Positions 1-64,000 of a DNA stretch of 64,000 bases are shown piece by piece (position 1 is the stretch's first letter; every line of letters begins with the position of its first letter). The stretch is from positions 44,353-108,352 of the forward strand of contig MFPS01000003.1 in NCBI GenBank assembly GCA_001782825.1. Direction: 5' to 3'. Source of the stretch: Candidatus Magasanikbacteria bacterium RIFCSPHIGHO2_01_FULL_33_34. Lineage in GTDB: Bacteria > Patescibacteriota > Patescibacteriia > Magasanikbacterales > UBA922. The translations under genes and the position numbers were made by a program. The notes beneath the pieces were generated by a model. It saw nothing but the letters and a program-made list of their open reading frames with translations. It was not told where the DNA came from and searched no databases.

Positions 1-189
1 TGATTTTTTACAAAAAGCTCATGATATATCAAATAAACCTAAATGTTTTGTGGTCTTGCCAAAATCAAGTATAAATAGTGATATAGAAAAATTTGTTATA
101 GAAAAAATGAATGATAATGGTCGTTTGGTGGGGGATTTTGTGGTGTTTGAGGAATTAGTGAATAGTAATGATATTGAAGTTGACGAATA
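1..189 (+). CDS. 3' end of an unidentified protein (partial, ends ...NDIEVDE*)
   Basis: An open frame runs in from the window edge and stops at 187-189. I recognise no motif. Confidence 0.3.
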
Positions 190-215
190 GCCAAAAATGT
201 TATAATTTAGATTAA

Positions 216-330
216 ATATAATTGGAATTATTATTCGCTCCCTGCCTGCCGGTAGGCAGGATTCTCGCTTTGGCTCCGAGGATGATGCTTATTGTAGCAT
301 CAAATCCGCTCATAATAATTCCAATTATAT
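216..330 (+). repeat. Nested-palindrome intergenic repeat, short variant with an extra inserted hairpin (copy a)
   Basis: The outer stem is ataattggaattattatt / aataataattccaattat. The core is gattctcgctttggctccgagg plus the hairpin gatgct-tattgt-agcatc. An inserted hairpin cctgcc...ggcagg lies at 241-260. Confidence 0.8.
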
Positions 331-365
331 TTAATATTACACATAGTTTAAATAGTTTATTATAT

Positions 366-773
366 ATGGCAGACAAATGTATTTTTTGTGGGATAGTAGG
401 GGGTGAAATTCCAAATCATACAGTATATGAGGATAGTATGGTTTTGGCTTTTTTGGATATATTTCCTCATGCCAAAGGTCATACAGTGGTGATACCAAAG
501 GATCATTTTGAATCTCTGTGGGATATGGACACAGACACATTTCAGTCAATTTTGGCTGGGGTACGCGCTACTGCTGGTCGTGTACAAGCTAGACTCAAGC
601 CGGATGGTATGAATATAGGTATCAATAATGGTAAAAGTGCAGGTCAAGTTGTACCGCATGTACATTGGCATATCATTCCGCGTTGGGAGGGGGATGGTGG
701 CGGTAGTATGCATAGTATTATTAAAAATCCAGGAGATAAAAGTGTTGATGAAATAGCAAAATTATTTAAATAA
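366..773 (+). CDS. HIT-family (histidine triad) nucleotide hydrolase
   Basis: MADKCIFCGIVGGEIP...HVHWHIIPR is the HIT motif. The ATG at 366 is the first start after the repeat, so the longer ORF from 222 is a read-through of the repeat. Confidence 0.85.
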   Translation: MADKCIFCGIVGGEIPNHTVYEDSMVLAFLDIFPHAKGHTVVIPKDHFESLWDMDTDTFQSILAGVRATAGRVQARLKPDGMNIGINNGKSAGQVVPHVHWHIIPRWEGDGGGSMHSIIKNPGDKSVDEIAKLFK

Positions 774-787
774 TATAAAGATATAAA

Positions 788-925
788 ATATAATAGCGTT
801 ATTTATACTTTTAATCATGACCGTATCAATTTGTTTATTTATTTTTACTCCCTGCCTGCCGGCAGACAGGATTCTCGCCTGCGGGCTCCGAGGTGTCGCC
901 TGTTGTGGCAACAAATCCGTAAAAA
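788..925 (+). repeat. Nested-palindrome intergenic repeat, long-type 5' module plus core with inserted hairpin (copy b)
   Basis: The 5' module is ataatagcgttatttatactttt... The core is ctccctgcctgccggcagacaggattctcgcctgcgggctccgagg plus the hairpin gtcgcc-tgttgt-ggcaac, then aaatccgtaaaaa. Confidence 0.75.
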
Positions 926-997
926 GAATACTTACCAAATAAATTAATAAAAAATCAAAACAAATATGTTTAGGTGTTTAAATATTTAAATGTTTAT

Positions 998-1999
998 ATG
1001 CAAATATTAGTATGTGGTGGTGCTGGTTTTATGGGCTCGCACTTTATAAAATATATATTAGAAAAATATCCAGATTACATGCTGGTAAATTTTGATAAAC
1101 TCACTTATGCGGGCAATTTGGAAAATTTGAAAGAAGTAGAAAATAATAAAAGATATAAATTTGTAAAAGGGGATATTTGTGATGCATCTGAAGTTGATAG
1201 AGTAGTCAGAGAAAATAAAATTGATACAATAGTAAATTATGCAGCAGAGACCCATGTTGATCGATCGGTTATGGACCCGTCTGCATTTTTGAAGACTAAT
1301 ATTTTTGGTTCATATAATTTATTAGAGGCGACAAAAAAATTTGATCTAAAAAAAATGGTTCAAGTTTCAACTGATGAAGTATTTGGAAGTATTGATAGTG
1401 GAAAGTTTCGTGAAGATTCACCATTTGAACCAAATAGTCCATATTCGGCTGCAAAGGCTGGTGGAGATTTGCTTTGCCGTTCGTATTTTGTTACTTTTCA
1501 AACGCCAGTGGTAGTGACACATAGTTGTAATTTTTATGGTTCAAATCAATATCCAGAAAAATTAATACCACTTTTTGTCACAAATTTGTTGGAAGGCAAA
1601 AAAGTACCGGTATATGGTGATGGTAAGCAGGTGCGTGAATGGATATATACGGAAGATCATTGTAATGCAATTGATGTGATTTTACATAAAGCAAAAGCTG
1701 GTAGTGTTTATAATATTGGATCAGGAGATGAAATTGAAAATATAGAAATTACAAAATTAATTTTGGAATATTTGGGTTATGATGAAAAAATGATAGAGTA
1801 TGTAAAAGATAGGCCAGGGCATGATAAACGTTATGCGCTTGATGCCAATAAATTAAAAAATGAATTAGGTTGGGAAGCAAAAGTTAATTTTAGAGATGGG
1901 TTGAAAAAAACCGTTGATTGGTATAGAGAAAATGAAGATTGGTGGAAAAAAATAAAAGATGGCAGTTATTTAGAATATTATAAAAAACAGTATAATTAA
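998..1999 (+). CDS. rfbB: dTDP-glucose 4,6-dehydratase
   Basis: MQILVCGGAGFMGSHF is a Rossmann GxxGxxG motif. YSAAKAGGD is the YxxxK catalytic motif. SDR-extended family features are conserved throughout. Confidence 0.88.
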   Translation: MQILVCGGAGFMGSHFIKYILEKYPDYMLVNFDKLTYAGNLENLKEVENNKRYKFVKGDICDASEVDRVVRENKIDTIVNYAAETHVDRSVMDPSAFLKTNIFGSYNLLEATKKFDLKKMVQVSTDEVFGSIDSGKFREDSPFEPNSPYSAAKAGGDLLCRSYFVTFQTPVVVTHSCNFYGSNQYPEKLIPLFVTNLLEGKKVPVYGDGKQVREWIYTEDHCNAIDVILHKAKAGSVYNIGSGDEIENIEITKLILEYLGYDEKMIEYVKDRPGHDKRYALDANKLKNELGWEAKVNFRDGLKKTVDWYRENEDWWKKIKDGSYLEYYKKQYN

Positions 2000-2001
2000 T
2001 T

Positions 2002-2089
2002 ATTAAAGATTATTATTTACTCATTCTCGCTGTGGCTCCGAGGTGTTTGCCTGTTGTGGCAAACAAATCCGTTCATAATAATCTTTAAT
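2002..2089 (+). repeat. Nested-palindrome intergenic repeat, short variant (copy c)
   Basis: The outer stem is attaaagattattat / ataataatctttaat. The core is ctcattctcgctgtggctccgagg. The hairpin is gtttgcc-tgttgt-ggcaaac. Confidence 0.85.
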
Positions 2090-2119
2090 AATTAATTTTT
2101 ACTATTCATTAATTAAAAT

Positions 2120-2956
2120 ATGAAAATATTAATAATTGGAAAGGGTTTTATTGGAGCTAGGTGTGCTGAAGTTTGGGGTGAGGAAGCTTTTGTTAGTGAC
2201 AAAATAATTGATTCAAAACAAGATGTTTTAGATTTGCTTGTTGAATATAATCCTGATGTAGTGTTGAATGCGGCTGGAGTTAGAGGGAAGCCAAATGTAG
2301 ATTGGTGTGAAACAAATCAAGAGGAGACAATATTGGGCAACACAAAACTCCCAATTATTATTGCCGAAGCTTGTCAAGAAAAAAATATTTATTTATTACA
2401 TATTGGTTCAGGTTGTATATTTTATGGAGAGTCTCCAGATCCAAAAGGTTGGAAGGAGTCAGATTTTGGCAATCCTATTCCAGTCTATTCAAGGTCTAAG
2501 TGGGCAGCAGATTTGGTACTTTCAACTTTGCCAAATGTTGGTATTGCTCGTATTCGTATGCCGATTGATTATATACCTTCACCAACTAATATGATTGATA
2601 AATTAGCGACTTTCCCAAAAGTGATTGATGTGGAAAATTCTGTTACTATTGTTGAAGATATGATTGATGTTTTTTATAAATTAATGGAAAAAAGAGCAGA
2701 AGGAATATTTCATGTTACAAATCCTGGTACTTTGAAACACAGAGAAATTATTGCATTGTATGAAGAGTTGGTTGATCCAAATCATAAAAATGAGTGGATA
2801 AGTAATGATGATTTGGTAGCTCAAGGTTTGGCAACAAAAGGTAGGTCAAATAATTTTTTACAATCAGAAAATTTAGAAAAACTTGGAATTAAAATGCGTC
2901 CTATTCATCAAGCAATGCGAGATACAATGGAGAAGTATGCAAAGTTAAAAAAGTAG
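2120..2956 (+). CDS. NAD-dependent sugar epimerase/reductase, RmlD-like (dTDP-4-dehydrorhamnose reductase family)
   Basis: The N-terminus has GKGFIG. NAAGV...VDWCE...LLHIGSGCIFYG parallels RmlD. It sits next to rfbB. Confidence 0.6.
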   Translation: MKILIIGKGFIGARCAEVWGEEAFVSDKIIDSKQDVLDLLVEYNPDVVLNAAGVRGKPNVDWCETNQEETILGNTKLPIIIAEACQEKNIYLLHIGSGCIFYGESPDPKGWKESDFGNPIPVYSRSKWAADLVLSTLPNVGIARIRMPIDYIPSPTNMIDKLATFPKVIDVENSVTIVEDMIDVFYKLMEKRAEGIFHVTNPGTLKHREIIALYEELVDPNHKNEWISNDDLVAQGLATKGRSNNFLQSENLEKLGIKMRPIHQAMRDTMEKYAKLKK

Positions 2957-2968
2957 TTTATAAATATT

Positions 2969-3739
2969 ATGGACTTGAGTATTATTACTGTAACTTGGAA
3001 TTCAGAAAAAAAAATTGAAAATCAGATTTTGTCTGTTATTTCTAGTTGTAGAAATATTACTTTTGAACAAATTATTATTGATAATAATTCACCTGATAAA
3101 ACTGTTGAAGTTGTTAAAAAATTTAATAATGTAAAATTAATTGAAAATAAAGAGAACAAAGGCTTTGGTGCGGCTAATAATCAAGGAATAGAAATTGCAT
3201 CGGGGAGATTTGTTTTATTTCTTAATCCTGATATGAAAGTTGAAGGGGATGCGCTTAATAGAATGGTAGATTATATGGTCCAAAATAGTAATGTTGGCAT
3301 TGCTGGGTGTAAATTATTAAATGAAAATGGGGAATTGAATTTGGCAACAACTCCAAGAAGATTTCCAAAATTGTGGGAACAATTATTTATTGTATTTAAA
3401 ATACATCATTTTTTGCCAAAAATTTTGGATAGATATTTATTTAGAGATTTTAATCCTGAGGTAGAACAAGAAGTAGATTCAGTCCAAGGTTCATTTATGA
3501 TTGTACGTCGTGAATTGATTGATAAACTTGGTTGGGGTTTTGACCCTAGATATTTTATTTGGTTTGAGGATGTAGACTTGTGTCGTGAAGCTAAGAAAAA
3601 TAGATATAAGGTAATGTATACACCAATTGCTACTTGTATTGATTATGCTGGACAAAGTTTTAAAAAAAGGACTACTTGGTGGAAACAAAAACAATACATA
3701 AAAAGTATGTTGAAATATTTTATTAAGTGGGGAGTATAA
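2969..3739 (+). CDS. Glycosyltransferase family 2
   Basis: ITVTWNS...IIIDNNSPD...GFGAANNQG is a GT2 (GT-A fold) signature with DxD. Confidence 0.8.
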   Translation: MDLSIITVTWNSEKKIENQILSVISSCRNITFEQIIIDNNSPDKTVEVVKKFNNVKLIENKENKGFGAANNQGIEIASGRFVLFLNPDMKVEGDALNRMVDYMVQNSNVGIAGCKLLNENGELNLATTPRRFPKLWEQLFIVFKIHHFLPKILDRYLFRDFNPEVEQEVDSVQGSFMIVRRELIDKLGWGFDPRYFIWFEDVDLCREAKKNRYKVMYTPIATCIDYAGQSFKKRTTWWKQKQYIKSMLKYFIKWGV

Positions 3740-3740
3740 T

Positions 3741-4754
3741 ATGGTTAAATTAACAGTGCAATTATTAGTTTGGAATGGAGAAAAATATCTTCCTCATCTT
3801 TTTGAGTCTTTGAGAAAGCAAACAAGTAAAGATTGGCAAATATTTATTTTGGATAATGGTTCTGCTGACAATTCTGTTTCGGTAATAAAAAAAGAATTAG
3901 CTAATTTTTCTATACCTAATTTTTTTGAAGAGGGAGAGTCAAATATTGGTTTTTCGCCTGGACATAATTATATTTATGAACAAACTGATACAGAGTATGT
4001 GTTGATGTTAAATCAAGATTTGTATTTGGAACCAAATTGTATTGAGCGATTAATTTCATTTATGGATAAAAATAGTGAGGTGGCTAGCGTGTCTCCTCGA
4101 CTTATGAAATGGAATATTAATTCACTTGATCACTTTTTTTCTGAGTATGTTGATTCATTGGGTTTAAAAGTGTTTAAAAATAGACGTGCGGTTGATTGGT
4201 ATAATGGTCAGAAGTATGAAAATTTTTTAAATACTAATAAGGATAAAAAAGAAATAGAAGTTTTTGGCGTATCTGGTACATTGCCGATGTTTAGGAGAAG
4301 TAATATAAATAGTATCTTATATGATAATAAATATATATTTGATCCAGATTATAGTTCTTACAAAGAAGATGTAGATTTGGCTTATCGTTTACGATCGGCT
4401 GGATTCAAGTCATATGTAGTTTTGGATACTTGCGCATATCATGATAGAACTAGTGATATAGAAATTACTGTAATAGATAATAAGAAAAAACAACCAGAAC
4501 ATGTAAAATATTATAGTTATAGGAATCATTTGATGACAATATATAAGAATGAATATTTACTAAATTTTATCCTTGATTTTTTTTGGATATTGTGGTATGA
4601 AGTAGGTAAATTTATTTGGTTTTTGTTATTTGATAGAAAGGTTTTAAAAGGTTTGGGAGATATATGGAAATTCAGAAAAAATTTGAAAAGTAGACGAAGA
4701 CAGATAATAAAACAAAGAAAAATAGGATGGTATAAAATTAGAACTTGGTTTTGA
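3741..4754 (+). CDS. Glycosyltransferase family 2
   Basis: QLLVWNGEKYL...ILDNGSADNS is GT2-like. It abuts the upstream GT2 with a 1-nt gap. Confidence 0.75.
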   Translation: MVKLTVQLLVWNGEKYLPHLFESLRKQTSKDWQIFILDNGSADNSVSVIKKELANFSIPNFFEEGESNIGFSPGHNYIYEQTDTEYVLMLNQDLYLEPNCIERLISFMDKNSEVASVSPRLMKWNINSLDHFFSEYVDSLGLKVFKNRRAVDWYNGQKYENFLNTNKDKKEIEVFGVSGTLPMFRRSNINSILYDNKYIFDPDYSSYKEDVDLAYRLRSAGFKSYVVLDTCAYHDRTSDIEITVIDNKKKQPEHVKYYSYRNHLMTIYKNEYLLNFILDFFWILWYEVGKFIWFLLFDRKVLKGLGDIWKFRKNLKSRRRQIIKQRKIGWYKIRTWF

Positions 4755-4770
4755 AAGTATTATTTAGTAT

Positions 4771-5613
4771 ATGAAAGATATTAATATTGTATACGTAAAT
4801 TATTTGATGAAGGAGGATATTTTGAAAGCAGTCAGTAGTGTATTGACTGATATTTTGGGTTGTCCTTATGATGTACAAATTACAGTGGTAGATAATTCTG
4901 AAAATAAGGATGACATAAAGGAAGATTTAGAAAAACTTTATCCTGAAGTAAAATATATTGATGCAGGGGGTAATATTGGTTTTGGAAAGGGTAATAATAA
5001 AGGTTTTAAGTCAACGGAATCAAGATATTATTTTGCTTTAAATAGGGATACTATTATTCCAGATAATTCCAATACTATTGAAAGGATAATTAAGTTTATG
5101 GATAATAATCCAAAGATTGGTTGTATTGGTCCAAAGTTAATTAATATGGATCAGACTCTTCAGGATACATGTTATAGATTTGATTTTAAATCAATTATTG
5201 TTAAACCATTTAAGCAAATTAATTTTGATAAAAAATATAATTGGGTGAAAAAATATACAAATAGATTGTTGATGAAAGATTTTGATCATAATACTACTAG
5301 ACCAGTGGATTGGGTATTGGGGGCGGCTATGGTTGTTAGAAAGGAAGTAGTGGACGAAATAGGTTGGTTTGATGATAGATATTTTATGTATTTGGAAGAT
5401 TGTGATTGGTGTAGAACTATGTGGGATAATGGTTGGCCAGTATATTATGTACATGATATAGTAATACAGCATAGATATGCTCGGGCTTCGGCAGAAATAC
5501 CAGGTGTATTGAAAGCCTTATTAAAAAATAAGTTAGCGCGTATTCATTTGATAAGTTGGTTTAAATATATTTTGAAGTGGCGAGGTAAATTTAAGTATTA
5601 TAAATCTATATAA
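4771..5613 (+). CDS. Glycosyltransferase family 2
   Basis: VVDNSENKDD...GGNIGFGKGNNKG, plus a C-terminal ED..W motif typical of GT2. Confidence 0.7.
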   Translation: MKDINIVYVNYLMKEDILKAVSSVLTDILGCPYDVQITVVDNSENKDDIKEDLEKLYPEVKYIDAGGNIGFGKGNNKGFKSTESRYYFALNRDTIIPDNSNTIERIIKFMDNNPKIGCIGPKLINMDQTLQDTCYRFDFKSIIVKPFKQINFDKKYNWVKKYTNRLLMKDFDHNTTRPVDWVLGAAMVVRKEVVDEIGWFDDRYFMYLEDCDWCRTMWDNGWPVYYVHDIVIQHRYARASAEIPGVLKALLKNKLARIHLISWFKYILKWRGKFKYYKSI

Positions 5614-5627
5614 GTTTTATTTATAAG

Positions 5628-5797
5628 ATATAATAGCATTATTTATACTTTCAACCACGATTGCATTTTTTTCAATTATTTGTTTTTACTCATTCTCGCT
5701 TTGGCTCCGAGGGTGATGCCTGTTGGGGCATCAAATCCGTAAAAACAAATAATTGAAAATAATGCTTAATTATAAATAACGTTTTCAATTTTTACAC
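5628..5797 (+). repeat. Nested-palindrome intergenic repeat, long variant (copy d, reference copy)
   Basis: The 5' module is ataatagcattatttatactttcaaccacgattgcat. P1 is caattatttgtttttac / gtaaaaacaaataattg. The core is ctcattctcgctttggctccgagg. The hairpin is gatgcc-tgttgg-ggcatc. The 3' module is aataatgcttaattataaataacg. Confidence 0.9.
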
Positions 5798-5804
5798 TTT
5801 ATTT

Positions 5805-6905
5805 ATGGAAAAATATCCTAAAATTGCGATAATTTATTTATCATTTGATTCTGAACAATATTTGGATGATGTTGTTTCAGGACTCAAAAAAGTAAGTTAT
5901 CCAAAAGATAAGTTAGAGTTGGTTATAGTGGACAATCCACATCCAAAATATGGCTCATCTGTGAGAGCTATACAAGAAATTATTATGCCACATTCTGGTT
6001 TGGATTTGCCTCACGTTACACTTTTGCCACAAAAAGAAAATTTAGGTTTTGCTGGTGGAAATAATGTTGGTATACAATGGGCATTGGATAATAATTTTGA
6101 TTATATTTATCTTCATAATAATGATGGATTTACTTCAATCAATACTTTTGAATCACTTGCTAAAGTTATGGAGGAAGATAAAACTATAGCAGTGGCTCAA
6201 TCTTTATTACTTCTTCATCCAGATACAGAATATTTAAATAATGCAGGTAATTCTTTTCATTATCTTGGATTTGGTTATTGTGATAAATATAGAGAAAGAG
6301 TGGATGAAGTAAAATTGCCTCCAGTTATGGAGATTTCATATGCTAGTGGCGCTGCTTGTATTGTCAGATCAGATTTGATTAGAAAATACGGAATGCTTGA
6401 TCATGATTTCTTTTTGTATCATGAAGATTTGGAATGGTGTTTTCGTTTTAGGGTAGTTGGATACAAAACAGTTTTGGTGAGAGATTCTGTTTTTTACCAC
6501 AAGTATCAGTTTAGTCGTAGTATTGAAAAGTTTTATTATATGGAGAGAAATCGCTATGGTGTGATGTTGATGTTTTTCAAGCTTCCTTCTTTATTATTAC
6601 TTTTACCTATGGCAATAATTTTAGAGTTTGGTTTGTGGCTTTTTGCTTGGCGTGGTGGTTGGGTAGATAAAAGATTGGAAGTATATAAATATTGGTCAAA
6701 GCCAAATAATTGGAAATTGTGGTTGGGAAAAAGAAAAAATATTCAAACAATGAGAAAAATATCAGACAGAGAACTCTTTAAGTTCAGCGTTCCAGGTATA
6801 TATTTTCAAGAAAAATCTATGGAAAATCCAATTTTGAAATATATTGGAAATCCAGTAATGAAGATATATTATTGGATTGTGGTAAGAGGGATTATTTTTT
6901 GGTAA
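5805..6905 (+). CDS. Glycosyltransferase family 2 with a C-terminal membrane segment
   Basis: IAIIYLSFDSEQYL...VIVDNPHP, plus a hydrophobic C-terminal region. Confidence 0.7.
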   Translation: MEKYPKIAIIYLSFDSEQYLDDVVSGLKKVSYPKDKLELVIVDNPHPKYGSSVRAIQEIIMPHSGLDLPHVTLLPQKENLGFAGGNNVGIQWALDNNFDYIYLHNNDGFTSINTFESLAKVMEEDKTIAVAQSLLLLHPDTEYLNNAGNSFHYLGFGYCDKYRERVDEVKLPPVMEISYASGAACIVRSDLIRKYGMLDHDFFLYHEDLEWCFRFRVVGYKTVLVRDSVFYHKYQFSRSIEKFYYMERNRYGVMLMFFKLPSLLLLLPMAIILEFGLWLFAWRGGWVDKRLEVYKYWSKPNNWKLWLGKRKNIQTMRKISDRELFKFSVPGIYFQEKSMENPILKYIGNPVMKIYYWIVVRGIIFW

Positions 6906-6909
6906 AAAT

Positions 6910-7944
6910 ATGATAACAAAAGCAATACTTACTGGTGGTGGTAGAGCAACTAGGCTTTATCCGATTACATCAACAATTAATAAGCATTTGTTGCCTTTGG
7001 CAAATAAGCCAATGATTTTTCATGCTATTGAAAAAGTGGTTGATGCGGGTATTAAAGAGATATTTATAAATGTAAATCCTGGGGAGGAAGATTTGCAAAA
7101 ACATATTGGTGATGGTGGGCATTGGGGTGTAAAAATAAAGTTTTTTGAGCAAACTGGTGGTCCACAAGGTATTGCCCATGTGGTAAATGAAGCAAAGAAG
7201 TTTATAGGGGATGATCCTTTTGTTTTTTATTTGTCTGATAATATTTTGTTTGGTGATGTAAAGGAAATGATTGAGGAATTTAATAAGGGCGAACATGATT
7301 GTATGTTGGCTTTGTCTGAAGTTCCAGATCCAAATCGTTTTGGTGTACCAGTTTTTGATAATGTTGGTAATTTGATTGATGTGATAGAAAAACCAGAAGT
7401 AGCACCAAATAATTTTGCTGTGACTGGGATATATTTGTATGGTCCAAAAATATTTTTTGAAGCATTTGATAATATAGAAAAAAGCGCAAGAGGCGAGTAT
7501 GAAATATCAAGTATTCATTCTTACTTTTTAAAAAATAACAAAAAAGTTGGTTATAAAGAGATAACTGGTTGGTGGAAGGATACAGGTAAAACAGAAGATC
7601 TTTTGTTGGCAAATAGATTATTACTTGAAAAAACTAATAATATAATTCAAGTTAGTCCGAGTTGTGTTTATGATGATACAGTTGAATTGATTGCACCAGT
7701 TATAATTGGTGAAAATTGTATTTTGAAGAATTGTAAAATAGGACCATATGTTACTATTGGTCAAGGATCAATTATAAAAAATGCTAATATTGAGGATTCA
7801 ATATTGTTATCTAATGTTGAGATTGATTGTCAAATAACAATATCTGATAGTTTGATTGGCAAGGGGGTTAAGTTTTTGAAGAAAGAAGAAAGAAATAAAA
7901 AACATAAGTTGATAGTAGGAGATAAAACTGTTATTGAATTTTAG
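6910..7944 (+). CDS. Glucose-1-phosphate thymidylyltransferase-like sugar nucleotidyltransferase (RmlA-like N-terminus plus C-terminal left-handed beta-helix)
   Basis: LTGGGRATRLYPITSTINKHLLPLANKPMI matches the RmlA G1P-binding N-terminus. The C-terminus has hexapeptide-like repeats. Confidence 0.75.
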   Translation: MITKAILTGGGRATRLYPITSTINKHLLPLANKPMIFHAIEKVVDAGIKEIFINVNPGEEDLQKHIGDGGHWGVKIKFFEQTGGPQGIAHVVNEAKKFIGDDPFVFYLSDNILFGDVKEMIEEFNKGEHDCMLALSEVPDPNRFGVPVFDNVGNLIDVIEKPEVAPNNFAVTGIYLYGPKIFFEAFDNIEKSARGEYEISSIHSYFLKNNKKVGYKEITGWWKDTGKTEDLLLANRLLLEKTNNIIQVSPSCVYDDTVELIAPVIIGENCILKNCKIGPYVTIGQGSIIKNANIEDSILLSNVEIDCQITISDSLIGKGVKFLKKEERNKKHKLIVGDKTVIEF

Positions 7945-7952
7945 TTTATTAG

Positions 7953-9287
7953 TTAATAATTCAATTCATATAACCCAGTTTTATCTCCAACTTTTCCAAA
8001 AAAGTAAATTCTATTTTCTCTTTTATATACACTAGCATTATAAACTTCACCATTATATAGATTTTGATTTACATAATAACCTGGGTTGAATGATTCAATA
8101 CCATGATTGTTAACAATAGCCAAAGCACCGACATCATCAAGTGGAAATACAAATTTAATATTGTCACTAGTTCTATTTAGTAGTGCTGGTTTATCATGTT
8201 CATATATAGACCATAATTCCCATGCAGACCAAGTTAGCCACTCGTTGGTGGATGTATTTCTGTGAAAATTGAGAGTATGAATTGCTTCTTGTTTGTTTTG
8301 TTCTCTGGAAATAATTAATACTTCAGTATCAGTTTGTAATATTGCCCGATAATTATTTATATCAATAATTTTTTTAATTCCTAATGGATTGGGAATAGAA
8401 ATTTTATCTTGTGAATCATTACTATTTTTAACTATTAAGTTATCTTTTTCTAGAATCCAGAATTTTTCTAAGTCATCAATATACCATATTGTCGTAGAAC
8501 TGAGATTAAACATCTGTTCACTGGTATTGGTGGTCAATCTAAAAATTTTGTTATTTTCATCTATAAAAATAGTTGGAATTGGAGAATTTTTTTGCCATTG
8601 ATAATGCAATACTTTTTCTTTGTCGATTAGAACTTCATAATTTGTTATTGTATCTGTATTATCTGCATTTAAAATACTGATTGATGCGATATTTTTTTCA
8701 AATTTAGTAAATAAAATATAATTATTAAATGGCGACCATTCTAATTGATATTTTGTATTTTCTGGTAATTTGAAAAGTGGAGAAAATTCTTCTGATTGTG
8801 AATCAAATAGTTCAATATTTGTAGTTTTGTTTTTTGTAGAAGATAATAAAATAAATCTTCCATCAGTTGATGGTAAAAAAGAATCAATATTATTTTTTGT
8901 ATTGTCTATTGCTGTAGGTAGTGAGTCTTTTAGTAAGTTTATGTTTTTTATGTAAGTTGTTTGTTTACTTTTTACATCTATATTTTTTTCCCATGTTTTA
9001 TATCCGGGTAATGAAATTTTTAGATTATATGTACCGGGGGTTCTGTTGGTTAGTCTGATTGGTATTTTTTTTGTTATCTTTATATCATTTAGATATACTT
9101 CTGCTTCTTTTGGTTTTATATCTATACTAATAACTCCGGTCTCAATAATTTTTTTATTTTCTATATCAAGACGATAACCCATGGAATAAAGTATTAATAA
9201 AGGTGTGATAGTAAAAAAAATCGAAACTAAAAAAAACAAAAAAATACTTCTAAATTTTTTGTCATTGTAGGTATTTGATTGCCTCAT
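7953..9287 (-). CDS. Hypothetical membrane-anchored protein with a PEGA-like domain
   Basis: It has an N-terminal TM helix. IDIKPKEAEVYLNDIKI...PGTYNLKISLPGYKTW resembles a PEGA domain. Confidence 0.5.
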   Translation of the reverse strand: MRQSNTYNDKKFRSIFLFFLVSIFFTITPLLILYSMGYRLDIENKKIIETGVISIDIKPKEAEVYLNDIKITKKIPIRLTNRTPGTYNLKISLPGYKTWEKNIDVKSKQTTYIKNINLLKDSLPTAIDNTKNNIDSFLPSTDGRFILLSSTKNKTTNIELFDSQSEEFSPLFKLPENTKYQLEWSPFNNYILFTKFEKNIASISILNADNTDTITNYEVLIDKEKVLHYQWQKNSPIPTIFIDENNKIFRLTTNTSEQMFNLSSTTIWYIDDLEKFWILEKDNLIVKNSNDSQDKISIPNPLGIKKIIDINNYRAILQTDTEVLIISREQNKQEAIHTLNFHRNTSTNEWLTWSAWELWSIYEHDKPALLNRTSDNIKFVFPLDDVGALAIVNNHGIESFNPGYYVNQNLYNGEVYNASVYKRENRIYFFGKVGDKTGLYELNY

Positions 9288-9355
9288 AATCAGAAATAAT
9301 TTGATTAAATTGCTAAATTTAGCTTAAAATAGCAGTATTGTATTTTTCATTATGT

Positions 9356-9384
9356 TACGCTATAATAGTAGCGTCTTTTTTATA
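9356..9384 (+). other. Hairpin (acgcta-taatag-tagcgt) followed by a T-run, in a divergent intergenic region
   Basis: The sequence shows a 6-bp stem followed by cttttttat. It lies between a minus-strand and a plus-strand gene. Confidence 0.3.
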
Positions 9385-9443
9385 AAAAATCAACTATATT
9401 TGGTATTGATATATTTTTATATAGTTTGTATTAAAATATTAAA

Positions 9444-10754
9444 ATGTTTAATAATACATTTGTTATAAATGGTGGAAAAAAATTAAAAGGAACTATTGAA
9501 ACTAGTTCTGGAAAAAATGCACCGATTGCTTTATTATGTGCATCTGTTTTGGTTAAAAATAAAGTCATTTTAAAAGATATGTCTCATGTTGAGGAGATTG
9601 ACAGGATGATTGAGGTTTTGGTCAGTATAGGTGTGGACATCAAATGGCTGGATAAGACTTCATTGTATATTGATAGCTCAAAGGATTTAACAATGGATAA
9701 AATCAATAAAGAAGCTTGCGCAAGTACTAGAGTATCTCTTTTGTTATTAGGCGCTTTAGCTTCAAGAGAAAAAGATTATAAATTGTATAAAACTGGCGGT
9801 TGCAAATTGGGGGAGAGAACTATTAGGCCACATCTCTATGCACTTGAAAAATTTGGTGTAAGAGTTGAGTCTAAGTCAAAATATTATGAAGTAAAAAATT
9901 CATCACTTCAAGCACAAGATATAGTAATGTATGAATCAGGGGATACTGCAACTGAGAATGCTATTATGGCTGCTATTTTTGCACCGGGTGTTTCTACTAT
10001 TAAGTTTGCATCAGCCAATTATATGGTTCAGGATTTGTGTTATTTTTTGAATACTGCTGGCGCAAAGATTGAGGGGATTGGCACAACAACATTAGTGATC
10101 ACAGGTGTCAAAAAATTACATAAAGTAGATGAATATTTTGTTATTCCAGATCCGGTTGATGCAATGGCATGGATTTCACTTGCTATTACCACAAAATCTT
10201 TGCTTACCATTAAAAATTGCGCATATGATTTTTTGGCTCTTGAATTGGAAAATTTATCAGTGATGGGTCAAAAATATCTTTTATTAAACAAAAGAAAATC
10301 AAAAAGTGGAAATTTTCTTATTTATGATATTAAAATAACCCCATCTGATTTAAAAGCTCTTCCAGATAAATTACATGGACGACCATATCCAGGATTGAAT
10401 ATAGATAATGTACCATTGTTTGTGCCAATACTTACTCAAGCCAAAGGTGAGACTTTGATTCATGATTGGGTTTATGAAAATAGAGCAATTTACTATTTGG
10501 AATTAAAAAAATTAGGTGCAGATATTTTATTACTTGATCCACATAGAGCCTTGATCAAAGGTGTGGTTGAACTCAAAGCAAATGAGGTTGTTTGTCCTCC
10601 AGCTATTAGACCGGGTATGGCTATATTAATCGCTATGTTAGGTGCCAAAGGTAAATCAGTATTGAAAAATGCTTACCCGATTGAAAGAGCTTATGATAAT
10701 TTAGTGGAAAGATTGCGTAGCATAGGGGCTGATATATCCAAAGTTAATAATTAA
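9444..10754 (+). CDS. murA: UDP-N-acetylglucosamine 1-carboxyvinyltransferase
   Basis: It has the EPSP-synthase/MurA fold. FVINGGKKLKGTIETSSGKNAPIALLCASVL is the MurA N-terminal signature. Confidence 0.85.
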   Translation: MFNNTFVINGGKKLKGTIETSSGKNAPIALLCASVLVKNKVILKDMSHVEEIDRMIEVLVSIGVDIKWLDKTSLYIDSSKDLTMDKINKEACASTRVSLLLLGALASREKDYKLYKTGGCKLGERTIRPHLYALEKFGVRVESKSKYYEVKNSSLQAQDIVMYESGDTATENAIMAAIFAPGVSTIKFASANYMVQDLCYFLNTAGAKIEGIGTTTLVITGVKKLHKVDEYFVIPDPVDAMAWISLAITTKSLLTIKNCAYDFLALELENLSVMGQKYLLLNKRKSKSGNFLIYDIKITPSDLKALPDKLHGRPYPGLNIDNVPLFVPILTQAKGETLIHDWVYENRAIYYLELKKLGADILLLDPHRALIKGVVELKANEVVCPPAIRPGMAILIAMLGAKGKSVLKNAYPIERAYDNLVERLRSIGADISKVNN

Positions 10755-10760
10755 TAATAT

Positions 10761-12062
10761 ATGAATTTAGATATTAATAATACTCCAATACAAAAAAATA
10801 AAAAAAATAGATTAATGTATATTTTTTTAAGTTTATTTTTTTTAATAGTAGCTTTTTTTGGTGGGGTTGTGGTGGGGTCAACTTCAATTGTAAAAAATGA
10901 AATATTTAATGATGGTGGTGAGGTGAATATTAGTAAGATAATAAATTTATACAGTAAAACAAGATCTGAAGAAGTTAGTTTTGATCAATATTGGGAAGTT
11001 TGGAATAAGATTAAAAAGGGTTATGTTGATCAGCCAGTAGATGATGTAGATTTGTTTTATGGTTCAATCGTTGGTATGGTGGCATCGCTTGATGATCCAC
11101 ATTCAGTGTATTTTCCACCAAAGGAAGCCAAGGAATTTTCTAAAGATTTGGCTGGAGAGTTTGAGGGGATTGGTGCTGAGATTGGTATTCGTGATAATCA
11201 ACTTACAATTATTGCTCCTTTGCCAGGTTCACCAGCAGAAAACGCTGGTTTGAAGCCCCGTGACAAAGTATTAGCGATAGATGGCGAAGACACATCTTCT
11301 ATGAAACTTGATTTTGCTGTATCAAAAATCAGAGGTCCAAGGAATTCTGAAGTTACTTTAACCATAACTCATAATGGTTATGAAACTGTAGAAGACGTAG
11401 TTATAAAAAGAGACAAAATAAATGTTCCTACTATTGAATCAAAAATTGTAGAAGATACTAATATTGCTTATTTGAGAATAAGTTATTTTAATCAAGATAC
11501 ATGGTTTGATTTTGACAAAGCTGTGCGTGAATTACTCAAAGAATCTCCAAAAGGTTTTGTATTGGATTTGAGGAGTAATCCGGGTGGATTTTTGGAAACT
11601 TCTATTGATGTAGCAAGTGAATGGATAAAACAAGGTATTATTGTTAGTGAAAAAAATGGTAAAGATATTGTATTGGAACACAAGAGTAGAGGGTCTCATA
11701 GATTGGCTGGATTGCCAACTGTGGTTTTGGTTGATGAAGGCACAGCATCAGGATCTGAAATTGTAGCGGGTGCATTACAGGATTATGGTGTTGCCAAGAT
11801 TGTGGGTATGCAAACATATGGCAAAGGATCTGTACAAGATTTTGAAGTATTATTTGATGGTTCAGGCTTAAAATTGACTATAGCAAAATGGTTTACACCA
11901 AAAGATAGGGCGATTGATGGTCAAGGAATTGAGCCAGATATAATTTTAGAAGAAATGTTTTCCCCTATTTATTCAGAAGTTGAAAATGCTGATGGGGAGT
12001 TTGATATAGTTGATGTTGATGATATAGGACTAAAAAAGGCTCTTGATATTTTAGATATTTAG
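10761..12062 (+). CDS. Carboxyl-terminal processing protease (S41, PDZ-containing)
   Basis: It has an N-terminal TM helix, a PDZ region (APLPGSPAENAGL) and the S41 motif LRSNPGGFLE. Confidence 0.8.
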   Translation: MNLDINNTPIQKNKKNRLMYIFLSLFFLIVAFFGGVVVGSTSIVKNEIFNDGGEVNISKIINLYSKTRSEEVSFDQYWEVWNKIKKGYVDQPVDDVDLFYGSIVGMVASLDDPHSVYFPPKEAKEFSKDLAGEFEGIGAEIGIRDNQLTIIAPLPGSPAENAGLKPRDKVLAIDGEDTSSMKLDFAVSKIRGPRNSEVTLTITHNGYETVEDVVIKRDKINVPTIESKIVEDTNIAYLRISYFNQDTWFDFDKAVRELLKESPKGFVLDLRSNPGGFLETSIDVASEWIKQGIIVSEKNGKDIVLEHKSRGSHRLAGLPTVVLVDEGTASGSEIVAGALQDYGVAKIVGMQTYGKGSVQDFEVLFDGSGLKLTIAKWFTPKDRAIDGQGIEPDIILEEMFSPIYSEVENADGEFDIVDVDDIGLKKALDILDI

Positions 12063-12064
12063 TT

Positions 12065-12430
12065 ATGGCAGAGTATTCGGTATCAGGAATTGTCGTAAAA
12101 GGAGATGGGTTAGCTAAAAATTTTGGTTATCCAACTGCGAATTTAGATATAAGTTTGGATAAGTTTGATTTAGCATCTGGTGTATATGCTTGTATTGCAT
12201 ATCTTGAAAACATTCAATATAATGCTGTTGCTATAATTAAAAGGAATGAAAGTAAATTTGAAGTACATTTGATTGGGTACGATGGATTAGATTTTTATAT
12301 GAAACAGGTGTCAATTAATTTACTTAGTAAAGTTAGTGATATTGAAAAGAAAGATGGGCAAGAATTGATTGATAAAATAGAAAGTGATATGAAAAAGGTA
12401 TTTGATTATTTTAGTCGTAAGATACAATAG
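12065..12430 (+). CDS. Riboflavin kinase (monofunctional, RibF C-terminal-domain-like)
   Basis: GIVVKGDGLAKNFGYPTANL and EVHLIGYDGLDFY match the riboflavin kinase domain. Confidence 0.7.
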   Translation: MAEYSVSGIVVKGDGLAKNFGYPTANLDISLDKFDLASGVYACIAYLENIQYNAVAIIKRNESKFEVHLIGYDGLDFYMKQVSINLLSKVSDIEKKDGQELIDKIESDMKKVFDYFSRKIQ

Positions 12431-12575
12431 CATTATTTATACTTTCAACTACGATCGCATTAATTACAATTATTTGTTTTTACTCATTCTCGCTGTGGCT
12501 CTGAGGTGATGCCTGTTGTGGCATCAAATCCGTAAAAACAAATAATTGTAATTAATGCTTTAAATTTTTACATTT
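12421..12575 (+). repeat. Nested-palindrome intergenic repeat, long variant (copy e)
   Basis: The 5' module overlaps the stop codon at 12428-12430. P1, the core ctcattctcgctgtggctctgagg, the hairpin gatgcc-tgttgt-ggcatc and the 3' module are all present. Confidence 0.9.
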
Positions 12576-12594
12576 TAATTTATAAGTAGTAGTT

Positions 12595-13170
12595 ATGTTT
12601 ACAGGAATAATAAAATCTATTGGGGAGATAAATAAAATTAATGAAAAAGAACAAGGAATTGAACTTGTAATTGCTTTTGATGTTAATCAAAGTATTTCAA
12701 TAGGATCGAGTGTATGTATTTGTGGAGTTTGTTTGACTGTTACGGATTTGAAAGATAATCTTTTTAGTTTTGATGTAATGCCTGAGACTATAAGAAAAAC
12801 AACTCTTAATTTTAAACAGATTGGGTCTAAAGTAAATATTGAGATGGTTCTTCGAGTTGGTGATGAACTAGGTGGTCATTTTGTATATGGTCATATTGAT
12901 GGTATTGGTAAGGTTGTGTCAATTAAAAATGAGGGTGATAATAAGCTTGTAGAATTTGAGGTTGATAATGATATTATGAAATATATAGTACCACAAGGAT
13001 CTGTCGCTGTTGATGGTGTAAGTTTGACTGTTGCTAGGCTTGGTAGTAATACTTTTACAGTGTCTTTGATTCCCTTTACGCTTGAGAATACAACATTGGG
13101 AGAGTTGAGAGTGGGAGAAAAAGTAAATATTGAATCAGATATGCTTGCTAAATTTGCTAACAAAAGTTAA
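12595..13170 (+). CDS. ribE: Riboflavin synthase alpha subunit
   Basis: MFTGII... shows two lumazine-binding repeats. Confidence 0.85.
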   Translation: MFTGIIKSIGEINKINEKEQGIELVIAFDVNQSISIGSSVCICGVCLTVTDLKDNLFSFDVMPETIRKTTLNFKQIGSKVNIEMVLRVGDELGGHFVYGHIDGIGKVVSIKNEGDNKLVEFEVDNDIMKYIVPQGSVAVDGVSLTVARLGSNTFTVSLIPFTLENTTLGELRVGEKVNIESDMLAKFANKS

Positions 13171-13212
13171 TTTATAGAATTCACTTCATTAATTATTTAT
13201 AAAATAAAGTTT

Positions 13213-13707
13213 ATGTTAGAAGATATTAAATTGAAAAAAGAGGATGGGAGTAGTTTAAAGATTGGTATTGTTTGTGCTAGATGGCATAGTGATATTTGTA
13301 ATGTATTATTGACGCGTTGTAAACAAGCATTGTTGGATTGTGCTGTTAGTGAGGAAAATATTTTGGTAGCTGATGTGCCTGGATCTTATGAAGTTGTTTA
13401 TGGGGCAAGTCAATTGATAAAAAATGAAGGAGTGGATGCTGTTGTTTGTATTGGAACATTGGTAAAAGGAGAGACAATGCATTTTGAATATATTGCTGAG
13501 GCCGTTACTCATGGTATTATGGATTTAAATTTAAATACAAATGTTCCAGTAATTTTTGGTATACTTACATGTTTGAATTTGGACCAAGCCAAAGAAAGGG
13601 CAGGGGATAAAATGGATCATGGTTATCATTGGGGACTTTCGGCTGTTGAGATGGCAAACTTCAAAATAAATGAACAAGAAAAGATTGAAAAACCAGAAAG
13701 AATATAA
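13213..13707 (+). CDS. ribH: 6,7-dimethyl-8-ribityllumazine synthase
   Basis: KIGIVCARWHSDI...VVCIGTLVKGETMHFEYI is typical of RibH. Confidence 0.85.
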   Translation: MLEDIKLKKEDGSSLKIGIVCARWHSDICNVLLTRCKQALLDCAVSEENILVADVPGSYEVVYGASQLIKNEGVDAVVCIGTLVKGETMHFEYIAEAVTHGIMDLNLNTNVPVIFGILTCLNLDQAKERAGDKMDHGYHWGLSAVEMANFKINEQEKIEKPERI

Positions 13708-13765
13708 TTTTTTTAAAATCTGTGCTATAATATAATTATACAAATTTTAATAGTTTAATTATTGT

Positions 13766-14755
13766 ATGGTTAAAAGACCTGTCAAGAAAGAAAAAAATGA
13801 AAATTCTTTTTTAAGAATTTTGGGCGCTGCTTTTTTTGGTTTTTTACTTGGTTCTATTAGTAGAATCATTGTTAGTTTTTCAACACCAAATATTTTGATG
13901 AGAATAAATGATACTAGTTTTGACGAGGCTCGTTTACTTGCTTCATCATCTTTTTTGTCAAATATGGTTGTTGGGGCATTTATAATATTTTTTACTTCGG
14001 CTGTAGCAGGATTTTTGGCTAAAAGAAGAGGTGTTTTGGTTGGTTTGTTATCAAATTTATTACCAATAGGATTTTGGTTATTAGCTTTTTTGTATGCATT
14101 GATGGCAGGGGCTCATCCTATTAGGCTTATATTTTCAATTCCATTTTTACAATTTGTAATTGTGGTAGTAACCTGTATTTTTGGTGGTTTGTATGGTGAA
14201 GCATATTACAAAAAAGAAAGAGATTTGGATTTGGATAAACATGGTTCTACTATTTTTGGGGTATATTGGGCTCATTATTTGTGGATTACGCCATTTGTAT
14301 TTTTTCCATTTGTATCAGCTGTATTAGCTATTATTTATTCATGGTTATATACTTTTTCAACTGATTTATATTTTATTTCAAATTTTAAATTGTGGATAAG
14401 TTTAGCTTGGTGGTTTTACTTTTTTATAAATCCTTTGATTATACTTGGTTCTGGTATTATAGTTGTAATTGCATTTCAAAAATTTTGGCAAGTTATGCAA
14501 TTTAGACAAACTTATTATGATACATGGGAGAAAGGTGGAAAAATTTTGTTGTATGGTATTGCAACGCCTGTAATTGTGAAATTGATTGTGACTTTCACTA
14601 TTAACTCAACCAAGAATATGTCCCATTCAGTCATTGGTGATTGGAAGCTTATCATGTTTATATTGGTAATCCCTGTTATTGGCATCCTTTTAAAAGGACT
14701 TTGGTGGTTGAAAGATAGTCTTACTGTCGGTGTGGTTGAGAAAAAAATTAAATAA
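13766..14755 (+). CDS. Hypothetical polytopic membrane protein
   Basis: It has multiple hydrophobic helices and no motif I recognise. Confidence 0.5.
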   Translation: MVKRPVKKEKNENSFLRILGAAFFGFLLGSISRIIVSFSTPNILMRINDTSFDEARLLASSSFLSNMVVGAFIIFFTSAVAGFLAKRRGVLVGLLSNLLPIGFWLLAFLYALMAGAHPIRLIFSIPFLQFVIVVVTCIFGGLYGEAYYKKERDLDLDKHGSTIFGVYWAHYLWITPFVFFPFVSAVLAIIYSWLYTFSTDLYFISNFKLWISLAWWFYFFINPLIILGSGIIVVIAFQKFWQVMQFRQTYYDTWEKGGKILLYGIATPVIVKLIVTFTINSTKNMSHSVIGDWKLIMFILVIPVIGILLKGLWWLKDSLTVGVVEKKIK

Positions 14756-14930
14756 TTATTTAAAATATTTGATTATACATGTTATTTACAAATAGCATTT
14801 TTTGTGTTATATTTTGGATGAATTTCAAACCAAAAGGGAAATCAACATCATGAGGAAGCCATAGCTGATTCTTGCTCTGTCAACATTAGTTTTTTGTGGA
14901 TGTGATGCATCATTTATACAATACGTACTG

Positions 14931-15176
14931 GTGATAGCTTTCATTATTGGGATGTTTGTATTTTGTTTAGAATTTGAAAAAACTGGTGTTGTAATATTTT
15001 GTGTTGTTGCCTACCTTATGATAAAGGATGGTACATGTAAAAGTCTATTTCGTGATCCTGACAAGGCTCACCAAGAATATCAAGATAGACGTTATGAGGA
15101 GTTGAAGTCAGATCCTCATTATGAGTATTTGCGAGAACATTTTCGCAGAAAAGGTTACGATGTTGACAAACCCTAA
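14931..15176 (+). CDS. Small hypothetical protein (hydrophobic N-terminus, charged C-terminus)
   Basis: The ORF starts at a GTG in the track. An alternative ATG lies at 14952. A hairpin terminator follows it. Confidence 0.4.
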   Translation: MIAFIIGMFVFCLEFEKTGVVIFCVVAYLMIKDGTCKSLFRDPDKAHQEYQDRRYEELKSDPHYEYLREHFRRKGYDVDKP

Positions 15177-15194
15177 TTGTTTGGAGGCAAAACA

Positions 15195-15227
15195 AAAACC
15201 CAGATTACATTCGTGTGATCTGGGTTT
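15195..15227. terminator. Bidirectional rho-independent terminator hairpin
   Basis: The stems are aaacccagat ... atctgggttt, flanked by A/T runs, between convergent genes. Confidence 0.7.
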
Positions 15228-15243
15228 GTCTAATTTGGATAAA

Positions 15244-15996
15244 TTATTTTAATATTTTTTGGATTGCTTCTTTGACTTTTTCAGAAAAACTTCCATTTAA
15301 AATCCACAATAGATAGCTTTTTTCTTTTTGAGCCAGTTCTTTTAGACTTCTACCTCTATTTTTTCCGAAATTTATTGTAAGTTCACCATCTATATATCTT
15401 AATTTTCCTTCCATATCATATTTGTCTGGGTCTTCTGGAAAACAAAAAGTATGTATTTCATCTACTGATGTTGGAAGATCATTATACATTTTCATTTGTC
15501 CTTCAAGCACGTCAATTGATGCTTTGATATCAGCAATAGCATTGTGGGCATTTTCAAATTCTCCGCCAACATATTTTTTGTATGCTGCTGCTAGAGTGCG
15601 TGGTTCTTTGAGTTTGAAAATAAGCATAGCATCTACTATTTTTCTATCCTCTACATCAAAAGGTAGTTCTATTCTACTAAATTCATTTTGGAGCATTGGT
15701 ATGTCAAAATAGCGAATATTATAACCACCTAAATCTGAATCAAGAAATAGTTGAGTTAGGTCTTGGGCAATATCTCCAAAAGTAGGTTTGTCTTTAACCA
15801 TTTCATTGGTTATGCCATGAATTTCCATTGCTTCGTCTGTAATCGGTATTTTGGGGTTTATTAGCCATTCATGTTCTGTTTTGCTACCATCTGGAAAATA
15901 TTTGATAGCGCCAATCTGAATAATCCTATCTTCAAATACATTGAGACCAGTGGCCTCTAGGTCAAAAAATACAATTGGTTTTATTATTTTTAGCAT
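15244..15996 (-). CDS. DEDD-family 3'-5' exonuclease (DnaQ/oligoribonuclease-like)
   Basis: VFFDLEATGL, IIQIGAI and ...HNAIADI are the Exo I-III motifs. Confidence 0.75.
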   Translation of the reverse strand: MLKIIKPIVFFDLEATGLNVFEDRIIQIGAIKYFPDGSKTEHEWLINPKIPITDEAMEIHGITNEMVKDKPTFGDIAQDLTQLFLDSDLGGYNIRYFDIPMLQNEFSRIELPFDVEDRKIVDAMLIFKLKEPRTLAAAYKKYVGGEFENAHNAIADIKASIDVLEGQMKMYNDLPTSVDEIHTFCFPEDPDKYDMEGKLRYIDGELTINFGKNRGRSLKELAQKEKSYLLWILNGSFSEKVKEAIQKILK

Positions 15997-16028
15997 AATT
16001 ATTATTTTAGAAGTAGTGTAAATTAATA

Positions 16029-16116
16029 ATTAGAGATTATTATTTGCTCATTCTCGCTTTAGCTCCGAGGAGGTTGCCGGTTGGGGCAACCTGATCCGCT
16101 CATAATAATCTCTAAT
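16029..16116 (+). repeat. Nested-palindrome intergenic repeat, short variant (copy f)
   Basis: The outer stem is attagagattattat / ataataatctctaat. The core is ctcattctcgctttagctccgagg. The hairpin is ggttgcc-ggttgg-ggcaacc. Confidence 0.85.
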
Positions 16117-16143
16117 TATTAATTCTATTTTAGATTATAAATT

Positions 16144-16313
16144 AATTTGTAAAATACAATAGCATTGTTTATACTTTTAACCATGACCGCATCAATTTCA
16201 ATTATTTGTTTTTACTCATTCTCGCCTCGGCTCCGAGGGTGATACCTGTTGGGGTATCAAATCCGTAAAAACAAATAATTGAAATTAATGCTTGCTTATA
16301 AACAATGTTTTTA
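16144..16313 (+). repeat. Nested-palindrome intergenic repeat, long variant (copy g)
   Basis: The 5' module has cattGtttat and the 3' module has ataaaCaatg, a compensatory pair relative to the other copies. The hairpin is gatacc-tgttgg-ggtatc. Confidence 0.9.
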
Positions 16314-16345
16314 ATTATTACAATTAATTTATACTACTCATCATT

Positions 16346-17194
16346 TTATATTCGTTCTATCCAATGTTTATCAACAAATACTTCTAATTCTAAGAATATT
16401 TTTCTATTGGTTGCTTGTTCTAGTTCTTTGCGGGCCATTTGGCCTATTTCTTTTATTTTGTGTCCTTTTTGTCCAATAATTATTTTTTTATATCTTTCTT
16501 CATTGGTCAAAATTCTGGCAGTGATTACGGTTATATCTTTTTTTTCTTCAACATTATCTACTTCAACATTTATTGAATAAGGGACTTCTTTGTCAAAGAT
16601 TGAAAAAACTTTTTCACGGATAATTTCAGCAATCCAAAAGTGATGGTCAAGATTTGTGAGTTGTTCGTTTGGATACATTTCTTCTCCTTCTGGCATATAT
16701 TCCATTACTTTATTTCGCAATGGTTGGATATGACTTGCTCGAAGAGCTGAGAGTTGAAACATTTGATCAAAATTTTCTTCCCAACTTTCGTATTCGTCTT
16801 GATGTTTTCTTTTTTCTGGTGGTAAGTCGCTTTTGTTTATGACTAAAAGTTTTGGGATATCAAGATGTCTTATCATACCATATGAAGCTTTTTCTTCGTC
16901 ACCTATTTCACGAGTTGGGTCAACTACATAAATAATGAGGTTGACGCCTTCTAGAGATTCTTTAACTTTGTTAGTTAATTTGGCTGTTAAGGGATTTTTT
17001 CTGTCTTTGAATACGCCTGGAGTATCTATAAAGACTGCTTGACCAGTGGGTGTATTCATTACACCGTGGATAAGGTGTCTAGTCATTTGCGCCCGAAAAC
17101 TAGTGGCAGCGATTTTGGTGCCGACCAAAGTATTCATCAAAGTAGATTTTCCAACATTGCTTCGCCCTATAATGACTACAAAGCCTGATTTCAT
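16346..17194 (-). CDS. era: GTPase Era
   Basis: The G1 motif is GRSNVGKST. A C-terminal KH domain is present and the length is typical. Confidence 0.88.
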   Translation of the reverse strand: MKSGFVVIIGRSNVGKSTLMNTLVGTKIAATSFRAQMTRHLIHGVMNTPTGQAVFIDTPGVFKDRKNPLTAKLTNKVKESLEGVNLIIYVVDPTREIGDEEKASYGMIRHLDIPKLLVINKSDLPPEKRKHQDEYESWEENFDQMFQLSALRASHIQPLRNKVMEYMPEGEEMYPNEQLTNLDHHFWIAEIIREKVFSIFDKEVPYSINVEVDNVEEKKDITVITARILTNEERYKKIIIGQKGHKIKEIGQMARKELEQATNRKIFLELEVFVDKHWIERI

Positions 17195-17261
17195 AGTATT
17201 TGTTATTATATTAAATAATTCTAGCAGAGATTAATAATAAAATCAATTATATAAAATGAAG

Positions 17262-17285
17262 GGCACTGGTTGTGAGGCCAGTGCC
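17262..17285 (-). terminator. GC-rich terminator hairpin downstream of the minus-strand gene
   Basis: The stem is ggcactgg / ccagtgcc, followed on the minus strand by a T-rich tract. Confidence 0.65.
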
Positions 17286-17324
17286 GTGTCATAATTATGA
17301 GCATCAGTTTTATATAAATTTTGG

Positions 17325-17780
17325 TTAGCCTTTTTTATCCTTTGGTGGATCTACAGGTAACTCTGCAATTTTTCTAGCTTCGTCTGCAGTTCTTTGAGCA
17401 GAATCAGCTAATTGTTCTGCTTCTTTTACATTTCCTGTTGTTTCATCAGCTAGATTATTCATATCGTTGCTGAATTCACGATCTTCTTCTTTTTTTGTAG
17501 CATCAGCTACATTGGCTGCTTCTTTGGCAGCAGCATCGGATTCTTTTGGCAAATCTTTGACATTTTCGGCAATTTTTTTGGCAAGTTTTGCTTCTTTTAT
17601 TGCCTCTTTAGCAGCTTTTTCTACAGCTTTTTTATCATTTGGATTAGCATTTTTTTTGTCAGCGGCTTCTCTTGTTTGTTGTTCAGTTCTGATTTTAGCC
17701 CTTTTGGCATCTCTTTTGGCTTGTTCTGCTTGTTTAGCTCGTTTTTCTTGGTTTTCTGCTAATTTGTCTTTGTAGCTCAT
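17325..17780 (-). CDS. Low-complexity K/A/E-rich hypothetical protein
   Basis: The 151-aa protein is highly charged and repetitive. A strong SD (GGAGGA) precedes the start. Confidence 0.55.
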   Translation of the reverse strand: MSYKDKLAENQEKRAKQAEQAKRDAKRAKIRTEQQTREAADKKNANPNDKKAVEKAAKEAIKEAKLAKKIAENVKDLPKESDAAAKEAANVADATKKEEDREFSNDMNNLADETTGNVKEAEQLADSAQRTADEARKIAELPVDPPKDKKG

Positions 17781-17834
17781 AATTATCCTCCTATAGTTAG
17801 GTTAACATAATTAATGTTATTTATCAATTTGGGG

Positions 17835-17862
17835 TTGCATAGTTTTATGCCTTTGGTATAAT
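17835..17862 (+). promoter_or_regulatory. Sigma70-like promoter (TTGCAT-16-TATAAT) for rplI
   Basis: The -10 box ends 7 nt before the rplI ATG, so the transcript is probably leaderless. Confidence 0.5.
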
Positions 17863-17869
17863 AGAATTT

Positions 17870-18316
17870 ATGAAAGTAATATTGCTAAAAAAAGTGCCAG
17901 GCACTGGTAAAGTAGGGGATATCAAAGACGTAGCAGATGGTTTTGCTCGTAATTTTTTGTTGAAAAAAGGTTTGGCAAAGTTAGCAACTGATGAGAGTCT
18001 GGAAAGTCTTAAAAATACTGAAATAAAAATAAAAAAAGAATCAGAAAAAGAATTAAAGGATAATCAAAAAAAAGCATCTATATTAGATGGTGAACATATT
18101 GATATGACAGCGAAAGTAAATGATAAAGGTGTATTGTATGCAGCCATAAGCGCAAATGAAATTTGCAAAATATTAAAAAAAGAATTCAAAGTAGACATAG
18201 TGCCTGATCAGATAATGATATCAAAACCAATCAAAGAATTGGGTGAACATACGGTTATAATAGAATTTGGCCATGGTTTAGAAGCTGAACTGAATATTAC
18301 TGTCTCTGAAGATTAG
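17870..18316 (+). CDS. rplI: 50S ribosomal protein L9
   Basis: [30 protein letters not shown] is the L9 N-terminus. Confidence 0.9.
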
Positions 18317-18346
18317 TCTCCCTATAAGGGAGTCTTTTCTTTTTTG
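18317..18346 (+). terminator. Rho-independent terminator after rplI
   Basis: tctccct-ataa-gggag is followed by tcttttcttttttg. Confidence 0.65.
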
Positions 18347-18387
18347 ATTTATATTGGTATAATGCTTTTGTTTTTAAAATATAAGTT

Positions 18388-20025
18388 ATGGAAAAATTGA
18401 AACACAAATATATTTTTGTTATAGGTGGAGTTTTGAGTGGAGTTGGAAAGGGGATTACCACAGCTTCTCTTGGTAATATTTTTAAGTCTAAGGGTTTTAA
18501 AGTTACGGCTATCAAAGCTGATCCATATATCAACGTTGATGCCGGTACAATGAATCCAGTTGAACATGGTGAAGTTTTTGTAACTGATGATGGAGATGAA
18601 ACTGATCAGGATATGGGGAATTATGAGAGATTTTTGGATGTTAATTTGAGCTCAACCAATTATATGACGACTGGTCGGGTATATACTACAGTGATTGAAA
18701 ATGAGCGTAGTATGAAATACAAAGGCAAGTGTGTACAAGTAGTACCGCATATACCAGAAGAAATAATTAAAAGAATAGAAAAGGCAGCTGAAAATAATGA
18801 TGCAGAAATTACTTTGATAGAAATTGGTGGTACAGTTGGTGAGTATGAAAATATTTTATTTTTGGAAGCTGCTCGAATGATGAAAATGAAAGATGCTTCT
18901 AGTGTGGCTTTTGTATTGGTTAGTTATTTGCCAGTACCAGCTCATTTGGGTGAGATGAAGACTAAGCCAACTCAACATGCGGCTCGTGCGCTCAGTAGCG
19001 CTGGCATTAATGCTGATATGATAATTGCCAGAGGTGAACAAAAATTGGATAAACCTAGACGCGAGAAATTAGCTGTATTTTGTGGAGTGAACCATGAAAA
19101 TATTATTTCAGCGCCAGATGTCTCATCAATTTATGAGATACCATTAACTTTGGAACAGCAAGATATAGGCAATAAACTTTTGAAAGTATTAGATATATTG
19201 CCACGAAAGAGTAAAATGAATGAATGGAAAAAGTTTGTGGCACGAAATAACAAAGTAGAAAAAACTGTTAAAATTGCAGTAATTGGAAAATATTTTGGCA
19301 CAGGAGATTATACATTAGCTGATTCGTATGTTTCTGTGATTGAAGCTACAAAACATGCGGCTTTATATAATGGCGCTAAGCCTATTCTTGAATGGGTTGA
19401 TTCAGAAGAATTTGAACATAATCCAATCAAGCTTAAACAATTGGAAAAATATGATGGTATTATTGTGCCGGGTGGTTTTGGTAGCCGTGGAGTAGAAGGT
19501 ATAATAAAAGCGATAGAATTGGCTCGCAAGAAAAAAATTCCATATTTTGGCTTGTGTTATGGTATGCAATTGGCAACTGTAGAATTTGTTCGTAATGTTG
19601 TTGGAAAAAAAGATGCAACTACAGTTGAAATTAATACAGATGCAAAAGAGCCAGTAATTCATATCAATCCCAATCAAGCCAAAAATGTAAAAGAAAATAG
19701 ATATGGTGGAACTATGCGTTTGGGTGCCTATGATTGTATATTAGAGAAAGATAGTTTGGTCTACAAAGCTTATGAAAAAAGAACAATTTCAGAGCGTCAT
19801 AGACATCGTTATGAATTTAATGATGATTATAGAAAGTTGATTGATAAGGCTGGGTTGAAGGTGGTGGGTGTTAATCCAGAGAGTAATTTAGTTGAAATTG
19901 TAGAGCTTAAAAATCATCCATTTTTTGTTGGTGTTCAATTTCATCCAGAATTCAAATCTCGTCCAATGATACCACATCCTTTATTCCGTGAATTTGTGAC
20001 AGCAGCCTTGAGGAATAAAAAATAA
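18388..20025 (+). CDS. pyrG: CTP synthase
   Basis: IFVIGGVLSGVGKGI is the N-terminal synthase domain. The C-terminal GATase domain has GLCYGMQ. Confidence 0.92.
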   Translation: MEKLKHKYIFVIGGVLSGVGKGITTASLGNIFKSKGFKVTAIKADPYINVDAGTMNPVEHGEVFVTDDGDETDQDMGNYERFLDVNLSSTNYMTTGRVYTTVIENERSMKYKGKCVQVVPHIPEEIIKRIEKAAENNDAEITLIEIGGTVGEYENILFLEAARMMKMKDASSVAFVLVSYLPVPAHLGEMKTKPTQHAARALSSAGINADMIIARGEQKLDKPRREKLAVFCGVNHENIISAPDVSSIYEIPLTLEQQDIGNKLLKVLDILPRKSKMNEWKKFVARNNKVEKTVKIAVIGKYFGTGDYTLADSYVSVIEATKHAALYNGAKPILEWVDSEEFEHNPIKLKQLEKYDGIIVPGGFGSRGVEGIIKAIELARKKKIPYFGLCYGMQLATVEFVRNVVGKKDATTVEINTDAKEPVIHINPNQAKNVKENRYGGTMRLGAYDCILEKDSLVYKAYEKRTISERHRHRYEFNDDYRKLIDKAGLKVVGVNPESNLVEIVELKNHPFFVGVQFHPEFKSRPMIPHPLFREFVTAALRNKK

Positions 20026-20069
20026 TTAAGATTTTTGTTTATATTTAAAGATTGTTAAAGTCTTGATTT

Positions 20070-21896
20070 TTGTATAAATTTGGAATAAAGTGGATGTATA
20101 TGTCAGATACTCAATTAATCAAAGACAAACTAGACATTGCTGATTTTATTAGTGAATATATACAGTTGAAGCCAGCAGGAATTAATCATAAAGGGTGTTG
20201 TCCATTTCATCAGGAAAAGACGCCGTCTTTTATGGTGAATCGTGAGCGACAGAGTTGGCACTGTTTTGGTTGTAGCAAGGGTGGGGATATATTTAGTTTT
20301 CTTCAAGAAATTGAAGGGATGGAATTTGTGGAAGCCTTAAAATTTTTGGCAGACAGGGCTGGTGTACAGTTGGAGTTTCGCTCGAGTGAAGTAAATTCTA
20401 GTCAAAAAAATAGAATTAAAGAAATTAACAAAGAAGCAACTAGGTTTTTTTATAATTTTCTTTTGAAAATGCCGGCATCTAGAAATGCACTTAAATATTT
20501 GGAAGAACGGGGTTTGACACAGGAAACCATTGAAAATTGGCAAATTGGATTTGTGCCAGATCAATGGGAGTTACTGACAAAGTATTTGTTGAAAAAAGGT
20601 TATAGTATTGATGATCTAGTTGCATCAGGTTTGACGATTAAACGCGAAGGCGCGAGTAATCAAAATCAGAGTAGTTATTATGATAGGTTTCGTGGGCGTA
20701 TTATGTTTCCAATTTGGGACGTACATGATACAGTGGTTGGTTTTACTGGTCGAGTATTGGTGGAAACAGAAAAATCTGGCGGTAAATATGTGAATACACC
20801 ACAGACAGTTGTGTATGACAAGTCTAGGGTGGTGTTTGGTTTGAATAAAGCTAAGTCTGAAATAAAGAGCAAAGATTTGATTGTAATGGTAGAAGGTCAA
20901 ATGGATGTAATTGCATGTCATCAAGTTGGTATGACAAATGTAGTGGCAACTAGTGGAACCGCTATGACTGAACAACAAGTAAAATTATTGAAAAGGTATT
21001 CAAATAATATGAGTATAGCTTTTGATGCTGATGTAGCTGGTCAAGCGGCAGCAAAACGGGGGATTGATTTGGCTATGTCTGAAGGAATGGATGTAAAAGT
21101 GATTATAATTCCAGATGGAAAAGGCAAAGATCCAGATGAATGTATCAAGAACAATAAGCAGGTTTGGTTTGATTCGGTTGCCAATGCAAAAGGTATTATG
21201 GATTGGTATTTTAGCAAAGCATTGGAAGCAAAAGATTTGTCTGATCCAAAACAAAAACAAAATATTGCTGATATTCTTTTGAAAGAAATTATTTTGATTC
21301 CTTATGCTGTAGAACAGGATCATTGGTTGCGCGAATTGGGTACAAAATTAAATGTTGATGTGTCAGTGCTTCGTGAAAATATGGCACAAATAAAGAATAG
21401 TCAAAAAAAGAAAGATATACAACAAAATCAAAAAAACGAGCCAATGGTTAACAATAAATTATATCAAAATACTAGATTGGATATTCTTTTGGAACGTTTT
21501 TTTATGGCATTATTGAAGTTTCCAGATAATATCAATAAAGAAAATTTGGTCTTGGATTCTGTTATGTTATCCTTTACAAACTATGGTCCTCTTTACGAAT
21601 TATTAAATAAGTTGTATAATAATAATGCTTCAATTGATGTTAATCAATTGCGTGATTCTGTAGATAATAACAACAAAGAAATAGTTGATCTCCTTTTGAT
21701 GAAAGGGGATTTGGAATTTACAAATTTTACGGTTGAGGAGACAAAGAATGAAATTAAACAATTGTTAGATCAAATAAATATAGAATGGTTAAAAAAGAGG
21801 AGACAGGATATTCAAGTAAATATTATAGAAGCAGAAAAACGTAATGATCAGGATGCATTGAAAGTATTGTTAGAAAATTTTCAAAAAATTAAATAA
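20070..21896 (+). CDS. dnaG: DNA primase
   Basis: CPFHQEKTPSF...HCFGCSKGGD is a CHC2 zinc finger. A TOPRIM domain follows. The start may instead be the ATG at 20094. Confidence 0.88.
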   Translation: MYKFGIKWMYMSDTQLIKDKLDIADFISEYIQLKPAGINHKGCCPFHQEKTPSFMVNRERQSWHCFGCSKGGDIFSFLQEIEGMEFVEALKFLADRAGVQLEFRSSEVNSSQKNRIKEINKEATRFFYNFLLKMPASRNALKYLEERGLTQETIENWQIGFVPDQWELLTKYLLKKGYSIDDLVASGLTIKREGASNQNQSSYYDRFRGRIMFPIWDVHDTVVGFTGRVLVETEKSGGKYVNTPQTVVYDKSRVVFGLNKAKSEIKSKDLIVMVEGQMDVIACHQVGMTNVVATSGTAMTEQQVKLLKRYSNNMSIAFDADVAGQAAAKRGIDLAMSEGMDVKVIIIPDGKGKDPDECIKNNKQVWFDSVANAKGIMDWYFSKALEAKDLSDPKQKQNIADILLKEIILIPYAVEQDHWLRELGTKLNVDVSVLRENMAQIKNSQKKKDIQQNQKNEPMVNNKLYQNTRLDILLERFFMALLKFPDNINKENLVLDSVMLSFTNYGPLYELLNKLYNNNASIDVNQLRDSVDNNNKEIVDLLLMKGDLEFTNFTVEETKNEIKQLLDQINIEWLKKRRQDIQVNIIEAEKRNDQDALKVLLENFQKIK

Positions 21897-21910
21897 TTAA
21901 GCAATAAGTC

Positions 21911-23335
21911 ATGCCTCGTAAAAAGGTTCAAATCTCTGTAAAAAAGAGAAAAGCCACGACAATAAAAAAACTTTCTGTAAAAAAGAAGGTTTTGAAAAAA
22001 GCAAATTCTTCCACTAAAAAAGTGGTAAAGAATTTAAAAAACAAAACAGCTCAGAAGGCTGTTTACAAAAAGACAGTCAAAAAGACTGCAAATGAAAAAA
22101 AAGTGGTAAAAAAACTCACCACCAAGCCATTAAAATCATTATCAAGGGCAAAGAGTTTTGGAGATAATACAAAAAAAACAAATACAAATAATTTTAATAA
22201 AAATGATGAAGCTTCTAAAAAAGCACTTGATTTGGTTATTACTGAGCCAGAGACACAAGAACTTTGGAATTTAATAAACAAAGGAAGAGGTAGAGGTTTT
22301 TTGACTGAAAGTGAAGTTTTGAGATTATTTAACCATCTTGAACATTATATTCCAGTATTTGAGTCTTTTTTGGATTTGATGGATAGAAATGGTGTATCTC
22401 TGGTTGAGATGAGTGGAAGTATGCTTGGGTCTGGAGTAGAAAAAAAATCTATATTGTCATCTTTTCAAGGAGAACAGCCGGATATGAAAGGAAGTTTTGA
22501 TTTGGGGACTATTTCGCAGGATTCAATTCAAATGTATTTGCGAGAGATTGGTAAAATCCCTCTTTTGAATGCAGAAGATGAAGTTTCGCTGGCTAAAAGA
22601 AAAGAAAGAGGAGACAAAGATGCAGAGAGAAAAATGATTGAAGCAAATTTGCGTTTGGTTGTCTCTATTGCCAAAAAATTTGTTGGTAAGCAACTTGGTT
22701 TATTAGATTTGATTCAAGAAGGTAATATTGGATTGTTTCGGGCTGTAAAAAAGTTTGATTATAGAAGAGGGTATAAATTTTCTACTTATGCCACTTGGTG
22801 GATCAGGCAAGCAATTACTCGCGCGCTGGCTGATCAAAGTAGAACTATTCGTATTCCAGTTCATATGGTAGAAACTATTAATCGTTTCAAGCAGATTCAG
22901 AGACGATTGTTGCAGGATCTAGGGCGTGATCCATTGCCAGAAGAGTTGGCAGCTGAAATGGGTGAAGAATTATCGAAAATAAAACAGATTATAAAAATAT
23001 CACAAGATACAATATCATTAGAAACATCAGTGGGGGACGATGACGACGATTCACATCTTTCAGACTTTATTGAAGATGTAAAGAATGCTAGCCCATCACA
23101 TGTTGCTGGAGTTCAGTTGTTGCGTGATTATATCAAAGAAGCTATCAAAGATTTGTCGCCACGTGAACAAAAAATTCTGGAAATGCGTTTTGGTCTAGCT
23201 GATGGTGTAACTCATACACTTGAAGAGGTCGGACGAGAGTTTGATGTAACTCGTGAACGTATACGGCAAATTGAAGCCAAGTCACTAGAAAAGATTCAAG
23301 CAATGGATATTATTGGAAAATTGAGAGATTATTAA
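21911..23335 (+). CDS. rpoD: RNA polymerase sigma-70 factor with a lysine-rich N-terminal extension
   Basis: Region 2 is [37 protein letters not shown]. Region 4 is at the C-terminus. Confidence 0.9.
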
Positions 23336-23350
23336 ACTGTAAAGTGTAAT

Positions 23351-23389
23351 AAAACAAAAACAACTCAAATAGTGAGCTGTTTTTGTTTT
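23351..23389. terminator. Bidirectional terminator hairpin between rpoD and the SOD-like gene
   Basis: aaaacaaaaacaactc ... gagctgtttttgtttt. Confidence 0.6.
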
Positions 23390-23425
23390 ATTGGGTATTT
23401 AAATACCAAATTAAATACTAATTTT

Positions 23426-23995
23426 TTACATTCTTTCTGCAACTTTTGCCCAATTAACTGCCTTCATAAAGGCTTCAATATAATCTGCGCGTTTCATACC
23501 GTAATCAAGTATAAATGCATGTTCAAACACATCCATCACTAACAATGGCTTTGCGCCTGATAGGTGGCCAACATCGTGCTCATTGATCCAAGTGTTGAAT
23601 AATCTGTCTCCTCGTTTGTCATAGGCTAATATTGCCCAGCCAATACCGCGTAGAGCACCAGTTGAGACAAAGTCTTTGCGCCATTGGTCTATTGAGCCGA
23701 ACTCTGTTGTAAGTTTTTTGCCGAGATTAGAATTTTCGTCGAGTTCAACTGCATCTTTGGTCATATTCTCAAAATATAATTCATGCAAACGCATACCATT
23801 GAATTCCCAGCCAAAACGGCGTTTGAGTTCAGCGTATTCGCCTGGACCAGCATTTTCAGCTAATTCTTTGAGTCTGTCTGACAATGAATTGGTATTTTTT
23901 ACATAACCTTGGTATAGACCAAAGTGAGTATTGAGTAAATTGTCACTAAATCCTGGAGTGCCAAGCAAGTGACTGAAATCTAATGCTTCGTACAT
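23426..23995 (-). CDS. Fe/Mn superoxide dismutase family protein (divergent)
   Basis: The C-terminal DVFEHAFILDY...NW matches SOD. GWAIL matches GWAWL. The N-terminal HHxKHH box is degenerate (THFGLY). Confidence 0.65.
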   Translation of the reverse strand: MYEALDFSHLLGTPGFSDNLLNTHFGLYQGYVKNTNSLSDRLKELAENAGPGEYAELKRRFGWEFNGMRLHELYFENMTKDAVELDENSNLGKKLTTEFGSIDQWRKDFVSTGALRGIGWAILAYDKRGDRLFNTWINEHDVGHLSGAKPLLVMDVFEHAFILDYGMKRADYIEAFMKAVNWAKVAERM

Positions 23996-24072
23996 ATAAA
24001 ATGTTTTAAAAATAAATATTTTTTAATTTGTGTTTATATGATATACTAAATTATATACTAAATCAAATATAT

Positions 24073-25044
24073 ATGTCTTTTGATATAATAGCAATAGGGG
24101 ATACAACTACTGATATTTTTTTGGATATCGATGAAAATAGCAAGCTGTGTAAGGTAGACAAAAGAACACAAGAGCTCAAATTTAAGTTTAAGAGTAAAAT
24201 TCCGGTTATGGGTGTACATAGGGTCATTGGTGGTGGTAATGCCCCAAATCATGTTATGGGGGCTTCTAGACTAGGATTAAAGACTGCTATATATACAGTA
24301 GTAGGACATGATGATGTCGGTGATTCATTTTATCACAAGATAGACAAAGAAGGGATTTCAAATAAATATATTAGTTATGATTCCAAAAATGGCACAAATT
24401 TGTCTACTATTATAGATTATGATGAAGAAAGAACAGTTTTGAGTTATCATGCTGATAGAAAATATAAATTACCAGAGTTTGAAAATACAAAATGGATTTA
24501 TTTTTCTTCAATATCTGGGAATCATGATGAATTTAATGAGCAATTAGTTAATTATATAAAAAATAATTCAGTTAAACTGGCTTTCAATCCTGGAAGTAGG
24601 CAAATGATTTTAGGACTTGTTAAATTAAAAAAAATTTTTGAGGTAAGTGACATTGTCTTTGTAAATAAATCAGAAGCAGAGCGATTGGTGGGTGAAGCAT
24701 CTAGTATAAAAAATTTAATGAAGAAGTTTTATAATCTTGGTATGAAGATTGCTGTGATAACCGATGGACAAAAAGGTTCTTATAGTTTTGATGGTACTAC
24801 TTTTTATAAAATAAATATATTTAAGTCTAAGGTTTTGGAGACTACTGGATGTGGTGATGCCTATGGTAGTGGTTTTTTGTCTGCGATTATAAAAAAGAAA
24901 ACTATAGCAGAGGCTATGAAATGGGGTTCAATAAATGCATCTAGTGTGATTTCAAAAATTGGTTCGCAAGATGGTCTTTTGACTAAAAAACAGATGGAGA
25001 GTATATTATCTAAGCATGATTATTTTCAAGCGCGGATTTTATAA
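24073..25044 (+). CDS. PfkB-family carbohydrate kinase (ribokinase-like)
   Basis: The N-terminus is IIAIGDTTTD. The C-terminus is TTGCGDAYGSGF, the PfkB signature 2. Confidence 0.75.
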   Translation: MSFDIIAIGDTTTDIFLDIDENSKLCKVDKRTQELKFKFKSKIPVMGVHRVIGGGNAPNHVMGASRLGLKTAIYTVVGHDDVGDSFYHKIDKEGISNKYISYDSKNGTNLSTIIDYDEERTVLSYHADRKYKLPEFENTKWIYFSSISGNHDEFNEQLVNYIKNNSVKLAFNPGSRQMILGLVKLKKIFEVSDIVFVNKSEAERLVGEASSIKNLMKKFYNLGMKIAVITDGQKGSYSFDGTTFYKINIFKSKVLETTGCGDAYGSGFLSAIIKKKTIAEAMKWGSINASSVISKIGSQDGLLTKKQMESILSKHDYFQARIL

Positions 25045-25129
25045 GATATCCACAATTGAAGATAATTTGTATGCTTGTTATAATGTTCAAACAATCCTTA
25101 AATGGAAAATTTATTAATTAATTTATATT

Positions 25130-25894
25130 ATGGAAAACAATACAAATAAGGGAAATCCAATGTCTAATATGTCACAAACAAAGACATTTGCTTTTGGGCT
25201 TTTGGCAGGTGTACTAGTGCTTTGTACTATTGGGTTTTTTGTTATGTTGGGTATATTTTTAAAGGGCGGTAATCTTGGTTCTGGTCTAGACAAAACAGAT
25301 AATTTAGCAGTGGTTGATAATACTGTACCAACTAATCCAGGTGCACCTCAACCAGCGCCAACAAAAGCGCCAGCAGTAGACGAAAAAAATGATCATATCC
25401 GTGGTGGCAAAAATGCCAAAGTAACTTTGATTGAATATTCAGATTTTGAATGTCCTTTCTGTGGAAGATTTGCTCCAACTGTCAAACAAGCATTGGATGA
25501 ATATGGGGATGATATTAGAGTTGTTTATAGACATTTTCCATTATCATTTCATCCTCAGGCCCAACCTGCAGCTGAAGCATCAGAATGTGCGGCTGAACAG
25601 GGTAAGTTTTGGGAATTTCATGATGAATTATTCTTGAATCAAACTAGTTTGAGCGCAAATTACTTTGAAACTCTTGCTGGTGAATTGGGACTTAATTTGA
25701 GTAAATTTACAGATTGTGTTAAATCTAGCAAGTATAAATCTAAAGTTCAACAGCAGTTTGCTGGTGGTTCAGCAGCTGGTGTAGGTGGTACTCCACATAC
25801 ATTTGTAGTTGGGGCTGATGGCAATGCTGTTACCGTAAATGGTGCTCAACCATATGCCAACCTCAAATCAGCTATTGATTCGATGATGAATTAA
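25130..25894 (+). CDS. DsbA-like thiol:disulfide oxidoreductase, membrane-anchored
   Basis: It has an N-terminal TM helix and a CPFC active site in a thioredoxin fold. Confidence 0.75.
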   Translation: MENNTNKGNPMSNMSQTKTFAFGLLAGVLVLCTIGFFVMLGIFLKGGNLGSGLDKTDNLAVVDNTVPTNPGAPQPAPTKAPAVDEKNDHIRGGKNAKVTLIEYSDFECPFCGRFAPTVKQALDEYGDDIRVVYRHFPLSFHPQAQPAAEASECAAEQGKFWEFHDELFLNQTSLSANYFETLAGELGLNLSKFTDCVKSSKYKSKVQQQFAGGSAAGVGGTPHTFVVGADGNAVTVNGAQPYANLKSAIDSMMN

Positions 25895-25904
25895 CAAAAT
25901 TTTA

Positions 25905-25933
25905 AAAAATCCGCTTAATAGCGGATTTTTTAT
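25905..25933 (+). terminator. Rho-independent terminator
   Basis: aatccgc-ttaata-gcggatt is followed by ttttat. Confidence 0.7.
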
Positions 25934-26007
25934 TGTATAATTTTTATGGTATACTGTATCTATATATTTAATTAGTATTAAGTTATTAGAGTACATATAA
26001 TATTATT

Positions 26008-27951
26008 ATGACCGCACCGCAACTCAGACAATCAAATCAAGTTGATAAGGCAAAAGAAGATATTTGTCTTTTTGGTCAAACAAATTATAGAAATCAATTG
26101 ACTAGGTTTGGTATCAAGACTGATGATAGGCGACGACATATGTACATCATAGGTAAAACTGGTATGGGAAAGACAACTATGATGGAAAATATGGTTTTGA
26201 ATGATATTTATAAAGGTCATGGTTTGGGGATAGTTGATCCTCATGGTGATTTTGCTGAAAAAATTATAGATTTTATCCCGTCTAGACGTATTAATGATGT
26301 GGTATATTTCAATCCATCAGACACTGATAATCCGATTGGTTTCAATATTTTGGAAGTTAGTGATGAAAAACAAAAGCATCTTGTGGCAGCTGGATTGATG
26401 GGAATATTCAAAAAGATTTGGCCAGATGCTTGGAGTTCAAGAATGGAATATATTTTGAATAATACTCTTTTGGCTTTGCTTGATTATCAAGGTTCAACAT
26501 TATTGGGTATAAACAGATTATTGGCAGACAAAAAATATCGCAAAAGAGTAGTAGCTCAATTGAAAGATCCGGTAGTAAAAGCTTTTTGGCAAAATGAATT
26601 TGCCAGTTATTCTGATAGGTATATGACTGAAGCGGTGGCACCTATTCAAAACAAGATTGGTCAATTTTTGTCAGCTAGTGTTATCAGAAATATGGTTGCC
26701 CAAGTCAAATCTACAATAAATATCAGGAGTATAATGGACAATCAAAAGATATTTATTATGAATTTATCAAAAGGAAGAATAGGTGAGGACAATAGCCGAT
26801 TGCTAGGTGGTATGCTTATAACCAAATTACAATTAGCAGCCATGGAGAGAGTAGATATGCCAGAAGAGGATAGAAAAGATTTCTTTTTGTATGTTGATGA
26901 GTTTCAAAATTTTGCTAATCCAAGTTTTGCGAATATTTTGTCAGAAGCTCGTAAATATAGATTGAGTTTGATTTTGGCGCATCAATATGTAAAACAGCTT
27001 GATGAGTTGGTAGCGGATGCTGTTTTTGGTAATGTCGGTACAATGATATCATTTCGAGTTGGTGGGCCAGATTCAGTAGAGCTTGTCAAAGAATTTACGC
27101 CAACTTTTTTGGAAGAAGATATGGTGAATTTACCAAAGTTTCAGATTTTTTTGAAATTGATGATTGATGGTGTGGCTTCGCGTCCATTTAGTGCTATGTC
27201 TATGCCTCCAATTGGTTCACCGACTGGTAGCAGAGAAAAGGTGATTAGGGTTTCACGTGAGCGATATTCTACAAACAAAAATGAAATAGAAGACAAAATT
27301 ACTCGTTGGAGTGGAATGGATTTGAATGAGCAGACTGATTCAAGTAACAATGAAAAAAAGAAGGATGATAATAAGCGTAGAGATGACAAACCAAATTATA
27401 AGCCAAAGAGTGGTAATAGTTTTGATAAAAAAGATAGTAGTGTTAGAAAAGATATGCCAAATAATCAAAAATCTTCAAATACAGAATTACCAAAAATAAA
27501 TACAGAAGAAATTAAAAAAGTGGAAGTGAATAAACCAATAGTTTTATCACAATTACAATCTAATAATCAAAATCAAGCTAATTTGGTTGAATTTTCTTCA
27601 AACAAAAGAAAGAGGCGAAGAAAGAAAAAAGGGCATAGCCATACTGATATTGCAATTGTTCAAAAATCAGAAATTATTCCTGTAGGGAGTTTAAAAACAG
27701 TTGAGGTTGTAAAAAATATACAAACAAGTACAAACAATAGGCCTAATATTTATCAGAATACAAATTATACAAAAGCTAGTGTTTCATTAGATGATAAAAA
27801 AAATAATCAAACTGTACAAAATATACCGCAACAAAGTTTGCAAGTTATTGCAAATAATAATGTTATAACAAATAAAAATAATGATGAAAAACCACCAAAT
27901 AATAATCAAACAAATTCTTTGGAAAAAGGTATTATAGTTAAATTTGATTAA
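26008..27951 (+). CDS. P-loop ATPase of the TraD/VirD4/HerA-FtsK-like superfamily with an N/K/Q-rich C-terminal tail
   Basis: Walker A is IIGKTGMGKTT. Walker B is FLYVDEFQNF. There is a conserved AHQ. The ~230-aa C-terminal tail is low-complexity. Confidence 0.55.
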   Translation: MTAPQLRQSNQVDKAKEDICLFGQTNYRNQLTRFGIKTDDRRRHMYIIGKTGMGKTTMMENMVLNDIYKGHGLGIVDPHGDFAEKIIDFIPSRRINDVVYFNPSDTDNPIGFNILEVSDEKQKHLVAAGLMGIFKKIWPDAWSSRMEYILNNTLLALLDYQGSTLLGINRLLADKKYRKRVVAQLKDPVVKAFWQNEFASYSDRYMTEAVAPIQNKIGQFLSASVIRNMVAQVKSTINIRSIMDNQKIFIMNLSKGRIGEDNSRLLGGMLITKLQLAAMERVDMPEEDRKDFFLYVDEFQNFANPSFANILSEARKYRLSLILAHQYVKQLDELVADAVFGNVGTMISFRVGGPDSVELVKEFTPTFLEEDMVNLPKFQIFLKLMIDGVASRPFSAMSMPPIGSPTGSREKVIRVSRERYSTNKNEIEDKITRWSGMDLNEQTDSSNNEKKKDDNKRRDDKPNYKPKSGNSFDKKDSSVRKDMPNNQKSSNTELPKINTEEIKKVEVNKPIVLSQLQSNNQNQANLVEFSSNKRKRRRKKKGHSHTDIAIVQKSEIIPVGSLKTVEVVKNIQTSTNNRPNIYQNTNYTKASVSLDDKKNNQTVQNIPQQSLQVIANNNVITNKNNDEKPPNNNQTNSLEKGIIVKFD

Positions 27952-27957
27952 TATATT

Positions 27958-28755
27958 ATGCAGGTAGTTGATATTGGGATACTTAAACAGTTACATATTT
28001 ATAATAAAAAAAGCCATAAAGGTGAAAATGGAATAGTTTTGGTAATAGCCGGTTCAGACAAATATCATGGCGCATTATTGTTGGCAATCAAGGCTTTGTC
28101 TAGAATAGTAGATATGGTTTTTGTTCATTCTGTAGCGAGAAATTTAAAAATTATAAGAAAATTAAAAACAGAAATTGCTACTTTTATTTCGGTTAGTAAT
28201 TCACAATTAAAAAATATTATTAAGAGATCTGATGTTATTTTGATTGGCCCAGGTTTGGAAGAATCAAAACATAATTTGGATTTGCTTAAATATATATTAA
28301 AAAAATATAAAGATAAAAAAATTTTGATTGATGCTACATCTTTGTGGCAATTGAATCCAAAGTGGTTGCATAAAAAATGTATACTAACACCTCATGCAAG
28401 GGAATTTGAACAATTGTTCAAGGCAAAAGCTACACCACAAAATGTGTTGAATATGGCTTCAAAGTATAATTGCACAATTATTTTGACTGGGCATTATGAT
28501 TATATATCGGATGGAGATAAAATTTATGAAAATAAATCAGGAAATGTTGGTATGACAAAAGGTGGAACAGGGGATGTATTAGCTGGGATTGTGGCAGGAT
28601 TTTATGCCAATAATGATTCTCTGATTTCTGCTTTAGCTGGGGCTTATTTGAATGGTGTAGCCGGAGACAAATTATATGAAAAAAAAGGAATTTTCTATAA
28701 TTCTGAAGATCTGATTGAAGAGCTTGGCAATGTTTATGCAAAATTAACTAAATAA
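27958..28755 (+). CDS. nnrD: ADP-dependent NAD(P)H-hydrate dehydratase (YjeF C-terminal domain)
   Basis: VLVIAGSDKYHGA...GGTGDVLAGIV. Confidence 0.8.
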   Translation: MQVVDIGILKQLHIYNKKSHKGENGIVLVIAGSDKYHGALLLAIKALSRIVDMVFVHSVARNLKIIRKLKTEIATFISVSNSQLKNIIKRSDVILIGPGLEESKHNLDLLKYILKKYKDKKILIDATSLWQLNPKWLHKKCILTPHAREFEQLFKAKATPQNVLNMASKYNCTIILTGHYDYISDGDKIYENKSGNVGMTKGGTGDVLAGIVAGFYANNDSLISALAGAYLNGVAGDKLYEKKGIFYNSEDLIEELGNVYAKLTK

Positions 28756-28770
28756 TTAATAATAAATTAT

Positions 28771-29169
28771 ATGAATTATTTGAGAGCTATTAAGACTGGA
28801 GTAATGTTGTGGCTAACAATTTTTGTGGTCATAACTATATTGATGTTTTTACCATTTCTTGTCGATAAAAAAATGCTTCAGTTTGGAATATTCTGGATAC
28901 TTTTGATTCCAATTGTTTTGTTGTTTTGTAAGTGGCATTTTAAGATGGATGCACCCAATCTAAAAAAAGGATTTTTATTGGGAATAATTATGCTTTTGGT
29001 TATTTTGGTATTGGATATGGTTATAACAGTGCCTTTGTTTGTAAAATCTTTTTCTGTATTTTTTGGTGATTGGATGATGTATGTAGGTTATATAGAAGTA
29101 TTGTTATTAGCCGTTTATGCTGGATTTGAGTTTGATAAGACATTTACAAAATACGATAATACCAAATAA
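28771..29169 (+). CDS. Small hypothetical membrane protein
   Basis: It has 3-4 hydrophobic helices. Confidence 0.45.
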   Translation: MNYLRAIKTGVMLWLTIFVVITILMFLPFLVDKKMLQFGIFWILLIPIVLLFCKWHFKMDAPNLKKGFLLGIIMLLVILVLDMVITVPLFVKSFSVFFGDWMMYVGYIEVLLLAVYAGFEFDKTFTKYDNTK

Positions 29170-29179
29170 AAAACAGAAC

Positions 29180-29200
29180 GTCCCGGCACGGTGCCGGGAC
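29180..29200 (-). terminator. Perfect 10-bp GC-rich palindrome (gtcccggcac g gtgccgggac) acting as a terminator for the minus-strand small ORF
   Basis: The sequence shows the palindrome. On the minus strand a T-run follows it. Confidence 0.65.
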
Positions 29201-29224
29201 GGTACATCACTTCAGAAGAAACTT

Positions 29225-29398
29225 CTACAACAGCATCAGGGAGTTTACGACGTCATTACGTCCGGTGGGCCGTGCTGACACAGCCCCATCGAAACCCCAG
29301 TTCATCAAGGGGTTTGTGCCATCATCTTCCTCGATGTGTACATCTACCGCTTGGATGATTTTCTTTCTTTGTGCTTTGTTGTTTGCTTTCTTCTTCAT
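29225..29398 (-). CDS. Small (57 aa) ORF inside a GC-rich islet: MKKKANNKAQRKKIIQAVDVHIEEDDGTNPLMNWGFDGAVSARPTGRNDVVNSLMLL
   Basis: ATG at 29398 preceded by GGGGGAG-aatc, followed by the GC-rich terminator. GC content here is far above the flanks. The ORF is under the 60-aa track cutoff. Confidence 0.5.
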   Translation of the reverse strand: MKKKANNKAQRKKIIQAVDVHIEEDDGTNPLMNWGFDGAVSARPTGRNDVVNSLMLL

Positions 29399-29555
29399 GA
29401 TTCTCCCCCTAGGGTGTTGATTTTGGTATCACTGTATGTGACACCTAGTACAACTTGGCAACATTATACTACAAAAATGACCTTTTGTCAACGTATTATA
29501 AGGCATTATATTTAGTATTGATTAATATAAGTTTGTGTGCTAGTATGTTAATATT

Positions 29556-30632
29556 ATGGACAAAAATAACCTTGAAAAATTTGCTAGACCAGCATTAATG
29601 CTGTTAGTTTTTGTAGTTTTATTTAATAAATTAATACCATTTTTATTAATTATATTGATTGGATATATACTCTTTAGAGTATTTAATGGTTTACCAATTG
29701 TACCGATACAATATCAAAATTATGTACCAATACAATTATCATTTTTAACAAAAAAAATTAATTTTAATAAAAAAAATATGGATATGGAAACACTAAAAGT
29801 AAAAGGATCGGGGAGTCCAAAAAAATTTGCTATGTATATTGTGTTGTTTGTAATTGCAATTGGTCTAGCACTTAATTCTTTTGTAATTGTTGGGGCTGGT
29901 AAAACTGGTGTGCAAGTTCTTTTTGGAGATGTTCGTGATGAGGAATTTGCCTCTGGGTTTCATATAAAAAATCCATTTGTGATGGTAAATCAAATGAATA
30001 TCAGGACACAAGAGTACACTATGAGTATTGCGCAGACTGAGGGTAAAAAAATTGGTGATGATTCCATTGCTGCTCTTACAAAAGAAGGTTTACAAGTTGA
30101 ATTGGATATTACAATATTGTTTCACTTGATAGATGATAAAGCATCTGATGTGTATCGTGAGATTGGTACTGGTTATGAAGAAGTGGTGATTAGACCACAA
30201 ATTAGAAGTACTATTCGTGAGATTATAGCACAGTATGAAGCCAAAGATATTTATTCTGAAAAAAGACAAGAAGCATCACAAAAGATTTTGGAATCAATCA
30301 AATCAACAATTGAACCAAGAGGAATATTTGTAGAAGAAGTGCTTTTGAGAAATATTAATTTGCCAGCAAATTTAGCAAATAGTATTCAAGAAAAATTGCA
30401 AGCTGAGCAAGAAGCACAAAGATATGAGTTTGTGTTGCAAAAAGAAGAAAAAGAAGCAGAAAGAAAGAGAGTTGAAGCCGCTGGACAGAGAGATTCACAA
30501 CAAATTATAAATGAAAGTTTAACTCCAAGATATTTGCAGTATTTGTATATCCAGAGTTTAAAGGATAGAGAAGGCACAATTTATGTTCCAACTGATCCAA
30601 GTAATGGCACTCCTTTGTTTAGGAGTATATAG
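29556..30632 (+). CDS. SPFH/band-7 (stomatin/HflK-like) domain protein
   Basis: FASGFHIKNPF...VELDITILFHL...IRSTIREIIAQYEAKDIY is an SPFH signature. An alternative start lies at 29778, immediately before the canonical TM helix. Confidence 0.7.
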   Translation: MDKNNLEKFARPALMLLVFVVLFNKLIPFLLIILIGYILFRVFNGLPIVPIQYQNYVPIQLSFLTKKINFNKKNMDMETLKVKGSGSPKKFAMYIVLFVIAIGLALNSFVIVGAGKTGVQVLFGDVRDEEFASGFHIKNPFVMVNQMNIRTQEYTMSIAQTEGKKIGDDSIAALTKEGLQVELDITILFHLIDDKASDVYREIGTGYEEVVIRPQIRSTIREIIAQYEAKDIYSEKRQEASQKILESIKSTIEPRGIFVEEVLLRNINLPANLANSIQEKLQAEQEAQRYEFVLQKEEKEAERKRVEAAGQRDSQQIINESLTPRYLQYLYIQSLKDREGTIYVPTDPSNGTPLFRSI

Positions 30633-30634
30633 TA

Positions 30635-30663
30635 TTGACTAAGTTATTTTTTGATGGTATAAT
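30635..30663 (+). promoter_or_regulatory. Consensus sigma70 promoter (TTGACT-17-TATAAT)
   Basis: The spacing and hexamers are exact. It sits about 100 nt upstream of the 30761 ORF. Confidence 0.6.
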
Positions 30664-30760
30664 TTTAGCAATCGCAACGTTAAACTAGTCTGTCAATTAG
30701 TCAGATCAAGGGATCTGTTGCGGAAAAAAGGTCGTTTAATTAAAATACAAAAAGAAAACT

Positions 30761-31054
30761 ATGAACAATGACAGACAAATGTATAACGTTGATCTTAGCT
30801 GTGCAGAATGTAAAACAGCTATAACTCAACTTCCATTTGAACCAACAGGTGATAAGCCTGTATACTGTACTACTTGTTTGCGTGCTAGACGTGATTCAAG
30901 AGGTAATAGTAGAGATTCTCGCGGTCCAAGACAAATGTACCAGGTCAATGAAAAGTGTGCTGAATGTAATGCTGCTATTACACAGCTTCCTTTCCAACCA
31001 TCAGGTGGAAAACCTTTATACTGTTTTGATTGCGTAAAAGCAAGAAGACAATAA
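30761..31054 (+). CDS. Small protein with a tandem duplicated CxxC...CxxC zinc-ribbon module
   Basis: The two ~36-aa repeats are MYNVDLSCAECKTAITQLPFEPTGDKPVYCTTC and MYQVNEKCAECNAAITQLPFQPSGGKPLYCFDC. Confidence 0.65.
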   Translation: MNNDRQMYNVDLSCAECKTAITQLPFEPTGDKPVYCTTCLRARRDSRGNSRDSRGPRQMYQVNEKCAECNAAITQLPFQPSGGKPLYCFDCVKARRQ

Positions 31055-31063
31055 TATAAAATA

Positions 31064-31096
31064 AAAAATTCCCGATTTTACGGGAATTTTTTATTT
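31064..31096 (+). terminator. Rho-independent terminator
   Basis: aaaaattcccg-atttta-cgggaattttttatttt. Confidence 0.75.
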
Positions 31097-31109
31097 TATA
31101 GAATAAATA

Positions 31110-31138
31110 TTGACATGATTTTAATGATTGGTTATAGT
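31110..31138 (+). promoter_or_regulatory. Consensus-like promoter (TTGACA-17-TATAGT)
   Basis: It is upstream of the 31174 ORF, and the leader carries an AAGGGGAG SD. Confidence 0.55.
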
Positions 31139-31173
31139 TTCATCCAGTAGTCAAATATAACAAGGGGAGAATC

Positions 31174-31398
31174 ATGAACAATTTTTTTAGAGTATTTTCT
31201 TATAAAAATAGGGACGGATCTTGCAATTTGCGTATTTTTCGTAGGGGGACACGTATTGTTGTATATGAAGGTAAGGTATTTATCAAATCAGAAAATGATA
31301 TTATAAATTTTATCAGTACATTGTCTGAGATTAACCAAGAGGAGAAAGAAATGCTTGTACAAGAACTAAGGAAAATACAAAAAAGAATTACTCGTTGA
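31174..31398 (+). CDS. Small hypothetical protein (74 aa)
   Basis: It has its own promoter, the SD aaggggagaatcATG, and a perfect terminator downstream. Confidence 0.55.
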   Translation: MNNFFRVFSYKNRDGSCNLRIFRRGTRIVVYEGKVFIKSENDIINFISTLSEINQEEKEMLVQELRKIQKRITR

Positions 31399-31412
31399 TG
31401 GTGGTTAGTTTT

Positions 31413-31460
31413 GCCCATGTTGTTTGTGTGTATAACAACATGGGCGAATAACTTTATTTT
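31413..31460 (+). terminator. Rho-independent terminator (12-bp perfect stem gcccatgttgtt / aacaacatgggc)
   Basis: The stem is followed by a T-rich tract. Confidence 0.7.
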
Positions 31461-31472
31461 ATGGATTTTTTT

Positions 31473-31501
31473 GATAAAAATAATTGACAAAACTATATTT
31501 T
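31473..31501 (+). promoter_or_regulatory. Promoter (TTGACA-17-CATAAT) for mnmA
   Basis: The hexamers are visible in the sequence. Confidence 0.45.
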
Positions 31502-31520
31502 TGCTACATAATGACCTATT

Positions 31521-32612
31521 ATGTCAAAACAAAAAGTAAAAATTTTGGTAGCAATGAGTGGTGGGGTTGATTCTTCTGTTGCCGTTGCTTTGTTGTTGGA
31601 AGCTGGTTATGATGTGACTGGTGCATATATGAAACAGTGGGATGATAAGGATGAAACAGGTGTATGTACTTGGAAACAAGATAGACGGGACGCGCTTCGA
31701 GTGTCAGCACACTTAGGTATTCCACTTTTGACTTTGGATTTTGAGCAGGAATATAAAAAGTGGGTAATGGAATATATGTATGCAGAATATGAGAGGGGTA
31801 GAACTCCAAATCCAGATGTATTGTGTAATAAGTTTATAAAATTTGGTGTTTGGTTGGAAAAAGCCAAAGAACTTGGTTTTGCAAAATTGGCAACTGGGCA
31901 TTATGGAAGCATAGAAACATTTAAACATAAAAACATACAAACATATAATTTGTTGCGGGCCAAAGATGAAAATAAGGATCAAACATATTTTTTACATCAA
32001 TTAACACAGGAACAATTAAAATATACGCTATTTCCATTAGGAAAATATACCAAAGATGAAGTCAGGGTAATGGCAAAAAAATTTAATTTACCAAATGCTG
32101 ATAGGTCAGAGAGTATGGGGATTTGTTTTGTAGGTGTTGTTCCAATGAAAGATTTTTTACTCAAAAAAATTAAAGTTAATAAAGGAAATATAGTGACGTC
32201 TGATGGCGAGGTAGTTGGTGAGCATGATGGTTTGGCATTTTATACTATTGGTCAGCGTCATGGATTTGATATAAGGAATAAAAATAAAATTATAGAGTCA
32301 AAAGCAATGTATGTTGTCCAAAAAAAATATGATACCAATGAATTGGTGGTTGGTTTTGATGATGATGAATTGTTGTATAGCAAACAGGCTGAAATAGAAG
32401 ATGTGAATTGGATTAGTGGACAAAAACCTAGCTTTCCATTAAAATGCAAAGTGAGATTAAGACATAGGCAACCGCTCCAAGATGTGCAATTATTGCAAAA
32501 AGATGGTAAAATATTAGTAGAATTTAATATTAAACAAAAAGCGGTCACTCCTGGTCAATTTGCGGTGTTTTATCAGAACCAAGTTTGCCTTGGTGGTGGA
32601 GCTATTAAATAA
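31521..32612 (+). CDS. mnmA: tRNA-specific 2-thiouridylase
   Basis: VAMSGGVDSSV is a PP-loop. The rest matches the MnmA/TrmU pattern. Confidence 0.88.
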   Translation: MSKQKVKILVAMSGGVDSSVAVALLLEAGYDVTGAYMKQWDDKDETGVCTWKQDRRDALRVSAHLGIPLLTLDFEQEYKKWVMEYMYAEYERGRTPNPDVLCNKFIKFGVWLEKAKELGFAKLATGHYGSIETFKHKNIQTYNLLRAKDENKDQTYFLHQLTQEQLKYTLFPLGKYTKDEVRVMAKKFNLPNADRSESMGICFVGVVPMKDFLLKKIKVNKGNIVTSDGEVVGEHDGLAFYTIGQRHGFDIRNKNKIIESKAMYVVQKKYDTNELVVGFDDDELLYSKQAEIEDVNWISGQKPSFPLKCKVRLRHRQPLQDVQLLQKDGKILVEFNIKQKAVTPGQFAVFYQNQVCLGGGAIK

Positions 32613-32742
32613 AATAATATGATGGGATTTAGTTTGAATTATCCAAGTTTTGGTGATTTTATAGTCTCACAATTAGGGTTGCTTCTCTTGGCAGGGTTAT
32701 TGGTATTTTTAGCACTAAAATTGAAAAGCATGTAAAAATGTT

Positions 32743-34557
32743 ATGAATACGAAGGATTTGAGAGAATTGTTTACAACTTATTTTCAAAAAAATGGCCATG
32801 CAATTATATCATCGGCTTCTTTGATTCCAGAAAATGATCCAACTGTACTTTTTACAACAGCAGGAATGCATCCGTTGGTTCCATATTTAATGGGAGAGAG
32901 TCATCCATCTGGTGCGAGACTAACAGATGTCCAAAAGTGTATTCGGACTGGGGATATTGATGAGGTAGGTGACAAATGGCATCTTACTTTTTTTGAGATG
33001 TTGGGTAATTGGAGTTTAAATGATTATTGGAAAAAAGAAGCTATTCAATGGAGTTTTGAGTTTTTGACTAATCAATTAAATATTCCTATTAATAAACTGG
33101 CTGTTACTGTTTTTGAAGGTGATAGTGATGCTCCATTTGATTCTGAAGCTTATGAATTGTGGAAAAATGTTGGTATGCCAGAGGAAAGTATTTTTAAATA
33201 TAACAAAAAAGAAAATTGGTGGGGTCCAGCTGGTCAGACTGGTCCATGTGGACCAGATACAGAGATGTTTTATATTACAGATGTAGAGAAATGTAGTCCA
33301 GAATGTCAGCCAAGTTGTTCGTGTGGCAAGTATGTGGAGATTTGGAATGATGTATTTATGGAGTATTTCAAAGACAAGGAAGGTAAATACAACAAAGCCG
33401 AAAGACATAATGTAGACACTGGTATGGGGCTCGAAAGAACAGTGGCAATTTTGGGTAGCATGTCTGATGTTTATCAAGTAGATACTATGTGGCCGATTGT
33501 TGAAAAAATAGAAGAAATCTCTGGAAAAAAATATTTGGAAAGTGATGAAATTACCAAATCAATGAGAATTATTGCTGATCATTTGCGGGCAACAGTGATG
33601 ATAATGGGGGATAATCGTGGGGTTGGTCCAAGTAATATTGATCAGGGTTATGTGGTACGTAAATTGATTCGTAGAGCTATACGTCATGGTAGAAAGTTGG
33701 GAATAGAACAAAATTTTTGTAAAGAAATTAGTCAAGTTGTTTTAAATATATTTGGTGAAGTATATGTTGAAATTGAAAAAAATAAACAAGTTGTATTTGA
33801 TTTGTTAGAAAAAGAAGAAGAGAAATTCAAAAAAACTTTGGAACAAGGTTTGAAAGAATTTGCAAAAATGTCAAGTGATAATAAAATTACAGGTAAAGAG
33901 GCATTTAATTTGTTTACTACCTATGGGTTTCCATTGGAGATGACACAAGAATTGGCTATTGAGGGTGGAATGGATTTTGATATAAGAGAATTTGAAGAAG
34001 AATTCAAAAAACACCAAGATTTATCTCGTTCTGGTGCAGAACAAAAATTCAAAGGTGGCTTAGCTGATACCTCTATTGAAACTACTAGATTGCATACCGC
34101 TACTCATTTGCTTCATGCTGCTCTTCGTAAAGTATTGGGAGATCATGTTGAGCAAAAGGGTAGTAATATCACAGCTGAGCGTTTGCGTTTTGATTTTTCT
34201 CATCCAGACAAAATGACAGATGAACAAAAAAAACAAGTAGAAGACTTGGTCAATAGCGCTATTGTCAATAAATATCCTGTATCATTTCAAGAAATGACAG
34301 TTGATGAAGCCAAAGAAAAAGGGGCAATTGGTTTGTTTGAAGACAGATATGCGGACAAAGTAAAAGTATATATTGTTGGTGATACCAATCAAAAACCAAA
34401 TGCTGATGCAAATTCAGAAACTTTTAGTATGGAAATTTGTGGTGGTCCGCATGTAGAAAATACCAAAGAATTAGGCGAATTCAAAATCAAAAAAGAAGAA
34501 GCATCAAGCGCAGGAATCAGGAGAATCAAAGCAATTTTACAGCAAAAAACCACCTAA
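32743..34557 (+). CDS. alaS: Alanine--tRNA ligase, short form lacking the C-Ala domain
   Basis: The class II catalytic N-terminus is FTTAGMHP...WSLNDYWK. The editing-domain motif HTATHLLHAAL (HxxxH) is present. At 604 aa it is far shorter than the typical ~870 aa. Confidence 0.85.
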   Translation: MNTKDLRELFTTYFQKNGHAIISSASLIPENDPTVLFTTAGMHPLVPYLMGESHPSGARLTDVQKCIRTGDIDEVGDKWHLTFFEMLGNWSLNDYWKKEAIQWSFEFLTNQLNIPINKLAVTVFEGDSDAPFDSEAYELWKNVGMPEESIFKYNKKENWWGPAGQTGPCGPDTEMFYITDVEKCSPECQPSCSCGKYVEIWNDVFMEYFKDKEGKYNKAERHNVDTGMGLERTVAILGSMSDVYQVDTMWPIVEKIEEISGKKYLESDEITKSMRIIADHLRATVMIMGDNRGVGPSNIDQGYVVRKLIRRAIRHGRKLGIEQNFCKEISQVVLNIFGEVYVEIEKNKQVVFDLLEKEEEKFKKTLEQGLKEFAKMSSDNKITGKEAFNLFTTYGFPLEMTQELAIEGGMDFDIREFEEEFKKHQDLSRSGAEQKFKGGLADTSIETTRLHTATHLLHAALRKVLGDHVEQKGSNITAERLRFDFSHPDKMTDEQKKQVEDLVNSAIVNKYPVSFQEMTVDEAKEKGAIGLFEDRYADKVKVYIVGDTNQKPNADANSETFSMEICGGPHVENTKELGEFKIKKEEASSAGIRRIKAILQQKTT

Positions 34558-34609
34558 AGTTTTTAATTTTAAAGGTGGCGTAAGAAGGTTGGATGACATT
34601 GGTATATAT

Positions 34610-35035
34610 TTATTGTTCAGCGTATACCTCGATTGTTCGCAAATCATTAATTATGGTTTTTCTCCCTAAAGAATTTATTACAATAGCATAAAGGTTTATG
34701 CCGTTTTTAATTCTGATTGAACATATTTTGCCAAGTTTTGTTTTGCAGTTTATTCTTTGTACTTCTTTGTCAAAGAATTTTTCTTCAAGTTCCACAAATT
34801 TCTTTTGCCTTTTAGAGTAAGTGCCAGTTGGGTCAGTCTTTTCAATCCCTAGATATTCTATCAATTCAATACAATGTTGTTTGGTATTTGGTGGATGTTT
34901 TATACCCACAGAGTTTAATTTAGCTGTATGTTCATTAGTAGGTGGGTTTGAGTTTATATCACTGGTGATACTACTACTTTCATATTTTCTTTTAGGTAGT
35001 TTTTTTGTGGAAGTTGGTTTTTTGTCTTGCGTCAT
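34610..35035 (-). CDS. Hypothetical protein with a basic low-complexity N-terminus
   Basis: The ORF is 141 aa and I find no confident motif. Confidence 0.4.
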   Translation of the reverse strand: MTQDKKPTSTKKLPKRKYESSSITSDINSNPPTNEHTAKLNSVGIKHPPNTKQHCIELIEYLGIEKTDPTGTYSKRQKKFVELEEKFFDKEVQRINCKTKLGKICSIRIKNGINLYAIVINSLGRKTIINDLRTIEVYAEQ

Positions 35036-35111
35036 TTGTCCTTCCTTGTTATCATTAGACTAACATTAGTACAATGAATGAGTCAAGTGTGGTATAATAA
35101 CAAATATTTTT

Positions 35112-35558
35112 ATGGTTAAAAAAACAATTTCATATTTTTGGTCATTGAGGCGTGAATTCATCAAGTATTTTATTGTTGGGTTTAGTGGCCTTTTTTTGGA
35201 TATGGGGTCATTAATATTATTAAAAGAAGTTTTTGATATATTGCCGTGGATGGCTGTATTGATGAGTCAAGCAGTATTATTGGTATATAATTTTACTTTG
35301 AATAAATATTGGTCATTTAGAAATAAGGTAATGCATCATAAACAGGTTATTAGATATTTGAGCTTGGCGATGTTTAATTACTTTTTTTCTTTTGGGACAA
35401 TGTATGTGTTTAATCATATAATGGGTTATGATTATAGGATGGTGCGTATTTTGTCTATAGCCGTGATGGTTAGTTGGAATTTCTTTTTGTATAAATATTG
35501 GGTATACAGAATAGAGAAGATTACATTGGTCCAAGCACAAAATATTGAAAATGCCTAG
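35112..35558 (+). CDS. GtrA-family membrane protein
   Basis: It has four TM helices, and FIKYFIVGFSGLFLDMG is GtrA-like. Confidence 0.65.
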   Translation: MVKKTISYFWSLRREFIKYFIVGFSGLFLDMGSLILLKEVFDILPWMAVLMSQAVLLVYNFTLNKYWSFRNKVMHHKQVIRYLSLAMFNYFFSFGTMYVFNHIMGYDYRMVRILSIAVMVSWNFFLYKYWVYRIEKITLVQAQNIENA

Positions 35559-35662
35559 GAGATGTGCATAAAATTGCCAAGTGTGTTATAATATAATCAT
35601 ATTACTATTAATTTAGCTTTTATAAGCAAAATTCATTTATTCAATATCTGGGGAAAAACCTC

Positions 35663-35691
35663 TTGACAGGTTTTATATTTTTGTGTACAAT
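35663..35691 (+). promoter_or_regulatory. Promoter (TTGACA-17-TACAAT) for infA
   Basis: The spacing is exact, 23 nt upstream of the ATG. Confidence 0.55.
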
Positions 35692-35714
35692 ATCGCCAGA
35701 TTAAATATCAGTTC

Positions 35715-35930
35715 ATGTCAAAAAAAGATTTCATTGAAATGCAAGGGGTAATAGAAGAACTATTACCAGCAGCAAAATTTCGGGTTAAGTTAGAAAATGG
35801 CCATGGAATAATTGCTCACTTGTCAGGAAAAATGAGAAAGAACAAAATTCGTTTGAGTTTGGGAGATAGTGTGAAGGTCGATATGACCCCATATGATCTT
35901 AGCAAAGGAATAATTTCTTTCAGAATTTAA
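35715..35930 (+). CDS. infA: Translation initiation factor IF-1
   Basis: [30 protein letters not shown] is S1-like IF-1. Confidence 0.92.
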
Positions 35931-36089
35931 TAAAATGTTTACAAATATCAATCAGTCGGTGGAGCCAATCTTAGTTCAAATTATGGATAGATAGATAGGC
36001 AGAGATATCGTCTGGCTTTAATGTTCATTGTGAGTATTATAAGCTAGATGATTGATATTTTTTTATCCAAATAAATAATCATAAAATAT

Positions 36090-36227
36090 ATGAAGGTTAG
36101 AGCTTCAGCAAAAAAAAGATGTATTAATTGTAAAATTGTTAGACGTAGAGGAGTGGTACATATAATTTGTGAAAATCCAAGACATAAACAAAGACAGGGT
36201 ACTAAGCAAAGAAATAGAGCCGCTTAA
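36090..36227 (+). CDS. rpmJ: 50S ribosomal protein L36
   Basis: [37 protein letters not shown]. It is under the track cutoff, so I found it by eye. Confidence 0.85.
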
Positions 36228-36257
36228 TTTATAATATTAAAAATAAACAATAAATTT

Positions 36258-36644
36258 ATGAGAGTAGCAGGAGTAATAATCCCAAAGGAGAAAAGAGTTG
36301 TAGTTAGTCTTACATATATTTATGGTATTGGTCCAACAACTGCAAAAAACATTTTGTTACAAACAAATATTGATGCTTCAACTAGAACAAAAGATTTAAC
36401 CCGTGAACAAGAAGATTTGCTACGAAATATTATTGAACAGAAGCATAAGACTGAAGGTGATTTGAGACGTGAGGTTTCTTCAAATGTTAAAAGACTTAAA
36501 GATATCAAGTCATACAGAGGTATAAGACATATCAGACGCTTACCATCAAGAGGTCAGAGAACAAAGACTAATTCTCGTACAATCCGTGGTAATAAAAAGA
36601 ATTTGGCTATCAGTGGTAAAAAACCAGCAGAACAAAAGACTTAA
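36258..36644 (+). CDS. rpsM: 30S ribosomal protein S13
   Basis: [25 protein letters not shown]. Confidence 0.92.
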
Positions 36645-36670
36645 TCTATACTAAATTGATATATACTAAT

Positions 36671-37063
36671 ATGGCCCAAGCAGTCAAGAAAACAAAAAAG
36701 AAAAAAATAAATAAACAAGTAAGCCATGCGCGTGCTTATGTTCAAGCTACTTTCAATAATACTATCGTAAGTTTGACAGATCAAAATGGTGATGTATTAG
36801 GTTGGGCAAGTGCTGGTATGGTTGGTTTTAAAGGACCAAAGAAAGCTACTCCATATGCGGCTGGACAAGTTGTCAAGAGAGTAGTTGATAGTGTAAAAGA
36901 ATTTGGTGTACGTGAGGTGAGTGTATTTATAAAAGGTATTGGTGGTGGGCGAGAGGGAGCAATTCGTGGTTTTAATGCCAATGGATTGAATGTACTTTCT
37001 ATCAAAGATATGACACCAATCCCACATAATGGTTGCAGGCCACCAAAGAGAAGAAGAGTATAA
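36671..37063 (+). CDS. rpsK: 30S ribosomal protein S11
   Basis: HARAYVQATFNNTIVSLTDQNGDVLGWASAG. Confidence 0.92.
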   Translation: MAQAVKKTKKKKINKQVSHARAYVQATFNNTIVSLTDQNGDVLGWASAGMVGFKGPKKATPYAAGQVVKRVVDSVKEFGVREVSVFIKGIGGGREGAIRGFNANGLNVLSIKDMTPIPHNGCRPPKRRRV

Positions 37064-37093
37064 ATAAATAATAAATAAGCTTAAAACAAAGAT

Positions 37094-37717
37094 ATGGGAA
37101 GATATATCGGACCAAAAAATAAAATTGCAAGACGCTTTGGCGTTAATTTGGGTTTGAAAACAAATCCTTCTAAAGTTGCAAAACGCTTGGCGCAAATGCC
37201 GGGTGTTCATGGGCCTAGCAAGAAAAAAGGCGCAACTTCATCATATGGAAAACAATTAAATGAAAAACAAAAAGCTAAATATGTTTATGGTTTGCGTGAA
37301 CGTCAATTTAGATCATATGTAGAAGAGGCTATCAGACAAGAGGGAGATTCTGGTTTGAATTTACAAAGATTATTAGAAAAACGTCTTGATAATGTAGTTT
37401 ATAGAGCTGGATTTGCAGTTACTCGTGCTCAAGCAAGACAAATGGTTGGCCATAATATGTTTACTTTGAATGGCAAGAAAATGAATATTCCTTCACATTT
37501 GGTAAAAGTTGGGGATGTAATTGCTATCAAAGAAACCAAAATTGCTAAAAAGATTTTTGAAAAAATTACTGAAACATTAGAAAAAGCCAATTTACCATCA
37601 TGGATTTCAGTTGATAGTAAAGGTAAATCAGCAAAAGTAACCAATCAACCAGCAGAAGCTGATTTTGATAAGGTTTTTGATGTTACACTTATTATTGAGT
37701 ATTACTCACAAAGATAA
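37094..37717 (+). CDS. rpsD: 30S ribosomal protein S4
   Basis: MGRYIGPKNKIARRFGVNL. Confidence 0.92.
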   Translation: MGRYIGPKNKIARRFGVNLGLKTNPSKVAKRLAQMPGVHGPSKKKGATSSYGKQLNEKQKAKYVYGLRERQFRSYVEEAIRQEGDSGLNLQRLLEKRLDNVVYRAGFAVTRAQARQMVGHNMFTLNGKKMNIPSHLVKVGDVIAIKETKIAKKIFEKITETLEKANLPSWISVDSKGKSAKVTNQPAEADFDKVFDVTLIIEYYSQR

Positions 37718-37750
37718 AACAGGAGGGACCCTCCATTAATTATAATTCAT

Positions 37751-38548
37751 ATGGAAAAAATTCTATTGCCTACAACTATCGAATTTGAAGAGACTGATCG
37801 CGATAATGTTGGTAAAATGATTGTAACACCATGTCATCAAGGATATGGTACAACTTTAGGAAATGCATTGAGACGCGTATTGTTGTCATCTTTGCCTGGT
37901 TCAGCCGTTGAATCAATTAAAATTAAGGGTGTACAGCATGAATTTTCAGCTGTTAATAATGTTTTGGAAGATGTTATTCAGATTATTTTAAATATAAAAC
38001 AATTAGCTGTTAAATCTCATAGTACAGAACCGGTTGTATTAAGTTTATTAAAAAAAGGCGTTGGAGATGTTACTGCAGCTGATTTTGAAAAGAATGCTGA
38101 TATTGAAATTTTTAATCCAAATCTTAAAATTGCTACAATTACTGACAAAGATTATACATTTGATATGGAAGTTATTATCAATCAAGGACAAGGATATGTG
38201 TCGGTTGGTGAAAAAGATACAAAAAATTTAGATTTGGGTACTATTGCCATAGATTCATTATTTACTCCAATTCGTGATGTTGGTTACAAGGTAGAAAATA
38301 CTCGTGTGGGAGATGTAACTGATTATGAAAAGTTGACATTAATTATTGAAACTAATGGTACGATTTCTCCAAAAGAAGCAGTAGCTCAAACCACATCTAT
38401 TCTAATGAATCATTTTACATTGATTTTGGATGCGACCGGACCTAAAACTACTATTGATGATGTTAAATCTGAAGATGAAAGTGAAGTAGAAGTAAAAGAA
38501 GAAAAACCAAAAAAAGCAAAAAAAGTTAAGAAAGATAGCAAGAAATAA
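37751..38548 (+). CDS. rpoA: RNA polymerase alpha subunit, N-terminal domain only, with a K/E-rich tail
   Basis: The alpha NTD motif is TLGNALRRVLLSSLPG. At 265 aa, the usual ~85-aa alpha-CTD is replaced by an ~40-aa charged tail. Confidence 0.85.
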   Translation: MEKILLPTTIEFEETDRDNVGKMIVTPCHQGYGTTLGNALRRVLLSSLPGSAVESIKIKGVQHEFSAVNNVLEDVIQIILNIKQLAVKSHSTEPVVLSLLKKGVGDVTAADFEKNADIEIFNPNLKIATITDKDYTFDMEVIINQGQGYVSVGEKDTKNLDLGTIAIDSLFTPIRDVGYKVENTRVGDVTDYEKLTLIIETNGTISPKEAVAQTTSILMNHFTLILDATGPKTTIDDVKSEDESEVEVKEEKPKKAKKVKKDSKK

Positions 38549-38559
38549 TTACTCGTTAT

Positions 38560-38910
38560 ATGAGACATAAAATAAAAAAAGCAACATTAGGAAGAGAAAA
38601 GGCACAAAGAGAAGCTTTGATGCGTAATTTGGCTGAAAGTTTGATTTTAAACGGTTCAATCCGCACTACCAAAGCAAAAGCCAGAGCTTTACGTTCTTTT
38701 GTTGAACCATTAGTTACCAAAGCAAAAAAGAATGATTTAACTGCAAAAAGAAATCTCCTTAAGGCTTTGTATACCAAAGAAGTTGTAAATAAATTATTGA
38801 AAGAAATTGCGCCAAATTACAAAGAACGTAATGGTGGTTATACTAGAATTACAAAATTAGGCGCTCGCGCAAATGATGCGGCTGAAATGGCTAAAATTGA
38901 ATTTGTTTAA
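38560..38910 (+). CDS. rplQ: 50S ribosomal protein L17
   Basis: MRHKIKKATLGREKAQREALMRNLAESLI. Confidence 0.9.
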   Translation: MRHKIKKATLGREKAQREALMRNLAESLILNGSIRTTKAKARALRSFVEPLVTKAKKNDLTAKRNLLKALYTKEVVNKLLKEIAPNYKERNGGYTRITKLGARANDAAEMAKIEFV

Positions 38911-38924
38911 AAAGTAAATATTAT

Positions 38925-39320
38925 ATGACTAAAGAAACAGTGAAAAGAAAAAAACAAGTAGCTAATATAGTAGTTCGTGCAGTTCATGAAATTGATGCTG
39001 CTGGACGCGCTCCTGGTAGAGTTGCAACTGAAGTAGCAATGATTTTGCGCGGTAAAAATAAAGCAGATTTTTCACCTCATATTGATAATGGGGATAATGT
39101 AGTAGTATTAAATACTTCAAAATTGAAATTTACTGGTAAAAAATTGGTTCAGAAAGATTATCGTTATCACACTCTTTATCCGGGTGGATTAAAAAAAACA
39201 TCAATGAAAAAAGTATTTGAAAATAATCCAACAGATGTGATCAAAAAAGCAGTATATGGGATGCTTCCAAAAAATAGATTGCGTGAGGAAATGATGAAGA
39301 GGTTGACTATTAAAGCATAA
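38925..39320 (+). CDS. rplM: 50S ribosomal protein L13
   Basis: [26 protein letters not shown]. Confidence 0.9.
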
Positions 39321-39333
39321 ATTAAAGTTATAT

Positions 39334-39732
39334 ATGACAAATAACAATACAGATACAAGAGCAGTTGGTAGAAGAAAAACTTCATCTGCTAGAGTAAGAA
39401 TCGCTCCAGGCAAAGGAGAGATTGTTATAAACAATAAAAAACTTTCTGAATATTTTGGAGCAAAATTAAATCAAGATAAAGTTCTTTCACCATTAAATGC
39501 GGTTGGTAAAGAAAAAGCTTTGGATGTTTCTGTTCGGGTTGAAGGTGGGGGAGTAACTGGTCAAGTTGAAGCTGTGAGACATGGTATTGCCAGAGCTTTA
39601 CTCAAATGGAATGAAGATTTTCGTCCAGTACTTAAATCTCTTGGATTTTTGACAAGAGATTCAAGAGCCAAAGAAAGAAAGAAATACGGATTGTTCAAGG
39701 CTAGACGGGCTCATCAATGGAGAAAACGTTAA
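39334..39732 (+). CDS. rpsI: 30S ribosomal protein S9
   Basis: [19 protein letters not shown]...C-terminal [11 protein letters not shown]. Confidence 0.9.
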
Positions 39733-39742
39733 CATAAAATTA

Positions 39743-39772
39743 AAAACACCCACATTTCTGTGGGTGTTTTAA
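39743..39772 (+). terminator. Rho-independent terminator after rpsI
   Basis: aaacacccaca-tttc-tgtgggtgttttaatt. Confidence 0.75.
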
Positions 39773-39849
39773 TTGGTTGAATTATTGTTTAAAAAAGAGT
39801 AAACTATAATTAATTAATAAGTGGTATTAGTAATTTTAAAGGTAAATAA

Positions 39850-41277
39850 ATGTCGTCAATAACCAGAAATACTGCCTATATGACAATGGCCTCAATTGGG
39901 CAAAAGATTATTTCTTTTGTCTATTTTATGTTGATTGCCAATCATATTGGTGCAGAGAGTACTGGTAAATATTTTTTTGCATTAGCATTTACTACGGTTT
40001 TTGTAGTATTTGTTGATTTGGGTTTGACAAGTGTTTTAGTTCGAGAATCTGCTAAACATCGTGAAAAAATTCAATCATATTTTTCTACAATTTTGTCAGT
40101 GAAAATAATTTTGGGAATTGTGACATATATTGCTGCAATAGTTACTATAAACTTGATGGGATATCCAGAGGAAACAAGATATTTGGTGTATTTGTCTGGT
40201 GTTACTATGCTTTTTGATTCTCTTCATCTTACTTTGTATGGAGTTTTGAGAGCGGTTGGTAATTTGAAGTATGAGGCTATGGGTATTGTTGCGAGTCAGC
40301 TTATTACTTTGGGTTTTGGTACGACTTTTTTGTATTTGAATTTTCCACTAATATATTTGATATTGGCCTTTACAATTTCTAGTTTTTTGAATGTAGTGTA
40401 TGTAACAGTTATTTTATACAAAAAATACAAAATTAATTTGACACCGCATTATGACAAAAAAGTATTTATGTATGTAGCTAAAATTGCTTTACCGTTTGCT
40501 TTTGCAGCTGTTTTTGCTAGAGTCTATTCGTATATTGATTCTATTTTATTATCCAAGTTGGCGGGCGATGTCCAAGTTGGTTTGTATTCAATTCCATATA
40601 AAATAACCTATGCATTTCAGTTTTTCCCATTGGCGTTGATGGCTGTACTTTATCCTCGGTTTAGTGAATATTTTGTGAGTAATAAAAATAAATTAGCATT
40701 TGTATTTGAAAGAGGAGTTAAATATTTGTTGATAATTGTTATGCCGATTACTTTTGGTATCGGAGTATTGTCACAAGATATTATAACTACTCTGTTTAAT
40801 CCGGAATATGCAAATTCTGTGTTACCATTACAAATATTATTGGCAGGTTTGATATTTTCGTATATTAGCTTTCCAATTGGAGGTTTTTTGAATGCTTGTA
40901 ATAGGCAGGTTACTCAGACTATAATTGTAGGCAGTGTGATGTTTGTAAATATAGGTTTAAATATCTTATTAATTCCAAAGTATGGTGTGGTTGGAGCGTC
41001 TTTGACTGCCTTATTTGGGAATTTTCTTTTGACAATATTGGGATATATTTTTGTCCCGAGTATCACCAAAATATCACATTTATTTATATTGAAATCAATA
41101 TTTCAGATAGTAATATCTGGTCTGGTAATGGCGATAGTGGTATGGAGCGCAAATCTGTATTATCATTTTATTTTTGCTATAATAGTAGGAGCATTGGTCT
41201 ACACAATGATGTTATTTATGACAGGAGCCATTACAAGAAAACAAGTAAAAGAAGCTATATTGATGGTTCGTAATTGA
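39850..41277 (+). CDS. Polysaccharide/oligosaccharide flippase (Wzx-like, MOP superfamily)
   Basis: It is 475 aa with about 12-14 TM helices, and it sits in a glycan gene context. Confidence 0.65.
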   Translation: MSSITRNTAYMTMASIGQKIISFVYFMLIANHIGAESTGKYFFALAFTTVFVVFVDLGLTSVLVRESAKHREKIQSYFSTILSVKIILGIVTYIAAIVTINLMGYPEETRYLVYLSGVTMLFDSLHLTLYGVLRAVGNLKYEAMGIVASQLITLGFGTTFLYLNFPLIYLILAFTISSFLNVVYVTVILYKKYKINLTPHYDKKVFMYVAKIALPFAFAAVFARVYSYIDSILLSKLAGDVQVGLYSIPYKITYAFQFFPLALMAVLYPRFSEYFVSNKNKLAFVFERGVKYLLIIVMPITFGIGVLSQDIITTLFNPEYANSVLPLQILLAGLIFSYISFPIGGFLNACNRQVTQTIIVGSVMFVNIGLNILLIPKYGVVGASLTALFGNFLLTILGYIFVPSITKISHLFILKSIFQIVISGLVMAIVVWSANLYYHFIFAIIVGALVYTMMLFMTGAITRKQVKEAILMVRN

Positions 41278-41314
41278 GGTGATATTATTTATTTAGAATA
41301 TTTAACTTAAAAGT

Positions 41315-42463
41315 GTGAAAAAAATATTAATTATAAGTTTAGAGTTTCCACCTTATGTGGGTGGCGTGGCTACTTATGTTCATGATTTAGCTGATTCACT
41401 AGATCCCCAAAAAACAGTAGTTTTGGCGCCTAGTAGTAAATCCAAGGAAAGTAGTGTTTGGGATGAAGACAAAAAATATAAAATTATCAGAAAAAAATTG
41501 TTATATCCTAGGTTTATATGGCCTCGATGGATACGTCTTTTGTGGCATGTCTGGAGAGTTGTAAGGAAAGAAAAAATTGAAATAATTTTTGTACAACATG
41601 TTTTGCCTGTCGGTTATGCTGGAATATTAATGAAAAAATTATTTAAAATTCCGTTTTTATTATTTTCTCATGGAACTGATTTGATAGCTGGTACTTCAAC
41701 TGTGTGGAAAAGAAAAATGGTTACTATGGTTTCAAAACAGGCTGAGCAAATTATTTTTAATAGTAATTCACTTCAAAGTAGATATTTGCGAGTATTACCT
41801 ATGTTTGAAAAAAAATCATTTGTTTTGTACCCTTGTCCTGAGCCAATATTTTTTGAGACACCGTCTAGGTCTGCGATTGATACTATTAGAAGTCGATATG
41901 CATTGGAAGGCAAGGAAGTTATTCTTTCAGTGTCTAGATTGGATGAAGGCAAGGGTTTTTTGCATATGATTAGGTATATGTCAAAAATTTTGGAAACAGC
42001 GCCAAATCTTGTGTGGTTTATTATTGGTGGTGGTTTTAAGAGTGATTTGATAATAGATACTATCAGAAGATATAATTTGCAAAATGTAGTTAGATTCATT
42101 GGTGAAATCCCGCATGCAGATTTACCACCTTATTTTTATGTGGCGGATCTTTTTGTTTTGTTGACACATCCAGATGATGGTAGGGAAGAAGGTTTGGGTT
42201 TGGTTTTTTTGGAAGCATCAGCCACAGGCTTGCCAATCATTGCTGGGCGAAGCGGTGGAGTCCCTGAGGCAGTGTTAGATGGTAGGACGGGCTTGATTGT
42301 GGACGCAACCAATGAAAAACAAGTCATTGATGCTACATTGAAGCTGTTGCAAGAAAAAATATATGCCACTCAGCTTGGCAAAGCAGCCAAAGATAGAATG
42401 TTGAAAGATTTTCAGTGGTCAAATCAAATTAAATTACTTGAACCTTGGATTGGAAAAAAATAA
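41315..42463 (+). CDS. Glycosyltransferase family 4 (GT-B)
   Basis: LEASATGLPIIAGRSGGVPE is the GT4 EX7E region. Confidence 0.8.
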   Translation: MKKILIISLEFPPYVGGVATYVHDLADSLDPQKTVVLAPSSKSKESSVWDEDKKYKIIRKKLLYPRFIWPRWIRLLWHVWRVVRKEKIEIIFVQHVLPVGYAGILMKKLFKIPFLLFSHGTDLIAGTSTVWKRKMVTMVSKQAEQIIFNSNSLQSRYLRVLPMFEKKSFVLYPCPEPIFFETPSRSAIDTIRSRYALEGKEVILSVSRLDEGKGFLHMIRYMSKILETAPNLVWFIIGGGFKSDLIIDTIRRYNLQNVVRFIGEIPHADLPPYFYVADLFVLLTHPDDGREEGLGLVFLEASATGLPIIAGRSGGVPEAVLDGRTGLIVDATNEKQVIDATLKLLQEKIYATQLGKAAKDRMLKDFQWSNQIKLLEPWIGKK

Positions 42464-42468
42464 TTAGT

Positions 42469-43179
42469 ATGCAATTAATCAGCATTATCATTCCAGTATA
42501 CAATCATTTGAATGATCTCAAAAAAACATTGCAATCTATATCAAAACAAACTTATAGAGATATAGAAGTGATTATAGTCGATGATGGTAGTGATACTAAG
42601 GTGGCAGATGAAATTAATCCTAGTGATTTTAATTTTGATATTTTTATTTATAGACAGGAAAATAGTGGTGCCTCGTCTGCAAGGAATATTGGATTTGAAA
42701 TGTCAAAGGGAGAATTTGTAATTTTTTGGGATGCGGATTTGATTGCCAACCATGATATGTTGAAAAAAATGCATAATGTGCTTACTATTCACCCTGAAGT
42801 TAGTTATGTTTATTCGGATTTTTATTTTGGCACCAAAAAAATGAAAGCAATGAAATTTGATGAGTCTAAATTGAGAGAGAATAATTATATAATGACTACT
42901 AGCTTGATGCGAAGAGAAGATTTTCCTTTTTTTGATCCATTGTTAAAGAGATTCCAAGATTGGGATTTGTGGTTGACAATGCTTCAAAAAAATAAGATAG
43001 GCATATATATACCAGAATTTTTGTTTTTTATAATTCCACACAAGGATGGGATTAGTGGGTGGTTACCATCTTTTGCTTACAAAAAACCATGGTCATGGTT
43101 GCCTGGTTTTAGGGATAAGGTGAAAAAATATAATCTAGCCAAAGAAATTGTAATGAAAAAGCATGGACTAATTTTTTAA
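42469..43179 (+). CDS. Glycosyltransferase family 2
   Basis: ISIIIPVYNHLNDL...VIIVDDGSD. Confidence 0.8.
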   Translation: MQLISIIIPVYNHLNDLKKTLQSISKQTYRDIEVIIVDDGSDTKVADEINPSDFNFDIFIYRQENSGASSARNIGFEMSKGEFVIFWDADLIANHDMLKKMHNVLTIHPEVSYVYSDFYFGTKKMKAMKFDESKLRENNYIMTTSLMRREDFPFFDPLLKRFQDWDLWLTMLQKNKIGIYIPEFLFFIIPHKDGISGWLPSFAYKKPWSWLPGFRDKVKKYNLAKEIVMKKHGLIF

Positions 43180-44673
43180 TTTGTGAAAAGTCTGATACAG
43201 GATAAGGACGATATCTTCTAATATAGAATGATCTTTGGCTGATAAAATGATAACTGAAACAATAAACATAACTCCGACTGTGTGGAATAATATAGGAGCA
43301 GTGATATTCATAAATAACATGGCTATTAGCCCAGCAAATAGTCCAATATAAAAATCATGATAATCTGGCGAAAGTCGGATTTTTTGAATCAATGAAATGA
43401 TTATATATATTATTAGTGCTAAAAAACTGAGAAATCCTAGTAGTCCAAGTTCAGCCAAAAGTTCTAAATACCCCCAGTCAAAATGTCTGGTAGTTATAAC
43501 TTCATAATGAGTTGGTTCTATAAAAGTAATTGTAGCGCCTAGACCTGAACCTAAGACAAGGTTTTGTTTTATTAATTCAAAAATTGGTGGGAGGAGCATC
43601 ATTCTAGTTAAGGAGCTGGTTTCAATGTCTGGTTTGTAAATACTATTTATTCGCAAGCCTATGAGTTCAAGGCCAATAGATGTTCCATTACTTGCTAGAA
43701 AATTTATAGAAAAAAATAGTGTTAAAGCGATTATAAGAAATTTTGTACTTACAAATAACCAATTTTTTATATTGTGTTTGTATTTTAAAATAAAAAATCC
43801 GATTATAAGAGCAAGAATATACATTCTTGAGAAATTTAGTATTAAAATTAGTATGGCAAATGTGAGCATTAGCCACCAAAGTTTGTGATGTTTTTCATTG
43901 CGCATCAATAGGGAGGTGGTGAGTAGGGTGAGCGGAACAAAGAGTAAATGTTCTGGCAAAACAATTCGCCAGAAACCAAATCCCATATTGGTAATCTTGC
44001 CCATAGCAACATCGCGAAACCATTTGTAAAAAGGTGATTGTAAATGTTCTATACCGCTAGAAAAAATAATAAAAGTAAATAAAGCAAATATGGCTGAGCT
44101 AATTAGAAATGCAATCAGTGATCGGACTAAAAAATCTTGATTCCCTCTATTTTTAAAGATATGATAACCTGGAAAAATAAGAATAAAAAAAGAAAAAGGC
44201 ATTAAGTCTTGTATTACTGCTTTTGCCCCATGTCCATTAATCACTCCATTTGAAAAGGCAATAATTGTAAAAAATAATAATGTAGATAAAATGATAATGA
44301 GTTTTTTGGGAAAGCCAACTAGCTCAGTTCTACTATTGAAGGTTGTTTGGGTAAACCATAACAAAACAAAAGTTATAAATAACATTGTTCGCATGGATAG
44401 ACCAAAAAATTCAAAAAAGTGACCAGCTCCGCCAAGTAAAAATTCACTAATTAATAAAATCCAAGCCAATTCTTGATTTTTGTAGTAAAGGGTGGCAAAT
44501 ATCAGGACAACAATAAAAACAATTAATGATTGTAATAGATTATGACCAACAAGTAAAAAAGATAATAGACGGATTAAAAAGTATGAGACTATTAAAATGA
44601 GTGTCTGTGGATTCCAGAATATTGATTTTTTGGCTAAAAAGTTTTCATACATATGATAACTATAAGATTTCAT
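43168..44673 (-). CDS. Polytopic membrane protein, O-antigen ligase/polymerase-like
   Basis: It has about 12 TM helices, and it lies in a glycan context convergent with the GT2. Confidence 0.5.
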   Translation of the reverse strand: MKSYSYHMYENFLAKKSIFWNPQTLILIVSYFLIRLLSFLLVGHNLLQSLIVFIVVLIFATLYYKNQELAWILLISEFLLGGAGHFFEFFGLSMRTMLFITFVLLWFTQTTFNSRTELVGFPKKLIIILSTLLFFTIIAFSNGVINGHGAKAVIQDLMPFSFFILIFPGYHIFKNRGNQDFLVRSLIAFLISSAIFALFTFIIFSSGIEHLQSPFYKWFRDVAMGKITNMGFGFWRIVLPEHLLFVPLTLLTTSLLMRNEKHHKLWWLMLTFAILILILNFSRMYILALIIGFFILKYKHNIKNWLFVSTKFLIIALTLFFSINFLASNGTSIGLELIGLRINSIYKPDIETSSLTRMMLLPPIFELIKQNLVLGSGLGATITFIEPTHYEVITTRHFDWGYLELLAELGLLGFLSFLALIIYIIISLIQKIRLSPDYHDFYIGLFAGLIAMLFMNITAPILFHTVGVMFIVSVIILSAKDHSILEDIVLILYQTFHKLKN

Positions 44674-45568
44674 TAGCTATACTTTTGTATCCGTTCAAAA
44701 ATTCAATGACATTCATTGGTTTTTTACCTTCAAGTTGTAATTTTAGTAATTCTATTGATTTCTCAGAACATCCAATATAGATATGTTTTTCTTCTATTAT
44801 TACTTTACCAGCATCAATAATTTTGTCTGATTCTTTAATTTCTAATAATTTTAATCTTTTTTCTTGCCACATTGTCCAAATCCCTGGCCAAGGAGTAAGT
44901 CCACGGTAAAGATTGTATATTTCTTTTGAGGTTTTGTTCCAATCAATTTGACCATCCTCACGGGATAATTCATGGCATTCTGTAGCCAAAGAATTGTTTT
45001 GTATCTGGGGCTTTAGCTTGCCTTCAACATATCCATCAATTGCCTCTGACAGCGCTTGTGAGCTTATTTTAGCGAGGTTTTCACTGAGAGTAGTATAAGT
45101 GTCATGGGGTTTAATTTTAAGTCGTTTTTGTAATAAAATTGGACCAGTATCAAGTCCTTTGTCCATTTTCATAATGGTTACTCCAGTTTCTGTTTCACCG
45201 TTAATTAAAACACTTTGAATAGGAGAAGCGCCACGATATTTTGGCAATAAGGAAGTATGAACATTCAAGGTACCGTGGGTTGGTGTATTTAAGATATGTT
45301 CTGGAATTAAAAGTCCGTATTGGGCAGTAATGCCTAAATCAAATTTATCTACTAAATTATAGTTTTTTAAATTTTCAGGTTGTTCAACTTTTATATTATT
45401 GTTTTCAGATAATATTTTTACAAAAGATTTTTTTAAATCTTGTTTTCTACCGACTGGTTTGTCTGGCTGGGTTATTACAAGTGATACATTGATTTTGGGA
45501 TTATCAATCATACTTTGTAAAATTACAGAGGCAAATTGGTGTGTACCAAAAAAAACTACTTTTATCAT
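44660..45568 (-). CDS. fmt: Methionyl-tRNA formyltransferase
   Basis: The formyl_trans N and C domains are present, and it overlaps def by 4 nt. Confidence 0.88.
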   Translation of the reverse strand: MIKVVFFGTHQFASVILQSMIDNPKINVSLVITQPDKPVGRKQDLKKSFVKILSENNNIKVEQPENLKNYNLVDKFDLGITAQYGLLIPEHILNTPTHGTLNVHTSLLPKYRGASPIQSVLINGETETGVTIMKMDKGLDTGPILLQKRLKIKPHDTYTTLSENLAKISSQALSEAIDGYVEGKLKPQIQNNSLATECHELSREDGQIDWNKTSKEIYNLYRGLTPWPGIWTMWQEKRLKLLEIKESDKIIDAGKVIIEEKHIYIGCSEKSIELLKLQLEGKKPMNVIEFLNGYKSIANEIL

Positions 45569-46107
45569 ATTTTTAAACTATGTTCATCTTTCAGGTTAGT
45601 TTGTTGTATGGTTTTATTAGGTTTATTATTTATTTCTTCTTTATAAATTTCAGTTGCTTTATCAATGAATAAAATTCCATCCAAATGATCAACTTCATGC
45701 TGAATAACGCGGGCCAAAAATTTTTTGGCGCTAAATGAAATTTTGTTGCCATGTCTATCAAGGGCTTGTACGTCAATATGAGTGTATCGGATTACTTTAC
45801 CAAAAGTATGTGGCACAGATAAACATCCCTCTAGATCAGTGTTTTTCTTTTTACTAGATTTTTCCCAAGTTGGATTGACTAATACTAAATCTTCTTTGAG
45901 TTTTTTGTCAGAGTCTTTGCCAATAATACAAATACGAATATTGTGAGCGATTTGTGGGGCCGCTAGTCCAATACCATCACTTTCATACATCTTTGGGATC
46001 ATTTCATCTATTAGTTTCTGAGTCTGAGGTGATAGCAAAAAATCACGGTCAATTTCTTTTGATCGTTCTCTTAGAGATGGGGTTGGTAATGTTATTATTT
46101 TTAGCAT
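45565..46107 (-). CDS. def: Peptide deformylase
   Basis: GIGLAAPQI, EGCLSVP and HEVDHLDG are motifs 1-3. Confidence 0.9.
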   Translation of the reverse strand: MLKIITLPTPSLRERSKEIDRDFLLSPQTQKLIDEMIPKMYESDGIGLAAPQIAHNIRICIIGKDSDKKLKEDLVLVNPTWEKSSKKKNTDLEGCLSVPHTFGKVIRYTHIDVQALDRHGNKISFSAKKFLARVIQHEVDHLDGILFIDKATEIYKEEINNKPNKTIQQTNLKDEHSLKI

Positions 46108-46114
46108 AATTATT

Positions 46115-46372
46115 TTATTTTTTATTATTACCCTTTTTCAGTTCATTAAAAACTTTTAGAAAATATTGAACATATAATTTATTCAATTCTTTGCAATCTT
46201 CAAAAGCTATTTTGGCCATTTGGGGACTTTGTTTACAACATCTGAAAATTGAGCTTTTTTTGGTATTAGCGTCTGGGATATCAGTTATTATTTGTAATGC
46301 AAGCTCTTGCCACTTGTATGCTGGTGGTTTTTTGAACTCTGGGATTTTTATTATGTCTTTGATGCTATCCAT
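46115..46372 (-). CDS. Small hypothetical protein (85 aa)
   Basis: No motif is recognised. It is co-oriented with def-fmt. Confidence 0.4.
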   Translation of the reverse strand: MDSIKDIIKIPEFKKPPAYKWQELALQIITDIPDANTKKSSIFRCCKQSPQMAKIAFEDCKELNKLYVQYFLKVFNELKKGNNKK

Positions 46373-46425
46373 ATGGCTTATTTCCTATGACTAGTCAAAA
46401 TACCATTTATTTGGGATTGTGTCAA

Positions 46426-47205
46426 TCAAAAGTCAAAACTGCCGGTCAAATATCCTACGCCAAAAGGGTGTTCATATGTAGAGCTTTCAAAGGAATAGTC
46501 AGTCTCTTTTAAAACGCCAAGTAGAATTAAAATTGATCTATAACCACATTCTTCAGCATTTTTGAGTGATTCACTTGAATCAAGATCTAAAATACTACCA
46601 ATTAATTTTTCTTTGATCAGATAAATCAATTTTTCATCAAAATTTTCTTTTTTACTCTTTTTTTTGGGTAATTTGTGAGATAAATCACCTGAAGCAATGA
46701 CAGCAATACGCCTGTGATCTTCTTCGATTACATCTTTAAGTATTTCACCAAAATGTATATGTTCCATAGCATTTCTGTGACTATATCCTAGGGGTAAAAT
46801 TTGTACATCTTTGAGATGATTTGTCAGGTAAAATAAAGGAACAGTAGCGCCATGATCAAGTTTTTCTTGACTACCAAGCTGTAAATTTATTTTTTTTGTT
46901 TTGCAGGCTTGGCTTAGTTTTGCGGCAAAGTCTGGAGAACCTTTCCAATCTCGTACAGTAGACAAATCACCAAAATTATCATAGGCAGATACAAAGTGCG
47001 TGTTAGCATTGACTGAAAAGGATTCTTTGTAGAGACTACTATGAGGTGAAATTACTATAATTAATTGCGCTTTGGATACATAAATTTCTTTTTCAAGAGA
47101 CTCCAAAGCTTCTTTTGTTTTGTTTATAAGATCTATTTTTTCCTTTCCAATATTGGGTATAAGTAGTGGTGGGTGGGGAGTGATTCCGGCAAAAACTAAT
47201 GACAT
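46426..47205 (-). CDS. LigB/DODA-family (class III extradiol dioxygenase / Memo-like) protein
   Basis: ISPHSS, LDHGATVPL and ASGDLSH are motifs conserved in the family. Confidence 0.6.
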   Translation of the reverse strand: MSLVFAGITPHPPLLIPNIGKEKIDLINKTKEALESLEKEIYVSKAQLIIVISPHSSLYKESFSVNANTHFVSAYDNFGDLSTVRDWKGSPDFAAKLSQACKTKKINLQLGSQEKLDHGATVPLFYLTNHLKDVQILPLGYSHRNAMEHIHFGEILKDVIEEDHRRIAVIASGDLSHKLPKKKSKKENFDEKLIYLIKEKLIGSILDLDSSESLKNAEECGYRSILILLGVLKETDYSFESSTYEHPFGVGYLTGSFDF

Positions 47206-47213
47206 AATATTAT

Positions 47214-49457
47214 TTATAAGTTAGACATAGCCCAATTTGTCAGTTGATCTGGAGCCAAAAAACGATTGGAATGATCTGGGTTTCCCATGGTAATGATAAT
47301 AAATTTCTTTGCGTCTTTATTTCTTTGGACTAGCATAGCTAATCCATCACCAGCTTCATCTAGGTAACCAGTTTTACTGTTGATTATATTATAGGCTGTA
47401 TGGGTTTGTTGTACAAGCTGATTGGTGTGATCATCATAATGGTGAGGCAATCCGTCAATATCTTTCAATTCATCATATTCATAAGATTTGAGCCCAAGTA
47501 AGGTATTAACTTCATTATTGTTTATAGCTTTTTTGTATATTGTCAAGTATTCTCTGGCAGTTGATTTTGTGCCTAAATTTTCACCAGTTACTGAATCAAA
47601 TATTGTATTTTTTAGACCTAATTCTTTGGCAGTTGTATTCATACGAGAGATAAATTTGGATTCATCTTCTTCAACCGAGTCTACCAACATTCGCATAGCT
47701 GTATTTAATGATGAAATTAGTCCAGCATAGAGCAAATCTCTATTGAACAGTTTTTCACCTTCTACGATTCTAAAAGTATGATAAGTTGCTTTGTGGTCAG
47801 TTGGATCATAGGTTTTACTTCCATTTAAGTTTATACCTTCTTTCATAAGTTGATAAGCTGTCATAACTTTGGCAAATGAAGCAATTGGCCGTATATCATC
47901 TATATTTTTTCCAGATATTATTTCGCCTGTAACATAGTCAGCAATTAAATAGGTGTTGATATTGGTATCAAATGTATTACCAATGTATTTTGTTTCTGAT
48001 GCTGGAGTTTTGATCATTTTTTCGTTTACTGGTTCTACATTAATACTTGGGGCAATTGTAGTATTATCAGCAATTTGGATTTGGCGTTTCAAGTACAAAG
48101 GTTGACCGGTAGGGTGATTAAGTCCAGTAAATTCATCTACCCAAATAATATTGTTCCAGTCAAAACCAAGTCCATTAAAAACATCTTCACTGGCAATATG
48201 GCGTTTTTTGCTATTTTCTACTACATAAATTTTGTTGCTTCCAGTTATTCCAAATAATGTTCCATCTCTGAGTTTAAGTGGTTCGCCAGGTGTAAAGTTT
48301 GCCAGTTCAATTGCGCTAGTATTTTCAATATCAATATTTGGATAATTTATTTTGGCTATAGCTTCATCGGTTATAGGGTAGTATTTGCCGTCATTGATAT
48401 AGTATAGTTGTTTATTTTCTTTGATTTTTAAGATTCTACCAAGAGGGGTAGAAGTGCCTTCAATTATTGTATTGCCTAGAGAAAATGTAGATATATCAGA
48501 ACTATTTACTTCAATAATTTCATCAGGGTGATAACCTAAACTTTTTACTACATTGTAACTAGCAAATGGTCGAATAGAGTCATAATCAAGTAAATAATAA
48601 TCATTGCTATTTTTGAGGATTGAGTAATTTGGTAAAGAAATTTCTGTACCTAGTTCATAGTTGTTTAATTCAACTTCTGGTACGGGCAAAATATATTTTG
48701 GATCAAAACGGGTAATTAGCGCAGACATATTTTTGAATGGTCGTTTGATTCCGTCTTGTATTAGATAAATGGTTGAGCTATTTAAGCCTTTGACTAGACT
48801 ACCATTTGGGTAAACTTGATCAAACCATTTTTGCCAAAGATTCCAAAAATTTTTGTTGCCATGAACATGAGGGGTATAGGTGTAGAGAAAAGCTGTGGCT
48901 AAAGTGGCTGGTCTGATTGTCATGCCATCAATAGAATAAGTTTGTCCAGTGCGTTTTATCCAAGGTTGTATAAGTAGATTGTCATAATACCAACGGATAA
49001 TGGCGGCAGCACTATCAACTTGTATACCAAAGCCTTTGTGTTTTTGTAGAGCTGGATCATTCATACTACAACTATCACAAATGCCATAACCAGTAGCCCA
49101 GTCTAATTGTTTTTGGGTAGGGGAATTGGTTGTAATAAGGCTTTGTTCTTTTTGTAATTTTACAAGCAAGTATTTTGGATTGATTTTGTGATCAATAGCA
49201 GCTCGATAAATAATATCAGAAGCAGTTCTATTGACACCATTTATGTCTGGTCCGCGATAATCCACTAGGTAGCTGTTGTAATCTTTGAGAAAGGCTTGAA
49301 TATCTTCGCGGGTCATGCTTTTTGAGTTTTGGATTTCTTCATCACTGATTATATAATTTGGGTCAAAATTTTCTTCTACAGCCGAGACAAACAGGTGTGG
49401 CATTAGAATGCCACAGATAACAAAAATAGAGAATAATTTCCAAGTAAATTTATACAT
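47214..49457 (-). CDS. Secreted protein with a C-terminal D-alanyl-D-alanine carboxypeptidase (PBP5/S11-like) domain and a large N-terminal extension
   Basis: It has a signal peptide. The C-terminal domain has the SxxK (ASFAK), SxN (SLN) and KTG (SKTGY) motifs. Confidence 0.65.
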   Translation of the reverse strand: MYKFTWKLFSIFVICGILMPHLFVSAVEENFDPNYIISDEEIQNSKSMTREDIQAFLKDYNSYLVDYRGPDINGVNRTASDIIYRAAIDHKINPKYLLVKLQKEQSLITTNSPTQKQLDWATGYGICDSCSMNDPALQKHKGFGIQVDSAAAIIRWYYDNLLIQPWIKRTGQTYSIDGMTIRPATLATAFLYTYTPHVHGNKNFWNLWQKWFDQVYPNGSLVKGLNSSTIYLIQDGIKRPFKNMSALITRFDPKYILPVPEVELNNYELGTEISLPNYSILKNSNDYYLLDYDSIRPFASYNVVKSLGYHPDEIIEVNSSDISTFSLGNTIIEGTSTPLGRILKIKENKQLYYINDGKYYPITDEAIAKINYPNIDIENTSAIELANFTPGEPLKLRDGTLFGITGSNKIYVVENSKKRHIASEDVFNGLGFDWNNIIWVDEFTGLNHPTGQPLYLKRQIQIADNTTIAPSINVEPVNEKMIKTPASETKYIGNTFDTNINTYLIADYVTGEIISGKNIDDIRPIASFAKVMTAYQLMKEGINLNGSKTYDPTDHKATYHTFRIVEGEKLFNRDLLYAGLISSLNTAMRMLVDSVEEDESKFISRMNTTAKELGLKNTIFDSVTGENLGTKSTAREYLTIYKKAINNNEVNTLLGLKSYEYDELKDIDGLPHHYDDHTNQLVQQTHTAYNIINSKTGYLDEAGDGLAMLVQRNKDAKKFIIITMGNPDHSNRFLAPDQLTNWAMSNL

Positions 49458-49532
49458 ATAGTTTAATACGTTTTTTATATTGTAGCATAGTTTTTGTGAG
49501 AAAAAAAGCTGTTTTTTTATTATGTATTTATA

Positions 49533-49724
49533 GATTATATTAGTATTGTCTATATTTTTAATTATGATTGTACTAATTTTAATTATTTGTTTTTACTCTC
49601 TGCCTGTCGGCAGGCAGAATTATCGTTTTGGCTCCGAGGTGATTGCCTGTTGTGGCAATCAAATCCGTAAAAATAAATAATTGGAACTAATGCTTAATTA
49701 TAAATAATGTTTTTATTTTTTACA
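49533..49724 (+). repeat. Nested-palindrome intergenic repeat, long variant with an inserted hairpin (copy h)
   Basis: A divergent 5' module precedes P1. The inserted hairpin is ctgcctg-tcgg-caggcag. The core is cgttttggctccgagg. The hairpin is gattgcc-tgttgt-ggcaatc. The 3' module follows. Confidence 0.85.
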
Positions 49725-49753
49725 ATTTATTATTTTGATAATTTTTATAAAAC

Positions 49754-49779
49754 AATGAGGAGCATTTACGCCCCTCATT
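49754..49779 (-). terminator. Hairpin (aatgagg...cctcatt) downstream of the minus-strand lipoprotein gene
   Basis: The stem is 7 bp, and a T/A-rich tract follows on the minus strand. Confidence 0.45.
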
Positions 49780-49793
49780 AGTCGATATAATTT

Positions 49794-50387
49794 TTATTTT
49801 GGATTTTCTAGGTTCCATGTGTAGACAAAGCGAACTTGTTTTTTTTCTAATACCAATTCAATTTTGGTTGTATGAGGTGTGATAATATCACGGTCATATA
49901 TAGTGAGATGGGCTTTGCCAACAAAAACAGTGATAGAGGTAAGTGTTGTTGGATTTCGCTCAAACCCTTCAATCAGAATTGGATCTCCATACAAATTTCG
50001 TGCTATAACGCGTCTGCGTTGTATATCCCACATTCGCGTTATTGATTCTATCTTTCTTTTACTGCATTCAACCTCATACTTTTTTTTGTTTATTTTTACG
50101 TAGATGTTCCACCCACACGGATCAGCGTATTCACGCCATTTGTGAGTAATTTCTACTTTGAAATTGATGCGATCGCGAGAAACTACAATAAATTTTGCAT
50201 AATTTACTAGTTTGAAATTGTAAAGTTCGTGATCACCACGGATAATATTGAGTGTATGCGAATCTTTTATAAAATCTGGATTTGATGCATAAAAGATTGG
50301 ATTGGGTTGTTTTGTGGTTTTTGAAAAAGTTTTTGTACAAGCTGAAGCTAGTATTAAAATGATCAAATAAAAATTAAATTTCGACAT
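49794..50387 (-). CDS. Hypothetical lipoprotein
   Basis: The signal peptide carries the lipobox LASAC, and an AGGAG SD precedes the start. Confidence 0.55.
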   Translation of the reverse strand: MSKFNFYLIILILASACTKTFSKTTKQPNPIFYASNPDFIKDSHTLNIIRGDHELYNFKLVNYAKFIVVSRDRINFKVEITHKWREYADPCGWNIYVKINKKKYEVECSKRKIESITRMWDIQRRRVIARNLYGDPILIEGFERNPTTLTSITVFVGKAHLTIYDRDIITPHTTKIELVLEKKQVRFVYTWNLENPK

Positions 50388-50532
50388 CGTTACTCCTGTC
50401 GCAAAGTTTTGTTTGTGAAAGAGCAGTATAAAATATACTATATCTACTATATCACATATTTTAAATTTGTTTTATTAAGTCAATTTTGTATATTGATTTA
50501 TGAATATATATATGATAATCTAATCACACAAT

Positions 50533-51201
50533 ATGAATGGAATTTTATATATAATATCTACCCCAATTGGTAATTTGGGGGATATAACTTTGCGAGCTGT
50601 AGCTACCCTAAAAGAGGTTAGTTGTGTTTTTTGTGAAGATACTCGCGTTACCAAGAATTTGCTTAATCATTTTGATATAAAAACTCCTACAAAAAGCTTT
50701 CATCAGCATTCAGATAGATCAAAATATAATGAAATTTTGGAGATTTTACAAAAAGGTGATAGTGTCGCTCTAGTGTCTGATGCGGGTACTCCAGGTATTA
50801 GTGATCCAGGCAGTGAATTGATTGCTTATATTCAAAAAGCAAATAAAGACATAAATATTGTTCCTGTGCCAGGTGTATCAGCCGTTGTAACAGCATTGTC
50901 TGTGAGTGGTTTTCCAGTAGATAAATTTGTTTTTATGGGTTTTCCACCAAACAAAAACAAGCGTAAAAAGTATTTTACAGAAGTTGCAAACAATAAGTAT
51001 GCAACTGCTTTTTATGAGTCCAATCATAGGATAGAAAAAGCAATAAAAGAGTTAGTGGAAGTTTTGCCAGAGGATACTGAAGTATTCATTGCGCGTGAAT
51101 TAACAAAAAAATTTGAGAGTTTTTATAAAGGAAAAATAAAAGATATTAAAGATATTGTAGTACCAAACAAAGGAGAATTTGTAGTAATTATCAAAAAATA
51201 A
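50533..51201 (+). CDS. rsmI: 16S rRNA (cytidine1402-2'-O)-methyltransferase
   Basis: LYIISTPIGNLGDIT...FCEDTR is the tetrapyrrole-methylase-like RsmI signature. Confidence 0.85.
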   Translation: MNGILYIISTPIGNLGDITLRAVATLKEVSCVFCEDTRVTKNLLNHFDIKTPTKSFHQHSDRSKYNEILEILQKGDSVALVSDAGTPGISDPGSELIAYIQKANKDINIVPVPGVSAVVTALSVSGFPVDKFVFMGFPPNKNKRKKYFTEVANNKYATAFYESNHRIEKAIKELVEVLPEDTEVFIARELTKKFESFYKGKIKDIKDIVVPNKGEFVVIIKK

Positions 51202-51202
51202 T

Positions 51203-52717
51203 ATGTCAAAATTTTATATCACCACCACTTTGCCTTATGTAAATTCCAATCCACATATTGGTTTTGCATTAGAAATTATCCAAGCTGATGCGATTGTTCG
51301 TTTTCGTCGCTTACTGGGGGACGATGTTTTTTATAATACTGGTACTGATGAGCATGGTTTAAAAATTTTTAGAAAAGCCGAAGAGCAAGGGGTTCCACCA
51401 CAAGAATATACTGATGAATGGGCAGATAAATTTCGCAAGCTTGAAGGGTTACTTAATCTAGACCACCCAACTTTTATTCGGACTACTGACAAAAATCATG
51501 TTTTAGCTGCACAAGCATTTTGGAAGATTTGTCTAGATAATGGGGATATATACAAAAAAAATTATCAAGTTAAATATTGTGTTGGTTGTGAATTGGAAAA
51601 AACTGAATCAGAATTGGTTGAGAATAGGTGTGCAGTTCATCCATCCCAAGAGCTTGAATTGATTGATGAGGAAAATTATTTTTTTAGTTTTTCAAAATAT
51701 GAGAAAGCACTTTTGGAATATTATGAAAGTAATCCAGAATTTGTTATTCCAAATTATAGGTTCAATGAAATAAAGGAATTTGTAAAAAGTGGATTAGAAG
51801 ATTTTAGTATTTCAAGAATAAAAGAAAAAATGCCATGGGGAGTGCCAGTGCCAGGAGATGAACAACATGTGATGTATGTTTGGTTTGATGCTCTTATCAA
51901 TTATATTTCCACCCTTGGTTGGCCAGAAAATACTCAGAATTTTGAGGATTATTGGGGAACAAATAATAAACCTAATGCTATACAAGTCGCTGGCAAAGAT
52001 AATTTGCGTCAACAATCAGCTATGTGGCAGGCAATGCTTGCGTCCGCTAGATTGCCATTTTCTAAACAAGTGTTTATTCATGGCTTTATTACTTCAGAAG
52101 GAAAAAAGATGAGTAAAAGCGAAGGTAATGTCGTGGATCCTTATGAAACAGTAAAAAAATATGGGGTAGATGCAGTCAGGTATTATTTGCTTGGAGCTAT
52201 TCCACCTTATGATGATGGGGATTTTTCCATAGAAAGGTTTGAAGAATTTTATAATGCTCATTTAGCAAACGGAGTAGGGAATTTGACTAGTAGAATTTTG
52301 ACTATGGTTGAGAAATATAGTGATGGTAAAGTACCAGATACAGCTGATGATATTTTTGATACCAAAATATTTTGGATTGAATATGAGAGATTTTTCAATC
52401 AGTACAAATTTGATGAGGTAGTTAAACTTACACAAGAGTTGGTAGGTCGTGTTGATAAGACAATTTCTTCTGAAAAACCATGGGAAAAAGAAAAAAATGG
52501 TGAAAATATTTTACCTTTGCTTTATCAGTTGACTGAAGCTTTGCGACATATTGCGATTGCTCTTTTGCCGATTATTCCTAGTAGTGCTGAGCAAATATTG
52601 AATAAATTAGGTATTGACAAAGCTTCGTTTACTTCATTTGAACAAGAAAAAAAATGGCAAAAATTGCAAAAAGGTGTTACAGTAAATAAAGGTGAAGCAT
52701 TGTTTCCGCGTATATAA
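51203..52717 (+). CDS. metG: Methionine--tRNA ligase
   Basis: PYVNSNPHIGF is the HIGH region, and KMSKS is present. Confidence 0.92.
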   Translation: MSKFYITTTLPYVNSNPHIGFALEIIQADAIVRFRRLLGDDVFYNTGTDEHGLKIFRKAEEQGVPPQEYTDEWADKFRKLEGLLNLDHPTFIRTTDKNHVLAAQAFWKICLDNGDIYKKNYQVKYCVGCELEKTESELVENRCAVHPSQELELIDEENYFFSFSKYEKALLEYYESNPEFVIPNYRFNEIKEFVKSGLEDFSISRIKEKMPWGVPVPGDEQHVMYVWFDALINYISTLGWPENTQNFEDYWGTNNKPNAIQVAGKDNLRQQSAMWQAMLASARLPFSKQVFIHGFITSEGKKMSKSEGNVVDPYETVKKYGVDAVRYYLLGAIPPYDDGDFSIERFEEFYNAHLANGVGNLTSRILTMVEKYSDGKVPDTADDIFDTKIFWIEYERFFNQYKFDEVVKLTQELVGRVDKTISSEKPWEKEKNGENILPLLYQLTEALRHIAIALLPIIPSSAEQILNKLGIDKASFTSFEQEKKWQKLQKGVTVNKGEALFPRI

Positions 52718-52731
52718 AAATTGGAGGGGAA

Positions 52732-52896
52732 ATGGGTCCTCAAAAAGTTATAAAAGATGATAGATTTTGTGGTGAGTGTGAACTTACAGTTTTGCATTTA
52801 GTCGTTGTATTTGAAGTTGTACGAATAGAAATATGTTGTGTGTGTTATGGTGTAACTAGATATACTGTAGAAAAAACTAAAATTCCACCAAATTAA
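52732..52896 (+). CDS. Small Cys-rich ORF (54 aa): MGPQKVIKDDRFCGECELTVLHLVVVFEVVRIEICCVCYGVTRYTVEKTKIPPN
   Basis: A strong SD (GGAGGGG) sits 4 nt upstream. It carries a CxxC plus CCxC pair. It is under the track cutoff. Confidence 0.4.
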   Translation: MGPQKVIKDDRFCGECELTVLHLVVVFEVVRIEICCVCYGVTRYTVEKTKIPPN

Positions 52897-53057
52897 TACA
52901 AAATTGTATATACAAAAAAGTAAAAAAATTTTACAGAAAGTAAAAAATTGAAAAAAATAGATTCGTTCAAAAAACAAATTCGTGCTTCACCATAAAGGCT
53001 CTTGCAAAAGAGCCTTCGTCTATTTATAAGTTGTAAATTGTTTATAAAAAAAAGTTG

Positions 53058-53090
53058 CCGGCCCCGACGAATCGGGACCGGACTTGGCCG
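53058..53090 (-). terminator. GC-rich nested hairpin (ccggcc-cccga-cgaa-tcggg-...ggccgg) plus a T-run on the minus strand
   Basis: The palindromes are visible. On the minus strand they are followed by cttttttttat. Confidence 0.6.
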
Positions 53091-53102
53091 GAGGGCTGGG
53101 AG

Positions 53103-53270
53103 CTAGTCCCAGCGGACGGGTCGGTGGAAGAACTGTTCCTCCGTATCCGAGAACACCGGGAGAGGAGGCACCTCGATGCCGAACTCCTTCTCGGTCTTCT
53201 CCGCCAGTATGGCGAAGAAATTCTCCAGCATCTTCAGCGTCAAACCACCATACTTCTTGTTCGTTTCCAT
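53103..53270 (-). CDS. Small (55 aa) ORF inside a GC-rich islet: METNKKYGGLTLKMLENFFAILAEKTEKEFGIEVPPLPVFSDTEEQFFHRPVRWD
   Basis: The ATG at 53270 is preceded by GGGGGATAC. Third-position GC is about 78%. A GC-rich terminator follows. Confidence 0.55.
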   Translation of the reverse strand: METNKKYGGLTLKMLENFFAILAEKTEKEFGIEVPPLPVFSDTEEQFFHRPVRWD

Positions 53271-53459
53271 AGTATCCCCCGTGACTTGTCCCACTCTGAC
53301 GTTATTGTCAGTTGATGGGAACAATACAGTATAGCATATTTTAACACTTTTGTCAAGACCTATTTGGAGTAATTTAGCTAAAATAAGCAAAAAAATATAA
53401 ATTTATTTGGTGATTTTTATTGCCTAAATTATAGTTATAATGTAGTATTAATGTAATAT

Positions 53460-54305
53460 ATGTTATTAGATACTCATTGTCATTTACAGTTCAAAGGATT
53501 TGATGAAGATAGGGGAGATGTTATAAAACGCATTGCAGAAAAAGGCGTTGTTTTGAATATTGTTGGCACGCAAAAAAATACTAGTAAGTTGGCAGTTGAA
53601 TTGGCAGAAAAATATGAAAATTTTTATGCATCAATCGGTACTCATCCGGTCCATTTGTTTCCTAGTCATATAGATGAAGAAGAATCTAGTTTTAAATCTC
53701 GTGAAGAAGATTTTGATGAAGAATATTATGGTGAATTGGTCAAATCAAAGAAAGTGATTGCTATTGGGGAGACTGGACTAGAATTATATCATTTGCCCAA
53801 AGACAAAACAGTTGAAGAAGTTTTGAAAAAACAAAAAGAGGTGTTTGTGGCCCATATTAATTTTGCAAAAAAACATGATTTGCCATTGGTGATACATTGT
53901 CGTGAAGCGCATGAAGAAATGGCAAATTTATTGGAAAGTTTTGGTAGAAATATAAGGGGCACAATGCATTGTTTTACAGGCAATTGGGAACAAGCACAAA
54001 AATATTTGAAATTAGGATTGTATTTGGGTTTTACTGGTGTAGTTACTTTTCCACCCAAAAAAACCAATCCTCAACAACAAATTGATTTGCTGGAGGTTTT
54101 GGAGCGGGCTCCACTGGATAGAATAGTCGTAGAAACTGACTCGCCATATCTTGCTCCGCAAATTTGTCGGGGTAAACGATGTGAACCGTGGATGGTAGAG
54201 GAAGTTGTAAAAAAATTGGCAGAAATAAGAAAAATGGAGTATAAGGAAGTAGAGGATCAGGTGGCAAAAAATACCTTGGCTTTGTTTACTAGAATTAATG
54301 CTTAA
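53460..54305 (+). CDS. tatD: TatD-family metal-dependent hydrolase
   Basis: The N-terminus is MLLDTHCHL. Conserved H/E/D metal ligands are present. Confidence 0.85.
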   Translation: MLLDTHCHLQFKGFDEDRGDVIKRIAEKGVVLNIVGTQKNTSKLAVELAEKYENFYASIGTHPVHLFPSHIDEEESSFKSREEDFDEEYYGELVKSKKVIAIGETGLELYHLPKDKTVEEVLKKQKEVFVAHINFAKKHDLPLVIHCREAHEEMANLLESFGRNIRGTMHCFTGNWEQAQKYLKLGLYLGFTGVVTFPPKKTNPQQQIDLLEVLERAPLDRIVVETDSPYLAPQICRGKRCEPWMVEEVVKKLAEIRKMEYKEVEDQVAKNTLALFTRINA

Positions 54306-54316
54306 TTATAAATAGC
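54294..54316 (+). repeat. Fragment of the repeat 3' module (attaatgcttaattataaatag) overlapping the tatD stop codon
   Basis: It matches the 3' modules of copies d and h. Confidence 0.5.
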
Positions 54317-54351
54317 ACTTTTAATTCTCACGAATAAATTTAAAAATGAGT

Positions 54352-54380
54352 TGACAGCATAACGTTTTTGTAGTAAACTG
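54352..54380 (+). promoter_or_regulatory. Promoter (TTGACA-17-TAAACT) for the ATP synthase operon
   Basis: The hexamers lie about 40 nt upstream of the atpI-like start. Confidence 0.5.
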
Positions 54381-54395
54381 GAGGCATTTCATATT

Positions 54396-54419
54396 AATAA
54401 TTAGAGATTATTAATTAGC
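54396..54419 (+). repeat. Solo outer-stem fragment of the short repeat (ttaataattagagattattaattag)
   Basis: It matches the 5' arm of copy f over 21 nt, and no core is present. Confidence 0.5.
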
Positions 54420-54422
54420 TAT

Positions 54423-54731
54423 ATGGCCTTATTACCAAAAGATCAACAAGATAGAAAATACATTTTGCTTGGTTTTAAGATCGTAGGTGATTTTGGGGCT
54501 ATTATTGCTATTCCGGTTGTAGTTTTTGTGCTAATAGCTCAATGGCTAGAAGGCAAATATGGTGGTTCACCATATATTACAATTACAGCTTTTGTCTTTG
54601 CGTCGGTTTTAACAGCTTATATGATAAAGAAAAAAGCCAAAGAATATGGAGCAGAGTATGAAAAACTTAATAACAAAAAAGCAGAAACTAATCAGAGTTT
54701 AGAGCAATTGAGAGAAGATAATATAGAATAA
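54423..54731 (+). CDS. Small membrane protein upstream of atpB (AtpI/AtpZ-like)
   Basis: It has two TM helices, and its position is typical of ATP-synthase protein I. Confidence 0.5.
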   Translation: MALLPKDQQDRKYILLGFKIVGDFGAIIAIPVVVFVLIAQWLEGKYGGSPYITITAFVFASVLTAYMIKKKAKEYGAEYEKLNNKKAETNQSLEQLREDNIE

Positions 54732-54733
54732 TT

Positions 54734-55519
54734 ATGTCACAAATTCATATACCATCATTTGCACCGGAAGTGATATTTCATATCGGACCTATCGCAATTA
54801 CCAATACAATTATAAATGTATGGATGGCTATTTTGGTTTTTTTGGCATTAGGATTGTTTATAAGGAAAAATATTAAAAATAAACCTGGTAAATTGCAAAA
54901 TGGATGTGAATTTATTTTGGAATTGCTTTTGCCATATTTTGATCAAGTAACAGGGGATCGCAAAAAGACCATGAGATTTTTACCGATAGTAGGTTCGATT
55001 TTCTTTTTTATTTTACTTTCAAATTGGCTTGGCTTGTTGCCGGGTACAGGAAGTTTGAAATTTGGTCATAATTTTGTTTTGCGCCCAGCCAATAGTGATT
55101 TGAATTTGACTTTGGCAATGGCGTTGGTGTCTGTGATTTCTTCTCATGTATTTGGTTTTATAACAGTTGGTGTTTTCACTCATCTTGGTAAATTTGTTCA
55201 AATCGGAGGAATTATAAAAAGTTTTAGAAAAGGTCCGATTGCTATTTTTACTGCTATTATAGAATTTTTTGTGGGGATTTTGGAAATCATTAGTGAGATA
55301 GCCAAAATATTATCACTTTCTTTACGTCTGTTTGGTAATATTTTTGCTGGCGAAGTTTTGATTACGGTTATTGGTAGTTTGGTGGCTGTATTTATTCCGG
55401 CTCCGTTTATGTTGTTGGAAATATTGGTAGGATTGATACAGGCATCAGTATTTGCAATGTTGACTTTGGTTTATTTGACGGTTGCAACAGCAGTACCACA
55501 TGGTGTAGAAGAACATTAA
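54734..55519 (+). CDS. atpB: ATP synthase F0 subunit a
   Basis: It has 5-6 TM helices, and the LSLRLFGNIFAGE motif includes the conserved Arg. Confidence 0.9.
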   Translation: MSQIHIPSFAPEVIFHIGPIAITNTIINVWMAILVFLALGLFIRKNIKNKPGKLQNGCEFILELLLPYFDQVTGDRKKTMRFLPIVGSIFFFILLSNWLGLLPGTGSLKFGHNFVLRPANSDLNLTLAMALVSVISSHVFGFITVGVFTHLGKFVQIGGIIKSFRKGPIAIFTAIIEFFVGILEIISEIAKILSLSLRLFGNIFAGEVLITVIGSLVAVFIPAPFMLLEILVGLIQASVFAMLTLVYLTVATAVPHGVEEH

Positions 55520-55608
55520 TTTATTAATTAATTTATATTTTTAATTGATATTATCCACGAGTTTAAAAATTATTTCCACTCGTCGGCCCTAGTATTAAAG
55601 AAAGGTAA

Positions 55609-55845
<237 letters not shown>

Positions 55846-55871
55846 AGTAAATCAACACAAATTGGCTACAT

Positions 55872-56492
55872 TTGTGGCCAATTGAGTTGGAATATTTTAA
55901 ATATATTTTTATGGCATTAGAAACAAATAATGAAAGTGTATCTGAAACTAACACAGAAGAAATTGTAGCTGATTCATATAGTTCAACTGAAGGTGAAGGG
56001 ATTGCTGCTTCATTGGGCTTGAATTCTCAGCTTTTTGTATTTCAACTTATCAATTTTACAATTGTGGCGGTAATCGTTTGGTTTATGATTTTGAAGCCAT
56101 TACTTAAAAAAATGGAAGAAAGAAAAATCCAAATTGATGAGAGCATTGATAATGCAAAACGCGTTGAAACCAATCTTTTTGAAAGTGAAAGACAATATCA
56201 GAAAAAAATTGATGAAGCAAAAGTTGAAGCAAACAAAGTTATAGAAAAAGCTCACGAAGAAGGTGTAAGGCTAGGAAAAATGCTCAAAGAAAAATCAAGA
56301 AGTGATATAGAATTGTTGGTAGCTCAGGCAAAGAAAAATATTGAGATTGATAAACAAGAAATGAAAGCAGAAATAAAAAAAGAAACTGCAGAAATAGTTA
56401 TTTTGGCTTTGGAGAAAATTTTGTCAGAAAAATTTGATTCAAAAAAGGATGGAAAATTTATTGAAGAAGTTTTAAAAGAAGTTAAAAAATAA
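55872..56492 (+). CDS. atpF: ATP synthase F0 subunit b
   Basis: It has a single N-terminal TM helix and a long charged coiled coil. The start may instead be at 55911. Confidence 0.8.
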   Translation: MWPIELEYFKYIFMALETNNESVSETNTEEIVADSYSSTEGEGIAASLGLNSQLFVFQLINFTIVAVIVWFMILKPLLKKMEERKIQIDESIDNAKRVETNLFESERQYQKKIDEAKVEANKVIEKAHEEGVRLGKMLKEKSRSDIELLVAQAKKNIEIDKQEMKAEIKKETAEIVILALEKILSEKFDSKKDGKFIEEVLKEVKK

Positions 56493-56499
56493 TATTTGT

Positions 56500-56883
56500 A
56501 TGAAATTATCACCTAAAAGTTATGGGAGGGTTCTGTATGAAGTTACCAAAAATGAAAAAGGGGAGAATTTAGAAAAAATAGTTGAACATTTTTTTCTTTT
56601 GTTGTCGCATGATCAAATGCTTACAAAAATTAATTATATTATTGAGGAGTTTATTGCTTATGCCAAAGAAATGTCTGGAGTAACCAAATTAGAAATAACC
56701 AGTGCAAGAGAATTGAGTAATGTAGAAATCAAAAAAATAAGCAAACATTTTGGAGACAAAGTTGAAGCTGATTTAAAGATTGATAAAACAATATTGGGTG
56801 GTTTGAAGATAAAAAATAAAAATATAATAATGGATGCAAGTTTAAAAAATCAATTAAATAAATTAAAAAATCAATTAGCTTAA
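56500..56883 (+). CDS. atpH: ATP synthase delta (OSCP) subunit, short
   Basis: The assignment rests on its position between atpF and atpA, plus the C-terminal ILGGLKIK...LKNQLA. At 127 aa it is shorter than the typical ~180 aa. Confidence 0.7.
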
Positions 56884-56888
56884 TAAAT

Positions 56889-58385
56889 ATGTCATATACT
56901 GATCAAGTAATAGAATCATTAAAAAAGAATATAGATTCATTCAAAAAAGAAATTGATACCACTGAAATTGGTACAGTTATTTCTGTAGGTGATGGTATTG
57001 CTCGTATTAGTGGGCTGGACAATTGCAAGGCGCAAGAGATGTTAGAATTTCCTGGTGGAACATATGGCGTCGCTTTAAATTTGGAAGAAGAAACAGTTGG
57101 TTCAGTTATTTTGGGAGATTTCAAACATATAAAAGAAGGTGATATTGTCAAGCGATCTGGTCGTATTATGTCTGTGCCGGTTGGCGATAAATTAATCGGA
57201 CGAGTAGTCAATGCAGTCGGTGTCGCTATTGATGGTGGAGATGAAATCAAGACAAAAGAATTTTATCCAGTAGAACGAGTTGCGCCAGGTGTGATGACAC
57301 GTGAACCAGTCAATCGTCCAGTCCAGACTGGCATCAAAGCGATTGATGCTATGATTCCAATTGGTCGTGGACAGCGTGAACTTATTATCGGAGATCGTCA
57401 GACTGGTAAAACAGCCGTAGCGATTGATGCGATTATCAACCAAAAAGGTCAAGATATGATTTGTATTTATGTAGCGGTTGGTCAAAAAGAATCAAAAGTA
57501 GCGCGTATTGCAGCCAAACTTCGTGAAGTTGGGGCAATGGAATATACAATTATTGTGAGTTCAGGTGCATCTGAGCCAGCGCCTATGTCATATATTGCGC
57601 CATATTCTGGTGTCGCTATGGCTGAGTATTTTGCGGATAAGGGCAAAGATGTTTTGGTTGTATTTGATGATCTTACTAAACAAGCTTGGGCATATCGTGA
57701 AATGTCTTTATTACTTCGTCGTCCACCGGGTCGTGAAGCGTATCCTGGTGATGTATTTTATTTACATTCTCGTTTGCTTGAACGCGCTTGTAACTTGAAC
57801 AAAGAAAATGGCGGTGGTTCAATCACAGCTTTACCAATTATTGAAACTCAAGCGGGCGATGTGTCAGCTTATATTCCAACCAATGTGATTTCAATTACTG
57901 ATGGACAAATTTTCTTGGAAACATCATTATTTTACAAAGGTATTCGTCCAGCTTTAAATATTGGTTTATCAGTTTCTCGTGTAGGTGGATCTGCTCAAAT
58001 AAAACCTATGAAGAAAGTGGCTGGTAAATTGAAATTAGCTATGGCTCAATATCGTGAACTTGAAGCTTTTGCTCAATTTGCTAGTGATTTGGATCCAGAA
58101 ACAAAGAAACAAATTGACCTCGGACAAAGAGTAACCGAATTATTAAAACAAGCACAATATTCACCATTGTCAGTAGAACAACAAGTTGTTTCTATTTATG
58201 CGATTAGCAATGGCTATATGGATGATTTTGCAGTGGTGGATATTGGTAAAGCTGAGAAGAAATTATTAGATTTTTTTGCAAAATCAAAGCAAAATTTGTT
58301 AAGTAAAATAAAAGAAGGTCAGTGGGATGAAAAAGTTGAAGAAGAATTAAAAATAGCATGTTCGGAATTCAAAAAATCTGCATAA
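56889..58385 (+). CDS. atpA: ATP synthase F1 alpha subunit
   Basis: [16 protein letters not shown] is the P-loop, and the protein is conserved throughout. Confidence 0.95.
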
Positions 58386-58396
58386 GCGTTTTTATT

Positions 58397-60783
<2,387 letters not shown>

Positions 60784-60784
60784 T

Positions 60785-61438
60785 ATGAAGCATTTAATAA
60801 TTTTATCAACTTTTTTTATTTTACTTGGGGCTGGTTGTTCTAAAACGGCTATTAATAATAATTTACAAGTAAAAGATGCCAATAAACTAAATAATCCAAT
60901 AATTGAAGAAAAAAATACTATGAGAAATTTAGCCCAACACAAAGATCTTGCATCAGAATACAGTAAGGCAGTATTAAAAACCAATAAAGGTGATATTACT
61001 ATTGAGTTTTTTGGTAATTTGTCTCCTTTGACAGTAAATAACTTTTTAAATTTGGCTGAAGAAGGTCTATATAATGGAACTAAATTTCACAGAGTTATCA
61101 AAGATTTTATGATTCAAAGTGGAGATCCAAATTCTAAAACTGATAATGTTATGATGTATGGTTCAGGTGGTCCAGGATATAAATTTGATGATGAATTCAA
61201 TAATGAAAGATTGGTAAGAGGAAATATTGCGATGGCAAATTCTGGTCCTAATACAAATGGTTCTCAGTTTTTTATTGTGACCGCAGAATCAACTCCATGG
61301 CTTGATGGAAAACACGTAAATTTTGGTAAGGTTATTGCAGGTATGGATGTGGTTGATGCGATTGAAAATGCACAAACAAATGGTCGTGATTTGCCGGTTG
61401 AGTCAATTATTATTGAGAGGGTTGAGTTAGTAAAATAA
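60785..61438 (+). CDS. Cyclophilin-type peptidyl-prolyl cis-trans isomerase with a lipoprotein signal
   Basis: FHRVIKDFMIQSGDP and GSQFFI are cyclophilin motifs. The N-terminus LGAGCSK is a lipobox. Confidence 0.85.
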   Translation: MKHLIILSTFFILLGAGCSKTAINNNLQVKDANKLNNPIIEEKNTMRNLAQHKDLASEYSKAVLKTNKGDITIEFFGNLSPLTVNNFLNLAEEGLYNGTKFHRVIKDFMIQSGDPNSKTDNVMMYGSGGPGYKFDDEFNNERLVRGNIAMANSGPNTNGSQFFIVTAESTPWLDGKHVNFGKVIAGMDVVDAIENAQTNGRDLPVESIIIERVELVK

Positions 61439-61441
61439 TAT

Positions 61442-61861
61442 ATGCTAGAATTCAAAATTGTAACACCAGATGGAGTTATATATAACGACAAAGTTGAAAA
61501 AGTCACAGTACCAACTACTAGTGGCGAAATTACAATTTTACCAATGCATATGCCATTGGTGTCTATTTTGAAGGCTGGAGAGTTGGTAGCTTACAAAGAC
61601 GGCAATTCTGTGGCTATGTCTGTGGCTAGTGGTATAGTGGAAATTCAATCAAATAACAAGGTGTATATAATGGCCGACACTGCTGAAAGAGCAGAGCATA
61701 TTGATATTGAGAGAGCTGAGGTAGCTAGAAAGCGCGCAGAAGAACTAATGGCGCAAAAAGATATGTCTATGGATGTAGATTTTGCTAGGTTGCAAGCTAC
61801 AATTGAGAGAGAATTAGCTAGAATTAATGTAGGCAAAAAGTACAAAAAAATAAATAAATAA
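61442..61861 (+). CDS. atpC: ATP synthase F1 epsilon subunit
   Basis: MLEFKIVTPDGVIYNDKVEKVTVPTTSGEITILPMHMPLVS. Confidence 0.88.
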   Translation: MLEFKIVTPDGVIYNDKVEKVTVPTTSGEITILPMHMPLVSILKAGELVAYKDGNSVAMSVASGIVEIQSNNKVYIMADTAERAEHIDIERAEVARKRAEELMAQKDMSMDVDFARLQATIERELARINVGKKYKKINK

Positions 61862-61994
61862 AAACTTAGAAATAAGTTTTTATTTTTTATTAATAATATG
61901 ATTTATATTTATCCACTTTTGATAATTTTATAACTATTGTAAATTAAATCGCTTAGGTGTATAATTGTTCAATTAAAAGTTAAATAATAAAAAT

Positions 61995-62468
61995 ATGATA
62001 GCCCAAAATAAGGAGCATTTGATAAATAAGTACATGCAGACAAAGGTCAACACATTGAGTCCAGATGATACTTTTGCAGAGGCAATAAAGAAAATGCTTG
62101 AGGCAAAGACAAATGGTATGGTGGTGGTTAACAAGGATTTTAAAATTGAAGGTATATTGTCTTCATGGGATTTGATTCAGTATTTAGTACCAGATTATCT
62201 AGAAGAAGACAAGCATTTAGCAAGTTTTGAATCGGCTGATGTATTTGCTAAAAGAGCCTTAGAAATAAAAGATGAGCCAGTGAGCAAATTTATGACAAAA
62301 AGCGTTCACACTTGCAATTCTAGTGATTCGCTTATGGAGGCAGCTATTATATTATCTGAATTCAAGATTAGACAACTTCCAGTGGTTGATGAAAATAATA
62401 AATTGGTTGGCTATATAAACCGAACAGACATCAAAAGAGCTATCGGTGATGTACTAAATTTACAATAA
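61995..62468 (+). CDS. CBS domain pair protein
   Basis: Two CBS motifs are present. The second is IRQLPVVDENNKLVGYINRTDI. Confidence 0.7.
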   Translation: MIAQNKEHLINKYMQTKVNTLSPDDTFAEAIKKMLEAKTNGMVVVNKDFKIEGILSSWDLIQYLVPDYLEEDKHLASFESADVFAKRALEIKDEPVSKFMTKSVHTCNSSDSLMEAAIILSEFKIRQLPVVDENNKLVGYINRTDIKRAIGDVLNLQ

Positions 62469-62474
62469 TTTTAT

Positions 62475-63749
62475 ATGGATAAACTATTTATATTAGCTAT
62501 AATCATTTTTTTAGCTACTTACGTAATCATAATTACAGAAAAGTATCACAGGACGATTATCGCCATGTTTGGCGCGTCATTGATGGTTTTGTTAGGTATT
62601 GTCAATCAAGAGAGAGCCATTGAAGGGGTTGATTTTAATACATTAGGGTTATTGATTGGTATGATGGTGATAGTGAGTATTGCCAAAGATTCTGGTATGT
62701 TTCAGTATGTGGCTATCAAGGCTGCAAAATTTGGACAAGGTGATCCAAAAAAGATTTTTATTCTTTTGGCGGGAATTGTGGCAGTATTTTCGGCATTACT
62801 AGATAACGTTACTACAGTATTATTGATGGTACCGGTTACATTAGTTGTTACAAATAATTTGAAAGTAAGGCCAAAGCCATTTTTGATTGCTACAATATTA
62901 CTTTCAAATATAGGTGGAGCAAGTACATTGATTGGTGATCCACCAAATATTATGATTGGTAGTGCAGTTGGTCTATCATTCAATGATTTTATCGTTAATT
63001 TGTTTCCAGTTACATTTATTATTGGTGTTGCTACTGTAGCTATATTAGCGTTTATTTACAGAAAAGAATTTGTATTCAATCAAGATGCCAAAGATGCAAT
63101 AATGAAATTTAAACCTAATGAAGCAATCACCAACAAAAAATTATTGTGGAAATCTTTATTAGTTTTGGGTATAGTGTTGCTTGGCTTTTTTACCCATGGA
63201 TCTACTCATTTAGAAGGTGCCACAATTGCATTGTTTGGAGCAGCGCTATTACTTTTGATGACTGTTCACGAGCCAGAGCACAATTTGCGAGAAGTTGAGT
63301 GGACTACCATATTTTTCTTTGTTGGTTTGTTTATATTAGTAACTGGTTTAGAAGAAGTGGGCGCATTGCATATGATGGCTGGCAAAATTATAGAAATGAC
63401 TCAAGGAAATGTGGTTTCAACAACTATGGTTGTATTATGGTTCTCTGCGATTTTTTCAGCTATTGTTGATAATATTCCATTTGTAGCAACGATGATTCCA
63501 CTTATCAAAGATATTGGATCAATAACTGGTATGGATTTGACACCATTATGGTGGGCACTTGCATTAGGTGCTGATATTGGTGGAAATGCTACAATTGTAG
63601 GCGCTTCAGCCAATGTGGTTGTGAGTGGTATAGCTGGTAGAGAAGGGCACAAGATTGGATTTGTAGAGTATCTAAAAATCGCTGTACCGATGACAACCAT
63701 TGCAATGGTTATTTGTACGGGTTATATTTATGTGAGGTATTTGATGTAA
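62475..63749 (+). CDS. ArsB/NhaD-superfamily anion/ion permease
   Basis: It is 424 aa with about 10-12 TM helices. The internal repeat has SAL.DNVTTVLLM and IVDNIPFVATM. Confidence 0.6.
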   Translation: MDKLFILAIIIFLATYVIIITEKYHRTIIAMFGASLMVLLGIVNQERAIEGVDFNTLGLLIGMMVIVSIAKDSGMFQYVAIKAAKFGQGDPKKIFILLAGIVAVFSALLDNVTTVLLMVPVTLVVTNNLKVRPKPFLIATILLSNIGGASTLIGDPPNIMIGSAVGLSFNDFIVNLFPVTFIIGVATVAILAFIYRKEFVFNQDAKDAIMKFKPNEAITNKKLLWKSLLVLGIVLLGFFTHGSTHLEGATIALFGAALLLLMTVHEPEHNLREVEWTTIFFFVGLFILVTGLEEVGALHMMAGKIIEMTQGNVVSTTMVVLWFSAIFSAIVDNIPFVATMIPLIKDIGSITGMDLTPLWWALALGADIGGNATIVGASANVVVSGIAGREGHKIGFVEYLKIAVPMTTIAMVICTGYIYVRYLM

Positions 63750-63811
63750 AAATTTTGCTTAGTAGATGATATTTTATTGGTTTGCATATATTATAAATAT
63801 ATAAATAAAGA

Positions 63812-63845
63812 ACTCTTAATTTTAGGAGTTTTTTGTTTATTATAA
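63812..63845 (+). terminator. Probable terminator hairpin after the permease gene
   Basis: aactct-taatttt-aggagtt followed by ttttttg. Confidence 0.4.
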
Positions 63846-63924
63846 GTATGAGATATTTTATATTTACAAGTATTGTTATATATAGTAAAATATAATAGAA
63901 TTATATAATTGTTAATATAAAATT

Positions 63925-64000
63925 ATGAAAAAAAGTAAAATTTTGCTGGTTTTGGTTATTGTATTTATCCTTGCTAGTATTGCAGTATTTTTTTTGTTTA
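63925..64000 (+). CDS. 5' end of a gene for a protein with an N-terminal signal/TM segment (partial)
   Basis: MKKSKILLVLVIVFILASIAVFFLF runs to the window edge. Confidence 0.4.
   Translation, partial: MKKSKILLVLVIVFILASIAVFFLF

Follow-up and report, generated by a model that had tools for sequence, protein, structure and literature searches.

MITE-like mosaic elements carrying a conserved, possibly novel structured core in a Magasanikbacteria genome

ERIC, BOX and BIME elements show size variants that arise from internal insertions, REP elements are imperfect palindromes of 20-40 nt that make no target duplication and depend on a RAYT (Y1 HUH) gene as well as a head of GTAG type, and Correia elements duplicate TA. 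The Correia elements of Neisseria (CREE/NEMIS) are non-coding MITEs of 100-200 nt with terminal inverted repeats and a target duplication; they are intergenic, often lie just upstream of genes and carry sigma-70-like hexamers in their ends (PMC10969869). When co-transcribed they fold into a long hairpin, and their inversion has been reported. RNase III cleavage is documented for the Correia hairpins and RNase E effects for ERIC, for which orientation-dependent effects on the mRNA have also been reported (PMC10969869). Type II MITEs are mobilised in trans, and their decayed copies have neither repeats nor duplications (PMC10969869).

Here we describe a family of elements that resembles these systems in part. 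The window analysed is a stretch of 64,000 nt from Candidatus Magasanikbacteria bacterium RIFCSPHIGHO2_01_FULL_33_34 (GCA_001782825.1 MFPS01000003.1:44353-108352), in which an earlier note had recognised a family of nested-palindrome repeats, with eight copies and two fragments. All of these are real and in place, and all lie on the plus strand (Table 1). The elements are 88-190 nt long. The pattern TCTCGC-N3-8-GCTCCGAGG matched six times in the window, against 0.00 expected from shuffled sequences, and the two copies outside this pattern differ from it by 1-3 bases. As proposed in the note, a covariance model was built from the copies; it recovered exactly these eight (E 1.7e-23 to 2.8e-6), with no further match in the window at E<=1. 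As expected of MITEs, the elements are short (<~300 bp), non-coding and multi-copy, and since the P2 loop (N3-11) and the length of P3 vary, no reading frame is kept through the core. Three copies (216, 788, 49533) contain an extra 20-nt palindrome, CCTGCCTGCCGGCAGGCAGG, after CTC. The stop codon of rfbB (1997-1999) lies within the left arm of copy 3, and that of ribF (12428-12430) within the left terminal repeat of copy 5. The same elements were found at the same sites in two other independent assemblies with 99.97% identity (L061, ENA ERZ27254759, and L070, ERZ4903185), so they are no artefact of assembly.

Table 1. Elements of the family in the window and their component parts.
Feature	Coordinates	Strand	Covariance model (bits)	Terminal repeats (left / right)	P1 or arms (5' / 3')	Core	Direct repeats and remarks
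Copy 1, short form	211..335	+	47.1		211-234 / 312-335 (24 bp, 100% complementary)	239-307	Core includes extra 20-nt palindrome 241-260
Copy 2, decayed long form	778..929	+	32.4	778-807 (left)	5' remnant 837-848; short 3' remnant 919-929	849-918	Extra palindrome 851-870
Copy 3, short form	1994..2097	+	83.2		1994-2016 / 2075-2097	2021-2070	
Copy 4, complete long form	5616..5806	+	89.6	5624-5647 / 5771-5795	5663-5689 / 5739-5765	5690-5738	Direct repeat TTTATTTAT, 5616-5624 and 5798-5806
Copy 5, long form	12417..12571	+	78.7	12417-12441 / 12559-12571 (right truncated)	12457-12483 / 12532-12558 (27 bp, perfect)	12484-12531 (GCTCTGAGG variant)	Flanking 9-mers ATTTTAGTC / ATTTTAATT, 6/9 identical
Copy 6, short form	16003..16134	+	77.4		16021-16043 / 16102-16124 (23 bp, perfect)	16048-16097 (UGAUCC variant)	9-bp direct repeat TATTTTAGA, 16003-16011 and 16126-16134
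Copy 7, complete long form	16140..16330	+	84.6	16149-16173 / 16297-16321	16189-16215 / 16265-16291	16216-16264	9-bp target-site duplication AATTAATTT, 16140-16148 and 16322-16330
Copy 8, degenerate long form	49530..49723	+	50.7	49530-49554 / 49699-49723	49570-49596 / 49667-49693 (several transition mismatches)	49597-49666	Extra palindrome 49599-49618; TTATCGT in place of TTCTCGC
Solo long-form right end (end of P1' + right terminal repeat, ~40 nt)	54292..54331	+					
Solo short-form left arm, ATTAATAATTAGAGATTATTA	54396..54416	+					20/21 identical to 16022-16042

The nested arrangement was confirmed. P1 is a perfect stem of 17-27 bp (27 bp in the long form, for which 17 bp had been claimed), capped by an asymmetric core of ~50 nt. 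Within the core, P2 is an invariant bulged hairpin (UCUCGC-loop-GC-UCC-GAGG), P3 is a freely covarying hairpin, and the junctions UCAUU and AAAUCC are invariant. Note that this corrects the earlier description, since TCTCGC-N-GCTCCGAGG forms a hairpin of its own, with 3 nt bulged out. Paired cells reached 93.9%, compared to 65.7% in shuffles, and double-sided changes numbered 112 versus 32, a value that 0 of 500 shuffles matched; in slid controls pairing was 35-44%. Covariation was strong in both P1 and P3, and distal extensions of P2 fix its register (GCAGCC-UAU-GGCUGC in L049, GCC-UGCG-GGC in copy 2). These counts bear out the idea of a conserved core inside stems that vary but stay complementary. 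The stems are nearly pure Watson-Crick, with one-sided G·U-type changes in 6 of 441 cells and no strand bias; on the two strands, G·U pairs numbered 4 and 5 in the helices of the core and 29 and 34 in the arms. The near-absence of G·U pairs and their lack of bias point to maintenance of the stems at the DNA level and, since these pairs are both scarce and strand-symmetric, provide no positive indication that the stems are selected at the RNA level.

The conserved 5' and 3' modules that the earlier note had seen in the long form are present, but they are imperfect inverted repeats, that is, terminal inverted repeats of ~25 nt (GTAAGA..GCRTTRTTTATA / TATAAAYAAYG..TTAC). They are common to the window copies, to L062 and to a second Magasanikbacteria species (family A). 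In the short forms, the terminal repeats are absent and the arms are the sole inverted repeats. Exact 9-bp target-site duplications were found at copy 7 and, as AATTGATTT, in L062. The 9-bp duplication of copy 4 has boundaries offset by 1-2 nt, copy 5 has only the partial identity listed in Table 1, and no clear duplication was seen at copies 1, 3 and 8. Comparison with related loci revealed filled and empty sites: an element is present in L062 where the window has a single AATTGATTT, L065 is empty at the copy 4 site, with a 15-nt spacer, and in L063 and L064 the whole Era-RNase T spacer is 11 nt where the window has copies 6 and 7. The terminal inverted repeats, the 9-bp duplications and the presence or absence at orthologous sites therefore indicate that the long form inserted as DNA. 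These are hallmarks of a classical MITE, which the earlier note had named as evidence against its unclassified family and had missed. The ~170-nt long form is a miniature, MITE-like, non-autonomous transposable element belonging to a mosaic family. As previously noted, the window ORFs that were compared with Pfam include no transposase, integrase or Cas gene, and neither the window nor any other locus examined yielded a transposase with such terminal repeats. Decay products are also present: copy 2 (788) no longer has a right arm or a right terminal repeat, and there are solo ends at 54292, overlapping the 3' end of a tatD-like gene (53460-54305), and at 54396, with the ATG at 54423 immediately downstream.

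In the window, the elements are ordered as terminal repeat with the long spacer, core, and terminal repeat with the short spacer; in L062 and L045 the order of terminal repeats and spacers is reversed relative to the core. In ~16 of 20 spacers the core strand runs in the direction of the flanking genes, and 29 of 30 instances have it on the G-rich strand. These include all eight window copies, even the three (in two spacers) that are antisense to their neighbours, as the Desulfobacteraceae and Paceibacteria copies also are. The core thus keeps one orientation with respect to genes and G-rich strand, even with the outer frame flipped. Note that GC skew is confounded with gene strand, and replication could therefore be the source of this bias in orientation.

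The core is also more widely conserved than could be known from the window, since other phyla have it between unrelated arms. The window and family A agree in all 25 of its conserved nucleotides, while their P1 arms are unalignable, and the core recurs with unrelated arms in Desulfobacteraceae, in Paceibacteria, in L043 and in family B, and with other arms in an unplaced soda-lake bacterium. The Desulfobacteraceae copy occupies one orthologous locus in three species-level MAGs, while a Paceibacteria MAG has a single copy beside tmRNA. The suspicion that no known family covers the element held: with Rfam 15, whose families include hammerhead, twister, pistol, hatchet, HDV-like and 6S, there were 0 hits at the gathering score in the window and 12 loci, and at E<=10 the region 15990-16340 gave nothing but spurious long-hairpin miRNA models. 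To our knowledge, the junctions UCAUU / G(RU) / AAAUCC match no known consensus. The core sequence is probably under purifying selection and would act in a strand-specific manner.

The Magasanikbacteria elements share with the Correia elements a similar size, the intergenic location, terminal inverted repeats, a target duplication and sigma-70-like hexamers in the ends, but have no sequence similarity to them and duplicate 9 bp instead of TA. In the middle of a Correia element there is an IHF site, and not an asymmetric three-way-junction core that is conserved across phyla and enclosed in a second perfect palindrome. As occurs with ERIC/IRU, BOX and the BIMEs of REP units, the Magasanikbacteria elements are intergenic, imperfect palindromes of putatively transcribed regions made from interchangeable modules, here the terminal repeats, P1 types, core and optional 20-nt palindrome. 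However, ERIC, BOX and REP are without clear 9-bp duplications, are restricted to narrow taxa and conserve the palindrome itself, not an asymmetric centre. Similarity to an IS would, for a type II MITE, be limited to the terminal repeats and the interior would be expected to drift, whereas here the core is the most conserved part and is also found without these terminal repeats. A hammerhead-like three-way-junction ribozyme or aptamer would share the closing helix with two hairpins, the invariant junctions, variable stems, optional extra stem and patchy multi-copy distribution; it would differ in that this core has neither an Rfam hit nor G·U pairs in its stems. Three other candidates were rejected. 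A REP/REPIN with RAYT does not fit, as the elements lack a GTAG head and have duplications, and as the window ORFs scanned include no Y1/HUH gene. An IS200/IS605-derived element (PATE) is incompatible with the terminal repeats, the 9-bp duplications and the dissimilarity of P2 and P3. Finally, an integron attC site is excluded because the sequences read contain no R''/R' boxes (RYYYAAC ... GTTRRRY) and because the tip is conserved and the base variable, the reverse of attC. Of the two readings that the earlier note had offered, the REP/BIME/ERIC/BOX-like one is the closer; the other, a structured ncRNA family, may or may not apply. The element is a mosaic of the MITE/ERIC/Correia kind, possibly carrying a novel structured module.

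Our results lead us to prefer, with somewhat better than even confidence, the view that these are MITE-like mosaic elements whose core serves as a cis-acting module in operon mRNAs. A DDE-type transposase, supplied in trans from outside the window, would most likely make the 9-bp staggered cuts. The terminal repeats frame a portable cassette, the P1 inverted repeat around the ~50-nt asymmetric core, which is predicted to fold as a three-way junction or a two-hairpin structure from P2, P3 and the junctions UCAUU and AAAUCC. Arm-to-arm correction or conversion may keep the stems Watson-Crick at the DNA level, and the P1 repeats may allow the core to flip inside the frame. Co-transcription, usually in the sense direction, would then produce a long hairpin, double-stranded and with the junction at its tip, and the folded element would be a putative processing, stability or protein-binding module, acting in cis as is known of Correia and ERIC. 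In the short forms, this cassette would sit between other arms and lack the terminal repeats.

Alternatively, and we hold this only tentatively, the ~50-nt core (UCAUU-CUCGC-loop-GC-UCC-GAGG-hairpin-AAAUCC, with a closing C-G pair) may be an undescribed structured motif, found across phyla, that serves its own function: it could be a new small ribozyme, a site bound by a conserved protein or a recombination signal made of folded DNA. Palindromic carriers unrelated to one another would have captured it and amplified it in Patescibacteria, Desulfobacterota and other bacteria. Another idea, which we consider unlikely, is that the core is a single-stranded-DNA or cruciform signal, recognised on the lagging-strand template either by the enzyme that mobilises the element or by a DNA enzyme of the host. 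In this case P1, P3 and the bulged P2 would be structures of the DNA itself, with a logic like that of IS200/IS605 ends, attC or T-shaped hairpin termini. This would account for the essentially Watson-Crick stems without strand asymmetry, for perfect stems of 23-27 bp, far beyond the needs of an RNA motif, for the location of all eight window cores on the G-rich strand, that is, the lagging-strand template, and for a conserved core sequence that travels with the element between hosts. However, the known single-strand transposases and integron integrases do not make 9-bp duplications or terminal inverted repeats, no HUH/Y1 or integrase gene is among the window ORFs scanned, P2 is unlike P3 whereas the left and right hairpins of IS200/IS605 are alike, and the GC skew of short contigs is confounded with the coding strand.

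We judge it more doubtful still that core and P1 are a small structured RNA in its own right, be it a gene, a new class of self-cleaving ribozyme or a protein sponge, which the MITE frames happen to spread and for which their terminal repeats would provide inward-facing promoters. Both terminal repeats do read TTGTAA-N17-TATAAT/TATACT inward, but such promoter-like hexamers are not above the shuffle background (6 vs 2.5±1.4 and 4 vs 2.5±1.5), the short forms have no promoter module at all, and no intrinsic terminators were found. Similarly, the core recalls many ribozymes and riboswitches in its compact three-way junction, its invariant unpaired nucleotides, its stems of variable length and its optional extra hairpin, and cross-phylum conservation, the single Desulfobacteraceae copies at conserved loci and the Paceibacteria copy next to tmRNA are in line with an RNA function; yet the core has no Rfam match even at E<=10, shows no fit to the hammerhead, HDV-like or twister consensus, lacks G·U pairs and leaves the functional strand ambiguous. 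A kink-turn on the reverse strand, which was also considered, is broken by natural variants (L062 GCTGCGAGG, L050a). Finally, it is improbable that the elements are selfish and functionless, with the core conserved through recent horizontal spread of one master and the stems perfect because of their youth. The family is multi-copy, with decayed copies and solo ends, and is absent from relatives at 80-85% protein identity. In relatives, other, unrelated long palindromes lie at the same spacers, so that the turnover of intergenic hairpin elements in these genomes appears to be fast. Against this, the window copies are 10-14% divergent overall and yet keep the core blocks, with the changes in P1 and P3 compensated; the family A core is identical despite its unalignable arms, the Desulfobacteraceae copy is kept at its orthologous locus in three MAGs, and the core orientation is non-random.

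The genomes of CPR/Patescibacteria are very small, and mobile DNA is considered to be scarce in them. In this tiny genome, however, seven copies of an active-looking MITE family lie within 16 kb. The usual logic of a MITE is moreover inverted, since the interior is conserved while the arms drift, and this interior, which has no Rfam entry, recurs in distant phyla. If the core has an activity of its own, it would represent a new motif class that is directly testable in vitro; if not, the family would still be a clean natural case in which DNA palindromes are maintained from arm to arm and MITEs evolve by modules.

Eight copies with a common core, which the earlier note had recognized by eye, are all present in the window, and all of them lie on the + strand. 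The block TCTCGC-N3-8-GCTCCGAGG matched six times, compared to 0.00 matches expected from shuffles, and the two copies outside this pattern carry 1-3 substitutions each. Moreover, a covariance model built on eight sequences (five window copies, the copy of the relative L062 and two copies of family A, a second Magasanikbacteria species) recovered exactly the eight copies in the window, with E values from 1.7e-23 to 2.8e-6, and nothing beyond them at E<=1. The two fragments assigned earlier to the same family are genuine leftovers of elements. It had also been proposed that restriction of the copies to one assembly would indicate an artefact. Since two independent assemblies, L061 (ENA ERZ27254759) and L070 (ERZ4903185), carry the same elements at the same sites with 99.97% identity, this possibility is excluded. 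Note that both derive from the same strain, and no polymorphism was seen between them and the window. The window is AT-rich (~32% G+C) with a positive GC skew throughout, and the Era, RfbD and DnaK homologues place the host in Candidatus Magasanikbacteria, within Patescibacteria/CPR.

Coordinates of the elements and related features (window positions, unless a locus from another genome or metagenome, L, is named)
Feature	Position or locus	Remarks
Short form, copies 1, 3, 6	211-335; 1994-2097; 16003-16134	
Long form, copies 2, 4, 5, 7, 8	778-929; 5616-5806; 12417-12571; 16140-16330; 49530-49723	
Fragment	54292-54331	right-terminal ~40 nt of long form
Fragment	54396-54416	lone left arm of short form
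20-nt palindrome	241-260; 851-870; 49599-49618; L065 10987-11006; L066 2051-2070	CCTGCCTGCCGGCAGGCAGG
9-bp target duplication, copy 7	16140-16148 / 16322-16330	AATTAATTT
9-bp target duplication, copy 4		TTTATTTAT; edges blurred by 1-2 nt
9-bp target duplication, L062	L062	AATTGATTT; relative, 91% Era identity
Palindromes of relatives	L062 4573-4725; L065 10850-11044; L067 9808-10000, 8670-8799; L068 9872-10000, 8709-8902; L069 1390-1546, 298-387	
Family A	L016, L020, L023, L028, L035 (two copies), L045, L052	45% G+C; Magasanikbacteria by DnaK
Family B	L018, L029, L041, L049, L050	soda-lake sediment, ~50% G+C; other arms, other outer repeats
Family B pairs	L050 1926-2146; L029 1286-1522; L049 204-440	
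Other copy	L043	between glycosyltransferase genes
Desulfobacteraceae/Desulforegulaceae MAGs	L010, L012, L013	single copy, one orthologous locus, histidine kinase / sigma-54 regulator
Desulfobacteraceae copy	L010 6040-6109; also L012, L013, L031	antisense as motif is defined
Paceibacteria MAG	L014 334-393	single copy between smpB and tmRNA gene (411-794)

The core is enclosed by P1, a perfect inverted repeat of 27 bp in the long forms and 23-24 bp in the short forms, whose closing pair is always C-G. The 5' junction is UC-AUU, its AUU being able to pair with AAU of the 3' junction, (A)AAUCC. Between the junctions lie the invariant hairpin P2, (U)CUC-GC-[loop]-GC-UCC-GAG(G), in which UCC forms a 3-nt bulge, a linker of 0-3 nt, and the hairpin P3 (5-10 bp), which is free to change in sequence, length and loop but stays complementary. 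In copy 2 (GCC-UGCG-GGC) and in the family B locus L049 (GCAGCC-UAU-GGCUGC) the distal GC/GC stem of P2 is naturally extended, which fixes its register. Three copies hold an extra perfect 20-nt palindrome between CUC and AUU. This GC-rich sequence behaves as an independent module, which entered the three cores between CTC and ATT without duplication and is also found within an unrelated palindromic element of a relative.

Pairs were counted in a model-fitted alignment of 27 distinct sequences. Paired cells amounted to 93.9%, compared to 65.7% in shuffles and 35-44% when the partners were slid, and there were 112 double-sided changes versus 32±4 in shuffles (0/500 shuffles as high). Covariation is seen at each of the 15 P1 and P3 pairs, and P2 essentially never varies. 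One-sided, G·U-type changes occupied only 6/441 cells, and wobble pairs were equally rare on each strand, the two strands having 4 and 5 in the helices of the core and 29 and 34 in the long arms. We infer that the stems are kept Watson-Crick by a process at the DNA level. Mismatch correction or arm-to-arm conversion in a hairpin that is extruded or single-stranded would maintain them, and would explain the perfect 27-bp stems, the many double changes and the near absence of wobble pairs.

Several other readings of the core were rejected. A small ORF running through it (LILALAPR in the window; 52 codons in the family B locus L050) shifts frame between copies, since the lengths of the P2 loop (3-11 nt) and of P3 vary while the nucleotide blocks are fixed. 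A reverse-strand kink-turn (C-stem, 3-nt loop, tandem G·A) was discarded because its G·A pairs are destroyed in the L062 variant GCTGCGAGG and in L050a, and all copies fit a plain helix with a 3-nt bulge. The P2 change of L050a is not compensatory, as the pair is C·C. Lower folding energies of the reverse strand in the Desulfobacteraceae copies had suggested that it was the RNA strand, but the counts of G·U-giving transitions, 29 and 34 for the two strands, did not bear this out. In a comparison by eye, no fit was seen to hammerhead, HDV-like, twister, sigma-54 promoter, CIRCE, IHF site, attC or dif.

The long form proved to be bounded by terminal repeats. What the earlier note had taken for distinct 5' and 3' modules are really inverted copies of one ~25-nt sequence, with the inward-reading consensus GTAAGAATWAYAAGCGTTGTTTATA; the ends of the long forms carry GTAAGAATTACAAGCGTTGTTTATA and adjoin 9-bp direct repeats. 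The duplicated sequence flanking the L062 element occurs singly in the window, an empty versus a filled site. Likewise, the copy 4 site is a 15-nt spacer in L065, and the spacer between Era and RNase T measures 11 nt in L063 and L064 versus 349 nt in the window, where it holds copies 6 and 7. The stop codons of rfbB (1997-1999) and ribF (12428-12430) lie inside elements, so in both genes the final few codons were replaced on insertion. The element is firmly supported as a MITE-type transposable element, mosaic and non-autonomous. In line with the earlier note, no transposase or integrase gene was found among the window ORFs scanned against Pfam, nor was an HUH gene, and the genes beside the copies in other organisms are housekeeping genes, so the mobilising enzyme would act in trans. 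The 9-bp duplication points to an enzyme of the DDE type. Ends beginning GTAAG recall the IS66 family, which we take as a lead and not as a result; IS66 elements duplicate 8 bp.

At exactly the spacers that hold elements in the window (rfbB-rfbD, HIT-rfbB and Era-RNase T), those of the short forms among them, the relatives have different, species-specific long palindromes. Turnover of intergenic hairpin elements thus appears to be very rapid in this lineage. The arms of the relatives' palindromes consist of short periodic motifs, such as CGTAATC/GATTACG, ACGCTAAT and CACCTTA, and each palindrome begins directly past the last conserved codons. RfbB has 341 aa in the window organism versus 322-335 aa in the relatives. 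Elsewhere in the window, a 647-aa ORF (26008-27951) has a DNA-binding domain of the TrwB/type IV coupling-protein kind (E 1.2e-14); among the ORFs scanned, no other gene has a link to mobile DNA or DNA transfer. The small ORF 30761-31054 contains a 96-nt internal direct repeat (30773-30868 and 30929-31024, 74% identity), giving a duplicated peptide module. Two 20-bp inverted repeats at 31055-31100 and 23348-23392 (100% and 95% complementary, 5-6-nt loops; arms TATAAAATAAAAAATTCCCG / CGGGAATTTTTTATTTTATA and AATAAAACAAAAACAACTCA / TGAGCTGTTTTTGTTTTATT) look like bidirectional terminators unrelated to the element family.

One genome scan and one metagenome scan with a three-block exact pattern returned mostly chance matches in GC-rich coding DNA, together with loci in which P1 and P3, parts outside the query, are paired. 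Family A has the same terminal repeats and an identical core, with completely different P1 arms (AGCCAATGGTTGTCCTTTTCGC). The identity of all 25 core-block nucleotides between the window and family A, beside unalignable P1 arms, speaks for purifying selection that acts on the sequence of the core, with P1 selected or corrected for pairing only. The inner cassette, P1 plus core, is supported as modular and under selection; it occurs in several frames, and both the terminal repeats and the 20-nt palindrome may be present or absent. The copies of family B are often paired, 165-180 nt apart. Each unit holds a conserved spacer (GGTATTTTCAGGTGAAACGTCCATGAGTATATACTCACAAAAAGGCATGAAAAT), and the partner copy is a diverged variant with AAACCC, a longer P3 and an extended P2. 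On the gene strand of the Desulfobacteraceae locus, GGAG-N11-AUG within the core opens a 19-codon ORF whose stop overlaps the start codon of the sigma-54 response regulator (TAATG). The Paceibacteria copy lies 18 nt upstream of tmRNA, and its reverse strand is co-directional with smpB and tmRNA. Closer relatives of the window organism (80-86% protein identity) had no copy in 12-21 kb of syntenic sequence.

In agreement with the earlier failure to assign the repeats to a class, the window and 12 loci gave no Rfam 15 match at gathering thresholds, and 15990-16340 only spurious long-hairpin miRNA models at E<=10. No description of the element was found in Rfam or in the literature searched by sequence words and by topic. 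BLAST matches to plasmids and phages were AT-rich noise plus one spurious match inside a Caballeronia coding region, and a scan of viral contigs gave two matches attributable to chance, both in coding DNA rich in GC. A GC-rich metagenomic non-coding locus (L004, titled Dehalococcoidales, L015, L019, L021 at 4474-4518, L048, L051, L054 and L057) shares the P2 hairpin as UCUCGC-UUC-GCUCCGAGG, followed by four UCCGA and tandem CCACTTCACG units. Its architecture differs from that of the family, and it matched neither the covariance model nor Rfam.

The frame is asymmetric, running in the window from one terminal repeat through a 15-nt spacer, P1, core, P1' and a 5-nt spacer to the other terminal repeat. 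Relative to the same core strand, the long spacer of L062 and of L045/L016 is found on the opposite side, so the core has flipped inside its frame on more than one occasion, exactly as expected from recombination between the P1 repeats. The core strand, as first written, is co-directional with both neighbour genes in ~16/20 independent spacers and lies on the G-rich strand in 29/30 instances (5/8 and 8/8, respectively, in the window). Gene strand and GC skew are confounded, so this orientation fits transcription or replication alike; whichever of them sets it, a strand-specific constraint acts on the core.

Tentatively, and at somewhat short of an even chance, we favour a core that would serve as a cis-acting RNA module when operon transcripts read through the element. 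In such transcripts P1, long and double-stranded, would serve as a substrate of the RNase III type or as a barrier, with the recognition junction as its cap. RNase III is reported to cleave Correia-containing mRNAs and ERIC to have an orientation-dependent RNase E effect (PMC10969869), to which the proposed role would be comparable. Promoter-like sites were not above the shuffle background and a scan found no intrinsic terminators. A folded single-stranded-DNA signal on the lagging-strand template would explain both why the stems are purely Watson-Crick and why 8/8 window copies follow the skew, but it is hard to reconcile with terminal repeats and duplications of 9 bp, and we consider it unlikely. 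The architecture would also fit an independent small RNA or a new ribozyme; however, it matches no known class, the short forms lack a promoter and the strand signal is absent, which leaves this reading quite improbable. Purely selfish, functionless spread is very unlikely: an identical core next to arms that cannot be aligned contradicts it, as does the orthologous locus of the Desulfobacteraceae.

As a mobile element, the family belongs to an already known kind, the MITEs, from which it differs in its conserved interior. What is unusual is that conservation is highest in this interior rather than at the ends, and that the interior is common to several phyla.

Follow-up and report, generated by a model that had tools for sequence, protein, structure and literature searches.

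A lineage-specific family of probable MITEs, uniform in orientation, on a Candidatus Magasanikbacteria chromosome

Short intergenic repeats on the chromosome of a Candidatus Magasanikbacteria bacterium (CPR/Patescibacteria) probably form a family of MITEs (non-autonomous transposable elements) specific to this lineage, mobilised in trans and oriented by replication. They are short and non-coding, carry terminal inverted repeats (in the long form), duplicate a target of fixed length and variable sequence, and occur as dispersed copies for which empty sites exist.

Copy number and strand

The window, i.e. the whole stretch of 64,000 nucleotides that was analysed (from bacterium RIFCSPHIGHO2_01_FULL_33_34), was searched with the pattern GCTCYGAGGN{6,11}YKRTTGKRGN{4,9}RATCCG. 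Matches were found at 273, 885, 2035, 5704, 12498, 16062, 16230 and 49631, all on the plus strand; the window contained no minus-strand match, and the chance expectation was 0. A covariance model (R1), applied without filters to all 64,000 nucleotides, detected exactly eight plus-strand copies (a–h, 57–109 bits), and its minus-strand matches were weak mirror images of the same eight copies and of nothing else. Both searches bear out the count of the initial annotation, eight copies and all of them plus, but its end coordinate (49724) lies one base beyond the right terminus of copy h (49723).

Two extra copies (j and i), both plus, lay in the 10 kb that precede the window, and the 10 kb downstream contained no repeat copy. 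Orientation was identical in 10/10 copies across 84 kb, nine of them falling within 26 kb. Five independent assemblies showed these copies again, in unchanged orientation, indicating that the pattern was not an assembly artefact.

Structure of the element

In each copy a palindrome of nearly the full length enclosed a core of 50–72 nt that was GC-rich, asymmetric and conserved. The single-strand fold comprised an outer stem (P1, 20–32 bp), an optional GC palindrome, a short CTCG/CGAG helix (P2) and an inner hairpin (P3). When 11 distinct copies were aligned, 96.9% of cells were paired and both sides changed in 17 of the 30 pairs; this degree of pairing and covariation was matched by 0/500 shuffles, and slid controls paired at 32–48%. 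The DNA fold of copy d had a z of -8.0.

The elements (97–194 bp, without coding capacity and entirely intergenic) fell into two forms. The long form (b, d, e, g, h and j; 155–194 bp) had GTAA...TTAC termini; its two ends, designated U and D, differed slightly, and inverted similarity extended through them and the arms. The order from U to D was constant in 6/6 long copies and also, in the frame of the window, in the insertion of the relatives. Terminal inverted repeats were less clear in the short form (a, c, f and i; 97–125 bp). The arms differed between the two forms, and the internal core, preceded by TTAC in most copies, was the best-conserved part. A core more conserved than its arms would be unusual if the termini alone mattered for transposition; it may be a site required for propagation, or an RNA or single-stranded DNA structure that makes insertion tolerable.

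Positions of the copies

All copies and remnants described here are on the plus strand. Copy a (short form, 211–335; core 238–308; R1 90.6 bits) had a perfect 24-bp outer stem and the optional palindrome CCTGCCTGCCGGTAGGCAGG within its core, and a HIT gene lay 31 nt downstream. Copy b (long form, 783–945; core 848–919; 57.3 bits), upstream of a dTDP-glucose dehydratase gene, was decayed: the U-type left end was intact, the optional palindrome was present in the core and the right arm was degenerate. The NCBI contig MFQM01000049 stops about 173 nt past the HIT gene, at about position 946 of the window. Copy c (short form, 1994–2097; core 2020–2071; 96 bits) had a 23-bp outer stem, and its left arm supplied the stop codon of the gene upstream. 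The order in copy d (long form, 173 bp, 5623–5795; core 5689–5739; 109 bits) was U end, 27-bp arm, core, arm and D end. Copy e (long form, 155 bp, 12417–12571; core 12483–12532; 97.4 bits) was flanked by riboflavin kinase and riboflavin synthase genes.

Copies f (short form, 16012–16125; core 16047–16098; 93.3 bits) and g (long form, 173 bp, 16149–16321; core 16215–16265; 103 bits) were both located between the minus-strand genes for RNase T (15244–15996) and Era (16346–17194), with 16 nt separating the left end of f from the RNase T start codon. Copy h (long form, 194 bp, 49530–49723; core 49596–49667 with the optional palindrome; 79 bits) lay between a PBP-like gene (47214–49457) and a gene at 49794–50387, both on the minus strand. 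Upstream of the window, copy j (long form) lay between ybaB and dnaB, both minus, and copy i (short form) between dnaB (minus) and a plus-strand glycosyltransferase gene.

Two further stretches are probable remnants of the element, judging by their identity to parts of it. One (54297–54314) reproduces the first 18 nt of the D end exactly (AATGCTTAATTATAAATA) and overlaps the stop codon of TatD; the other (54394–54414), immediately upstream of the ATP synthase operon, matches part of the left arm in copy f exactly over 21 nt (ATTAATAATTAGAGATTATTA).

Target-site duplications and empty sites

Direct repeats of 9 bp, different from copy to copy, were found in 6/10 copies and in a relative's copy, k. 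An empirical null for AT-rich 9-mers gave P = 0.00012 for 9/9 matches, 0.002 for at least eight and 0.015 for at least seven; an 8-mer version was also computed. The repeats were exact at copy f (16003–16011 and 16126–16134, TATTTTAGA; null P = 0.00012) and at copy g (16140–16148 and 16322–16330, AATTAATTT), and the 9-mers abutting the termini were identical at copies j (ATTTTATAT) and k (AATTGATTT). The flanking 9-mers matched at 8/9 positions for copy i, 7/9 for copies d (5614–5622, GTTTTATTT, versus 5796–5804, ACTTTATTT) and e (ATTTTAGTC versus ATTTTAATT), and 6/9 for copy h. No convincing 9-bp flanking duplication was seen at a, b or c, the best match at copy a being 7/8.

Variation of these repeats between copies indicated that they were duplicated target DNA, and the different duplications at f (TATTTTAGA) and g (AATTAATTT) indicated that these two were separate insertions and not one tandem duplication. 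Copy-specific 9-bp repeats are the signature of staggered double-strand cleavage of the target by a classical transposase. Among the families in ISfinder, duplications of 9 bp would fit IS4, IS5/IS903, IS1 or IS256 as the parent.

The orthologous spacers of relatives were short. In GCA_975904245.1, perfectly syntenic and with 83–85% protein identity, they measured 18 nt (site j), 6 nt (b), 3 nt (c), 2 nt (d) and 11 nt (f/g). In the relatives L079 and L066 they spanned 2–18 nt, those of L079 being 3 nt at site c and 2 nt at site d. L068 (~80% protein identity) was without d and without f/g, and its spacer at d was ~15 nt. These short spacers and the 9-bp repeats flanking the copies together indicate recent insertions with target duplication, and hence MITEs.

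Scans of 185,579 species genomes, JGI metagenomes and viral contigs yielded chance matches only, and plasmid and phage collections showed no sequence similarity to the element. The 84 kb examined of the ~1.17-Mb genome contained no transposase gene of any kind (Y1/HUH included) and no complete parent IS whose ends match those of the element.

Orientation, transcription and replication

Five copies lay between plus-strand genes, four between minus-strand genes and one in a divergent spacer, indicating that orientation did not follow transcription; six copies were sense to the gene that they precede and four were antisense to the local operon. The initial annotation had placed a–e between plus-strand and f, g and h between minus-strand genes and had seen orientation as independent of their direction, and it was correct in both respects. 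Its chance of 1 in 128 that eight freely oriented copies all agree was likewise reproduced, and became 1/512 for ten. The plus strand held 53 of the 65 genes (82%), and if the elements shared this bias, P of 10/10 would be ~0.13. On the plus strand of intergenic DNA, T-rich and A-rich 9-mers were equally common (712 versus 681), so that target asymmetry did not explain the orientation.

GC skew was positive throughout the 84 kb (+0.04 to +0.36 in every 4-kb window). The plus strand, G-rich, was the leading strand and the lagging-strand template, and it bore all ten copies in the one replichore sampled. Family-specific, replication-related orientation bias has been described for ISL3, IS3, IS30, IS110, IS200 and IS607 (Gomez et al. 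2014, PMC3971601); these include DDE families such as ISL3, IS3 and IS30, and families with double-stranded transposition and target duplications, and the bias was argued not to arise from selection after insertion. It was significant above all in Firmicutes, for fewer families in Proteobacteria and Actinobacteria, and in none of the other phyla tested (PMC3971601). Our best guess from the present analysis, drawn from a single replichore, is that replication-coupled insertion lies behind the uniform orientation, which might instead be peculiar to the region or reflect selection for the strand that carries the core.

Inversion of the core

Two relatives, L065 and L083, had the same insertion upstream of era, with orthologous right arm and U end. 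In L065 the right arm abutted the core 3′ end (AAATCCG); in L083 it abutted the reverse complement of the core 5′ end (GAGAATGAG). Inversion of the core relative to the arms between two relatives sharing one insertion indicated that the core can flip. In L065, a close relative, the asymmetric core was on the opposite strand at the syntenic locus, and therefore polarity was not absolute across the clade.

Proposed mechanism and alternatives

The elements inserted into AT-rich intergenic spacers, many of them within operons, with duplication of 9 bp of target, and over evolutionary time the core can invert between the arms. As MITEs, they would be mobilised by a DDE-type transposase acting in trans, its gene lying in another part of the genome. 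Orientation would be set at insertion by a transposition complex coupled to the replication fork, as proposed for several IS families.

It is conceivable, if rather improbable, that the asymmetric core has a strand-dependent function, exerted either by plus-strand RNA or by single-stranded DNA folded on the lagging-strand template, with orientation enforced by fork-coupled insertion or by occasional flipping and subsequent selection. A classical MITE of an ultra-small CPR genome would then carry a structured element with replication polarity; its orientation should reverse at the origin and at the terminus, and selection should act on the core itself.

We regard it as unlikely that the repeat carries, or has given rise by domestication to, a functional structured RNA in its core (small RNA gene, leader or intercistronic element), placed on the leading strand for the reason that applies to most genes. 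Unpaired core nucleotides were conserved beside the covarying P3, and P2 had G-U pairs on the plus strand only, but RNA folds of the plus and minus strands were equally stable. The ends of the long form carried inward-facing conserved -35/-10-like boxes at 17-nt spacing, but promoter-like hexamers were at chance frequency in such AT-rich DNA (102 found versus 104.7 expected). A shared gene bias would give 10/10 with the P of ~0.13 mentioned above, but four of the ten copies were antisense to the host operon, the elements were absent from orthologous spacers of close relatives, and one relative retained the element despite its inverted core. Rfam 15 gave no match at gathering thresholds over the window, and at E up to 5 over positions 1–17000 (7/8 copies) only chance microRNA and snoRNA matches.

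The initial annotation had pointed to REP/RAYT or IS200/IS605-type elements, reading strict strand polarity as characteristic of elements that act on single-stranded DNA. Polarity is not diagnostic in this way, since DDE families are biased too (PMC3971601). IS200/IS605 elements are without terminal inverted repeats and target duplication, insert 3′ of a fixed tetra- or pentanucleotide, and have the lagging-strand template as active strand (PMC5027513). REP units are imperfect palindromes of 20–40 nt with a GTAG-like 5′ head, arranged as inverted doublets and associated with a RAYT gene (PMC3337134). An HUH/Y1-type single-strand element (a palindrome-associated derivative of IS200/IS605, or a REP/REPIN mobilised by RAYT), with the folded plus strand as active substrate, would accommodate the uniform orientation on the strand serving as lagging-strand template, the covarying hairpin stems with conserved adjoining nucleotides, the G-T pairs tolerated in P2 on the plus strand only, and the TTAC before the core. 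It is nevertheless very unlikely, because the long copies had GTAA...TTAC terminal inverted repeats, copy-specific 9-bp duplications flanked long copies, f and i, neither a GTAG-type head nor the doublet of short REPs was seen, and the 84 kb examined had no Y1 transposase gene. The left flanks were different AT-rich 9-mers (AATTAATTT, ATTTTATAT, TATTTTAGA, AATTGATTT and others), at odds with the fixed-target rule of IS200/IS605. Instead of two inverted REPs, the unit consisted of one long hairpin with one asymmetric core, and a RAYT gene was absent from the 84 kb.

The uniform orientation might be an accident of sampling or of the region, with no mechanism, as only 84 kb of one replichore were seen and nine copies lay within 26 kb; this is highly improbable given the 1/512 for ten freely oriented insertions, the flanking 9-mers, which eight of the ten copies have as their own and which differ between copies, and the constant order from U to D. 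Equally improbable is an invertible segment or phase switch between inverted arms, the common orientation being a population state and not a property of insertion: L065 and L083 share one insertion with opposite core orientations, but five strain-level assemblies of the window organism agreed in orientation at sites a–g, a nearby recombinase gene was not found, one inversion between lineages ~10% apart in protein sequence points to a rare event, and known invertase substrates are longer than a 50–72-bp segment between 27–32-bp arms.

Comparison with known systems

With integron attC sites, which are structured, strand-specific and variable in their stems, the MITE-like elements described here share a single orientation between genes of either direction. 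attC sites have R''/L''...L'/R' boxes (RYYYAAC/GTTRRRY) at the base of the stem and are served by an integron integrase; R''/R' boxes were not visible in the aligned copies, and an integrase gene was not found in the 84 kb. Unlike attC sites, the elements neighbour essential housekeeping operons that keep their synteny in relatives without them, and they have copy-specific flanking duplications, which attC sites are without.

They resemble IS200/IS605 elements and REP/REPIN in being intergenic hairpin repeats with covarying stems and, for IS200/IS605, perhaps in a bias to the lagging-strand template, given one replichore sampled and one relative with its core on the other strand; in contrast to IS200/IS605, they have terminal inverted repeats, target duplication and no fixed target sequence. 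IS200/IS605 and REP/REPIN depend on a Y1 transposase or a RAYT. A replication-related bias would be shared with the orientation-biased IS families, some of which transpose as double-stranded DNA with target duplications (PMC3971601). Those families are autonomous and oriented by a transposase gene, whereas the present element is gene-less and has a CPR host.

The elements also resemble bacterial MITEs such as Correia/NEMIS of Neisseria, RUP of Streptococcus pneumoniae and ERIC/IRU, which are 100–200 bp long without an ORF, have inverted ends forming a long hairpin, occur in many intergenic or intra-operon copies with target duplication, and vary in presence between close relatives. The target duplication of Correia and RUP is TA, whereas that found here is 9 bp. 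Unlike these known MITEs, the present elements have a near full-length palindrome enclosing a conserved, structured, asymmetric core that is able to invert, and every copy seen has the same orientation.

Copies of the element and their genome setting

Repeat finding and alignment identified eight related elements (copies a–h) in the window. A pattern of their conserved core gave eight matches there, every one on the plus strand. R1, a covariance model derived from this set of eight, was run on both window strands with filters off and recovered the same eight (57–109 bits) and nothing more, its minus-strand matches being only weak mirror images of the plus copies. The initial annotation had claimed eight copies all in plus orientation, and pattern and model (8/8 each) both bore this out. 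Its account of the flanking genes was also correct: the neighbours of a–e are plus-strand genes, f and g lie between the minus-strand genes of RNase T and Era, and h lies between two minus-strand genes.

The sample was widened by 10 kb on each side of the window, to 84 kb in total. Two additional copies (i and j), each on the plus strand, were found in the upstream 10 kb, and no copy was found in the downstream 10 kb. Copy j lies between ybaB and dnaB (both minus) and copy i between dnaB and a plus-strand glycosyltransferase gene. All ten copies over 84 kb thus had one orientation, five of them set between plus genes, four between minus genes and one in a divergent spacer. With six copies sense to the following gene and four antisense to the local operon, orientation does not follow transcription, as had been proposed. 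Several independent assemblies showed the same copies with orientation unchanged, and no strain-level inversion or presence/absence polymorphism was seen among five (L041, L044, L071, L081 and L082). The flanking 9-mers were distinct, and the insertion's own, in eight of the ten insertions; under free orientation, ten insertions alike would have P = 1/512.

The window has a G+C content of 32%, with 53 genes on the plus and 12 on the minus strand. GC skew was positive in all 4-kb windows (+0.04 to +0.36) and throughout both 10-kb extensions. Gene content is housekeeping (CTP synthase, DnaG, a sigma factor, AlaRS, ribosomal proteins, ATP synthase, cell-envelope glycosyltransferases), and proteins identical to those of the window are present in Candidatus Magasanikbacteria MAGs from Rifle groundwater, including GCA_001784315.1. 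GC skew, gene strands and this source together identify the plus strand as the leading one, on a single replichore of a small CPR genome (~1.2 Mb). Among the housekeeping genes, 26008–27951 encodes a protein of 647 aa whose domains are of the TrwB/TraG coupling-protein type and the HerA-like ATPase type, its synteny being kept in strain-level assemblies L041–L043.

Structure of the elements

The outer stem (P1) is AT-rich and 20–32 bp long in every copy, variable in sequence among copies, with the arms within one copy almost perfectly complementary. P1 encloses a conserved GC-rich core of 50–72 nt that runs from CTC to AAATCCG. Between these come an optional perfect palindrome, CCTGCCTGCCGGYAGGCAGG, which a, b, h and j contain, then ATTCTCGC and GGCTCCGAGG separated by a short loop, and finally the inner hairpin P3, whose loop is of the TGTTG type. 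The hairpin covaries: among 11 distinct copies, 96.9% of cells were paired and both sides had changed in 17 of 30 pairs, namely 11 in P1 and six of the seven pairs of P3. None of 500 shuffles reached the observed pairing and covariation values, and slid controls paired at 32–48%. The short helix P2 (CTCG/CGAG) was invariant save for two G-T pairs, possible on the plus strand alone. RNA fold energies of the plus versus the minus strand differed by −5.5 to +2.8 kcal/mol with inconsistent sign, favouring neither as the strand of action. Full-length copy d, folded as DNA, gave z = −8.0.

The short form (a, c, f and i) comprises hairpin and core, and the long form (b, d, e, g, h and j) carries ~40–60 extra conserved bases per side, the U and D ends, which are imperfect inverted copies of one another with an indel between them. 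Insertion of the core into pre-existing palindromes was considered and rejected, there being no core-less arm or U-end sequence anywhere in the window. That c and f might share a core strand yet differ in outer orientation was considered and dropped because flank similarities were too weak.

A 20-nt perfect palindrome, CCTGCCTGCCGGCAGGCAGG, occurs in a, b and h (241–260, 851–870 and 49599–49618) and in j (L070:1678–1697, in the upstream extension). It was also found alone in a relative (L068:10987–11006; also L069:2051–2070), where it lies in the era-rnt spacer inside an inverted-repeat element of quite another kind, and looks like an independent small palindromic unit common to the clade. In all long copies the inner arm ends read ...TTAC [core] GTAA... 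(e.g. 5663–5694 with 5734–5765). These are the tetranucleotides of the outer termini (GTAA...TTAC) facing each other, as abutted transposon ends split by the core would, and may be meaningful or a mere consequence of the palindrome.

Target-site duplications and empty sites

Long-form termini are GTAA…TTAC, and identical 9-bp direct repeats lie just outside the ends of g (AATTAATTT), j (ATTTTATAT) and k (AATTGATTT), the last being a copy in a relative. The flanking 9-mers of d and e matched at 7/9 positions and those of h at 6/9; among short copies, TATTTTAGA flanks f on either side and the 9-mers of i matched at 8/9. For AT-rich 9-mers at these spacings in the window, P(9/9) = 0.00012. The repeats vary among copies and are therefore duplicated target DNA rather than element sequence; the duplications of f and g differ, so that these two are independent insertions.

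GCA_975904245.1 is a perfectly syntenic relative with 83–85% protein identity. Its spacers at sites j, b, c, d and f/g measure 18, 6, 3, 2 and 11 nt, respectively, and R1 found no copy on these syntenic stretches. The d and f/g insertions were likewise absent from a second relative (L068, ~80% identity). The elements have no coding capacity, and no transposase or recombinase gene was found in the 84 kb. Flanking direct repeats, empty sites in relatives and absence of coding capacity settle their identity as MITEs, i.e. small gene-less transposons, whose defining features they show: short length, no gene, inverted ends, many copies, target-site duplications of one fixed length and relatives with unfilled sites. 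They insert into AT-rich spacers with duplication of 9 bp and were gained recently in this lineage. A DDE-type transposase whose gene lies elsewhere would mobilise them in trans.

Inversion of the core in relatives

Copy k, a complete long-form copy with its own duplication, lies upstream of era in locus L065 (Era 91% identical), at a site unoccupied in the window. This locus is syntenic with the window but read oppositely, in agreement with its GC skew. In k the core occupies the plus strand of the locus, i.e. the lagging strand in the window frame, and the ends are swapped relative to the core: a U-type flank adjoins the core on its 3′ side, with alignment scores of 19–26 against U ends versus 6–16 against D ends. 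A further locus, L083 (Era 88% identical), starts inside an element at the same site, whose right arm and U end can be aligned with their counterparts in k. Next to the arm in L083 stands GAGAATGAG, which is the 5′ end of the core in reverse complement, whereas the arm of k abuts AAATCCG. Core orientations are thus opposite in orthologous elements, indicating that the core was at some point inverted within its flanking arms. In the window frame, both elements keep the U-to-D order of all six long copies; the core strand is the usual one in L083 and inverted in k. Strand polarity is therefore not absolute within the clade, and outer-end orientation is, if anything, more consistent than core orientation.

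Directly upstream of the era start codon and adjoining k, L065:3677–3707 is a 31-nt GC-rich near-perfect palindrome (GGGTCTGTCCCGACTCAGTCGGGACAGACCC), absent at that place in the window and in L083.

Probable remnants and neighbouring repeats

Upstream of the ATP synthase operon lie two fragments of the repeat family. One (54297–54314) matches 18 nt of a D end exactly, is in plus orientation and overlaps the stop codon of TatD; the other (54394–54414) shares 21 nt with the left arm of f without a mismatch. Both are probably remains of decayed copies. Element DNA supplies host stop codons at 1994–1999 and 54303–54305: by alignment, an rmlB-like gene ends within the left arm of c with the C-terminus KQYN* (versus KQYV* in L079, a relative), and the TatD gene ends within the D-end fragment.

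In relatives, the era-RNase T spacer carries a different long inverted repeat, TTGAYACYTAACCACCTGACCACCT ... AGGTGATTAGGTGGTAAGGTGGT (L065:4573–4725 and L068:10850–11044), in the position that copies f and g hold in the window. Yet another palindromic repeat occupies the HIT-rmlB spacer of L080 (~300–385). Spacers of this clade seem to have been repeatedly colonised by different hairpin elements.

Distribution of the elements

Pattern scans covered species genomes, JGI metagenomes and viral contigs. The core-pattern matches (40 in genome_contigs, 19 in metagenome_contigs and 2 in viral_contigs) were dismissed as chance matches to coding DNA that was unrelated and for the most part GC-rich. These patterns proved too strict, and the copy of the relative, with GGCTGCGAGG and a TATTAT loop, would escape them; "absent elsewhere" is absent in this exact form only. 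Searches of Rfam at gathering thresholds (whole window) and at E up to 5 (1–17000) gave nothing real, and BLAST of copy d against plasmid and phage collections gave nothing save one 48-nt AT-rich chance match. Contig MFQM01000049.1 ends at window position ~946 and L083 starts inside an element, i.e. short-read assemblies break at or inside the repeats; MAGs of this lineage therefore likely under-report them. A full-text literature search on CPR bacteria and miniature inverted-repeat elements found nothing on the subject, and CPR mobile DNA is poorly described.

Discussion

The recently filled spacers lie inside essential operons (dnaB-ybaB, era-rnt, rml and glycosyltransferase genes). The core may be conserved since the element needs it to propagate, or since it makes insertions in operons tolerable. 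Conserved −35/−10-like boxes with 17-nt spacers (e.g. TTGTAA…TATACT, TTGTAA…TATAAT) face inward in both ends and could restore transcription of downstream genes in either operon direction. A generic promoter scan in this AT-rich DNA gave matches at chance level, and the boxes in the U and D ends, read from sequence, are candidate promoters and only a lead. With its conserved invertible core, promoter-like ends and very stable hairpin, this MITE family is a candidate for effects on operon expression. We rate the strand uniformity of the family, here in a CPR bacterium, as curious and its conserved invertible core as unusual.

Orientation may be fixed at insertion, through an interaction of the element with the replication fork. 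In a survey of 57,515 IS copies, orientation bias relative to local GC skew was family-specific, and the authors argued that it originates at insertion (PMC3971601). The elements contain no gene, so selection on the direction of a transposase gene could not explain such a bias. The elements could also merely share the strand bias of the genes (82%), e.g. as small transcription units; under that bias, ten copies alike would have P ~0.13. An asymmetric target was rejected as the cause because T-rich and A-rich 9-mers were equally frequent (712 versus 681) on the plus strand of intergenic DNA. If orientation proves to follow replichores, this family would be a clean case of replication-coupled insertion, in a host that belongs to none of the phyla with reported IS orientation bias.

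From the uniform orientation, the initial annotation had suggested REP/RAYT or IS200/IS605-type elements. Biased families include ISL3, IS3, IS30 and others besides IS200, IS605 and IS607 (PMC3971601), and uniform orientation relative to replication is therefore not diagnostic of single-strand systems. The suggested assignment did not hold, given the terminal inverted repeats, the 9-bp duplications and the absence of doublets of short REPs. Terminal inverted repeats and flanking direct repeats, both found with classical DDE elements, are lacking in IS200/IS605 elements, whose insertion point is always 3′ of one fixed tetra- or pentanucleotide (PMC5027513); the present elements differ from them in their inverted ends and target duplications. 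They also differ from REPINs, in which short REPs form doublets and are served by a RAYT (PMC3337134).

What the first reader, a model, noticed from the sequence alone, without database searches (positions are those of the whole stretch)
5628..5797. Compensatory base changes in three different stems of the repeat, which argues for selection on secondary structure
The P2 hairpin stems read gatgcc/ggcatc (copies d and e), gatacc/ggtatc (g), gattgcc/ggcaatc (h), ggttgcc/ggcaacc (f), gtttgcc/ggcaaac (c) and gatgct/agcatc (a). The loop TGTTGK is invariant across them. The short-form outer stem reads attaGagattattat...ataataatctCtaat in f and attaAagattattat...ataataatctTtaat in c. The long-form outermost pairing is cattAtttat...ataaaTaatg in h and cattGtttat...ataaaCaatg in g. 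Paired sites change together while loops stay fixed. That is the classic signature of a functional folded RNA or ssDNA, and it is not what independent decay of transposed copies would produce.
Basis: seen in the sequence. Interest (0 to 1): 0.8.

Follow-up and report, generated by a model that had tools for sequence, protein, structure and literature searches.

The report
Mobile palindromic repeat with structured core
The flagged 170-base stretch is one copy of a small mobile hairpin-forming repeat in an uncultivated Magasanikbacteria (CPR) genome; its stems do change in compensated pairs around a strongly conserved core, but whether the selected fold is RNA or single-stranded DNA is still open.

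Summary
The main observation holds. The window carries 8 copies of one repeat, all on the + strand, and 5 more lie elsewhere in the same species. Each has a conserved ~50-nt core (CTC-ATTCTCG-tip-CTC-CGAGG, hairpin P2, AAATCCG) closed by a long palindromic stem. On 19 copies, 15-16 of 22 modelled pairs change on both sides, against 2-6 in slid controls. P2 has 10 haplotypes in 13 copies of one species and 4 more in other species, and all but one are perfectly paired. Two or three copy-and-paste subfamilies cannot explain that.

The loop is not invariant (a TATTGT, f GGTTGG). Copy h lacks the quoted 5' arm.

The copies are transposed. Relatives have empty sites, one site is filled or empty between strains with 98% identical DnaK, direct repeats of 8-9 bp flank insertions, and decayed fragments exist.

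All 21 family members sit on the leading (G-rich) strand. Six of them lie between lagging-strand genes.

No Rfam family matches. The closest analogues are structured MITE-like repeats such as Bacillus bcr1. The evidence on RNA versus DNA is mixed: P2 has no G·U pairs, but several hairpin tips carry UNCG or GNRA loops.

The parts
5625..5795 (+). Copy d, the finding: a full-length long-form element
   Evidence: CM score 96.8 bits.
5616..5624 (.). Left copy of the 9-bp direct repeat TTTATTTAT flanking d (candidate target-site duplication)
   Evidence: p about 0.001 against shuffled flanks. Removing the element and one repeat leaves a 9-nt spacer between stop and ATG. The relatives have 5-16 nt there, or overlapping genes.
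5798..5806 (.). Right copy of TTTATTTAT; it overlaps the ATG of the glycosyltransferase gene 5805-6905
5625..5648 (+). 5' outer arm of d (AAGATATAATAGCATTATTTATAC). It is homologous to the sp2 terminus GTTAGAATTAAGCGTTATTTATA and contains a -10-like TATAAT.
5663..5689 (+). 5' inner stem of d, which pairs with 5739-5765 (27 bp, one T·T mismatch)
5689..5739 (+). Conserved core of d: CTC ATT CTCG-CTTTGG-CTC-CGAGG G [P2] AAATCCG
5714..5733 (+). P2 hairpin of d: TGATGCC / TGTTGG loop / GGCATCA
   Evidence: All 7 P2 pairs change on both sides across the family.
5739..5765 (+). 3' inner stem of d
5770..5795 (+). 3' outer arm of d, ending ...TTTTTAC
212..334 (+). Copy a: short form with its own perfect 23-bp arms and the P1 palindrome at 241-260. 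P2 is TGATGCT/AGCATCA and the loop is TATTGT.
778..931 (+). Copy b: long form with P1 (851-870), a degenerate 3' arm, P2 TGTCGCC/GGCAACA (one C·A mismatch) and tip CC-UGCG-GG
1994..2097 (+). Copy c: short form with perfect 23-bp arms. The stop codon of the upstream epimerase gene lies inside the 5' arm.
12417..12571 (+). Copy e: long form lacking part of the 3' outer arm. It reads GGCTCTGAGG. The stop codon of the upstream gene lies inside the 5' arm.
16021..16124 (+). Copy f: short form of the c type, with P2 AGGTTGCC/GGCAACCT and loop GGTTGG. It lies between two minus-strand genes.
16149..16321 (+). Copy g: long form flanked by AATTAATTT on both sides (16140-16148 and 16322-16330), with P2 TGATACC/GGTATCA. 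It lies between two minus-strand genes.
49531..49723 (+). Copy h: long form with a P1 variant (49599-49618, TCTGCCTGTCGGCAGGCAGA) and decayed arms. It lies between two minus-strand genes.
54292..54331 (+). Remnant: a solo long-form 3' arm that overlaps the end of the TatD gene
   Evidence: (family D3)
54393..54413 (+). Remnant: a solo short-form 5' arm, identical to 16022-16042 of copy f

Best explanation
This is a family of non-autonomous, MITE-like mobile palindromic elements of Candidatus Magasanikbacteria.

Anatomy. Each copy is a long inverted repeat whose sequence differs between subfamilies. The repeat closes an asymmetric, sequence-conserved core of about 50 nt. On one strand the core folds into a three-way junction: the closing stem, a small bulged hairpin (P-core) and hairpin P2. 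Some copies carry an optional fourth hairpin, P1, which makes the junction four-way.

Shown here. New copies insert into AT-rich intergenic spacers, often inside operons, and duplicate about 8-9 bp of the target. The copies then decay. The stems vary in compensated fashion around conserved unpaired nucleotides. Every copy has the same orientation relative to replication.

Inferred. Selection acts on the fold of the + (leading-strand) sequence and on the unpaired core nucleotides, so stems change freely as long as pairing is kept. I judge the selected molecule most likely to be a transcript made from the element, because of the UNCG/GNRA-type tips, the -10-like box at the 5' end of long forms and the bcr1 precedent. 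In that reading the core is the element's functional or recognition module. The same strand folded as single-stranded DNA on the lagging-strand template is the main alternative.
For: - Family and anatomy.
- Covariation: 15-16 of 22 pairs change on both sides against 2-6 in slid controls; 89% of cells pair against 42-51%; 0 of 500 shuffles reach this. RNAalifold recovers the same three helices.
- P2 haplotypes: 10 in 13 copies of one species and 4 more elsewhere, all Watson-Crick except b.
- Core conservation: the core is identical between the window species and sp2, while the neighbouring stems are unrelated in sequence.
- Mobility, empty sites: the two genes flanking d are 5-16 bp apart or overlap in relatives with 74-81% identical proteins.
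- Mobility, strain polymorphism: the hsp20-dnaK spacer is 18 bp in L104 but 167 bp, with a copy, in L013 and L103 (98% identical DnaK). The insertion is flanked by AAATAATT, which is present once in the empty site.
- Mobility, flanking repeats: 9 nt at d (p about 0.001), 9 nt at g (0.004), 7 nt at L013a (0.012).
- Mobility, decay: remnants at 54.3 kb.
- Patchy distribution: only 3 single copies in 1.47 Mb from 83 loci of other Magasanikbacteria (80 species representatives plus three close relatives), against 10 copies in 83 kb here.
- RNA-type tips: UGCG (b), UUCG (k), UGCG (L030 P2 loop), GCGA (L071).
- Precedent: bcr1 is a non-autonomous repeat flanked by direct repeats, is transcribed, and shows compensatory changes at the RNA level (PMC3184786).
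Against: - No autonomous partner or transposase was found.
- The arms, which serve as transposase sites in a classical MITE, are not conserved between subfamilies.
- The strain-polymorphic copy lacks a 5' outer arm, and its ends are not inverted repeats.
- Short forms show no clear target duplication.
- The repeat flanking g is largely palindromic (AATTAATT), so it could be an extension of the inverted repeat rather than a duplication.
- No direct evidence of transcription exists. The promoter scan is no better than shuffled sequence (99 found, 102 expected) and no terminator-like site falls on an element.
- P2 has no G·U, and G·T is not enriched over A·C in the stems. That pattern looks more like DNA than RNA.
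Confidence: 0.6

Rival explanations
1. The element acts as single-stranded DNA. The + strand is the lagging-strand template and is transiently single-stranded at the replication fork. There it folds, and the core hairpins are what a structure-recognising enzyme sees. That enzyme could be a HUH or other ssDNA transposase or recombinase, or even a primase or primosome. RNA plays no part.
For: - All 21 family members lie on the G-rich strand.
- GC3 skew shows that the + strand is the leading strand throughout: plus-strand genes +0.27 to +0.82, minus-strand genes 0 to -0.50 on their own coding strand, all but one negative.
- Six copies at five loci (f/g, h, j, k, l) sit between lagging-strand genes and still keep this orientation.
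- The stems are strictly Watson-Crick, with no G·T excess.
- Arm sequence is free and only the pairing is kept, as expected for recognition of structure.
- ssDNA transposons are known to show a lagging-strand-template bias (PMC5027513, PMC6006769).
Against: - Flanking 8-9 bp duplications and inverted-repeat arms are not features of IS200/IS605-type ssDNA transposition (my own knowledge of that family).
- No HUH gene was seen in the roughly 100 kb inspected.
- UNCG and GNRA tips have no special stability in DNA.
- Orientation bias relative to replication is also reported for IS families with other transposition pathways (PMC3971601). It would also arise for any transcribed unit.
Confidence: 0.22
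2. These are a multi-copy family of host small-RNA genes or cis-acting RNA modules. Each is a resident functional gene, and the palindromic arms simply form the closing helix or terminator. They are not mobile elements.
For: - The core is conserved and the stems covary.
- A hairpin (P1) is optional at a junction, as in many RNA families.
- A -10-like TAnAAT sits at a fixed position in the 5' outer arm of long forms in two species, and T-runs follow the 3' arm.
- The copies are co-oriented with replication, as highly expressed genes are.
Against: - Close relatives have empty sites, and one site is filled or empty between near-identical strains.
- Direct repeats flank the insertions.
- Copies overlap stop codons of neighbouring genes.
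- Solo-arm remnants exist.
- The family is absent from most Magasanikbacteria.
- No Rfam family matches.
Confidence: 0.1
3. The palindromes are functionless. The compensated changes arise mechanically, because replication template-switching within hairpins corrects quasipalindromes, and copies inherit arms that are already matched. No selection acts on any fold.
For: - The stems are strictly Watson-Crick and the arms are perfect over 23-27 bp.
- P2 shows symmetric insertions (GATGCC to GATTGCC, with GGCATC to GGCAATC).
- Template-switch correction of quasipalindromes is an established mutational mechanism (PMC7202029).
Against: - It does not explain why unpaired core nucleotides are more conserved than stems. 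Among long forms the tail is 100% identical and the P2 loop 90%, against 73-77% for the P2 5' arm and 75-83% for the outer arms.
- It does not explain why the core is identical between species of 32% and 45% GC.
- It does not explain why a hairpin persists at the P2 position with entirely unrelated sequences in L059, L030 and L071.
Confidence: 0.08

Closest known systems
bcr1 (group A interspersed repeats of the Bacillus cereus group)
   Same: Both are about 155 bp, non-coding and non-autonomous. Both are flanked by short AT-rich direct repeats and have a non-conserved distribution between related strains. In bcr1, base-pair compensatory changes maintain a cruciform-like fold with independent stem-loops at the RNA level (PMC3184786).
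   Different: The host phylum is unrelated, and I did not compare the sequences. bcr1 has 5-bp direct repeats and is conserved along its whole length. Here the duplications are 8-9 bp and only the core is conserved, while at least 8 different arm types surround it. The strict leading-strand orientation is not, to my knowledge, a described bcr1 feature.
Classical bacterial MITEs that fold into long hairpins (Correia/nemis, ERIC/IRU, RUP)
   Same: They are small, intergenic, have terminal inverted repeats and target duplications, are often co-transcribed with neighbouring genes, and vary in occupancy between strains (PMC3184786; otherwise my own knowledge).
   Different: In those families the termini are the conserved, transposase-bound part and the interior is free to vary. 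Here the pattern is inverted. No cognate IS was found.
IS200/IS605 family and derived palindrome-associated elements (ssDNA 'peel and paste')
   Same: Folded single-strand structures are recognised rather than duplex sequence, and orientation is biased toward the lagging-strand template (PMC5027513, PMC6006769).
   Different: Those elements have no terminal inverted repeats and make no target duplication (my own knowledge). The elements here have both.
REP/REPIN elements mobilised by RAYT transposases
   Same: They are intergenic hairpin-forming repeats, and REPINs are inverted doublets that form long hairpins. The 20-nt GC-rich P1 palindrome resembles a REP unit.
   Different: There is no GTAG or CGTC tag (PMC3733652 describes those tags), no RAYT gene was seen, and there is a large asymmetric conserved core.
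Integron attC sites
   Same: Structure is conserved rather than sequence. They lie between genes in a single orientation and are active as a folded single strand (my own knowledge).
   Different: The RYYYAAC and GTTRRRY core sites are absent from the arm ends. The neighbours are housekeeping operon genes, not cassettes, and no integrase was found.

Membership tests
MITE (miniature inverted-repeat transposable element) | Small (under about 500 bp) and non-coding | tested here: met
   The elements are 104-193 bp and intergenic.
MITE | Terminal inverted repeats | tested here: met
   Short forms have perfect 23-bp arms (25 bp with one mismatch in copy i). Long forms have 27-bp inner arms plus outer arms. 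The arms are not conserved between subfamilies, and one recent copy lacks the 5' outer arm.
MITE | Target-site duplication | tested here: inconclusive
   Clear at d (9 nt, p about 0.001), L013a (7 nt) and the strain-polymorphic copy (AAATAATT, single in the empty site). The repeat at g is largely palindromic. Duplications are weak or absent at L009 and L016 and undecidable for short forms.
MITE | Multiple copies with presence or absence differing between related genomes | tested here: met
   13 copies in this species, empty sites in relatives, and one site filled or empty between strains.
MITE | A cognate autonomous IS with the same termini | tested here: inconclusive
   The terminus motif AGCRTTRTTTATA occurs only in the elements themselves. 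No transposase appeared in about 100 kb of annotated context. The whole genome was not available.
Any Rfam 15 RNA family | A covariance-model match at the gathering score | tested here: not met
   There were 0 matches in the window. At E up to 10 the only matches on the elements were chance miRNA-precursor-like hairpins.
IS200/IS605-type ssDNA element or PATE | No terminal inverted repeats and no target duplication; subterminal hairpins | tested here: not met
   Inverted-repeat arms and flanking duplications are both present.
IS200/IS605-type ssDNA element or PATE | Orientation bias relative to the replication fork | tested here: met
   All 21 family members lie on the G-rich (leading) strand.
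Integron attC | R''/R' core sites (RYYYAAC ... GTTRRRY) at the ends, within a cassette array next to intI | tested here: not met
   The arm ends read GTAAG...TTAC, TTAAAT... or AATTAAT.... The neighbours are housekeeping genes.
Intrinsic (Rho-independent) terminator | A GC-rich stem directly followed by a T-run | tested here: not met
   None of the 13 terminator-like sites in 1-17000 falls on an element. The stem bases are A/T-rich.
Structured RNA under selection (generic) | Significant covariation together with tolerance of G·U pairs | tested here: inconclusive
   Covariation is strong. G·U is absent from P2 and not enriched elsewhere. Transcription was not testable.

The most novel reading that the evidence does not exclude
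The conserved ~50-nt junction core could be a new functional nucleic-acid module that is itself what gets propagated. One possibility is a new small ribozyme, or an RNA recognised by a reverse transcriptase or transposase. That would make these elements an RNA-structured (SINE- or retrozyme-like) mobile element in CPR bacteria. Another is a folded ssDNA signal read on the lagging-strand template.

This reading would explain four observations together: the arms are free in sequence; one recent copy is 5'-truncated yet still flanked by a duplication; every copy faces the same way relative to replication; and the core is identical across species.
Probability: 0.18. Interest if true: 0.8.

Novelty: new variant of a known kind. 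Interest (0 to 1): 0.45.

Why it matters
CPR bacteria have tiny, streamlined genomes, and very little is known about their mobile DNA or their non-coding RNAs. This element reaches about one copy per 8 kb, sits inside housekeeping operons, and differs between near-identical strains. It is therefore an active shaper of these genomes and could serve as a strain marker.

It also reverses the usual MITE pattern: the interior is conserved while the termini vary, and the orientation relative to replication is strict. That makes it a tractable case for asking what a mobile hairpin element needs in order to propagate: a folded RNA, a folded DNA strand, or both.

For genome scanning there is a methodological lesson. 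Compensated changes in a hairpin do not on their own separate selection on RNA from DNA-level upkeep of a palindrome.

Tried and rejected
- Rfam at gathering and permissive thresholds: nothing real.
- Strict core pattern in 185,579 species-representative genomes: 0 hits. In viral contigs: 0 hits.
- BLAST of copy d against phage and plasmid collections: nothing relevant.
- Literature searches for CPR or Magasanikbacteria MITEs or ncRNAs: nothing describing this element.
- Consensus promoter and terminator scan: uninformative in this AT-rich DNA.
- Strain-level comparison of the window copies (L001-L006): all identical, so it gives no information.
- Loop-tail pseudoknot (UUUGG with UCAAA), checked by eye: copy f breaks 2 of its 5 pairs. 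Rejected.
- AUU/AAU junction helix, checked by eye: the type-2 members change both sides to a non-pair. Rejected.
- Integron attC, tyrosine-recombinase dif-like site, IS608-type target (TTAC), hammerhead core: each rejected on sequence features.
- 'Species 3' (L014) turned out to be the window species or a close relative (identical copy in L105). It does not count as an independent species.
- Four of the 12 metagenome pattern hits (L011, L012, L015, L017) are chance matches in high-GC DNA.

Full report
**What is at the coordinates.** The stretch 5628-5797 lies in the 191-bp spacer between two co-directional glycosyltransferase genes (4771-5613 and 5805-6905). It is one copy ('d', 5625-5795) of a dispersed repeat. 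A search for the core decamer GGCTCYGAGG finds 8 sites in the window, all on the + strand, where about 1 is expected by chance. The core decamers start at 272 (a), 884 (b), 2034 (c), 5703 (d), 12497 (e), 16061 (f), 16229 (g) and 49630 (h). By the names on homologues of the flanking proteins, the organism is a Candidatus Magasanikbacteria (CPR) bacterium with 32% GC.

**Anatomy.** Every copy has the same asymmetric core: CTC / ATT / CTCG-(variable tip)-CTC-CGAGG / hairpin P2 / AAATCCG. Copies a, b and h (and j and l outside the window) carry an extra 20-nt palindrome, P1 (CCTGCCTGCCGGCAGGCAGG), inserted exactly between CTC and ATT. A long inverted repeat closes the core, and its sequence differs between subfamilies:
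- Long forms (b, d, e, g, h) have a 27-bp inner stem plus outer arms.
- Short forms have perfect 23-bp arms, with one arm type in c and f and another in a.

Copy d folds at -47.1 kcal/mol (z = -7.1). The reverse strand folds about as well (-48.4, z = -6.2), so energy does not identify the strand.

- The P2 stems are as listed.
- The c/f change is right, and a second compensated position exists.
- The g outermost pairing is right.
- 'Loop TGTTGK invariant' is wrong for a (TATTGT) and f (GGTTGG).
- The 5' half quoted for h is not in h. That arm reads tattgtctat, which gives three mismatches. The A-T state of the pair is in d.

**More copies.** A metagenome pattern scan found a second Magasanikbacteria species, 'sp2' (45% GC; DnaK about 82% identical to named Magasanikbacteria). 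It has five distinct copies. Their core is identical to d over about 27 nt, but P2 differs (TGTTTGGC/GCCAAACA) and the inner stems are unrelated in sequence. The outermost termini are about 70% similar to those of the window long forms. Walking out from the window and fetching a second contig of the same or a very close species added five copies: l and m (L108) and i, j and k (L105).

Covariance models built from the core found little elsewhere. In 1.47 Mb taken from 83 loci of other Magasanikbacteria (80 species representatives plus three close relatives), there were only three single copies:
- L059, a diverged type 1 that sits in the same intergenic site as d.
- L030 and L071, a 'type 2' with the core CCTCG-tip-CTC-AGGG-P2-AACCCG.

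L071 was not in the seed alignment and still scored E = 1e-5. No Rfam family matches. Nothing similar turned up in phage, plasmid or viral collections.

**Covariation.** On the model-based alignment of 19 copies:
- 89% of cells form standard pairs, against 42-51% when partners are slid by 1-3 columns.
- 15-16 of 22 pairs change on both sides, against 2-6 in the slid controls.
- None of 500 shuffles reaches the observed values (16 copies).

By helix, all 7 P2 pairs and 8 of 10 closing-stem pairs show two-sided changes. The P-core lower stem shows only one-sided changes (U·G to C-G; G-C to G·U). An alternative tip pairing, G39-C52, has one two-sided change (to A-U, in i and L059). RNAalifold on my base-anchored manual alignment recovers the same three helices.

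P2 haplotypes in the window species are TGATGCT (a), TGTCGCC (b), TGTTTGCC (c), TGATGCC (d, e, k), AGGTTGCC (f), TGATACC (g), TGATTGCC (h, m), CATTTGCC (i), CAGTTGTC (j) and TGACGCT (l). That is ten in thirteen copies, all perfectly paired except b. P2 type does not follow arm type: h is a long form and m a short form, yet they share one P2, while five long forms all differ. That condition is not met.

**The copies are nevertheless transposed.**
- In relatives whose orthologues are 74-81% identical, the two genes flanking d are 5-16 bp apart or overlap. The sites of b and c are also empty in the closest relative.
- In sp2, the hsp20-dnaK spacer is 18 bp in one strain (L104) and 167 bp, containing a copy, in two others (L013, L103; DnaK 98% identical). 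The insertion is bounded by AAATAATT, which occurs once in the empty site.
- Flanking direct repeats are significant against shuffled flanks at d (9 nt, p about 0.001), g (9 nt, p about 0.004, but largely palindromic) and L013a (7 nt, p about 0.012). They are weaker elsewhere.
- Solo-arm remnants lie at 54292-54331 and 54393-54413.
- Copies c and e overlap the stop codons of the upstream genes.

**Orientation.** Third-codon-position GC skew shows that the + strand is the leading strand all along the window, L105 and L108. Plus-strand genes give +0.24 to +0.82. Minus-strand genes give 0 to -0.50 on their own coding strand, all but one negative. All 13 copies of this species are on that strand, and so are the five sp2 copies, L059, L030 and L071. 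That makes 21 of 21. Six copies at five loci (f/g, h, j, k, l) lie between two lagging-strand genes and still keep the leading-strand orientation. Orientation therefore follows the replication strand, or the element's own transcription, and not the neighbouring genes.

**RNA or DNA?**

For DNA:
- P2 has no G·U pair in any haplotype.
- Outside one invariant U·G, the stems have 3 G·T and 4 A·C mismatches.
- The arms are long perfect palindromes.
- Orientation is tied to replication.
- Hairpin-templated template switching can produce compensated changes mechanically (PMC7202029).

For RNA:
- When a hairpin tip is lengthened or replaced, it carries a UNCG or GNRA loop closed by C-G: UGCG in b, UUCG in k, UGCG in the L030 P2 loop, GCGA in L071.
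- Unpaired junction nucleotides are more conserved than stems. Among long forms the tail is 100% identical and the P2 loop 90%, against 73-77% for the P2 5' arm and 75-83% for the outer arms.
- Long forms in both species keep a TAnAAT box at a fixed distance from the first stem.
- The closest analogue, bcr1, is transcribed and shows RNA-level compensation (PMC3184786).

A purely neutral palindrome model fails on the cross-species identity of the unpaired core. It also fails on the persistence of a hairpin at the P2 position with unrelated sequences.

**Comparison with known systems.** The element meets most defining features of a MITE: small size, inverted-repeat arms, many copies, and occupancy that differs between genomes. 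Target duplication is clear at only some copies, and no cognate IS was found. It departs from classical MITEs because the interior is the conserved part and the termini are not. It fails the tests for IS200/IS605-type elements (it has arms and duplications), attC sites, intrinsic terminators and every Rfam family. [quoted passage not shown]

**Verdict.** I classify it as a new variant of the structured MITE-like repeat kind, of moderate interest.

Noticed in passing
window 241-260, 851-870, 49599-49618; L019 18381-18402; L024 about 2567-2586 and 19497-19516; L070 about 5781-5800; L075 about 20550-20569; L099 about 5164-5183: The P1 insert is a perfect 20-nt GC-rich palindrome, CCTGCCTGCCGGCAGGCAGG. 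It also occurs on its own, outside this element, in five other Magasanikbacteria species, and one site in L024 looks as if it lies inside a coding region. It may be an independent REP-like mini-element. Within the repeat family, however, it always sits at the same point (CTC|P1|ATT).
   Followed up: partly
L019 17366-17591 and L021 14551-14833; L019 6219-6413 and 18343-18539; L021 12166-12251: Related species carry other, unrelated long palindromic intergenic elements. One has ends GGGTCTGTCGCCGAATGT... and is shared by L019 and L021. Several sit in the same intergenic sites that hold copies c and f/g in the window, so these spacers appear to be insertion hot spots.
   Followed up: no
window 54292-54331 and 54393-54413: Two solo-arm fragments of the repeat lie in one spacer: a long-form 3' arm that overlaps the end of the TatD gene, and a short-form 5' arm identical to part of copy f. 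They are evidence that copies decay.
   Followed up: partly
L013 2938-3011 (= L103 754-827); empty site at L104 3915-3933: The strain-polymorphic copy in sp2 lacks the 5' outer arm. Its two ends (TGAGTCC... and ...AAATCTTAT) are not inverted repeats, yet an 8-bp direct repeat flanks it. This is hard to reconcile with two-ended cut-and-paste transposition.
   Followed up: partly
L059 9800-9910: A diverged copy sits between the same two glycosyltransferase genes as copy d, in a species whose orthologue is only 61% identical. Closer relatives (74-81%) have an empty site. This means either independent insertion into the same spacer or repeated loss.
   Followed up: partly
window, whole length; L105; L108: Replication-strand asymmetry at third codon positions is unusually strong. 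GC3 skew is +0.24 to +0.82 in plus-strand genes and 0 to -0.50 in minus-strand genes on their own coding strand, all but one negative.
   Followed up: yes
window 30773-30868 and 30929-31024: A 96-nt internal direct repeat (74% identical) lies inside the small ORF 30761-31054. It suggests a duplicated domain in a 97-aa protein.
   Followed up: no
window 26008-27951: This ORF matches type IV secretion coupling-protein domains (TrwB_AAD_bind, TraG-D_C) and sits among housekeeping genes.
   Followed up: no
window 16021-16124 and 16149-16321: A short-form copy and a long-form copy sit 24 bp apart in one spacer between the Era and RNase T genes, both antisense to those genes.
   Followed up: partly

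What the first reader, a model, noticed from the sequence alone, without database searches (positions are those of the whole stretch)
16029..16313. Tandem short plus long repeat copies in one spacer, antisense to both flanking genes
A short copy (f) and a long copy (g) lie head-to-tail, 27 nt apart. They sit between the start of the exonuclease gene (15996, minus) and the end of era (16346, minus). Both repeats are in plus orientation, so they are antisense to local transcription. That is unexpected if they were simple 3'-UTR terminators.
Basis: seen in the sequence. Interest (0 to 1): 0.5.

Follow-up and report, generated by a model that had tools for sequence, protein, structure and literature searches.

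The report
Nested miniature transposons between two genes
The two repeats are small non-coding mobile elements (MITEs), one inserted into the end of the other in what was once a gap of about 10 bases between era and an exonuclease gene of a groundwater Magasanikbacteria (CPR) genome. They are ordinary in kind, but the family has an unusually conserved folded core and almost always points the way the replication fork travels.

Summary
A "short" (S) and a "long" (L) copy of one repeat family lie in plus orientation between the exonuclease gene (15244-15996, minus) and era (16346-17194, minus).

They are miniature inverted-repeat transposable elements, not RNA genes or terminators.
- L (16149-16321) has GTAA...TTAC terminal inverted repeats and a perfect 9-bp target duplication.
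- L sits inside the right terminal repeat of S (16010-16148 plus 16331-16339). S has its own 8/9 duplication, which includes the era stop codon.
- Removing both elements leaves a spacer of about 10 nt. A relative has 11 bp there.
- Other relatives carry an unrelated hairpin element at this site. Filled and empty orthologous sites were found for four other copies.

The antisense orientation follows a family-wide rule. Of 18 distinct copies, 17 lie on the G-rich (leading) strand, including 5 of the 6 copies that sit between lagging-strand genes.

Two stems covary. A 29-nt unpaired core is identical between organisms whose stems differ, and this is unexplained.

There is no Rfam, plasmid, phage or literature match. 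Verdict: a new member of a known kind, of modest interest.

The parts
16001..16009 (.). Left target-site duplication of the short (S) element, ATTATTTTA. Its last three bases (TTA) would have been the ancestral era stop codon.
   Evidence: Matches 16340-16348 (ATCATTTTA) at 8 of 9 positions, directly outside the S terminal inverted repeats.
16010..16148 (+). Short (S-type) MITE, left and central part. Left TIR GAAGTAGTGTAAATTAA (16010-16026). Perfect 23-bp stem 16021-16043 / 16102-16124. GC-rich core 16044-16101. Right subterminal segment 16125-16139. First half of the right TIR 16140-16148.
   Evidence: Inverted repeats I2 and I4. CM hit 16037-16108, E 1e-18. Aligns over its whole length to the full-length S copy in L065, once L is removed.
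16140..16148 (.). Left target-site duplication of the long (L) element, AATTAATTT. It lies within the right TIR of S.
   Evidence: Identical 9-mer at 16322-16330. This 9-mer is nearly palindromic. The direct-repeat reading rests on the family-wide TSD test and on the non-palindromic 9/9 case in L056.
16149..16321 (+). Long (L-type) MITE, 173 bp. Left TIR GTAAAATACAATAGCATTGTTTATAC (16149-16174). Asymmetric bubble 16175-16188. Inner stem 16189-16215 / 16265-16291. Core 16216-16264. Right TIR 16294-16321, ending in TTAC.
   Evidence: CM hit 16205-16275, E 1e-17. 87% identical to the copy at 5616-5806.
16322..16330 (.). Right target-site duplication of L, AATTAATTT.
16331..16339 (+). Distal half of the right TIR of S (ATACTACTC), separated from the rest of S by the L insertion.
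   Evidence: Pairs with 16010-16018 (I2). Aligns with ACACTATTC at the right end of the L065 copy.
16340..16348 (.). Right target-site duplication of S, ATCATTTTA. Bases 16346-16348 are the present era stop codon (TAA on the minus strand).
15244..15996 (-). Flanking gene: RNase_T / ExoX-like exonuclease. Its start codon lies 4 nt from the S duplication.
   Evidence: Pfam PF00929, E 4.6e-27.
16346..17194 (-). Flanking gene: GTPase Era.
   Evidence: Pfam MMR_HSR1 + KH_2. Homologues are named GTPase Era, Candidatus Magasanikbacteria.
211..335 (+). Family copy: S-type with an extra 20-nt GC palindrome (241-260).
783..945 (+). Family copy: L-type with the GC palindrome. The right half is degenerate.
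1994..2097 (+). Family copy: S-type.
5623..5795 (+). Family copy: L-type. TSD 5614-5622 / 5796-5804 matches at 7 of 9. The orthologous spacer is 15 bp in relative L058.
12417..12571 (+). Family copy: L-type. TSD 12408-12416 / 12572-12580 matches at 7 of 9. Its left TIR supplies the stop codon of the flavokinase ORF that ends at 12430.
49530..49723 (+). Family copy: L-type with the GC palindrome. It lies between two minus-strand genes and is antisense to both, like the copies in the finding.
54292..54331 (+). Remnant: right half of an L-type element. A further S-type left-arm remnant lies at 54394-54414.
17235..17250 (-). Empty target site. It holds a single AATTGATTT where the relative L056 carries an L-type copy flanked by two copies of that 9-mer.

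Best explanation
The 349-bp era-exonuclease spacer was built by two successive insertions of non-autonomous transposons (MITEs) of one family.

Shown:
1. An S-type element (about 148 bp) inserted at the junction of the era stop codon and the exonuclease start. It duplicated 9 bp that include the stop codon.
2. An L-type element (173 bp, GTAA...TTAC ends) later inserted into the right terminal inverted repeat of S. It duplicated AATTAATTT.
3. Taking out both elements and one copy of each duplication leaves a spacer of about 10 nt. A related genome has an 11-bp spacer there.
4. The family is mobile. It has terminal inverted repeats, 9-bp target duplications at AT-rich targets (roughly AATTNATTT), and filled versus empty orthologous sites.
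5. Copies are oriented with the G-rich (leading) strand whatever the direction of the neighbouring genes. That is why this pair is antisense to era and the exonuclease.

Inferred:
6. The elements are moved in trans by a DDE transposase that makes 9-bp staggered cuts. GTAA termini with an 8-9 bp duplication fit the IS66 family best.
7. The orientation bias comes from coupling of insertion to the replisome, as reported for several IS families including IS66.
8. The invariant, asymmetric 29-nt core, held in a covarying hairpin, is a cis-acting recognition module for the mobilising machinery or some other factor. The long perfect arms are kept paired either by selection for folding of a single strand or by template-switch 'perfecting' of quasi-palindromes.

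The confidence given (0.8) applies to steps 1-5. Steps 6-8 are each well below that, roughly 0.3-0.4.
For: Nested structure:
- Inverted repeats 16010-16027 / 16323-16341 enclose everything (I2).
- With L and one duplication removed, the window sequence aligns end to end with a full-length S copy from another locus (L065). The alignment runs across the point where L sits.
- S duplication: ATTATTTTA / ATCATTTTA (8/9). L duplication: AATTAATTT twice (9/9).

Target duplications across the family:
- For 10 L-type copies, the 9-mers flanking the GTAA...TTAC termini match at 6.8 of 9 on average. The local null is 2.98 +/- 1.39 (P<1e-5).
- Two cases are perfect. One of them, L056 AATTGATTT, is not palindromic.

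Empty sites:
- The window has a single AATTGATTT where L056 has the insertion.
- era-exo spacer: 11 bp in L057.
- GT2-GT2 spacer: 15 bp in L058 against 192 bp in the window.
- grpE-hsp20-dnaK spacers: 4-77 bp in L063/L064 against 169-192 bp in the 45%-GC organism.

Copy number and distribution:
- 8 intact copies and 2 remnants in the window.
- 18 distinct copies across four or five Magasanikbacteria populations.
- None in the relatives L057, L058, L059, L063 or L068.

Orientation:
- 17 of 18 copies lie on the G-rich strand.
- 5 of the 6 copies between lagging-strand genes are antisense to those genes.

Precedents:
- IS66-family ends start with GTAA and make an 8-bp duplication (PMC12898284, PMC12888890).
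- IS families show replication-linked orientation bias. IS66a leans to the leading strand, and its proteins carry beta-clamp-binding motifs (PMC3971601).
- Small bacterial repeats are known to cluster and to insert into one another (PMC10969869).

Structure:
- 96.6% of cells pair, against 41-48% with slid partners. 13 of 23 pairs show changes on both sides.
- The unpaired core is 29/29 identical between a window copy and the 45%-GC organism. The stems are only 55-71% identical.
Against: - No autonomous element or transposase with matching ends was found. There is none in the 64-kb window or in about 16 kb of adjoining sequence. The IS66 assignment therefore rests on four terminal bases and the length of the duplication.
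- S-type and L-type ends differ (GAAGTAGTG... against GTAAAAT...). One transposase may not serve both.
- Target duplications are clear for L-type copies but weak for three S-type copies.
- A DDE cut-and-paste mechanism acts on double-stranded DNA. It does not explain why the internal stems covary, or why the core is better conserved than the terminal repeats.
- About 82% of genes in the window lie on the plus strand. A unit with only a gene-like strand preference would give at least 17 of 18 with P of about 0.14. Replisome coupling is therefore not demonstrated.
- One copy (L056) lies on the lagging strand.
Confidence: 0.8

Rival explanations
1. The repeats are genes for a structured small RNA, or carry one as cargo. 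It would be transcribed from the plus strand from a promoter in the left arm. The conserved core would be the functional part, for example a protein-binding junction or a small ribozyme.
For: - Two helices covary and the unpaired core is invariant across organisms.
- A TTGTAA-17-TATACT motif lies in the left arm of L-type copies.
- The leading-strand preference is compatible with that of ordinary genes (P about 0.14).
Against: - No Rfam family matches, even at E<=10.
- Promoter-like hits are at background level. They sit in inverted repeats, so they are mirrored on the minus strand.
- S-type copies lack that arm.
- There is no terminator.
- Both strands fold equally well, with no excess of G-U pairs on the plus strand.
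- Helix H1 has no covariation, and RNAalifold prefers a different core fold.
- Copies are absent from close relatives and come with target duplications. The units are therefore transposon insertions whatever else they do.
Confidence: 0.1
2. They are REP/REPIN-like or IS200/IS605-derived hairpin elements. An HUH tyrosine transposase would move them as folded single-stranded DNA on the lagging-strand template.
For: - Long hairpins with compensated differences between copies.
- Strand asymmetry and a bias to the strand that is single-stranded as lagging-strand template. IS608 is the published precedent (PMC3971601).
Against: - 9-bp target-site duplications and terminal inverted repeats are present. 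From my own knowledge, such elements make neither.
- There is no GTAG/CGTC tag and no conserved tetranucleotide 5' of the element.
- No Y1 transposase is present in the window or its flanks.
Confidence: 0.04
3. They are host regulatory hairpins: bidirectional terminators, RNase III processing sites or mRNA stabilisers kept by selection between cistrons.
For: - Very stable hairpins on either strand, -43 to -65 kcal/mol.
- Many copies lie inside operons in sense orientation: hrcA-grpE-hsp20-dnaK, suf and rml/glycosyltransferase clusters.
- Correia elements are cut by RNase III (PMC10969869).
Against: - Orthologous spacers in relatives are 4-77 bp and lack the elements, so no conserved host need exists.
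- There is no T-run.
- A hairpin role would not need the asymmetric core or a fixed orientation.
- Such effects are best seen as possible side-effects of insertion, not the reason the elements exist.
Confidence: 0.04
4. The core is a polar chromosomal signal, comparable to Chi or to FtsK-orienting sequences. It would have been co-opted by the host and kept co-oriented with replication by selection.
For: - 17 of 18 copies lie on the leading strand.
- The invariant asymmetric core is G-rich on that strand.
- An AddB/UvrD-type nuclease-helicase is encoded nearby.
Against: - Copies are clustered: 7 in 16 kb, then none for 33 kb.
- The family is missing from close relatives. A chromosome-wide signal would not be distributed this way.
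- Known polar signals are 5-8 nt, not 60-nt structured modules (own knowledge).
Confidence: 0.02

Closest known systems
Correia / NEMIS elements of Neisseria (the archetypal bacterial MITE)
   Same: Both are short, non-coding, multicopy intergenic elements with terminal inverted repeats and target duplications. Both come in longer and shorter forms and fold into long hairpins when transcribed. Correia elements can carry promoter-like sequences and protein-binding sites and are cut by RNase III (PMC10969869).
   Different: From my own knowledge, Correia elements duplicate TA; here the duplication is 9 bp. Correia elements have no invariant asymmetric GC-rich core set in a covarying hairpin. No replication-strand orientation bias is reported for them. 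The host here is a CPR bacterium.
IS66-family insertion sequences, including the ISBst12 group
   Same: Termini begin with GTAA and the target duplication is 8-9 bp (PMC12898284, PMC12888890). IS66a tends towards leading-strand orientation and has beta-clamp-binding motifs (PMC3971601).
   Different: No transposase gene is present and no cognate IS was found. Only the L-type ends fit. S-type ends begin with GAAGTAGTG. Beyond the first four bases the terminal repeats show no similarity to the published IS66 ends.
REPINs / REP sequences mobilised by RAYT transposases
   Same: Both are hairpin-forming intergenic repeats whose arms stay complementary through compensated changes (PMC3116915 is listed; the rest is from my own knowledge). 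Both need a trans-acting enzyme encoded elsewhere.
   Different: The elements here have terminal inverted repeats and 9-bp duplications. They lack a GTAG/CGTC tag, are three to five times longer than a REP, and have no RAYT gene nearby.
Pneumococcal BOX / RUP / SPRITE repeat clusters
   Same: Small repeats found bunched together in intergenic DNA, with elements inserting into one another (PMC10969869). That is the arrangement seen at 16010-16339.
   Different: The sequences and hosts are unrelated. Those families do not share a common conserved core between types.
bcr1-type repeats of the Bacillus cereus group (own knowledge, not checked here)
   Same: They are MITE-like repeats with AT-rich target duplications. 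A conserved predicted single-strand structure is supported by compensatory changes.
   Different: The sequence, target (TTTAT) and host are different. I did not verify these points with the tools.

Membership tests
MITE (non-autonomous DDE-type transposable element) | Terminal inverted repeats | tested here: met
   L-type: GTAAAATACAATAGCATTGTTTATAC / ...TTAC. S-type: GAAGTAGTGTAAATTAA / TTAATTTATACTACTC, and a perfect 16-nt pair in the L065 copy.
MITE (non-autonomous DDE-type transposable element) | Target-site duplication flanking the repeats | tested here: met
   9-bp duplications match at a mean of 6.8/9 against a null of 2.98 (P<1e-5), with two perfect cases. S copy in the finding: 8/9.
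MITE (non-autonomous DDE-type transposable element) | Small, without coding capacity, in many dispersed copies | tested here: met
   About 148 and 173 bp. Mini-ORFs are not conserved between copies (sequence inspection). 8 copies plus 2 remnants in 64 kb, and 18 distinct copies overall.
MITE (non-autonomous DDE-type transposable element) | Presence/absence at orthologous sites (evidence of mobility) | tested here: met
   Five sites compared, each filled in one genome and empty in a relative.
MITE (non-autonomous DDE-type transposable element) | A cognate autonomous IS with the same ends in the same or related genomes | not testable with these tools
   No transposase in the window or flanks.
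IS66-family derivative | Ends beginning GTAA with an 8-9 bp duplication | tested here: inconclusive
   L-type ends are GTAA, GTTA or ATAA, with a 9-bp duplication. This fits. However, only four bases are shared and the S-type ends differ.
IS66-family derivative | An IS66-type TnpC transposase that recognises these ends | not tested
   No candidate gene in any sequence held.
REP / REPIN-RAYT | 20-40 nt GC-rich palindromes with a GTAG or CGTC tag, no terminal repeats or duplications, and a RAYT gene | tested here: not met
   TIRs and TSDs are present. The tag is absent. No Y1 transposase in the window.
IS200/IS605-type (PATE) single-strand elements | Subterminal hairpins, no terminal inverted repeats, no duplication, insertion 3' of a fixed tetra- or pentanucleotide | tested here: not met
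Any described RNA family (Rfam 15) | Covariance-model match | tested here: not met
   No hit at gathering threshold in the window or in six related loci. Only junk hits at E<=10 in 15950-16400.
Intrinsic terminator | GC-rich stem followed immediately by a T-run | tested here: not met
   None in 15997-16345 on either strand.
Integron attC site | R''(RYYYAAC)...R'(GTTRRRY) core sites in that order, cassette genes, an integrase | tested here: not met
   The ends read GTAA...TTAC in the wrong order on both strands. The neighbours are housekeeping genes.

The most novel reading that the evidence does not exclude
The invariant, strand-asymmetric core (CTCATTCTCGC-N4-GCTCCGAGG ... AAATCCG) is held in a covarying hairpin. 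Two element types with different terminal repeats share it, and so do Magasanikbacteria of 32% and 45% GC. It could be a functional single-stranded module in its own right that uses MITEs as vehicles. It might be a new structured RNA, such as a protein-binding junction or a small ribozyme. Or it might be a folded-DNA site that ties the element to the replication fork and so sets its orientation.
Probability: 0.2. Interest if true: 0.6.

Novelty: new member of a known kind. Interest (0 to 1): 0.3.

Why it matters
- The result explains the finding. The whole 349-bp spacer, and the puzzling antisense orientation, follow from two dated transposition events and a family-wide orientation rule.
- It documents an active MITE family in a streamlined CPR genome. 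I found no description of such elements in the literature searched.
- Insertions sit at a stop codon or start codon junction, inside heat-shock, suf and cell-envelope operons, and at gene ends where they supply stop codons. They probably alter expression in organisms that cannot be cultured.
- The family gives a clean natural test of replication-coupled transposition. The prediction is that orientation flips at the origin and terminus.
- The core is conserved more strongly than the transposon ends, which is unusual. It deserves a biochemical look.

Tried and rejected
- Genome-collection scan with a core pattern. It returned only 40 single chance hits in GC-rich genomes and none in CPR genomes.
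- Viral contig scan: 0 hits. BLAST against plasmids gave nothing. BLAST against phages gave one AT-rich chance match.
- Rfam, at gathering threshold and at E<=10: nothing meaningful.
- Known folds compared by eye and rejected: hammerhead, twister, pistol and SRP-Alu-like. The junction lengths and conserved residues do not fit. This was not a formal test beyond Rfam.
- Integron attC, REP/RAYT and IS200/IS605 models: rejected on end structure and on the duplications.
- 'The core is a mobile unit that targets hairpin loops'. Rejected because the arms never occur without the core in the window.
- Mini-ORFs in the core and left arm are not conserved between copies.
- G-U asymmetry as a test of RNA against DNA: uninformative (31 against 20 G-U pairs, equal energies).
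- An own promoter: the TTGTAA-17-TATACT motif is not above background and is mirrored in the right repeat.
- My first model was two adjacent, independent insertions, with a perfect 9/9 repeat TATTTTAGA (16003-16011 / 16126-16134) as the S duplication. I withdrew it when the full-length S copy in L065 showed that the right-hand TATTTTAGA lies inside the element. It also showed that L is nested in the S terminal repeat.
- A literature search for the core strings found nothing.

Full report
**1. What is there**

The window is AT-rich (about 32% GC). Its GC skew is positive throughout and the cumulative skew rises monotonically. About 82% of called genes lie on the plus strand. The plus strand is therefore the leading strand across all 64 kb.

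Proteins identical to the window's Era occur on Rifle-aquifer contigs and in GCA_001784315.1. The closest named homologues are from Candidatus Magasanikbacteria, in the CPR/Patescibacteria.

The interval 15997-16345 lies between an RNase_T exonuclease gene (15244-15996, minus) and era (16346-17194, minus).

It holds two copies of a repeat that shares a GC-rich core in otherwise AT-rich DNA:
- One copy has a perfect 23-bp stem, 16021-16043 / 16102-16124.
- The other has nested stems, 16189-16220 / 16260-16291 and 16140-16173 / 16297-16330.
- The core is asymmetric, so orientation can be read. Both copies are on plus.

**2. The family**

- The motif GCTCCGAGG (up to 1 mismatch) occurs 8 times in the window, all on plus, against 1.4 expected.
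- A covariance model built from six copies finds all eight. It finds none in 5.9 kb to the left or 10 kb to the right of the window.
- Seven copies lie in the first 16.3 kb and one lies at 49.6 kb.
- Two fragments lie at 54292-54331 and 54394-54414.
- A metagenome scan recovered the same core in a 45%-GC organism. Its DnaK places it in Magasanikbacteria as well.
- Further copies turned up in a relative with 91% identical Era (L056) and in a 33%-GC Magasanikbacteria contig (L064/L065).
- Relatives at 78-88% protein identity had none in 12-21 kb each (L057, L058, L059, L063, L068).
- There is no match in Rfam, in plasmids or phages, in viral contigs or in the literature.

**3. They are transposon insertions**

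L-type copies end in inverted repeats that begin with GTAA (variants GTTA, ATAA) and finish with TTAC.

The 9-mers just outside these ends are direct repeats. Over ten copies they match at 6.8 of 9 positions, against 2.98 +/- 1.39 for other 9-mers in the same flanks (P<1e-5). Perfect cases are AATTGATTT in L056 and AATTAATTT at the L copy of this finding.

The L056 insertion has a true empty site. At the orthologous place upstream of era, the window has a single AATTGATTT (17235-17250, minus strand).

Other filled and empty pairs:

| Site | With element | Without element |
|---|---|---|
| Glycosyltransferase spacer | 192 bp (window) | 15 bp (L058) |
| grpE-hsp20 and hsp20-dnaK spacers | 192 and 169 bp (45%-GC organism) | 4-77 bp (L063, L064) |
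| era-exonuclease spacer | 349 bp (window) | 11 bp (L057) |

In L056 and L058 the era-exonuclease spacer instead holds an unrelated hairpin element with CACC-rich arms. The arrangement is therefore not conserved, and this spacer is a repeated landing place.

**4. The pair is nested, not tandem**

I first read the pair as two adjacent insertions. A perfect repeat TATTTTAGA seemed to flank the short copy.

A full-length S-type copy in L065 changed that. It has a perfect 16-nt terminal pair, GAATAGTGTGAATTAA / TTAATTCACACTATTC. Its right subterminal segment (CTATTTTATATTTATAAATTAATTCACACTATTC) is homologous to window 16125-16148 followed by 16331-16339. The homology runs straight across the place where L sits.

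The structure is therefore:

| Coordinates | Part |
|---|---|
| 16001-16009 | S duplication, left (ATTATTTTA) |
| 16010-16148 | S, left and central part |
| 16140-16148 | L duplication, left (AATTAATTT); lies within S |
| 16149-16321 | L |
| 16322-16330 | L duplication, right |
| 16331-16339 | S, distal end of the right terminal repeat |
| 16340-16348 | S duplication, right (ATCATTTTA; 8/9); includes the era stop codon at 16346-16348 |

Deleting both elements and one copy of each duplication gives a 10-nt gap between the era stop and the exonuclease start. This is essentially the L057 state. S came first. L then landed in the terminal repeat of S, which probably immobilised it. Nesting of small repeats is known from pneumococcal BOX/RUP/SPRITE clusters (PMC10969869).

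**5. Why plus orientation**

Across 18 distinct copies, 17 lie on the G-rich strand.

The informative cases are the six copies between genes that are themselves on the lagging strand:
- window S, window L and the copy at 49530-49723;
- L064 14331 and L064 16784;
- L056.

Five of these are antisense to their neighbours and co-oriented with replication. Only L056 is the reverse.

In L064, minus-strand genes still show slightly positive skew (+0.03, against +0.32 in plus-strand genes). The plus strand is therefore the leading strand there too.

How the rival rules fare:
- 'Sense to local transcription' fails in 5 of 18 copies.
- 'Co-oriented with replication' fails in 1 of 18.
- Against random orientation, P is about 1.4e-4.
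- A unit with only the genome's general 82% leading-strand preference would give at least 17 of 18 with P of about 0.14. Selection of a gene-like kind is therefore not excluded.

There is published precedent. Many IS families have family-specific orientation bias relative to replication. IS66a leans to the leading strand, and transposases of nine families bind the beta sliding clamp (PMC3971601).

GTAA ends with an 8-bp duplication are typical of the IS66 family (PMC12898284, PMC12888890). I therefore propose, as an inference, an IS66-like transposase acting in trans. No such gene was seen in the sequence available.

**6. Structure and the unexplained core**

On 17 copies aligned to the model:
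- 96.6% of cells form standard pairs, against 41-48% when partners are slid.
- 13 of 23 pairs show changes on both sides: 7 of 11 in the closing stem and 6 of 7 in hairpin H2.
- H1 never covaries. RNAalifold prefers a GG/CC closure with an extended H2. The 'three-way junction' is therefore only one possible drawing.

Both strands fold equally well, and G-U pairs are not enriched on the plus strand. Pairing alone cannot tell RNA from single-stranded DNA. Quasi-palindrome template switching could also keep arms perfect without selection (own knowledge).

What does call for an explanation is the unpaired core. It is 29/29 identical between a window copy and the 45%-GC organism, while their stems are 55-71% identical. 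S-type and L-type elements share the core although their terminal repeats differ. A 20-nt GC palindrome (CCTGCCTGCCGGCAGGCAGG) is present at exactly the same core position in five copies. It also occurs in the unrelated L058 element.

A core conserved more strongly than the transposon ends is not typical of MITEs. I take it to be a cis-acting recognition module. That is inference.

**7. Verdict**

- The finding is real, and its puzzle is solved by nested MITE insertions plus a family-wide orientation rule.
- It is a new member of a known kind, in a lineage where such elements have not been described in the literature I could search.
- The conserved core and the orientation bias keep it from being wholly routine.

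Noticed in passing
window 241-260, 851-870, 49599-49618; L064 about 14310-14330; L065 about 4690-4710; L058 era-exo spacer (10850-11044): A 20-nt GC palindrome, CCTGCCTGCCGGCAGGCAGG, sits at exactly the same position (between ACTC and ATTCTCGC) in five copies of both element types. It also occurs inside an unrelated hairpin element in a relative. It behaves like a separate mini-module, or like an old polymorphism of the family.
   Followed up: partly
L056 4573-4725; L058 10850-11044: In two relatives the orthologous era-exonuclease spacer holds a different hairpin element with CACC-rich heptad-like arms (CACCTTACCACCTAATCACC... / ...GGTGGTCAGGTGGTTAGGTG). This spacer is a recurrent landing site for unrelated palindromic repeats.
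   Followed up: partly
window 54292-54331 and 54394-54414: Two fragments of the family lie in one spacer. One is the right half of an L-type element; it supplies the last codons and the stop of the TatD-like ORF that ends at 54305. The other is the left stem arm of an S-type element, just upstream of the ATP synthase operon. Both are in plus orientation.
   Followed up: partly
window 12408-12431: The left terminal repeat of the L-type copy overlaps the 3' end of the flavokinase ORF (12065-12430) and provides its stop codon. The insertion replaced the end of the gene.
   Followed up: partly
window 211-945: The small HIT-family gene (about 366-773) is bracketed by two same-orientation copies, S-type at 211-335 and L-type at 783-945. 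Both are of the variant that carries the GC palindrome.
   Followed up: no
window 1-16400 versus 16400-64000; L060 1-5900; L062 11276-21275: Copies are strongly clustered. Seven lie in 16 kb among cell-envelope sugar and riboflavin genes. Only one lies in the next 58 kb, and none in the adjoining flanks. This suggests local hopping or regional targeting.
   Followed up: partly
L051 about 2250-2470 (minus strand): In the 45%-GC organism one copy and about 70 nt of extra sequence lie between the arms of another inverted repeat (ATGACAGGTTTTATTT... / ...AAATAAAACCTGTCAT). The element seems to have landed inside a pre-existing terminator-like hairpin.
   Followed up: no
window 31055-31100 and 23348-23392: These are perfect or near-perfect 20-bp hairpins with AT-rich stems and short loops, lying between genes. 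They are probably the genome's ordinary bidirectional terminators and look quite unlike the repeat family.
   Followed up: no
window 1-64000: There is no tRNA gene and no Rfam family at gathering threshold in 64 kb. GC skew is unusually strong (up to +0.40). It stays non-negative even across blocks of minus-strand genes (14-18 kb and 44-50 kb).
   Followed up: partly
window 26008-27951: A 647-aa VirD4/TraG-type coupling protein (TrwB_AAD_bind, TraG-D_C) is encoded among housekeeping genes. It is conserved at this position in relatives (L059).
   Followed up: no
L058 1450-1704; L059 10888-11250: Relatives carry small 23S_rRNA_IVP / bAvd-like genes (accessory proteins of diversity-generating retroelements) near this region. 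In L059 one lies directly next to era, where the window has the exonuclease gene.
   Followed up: no
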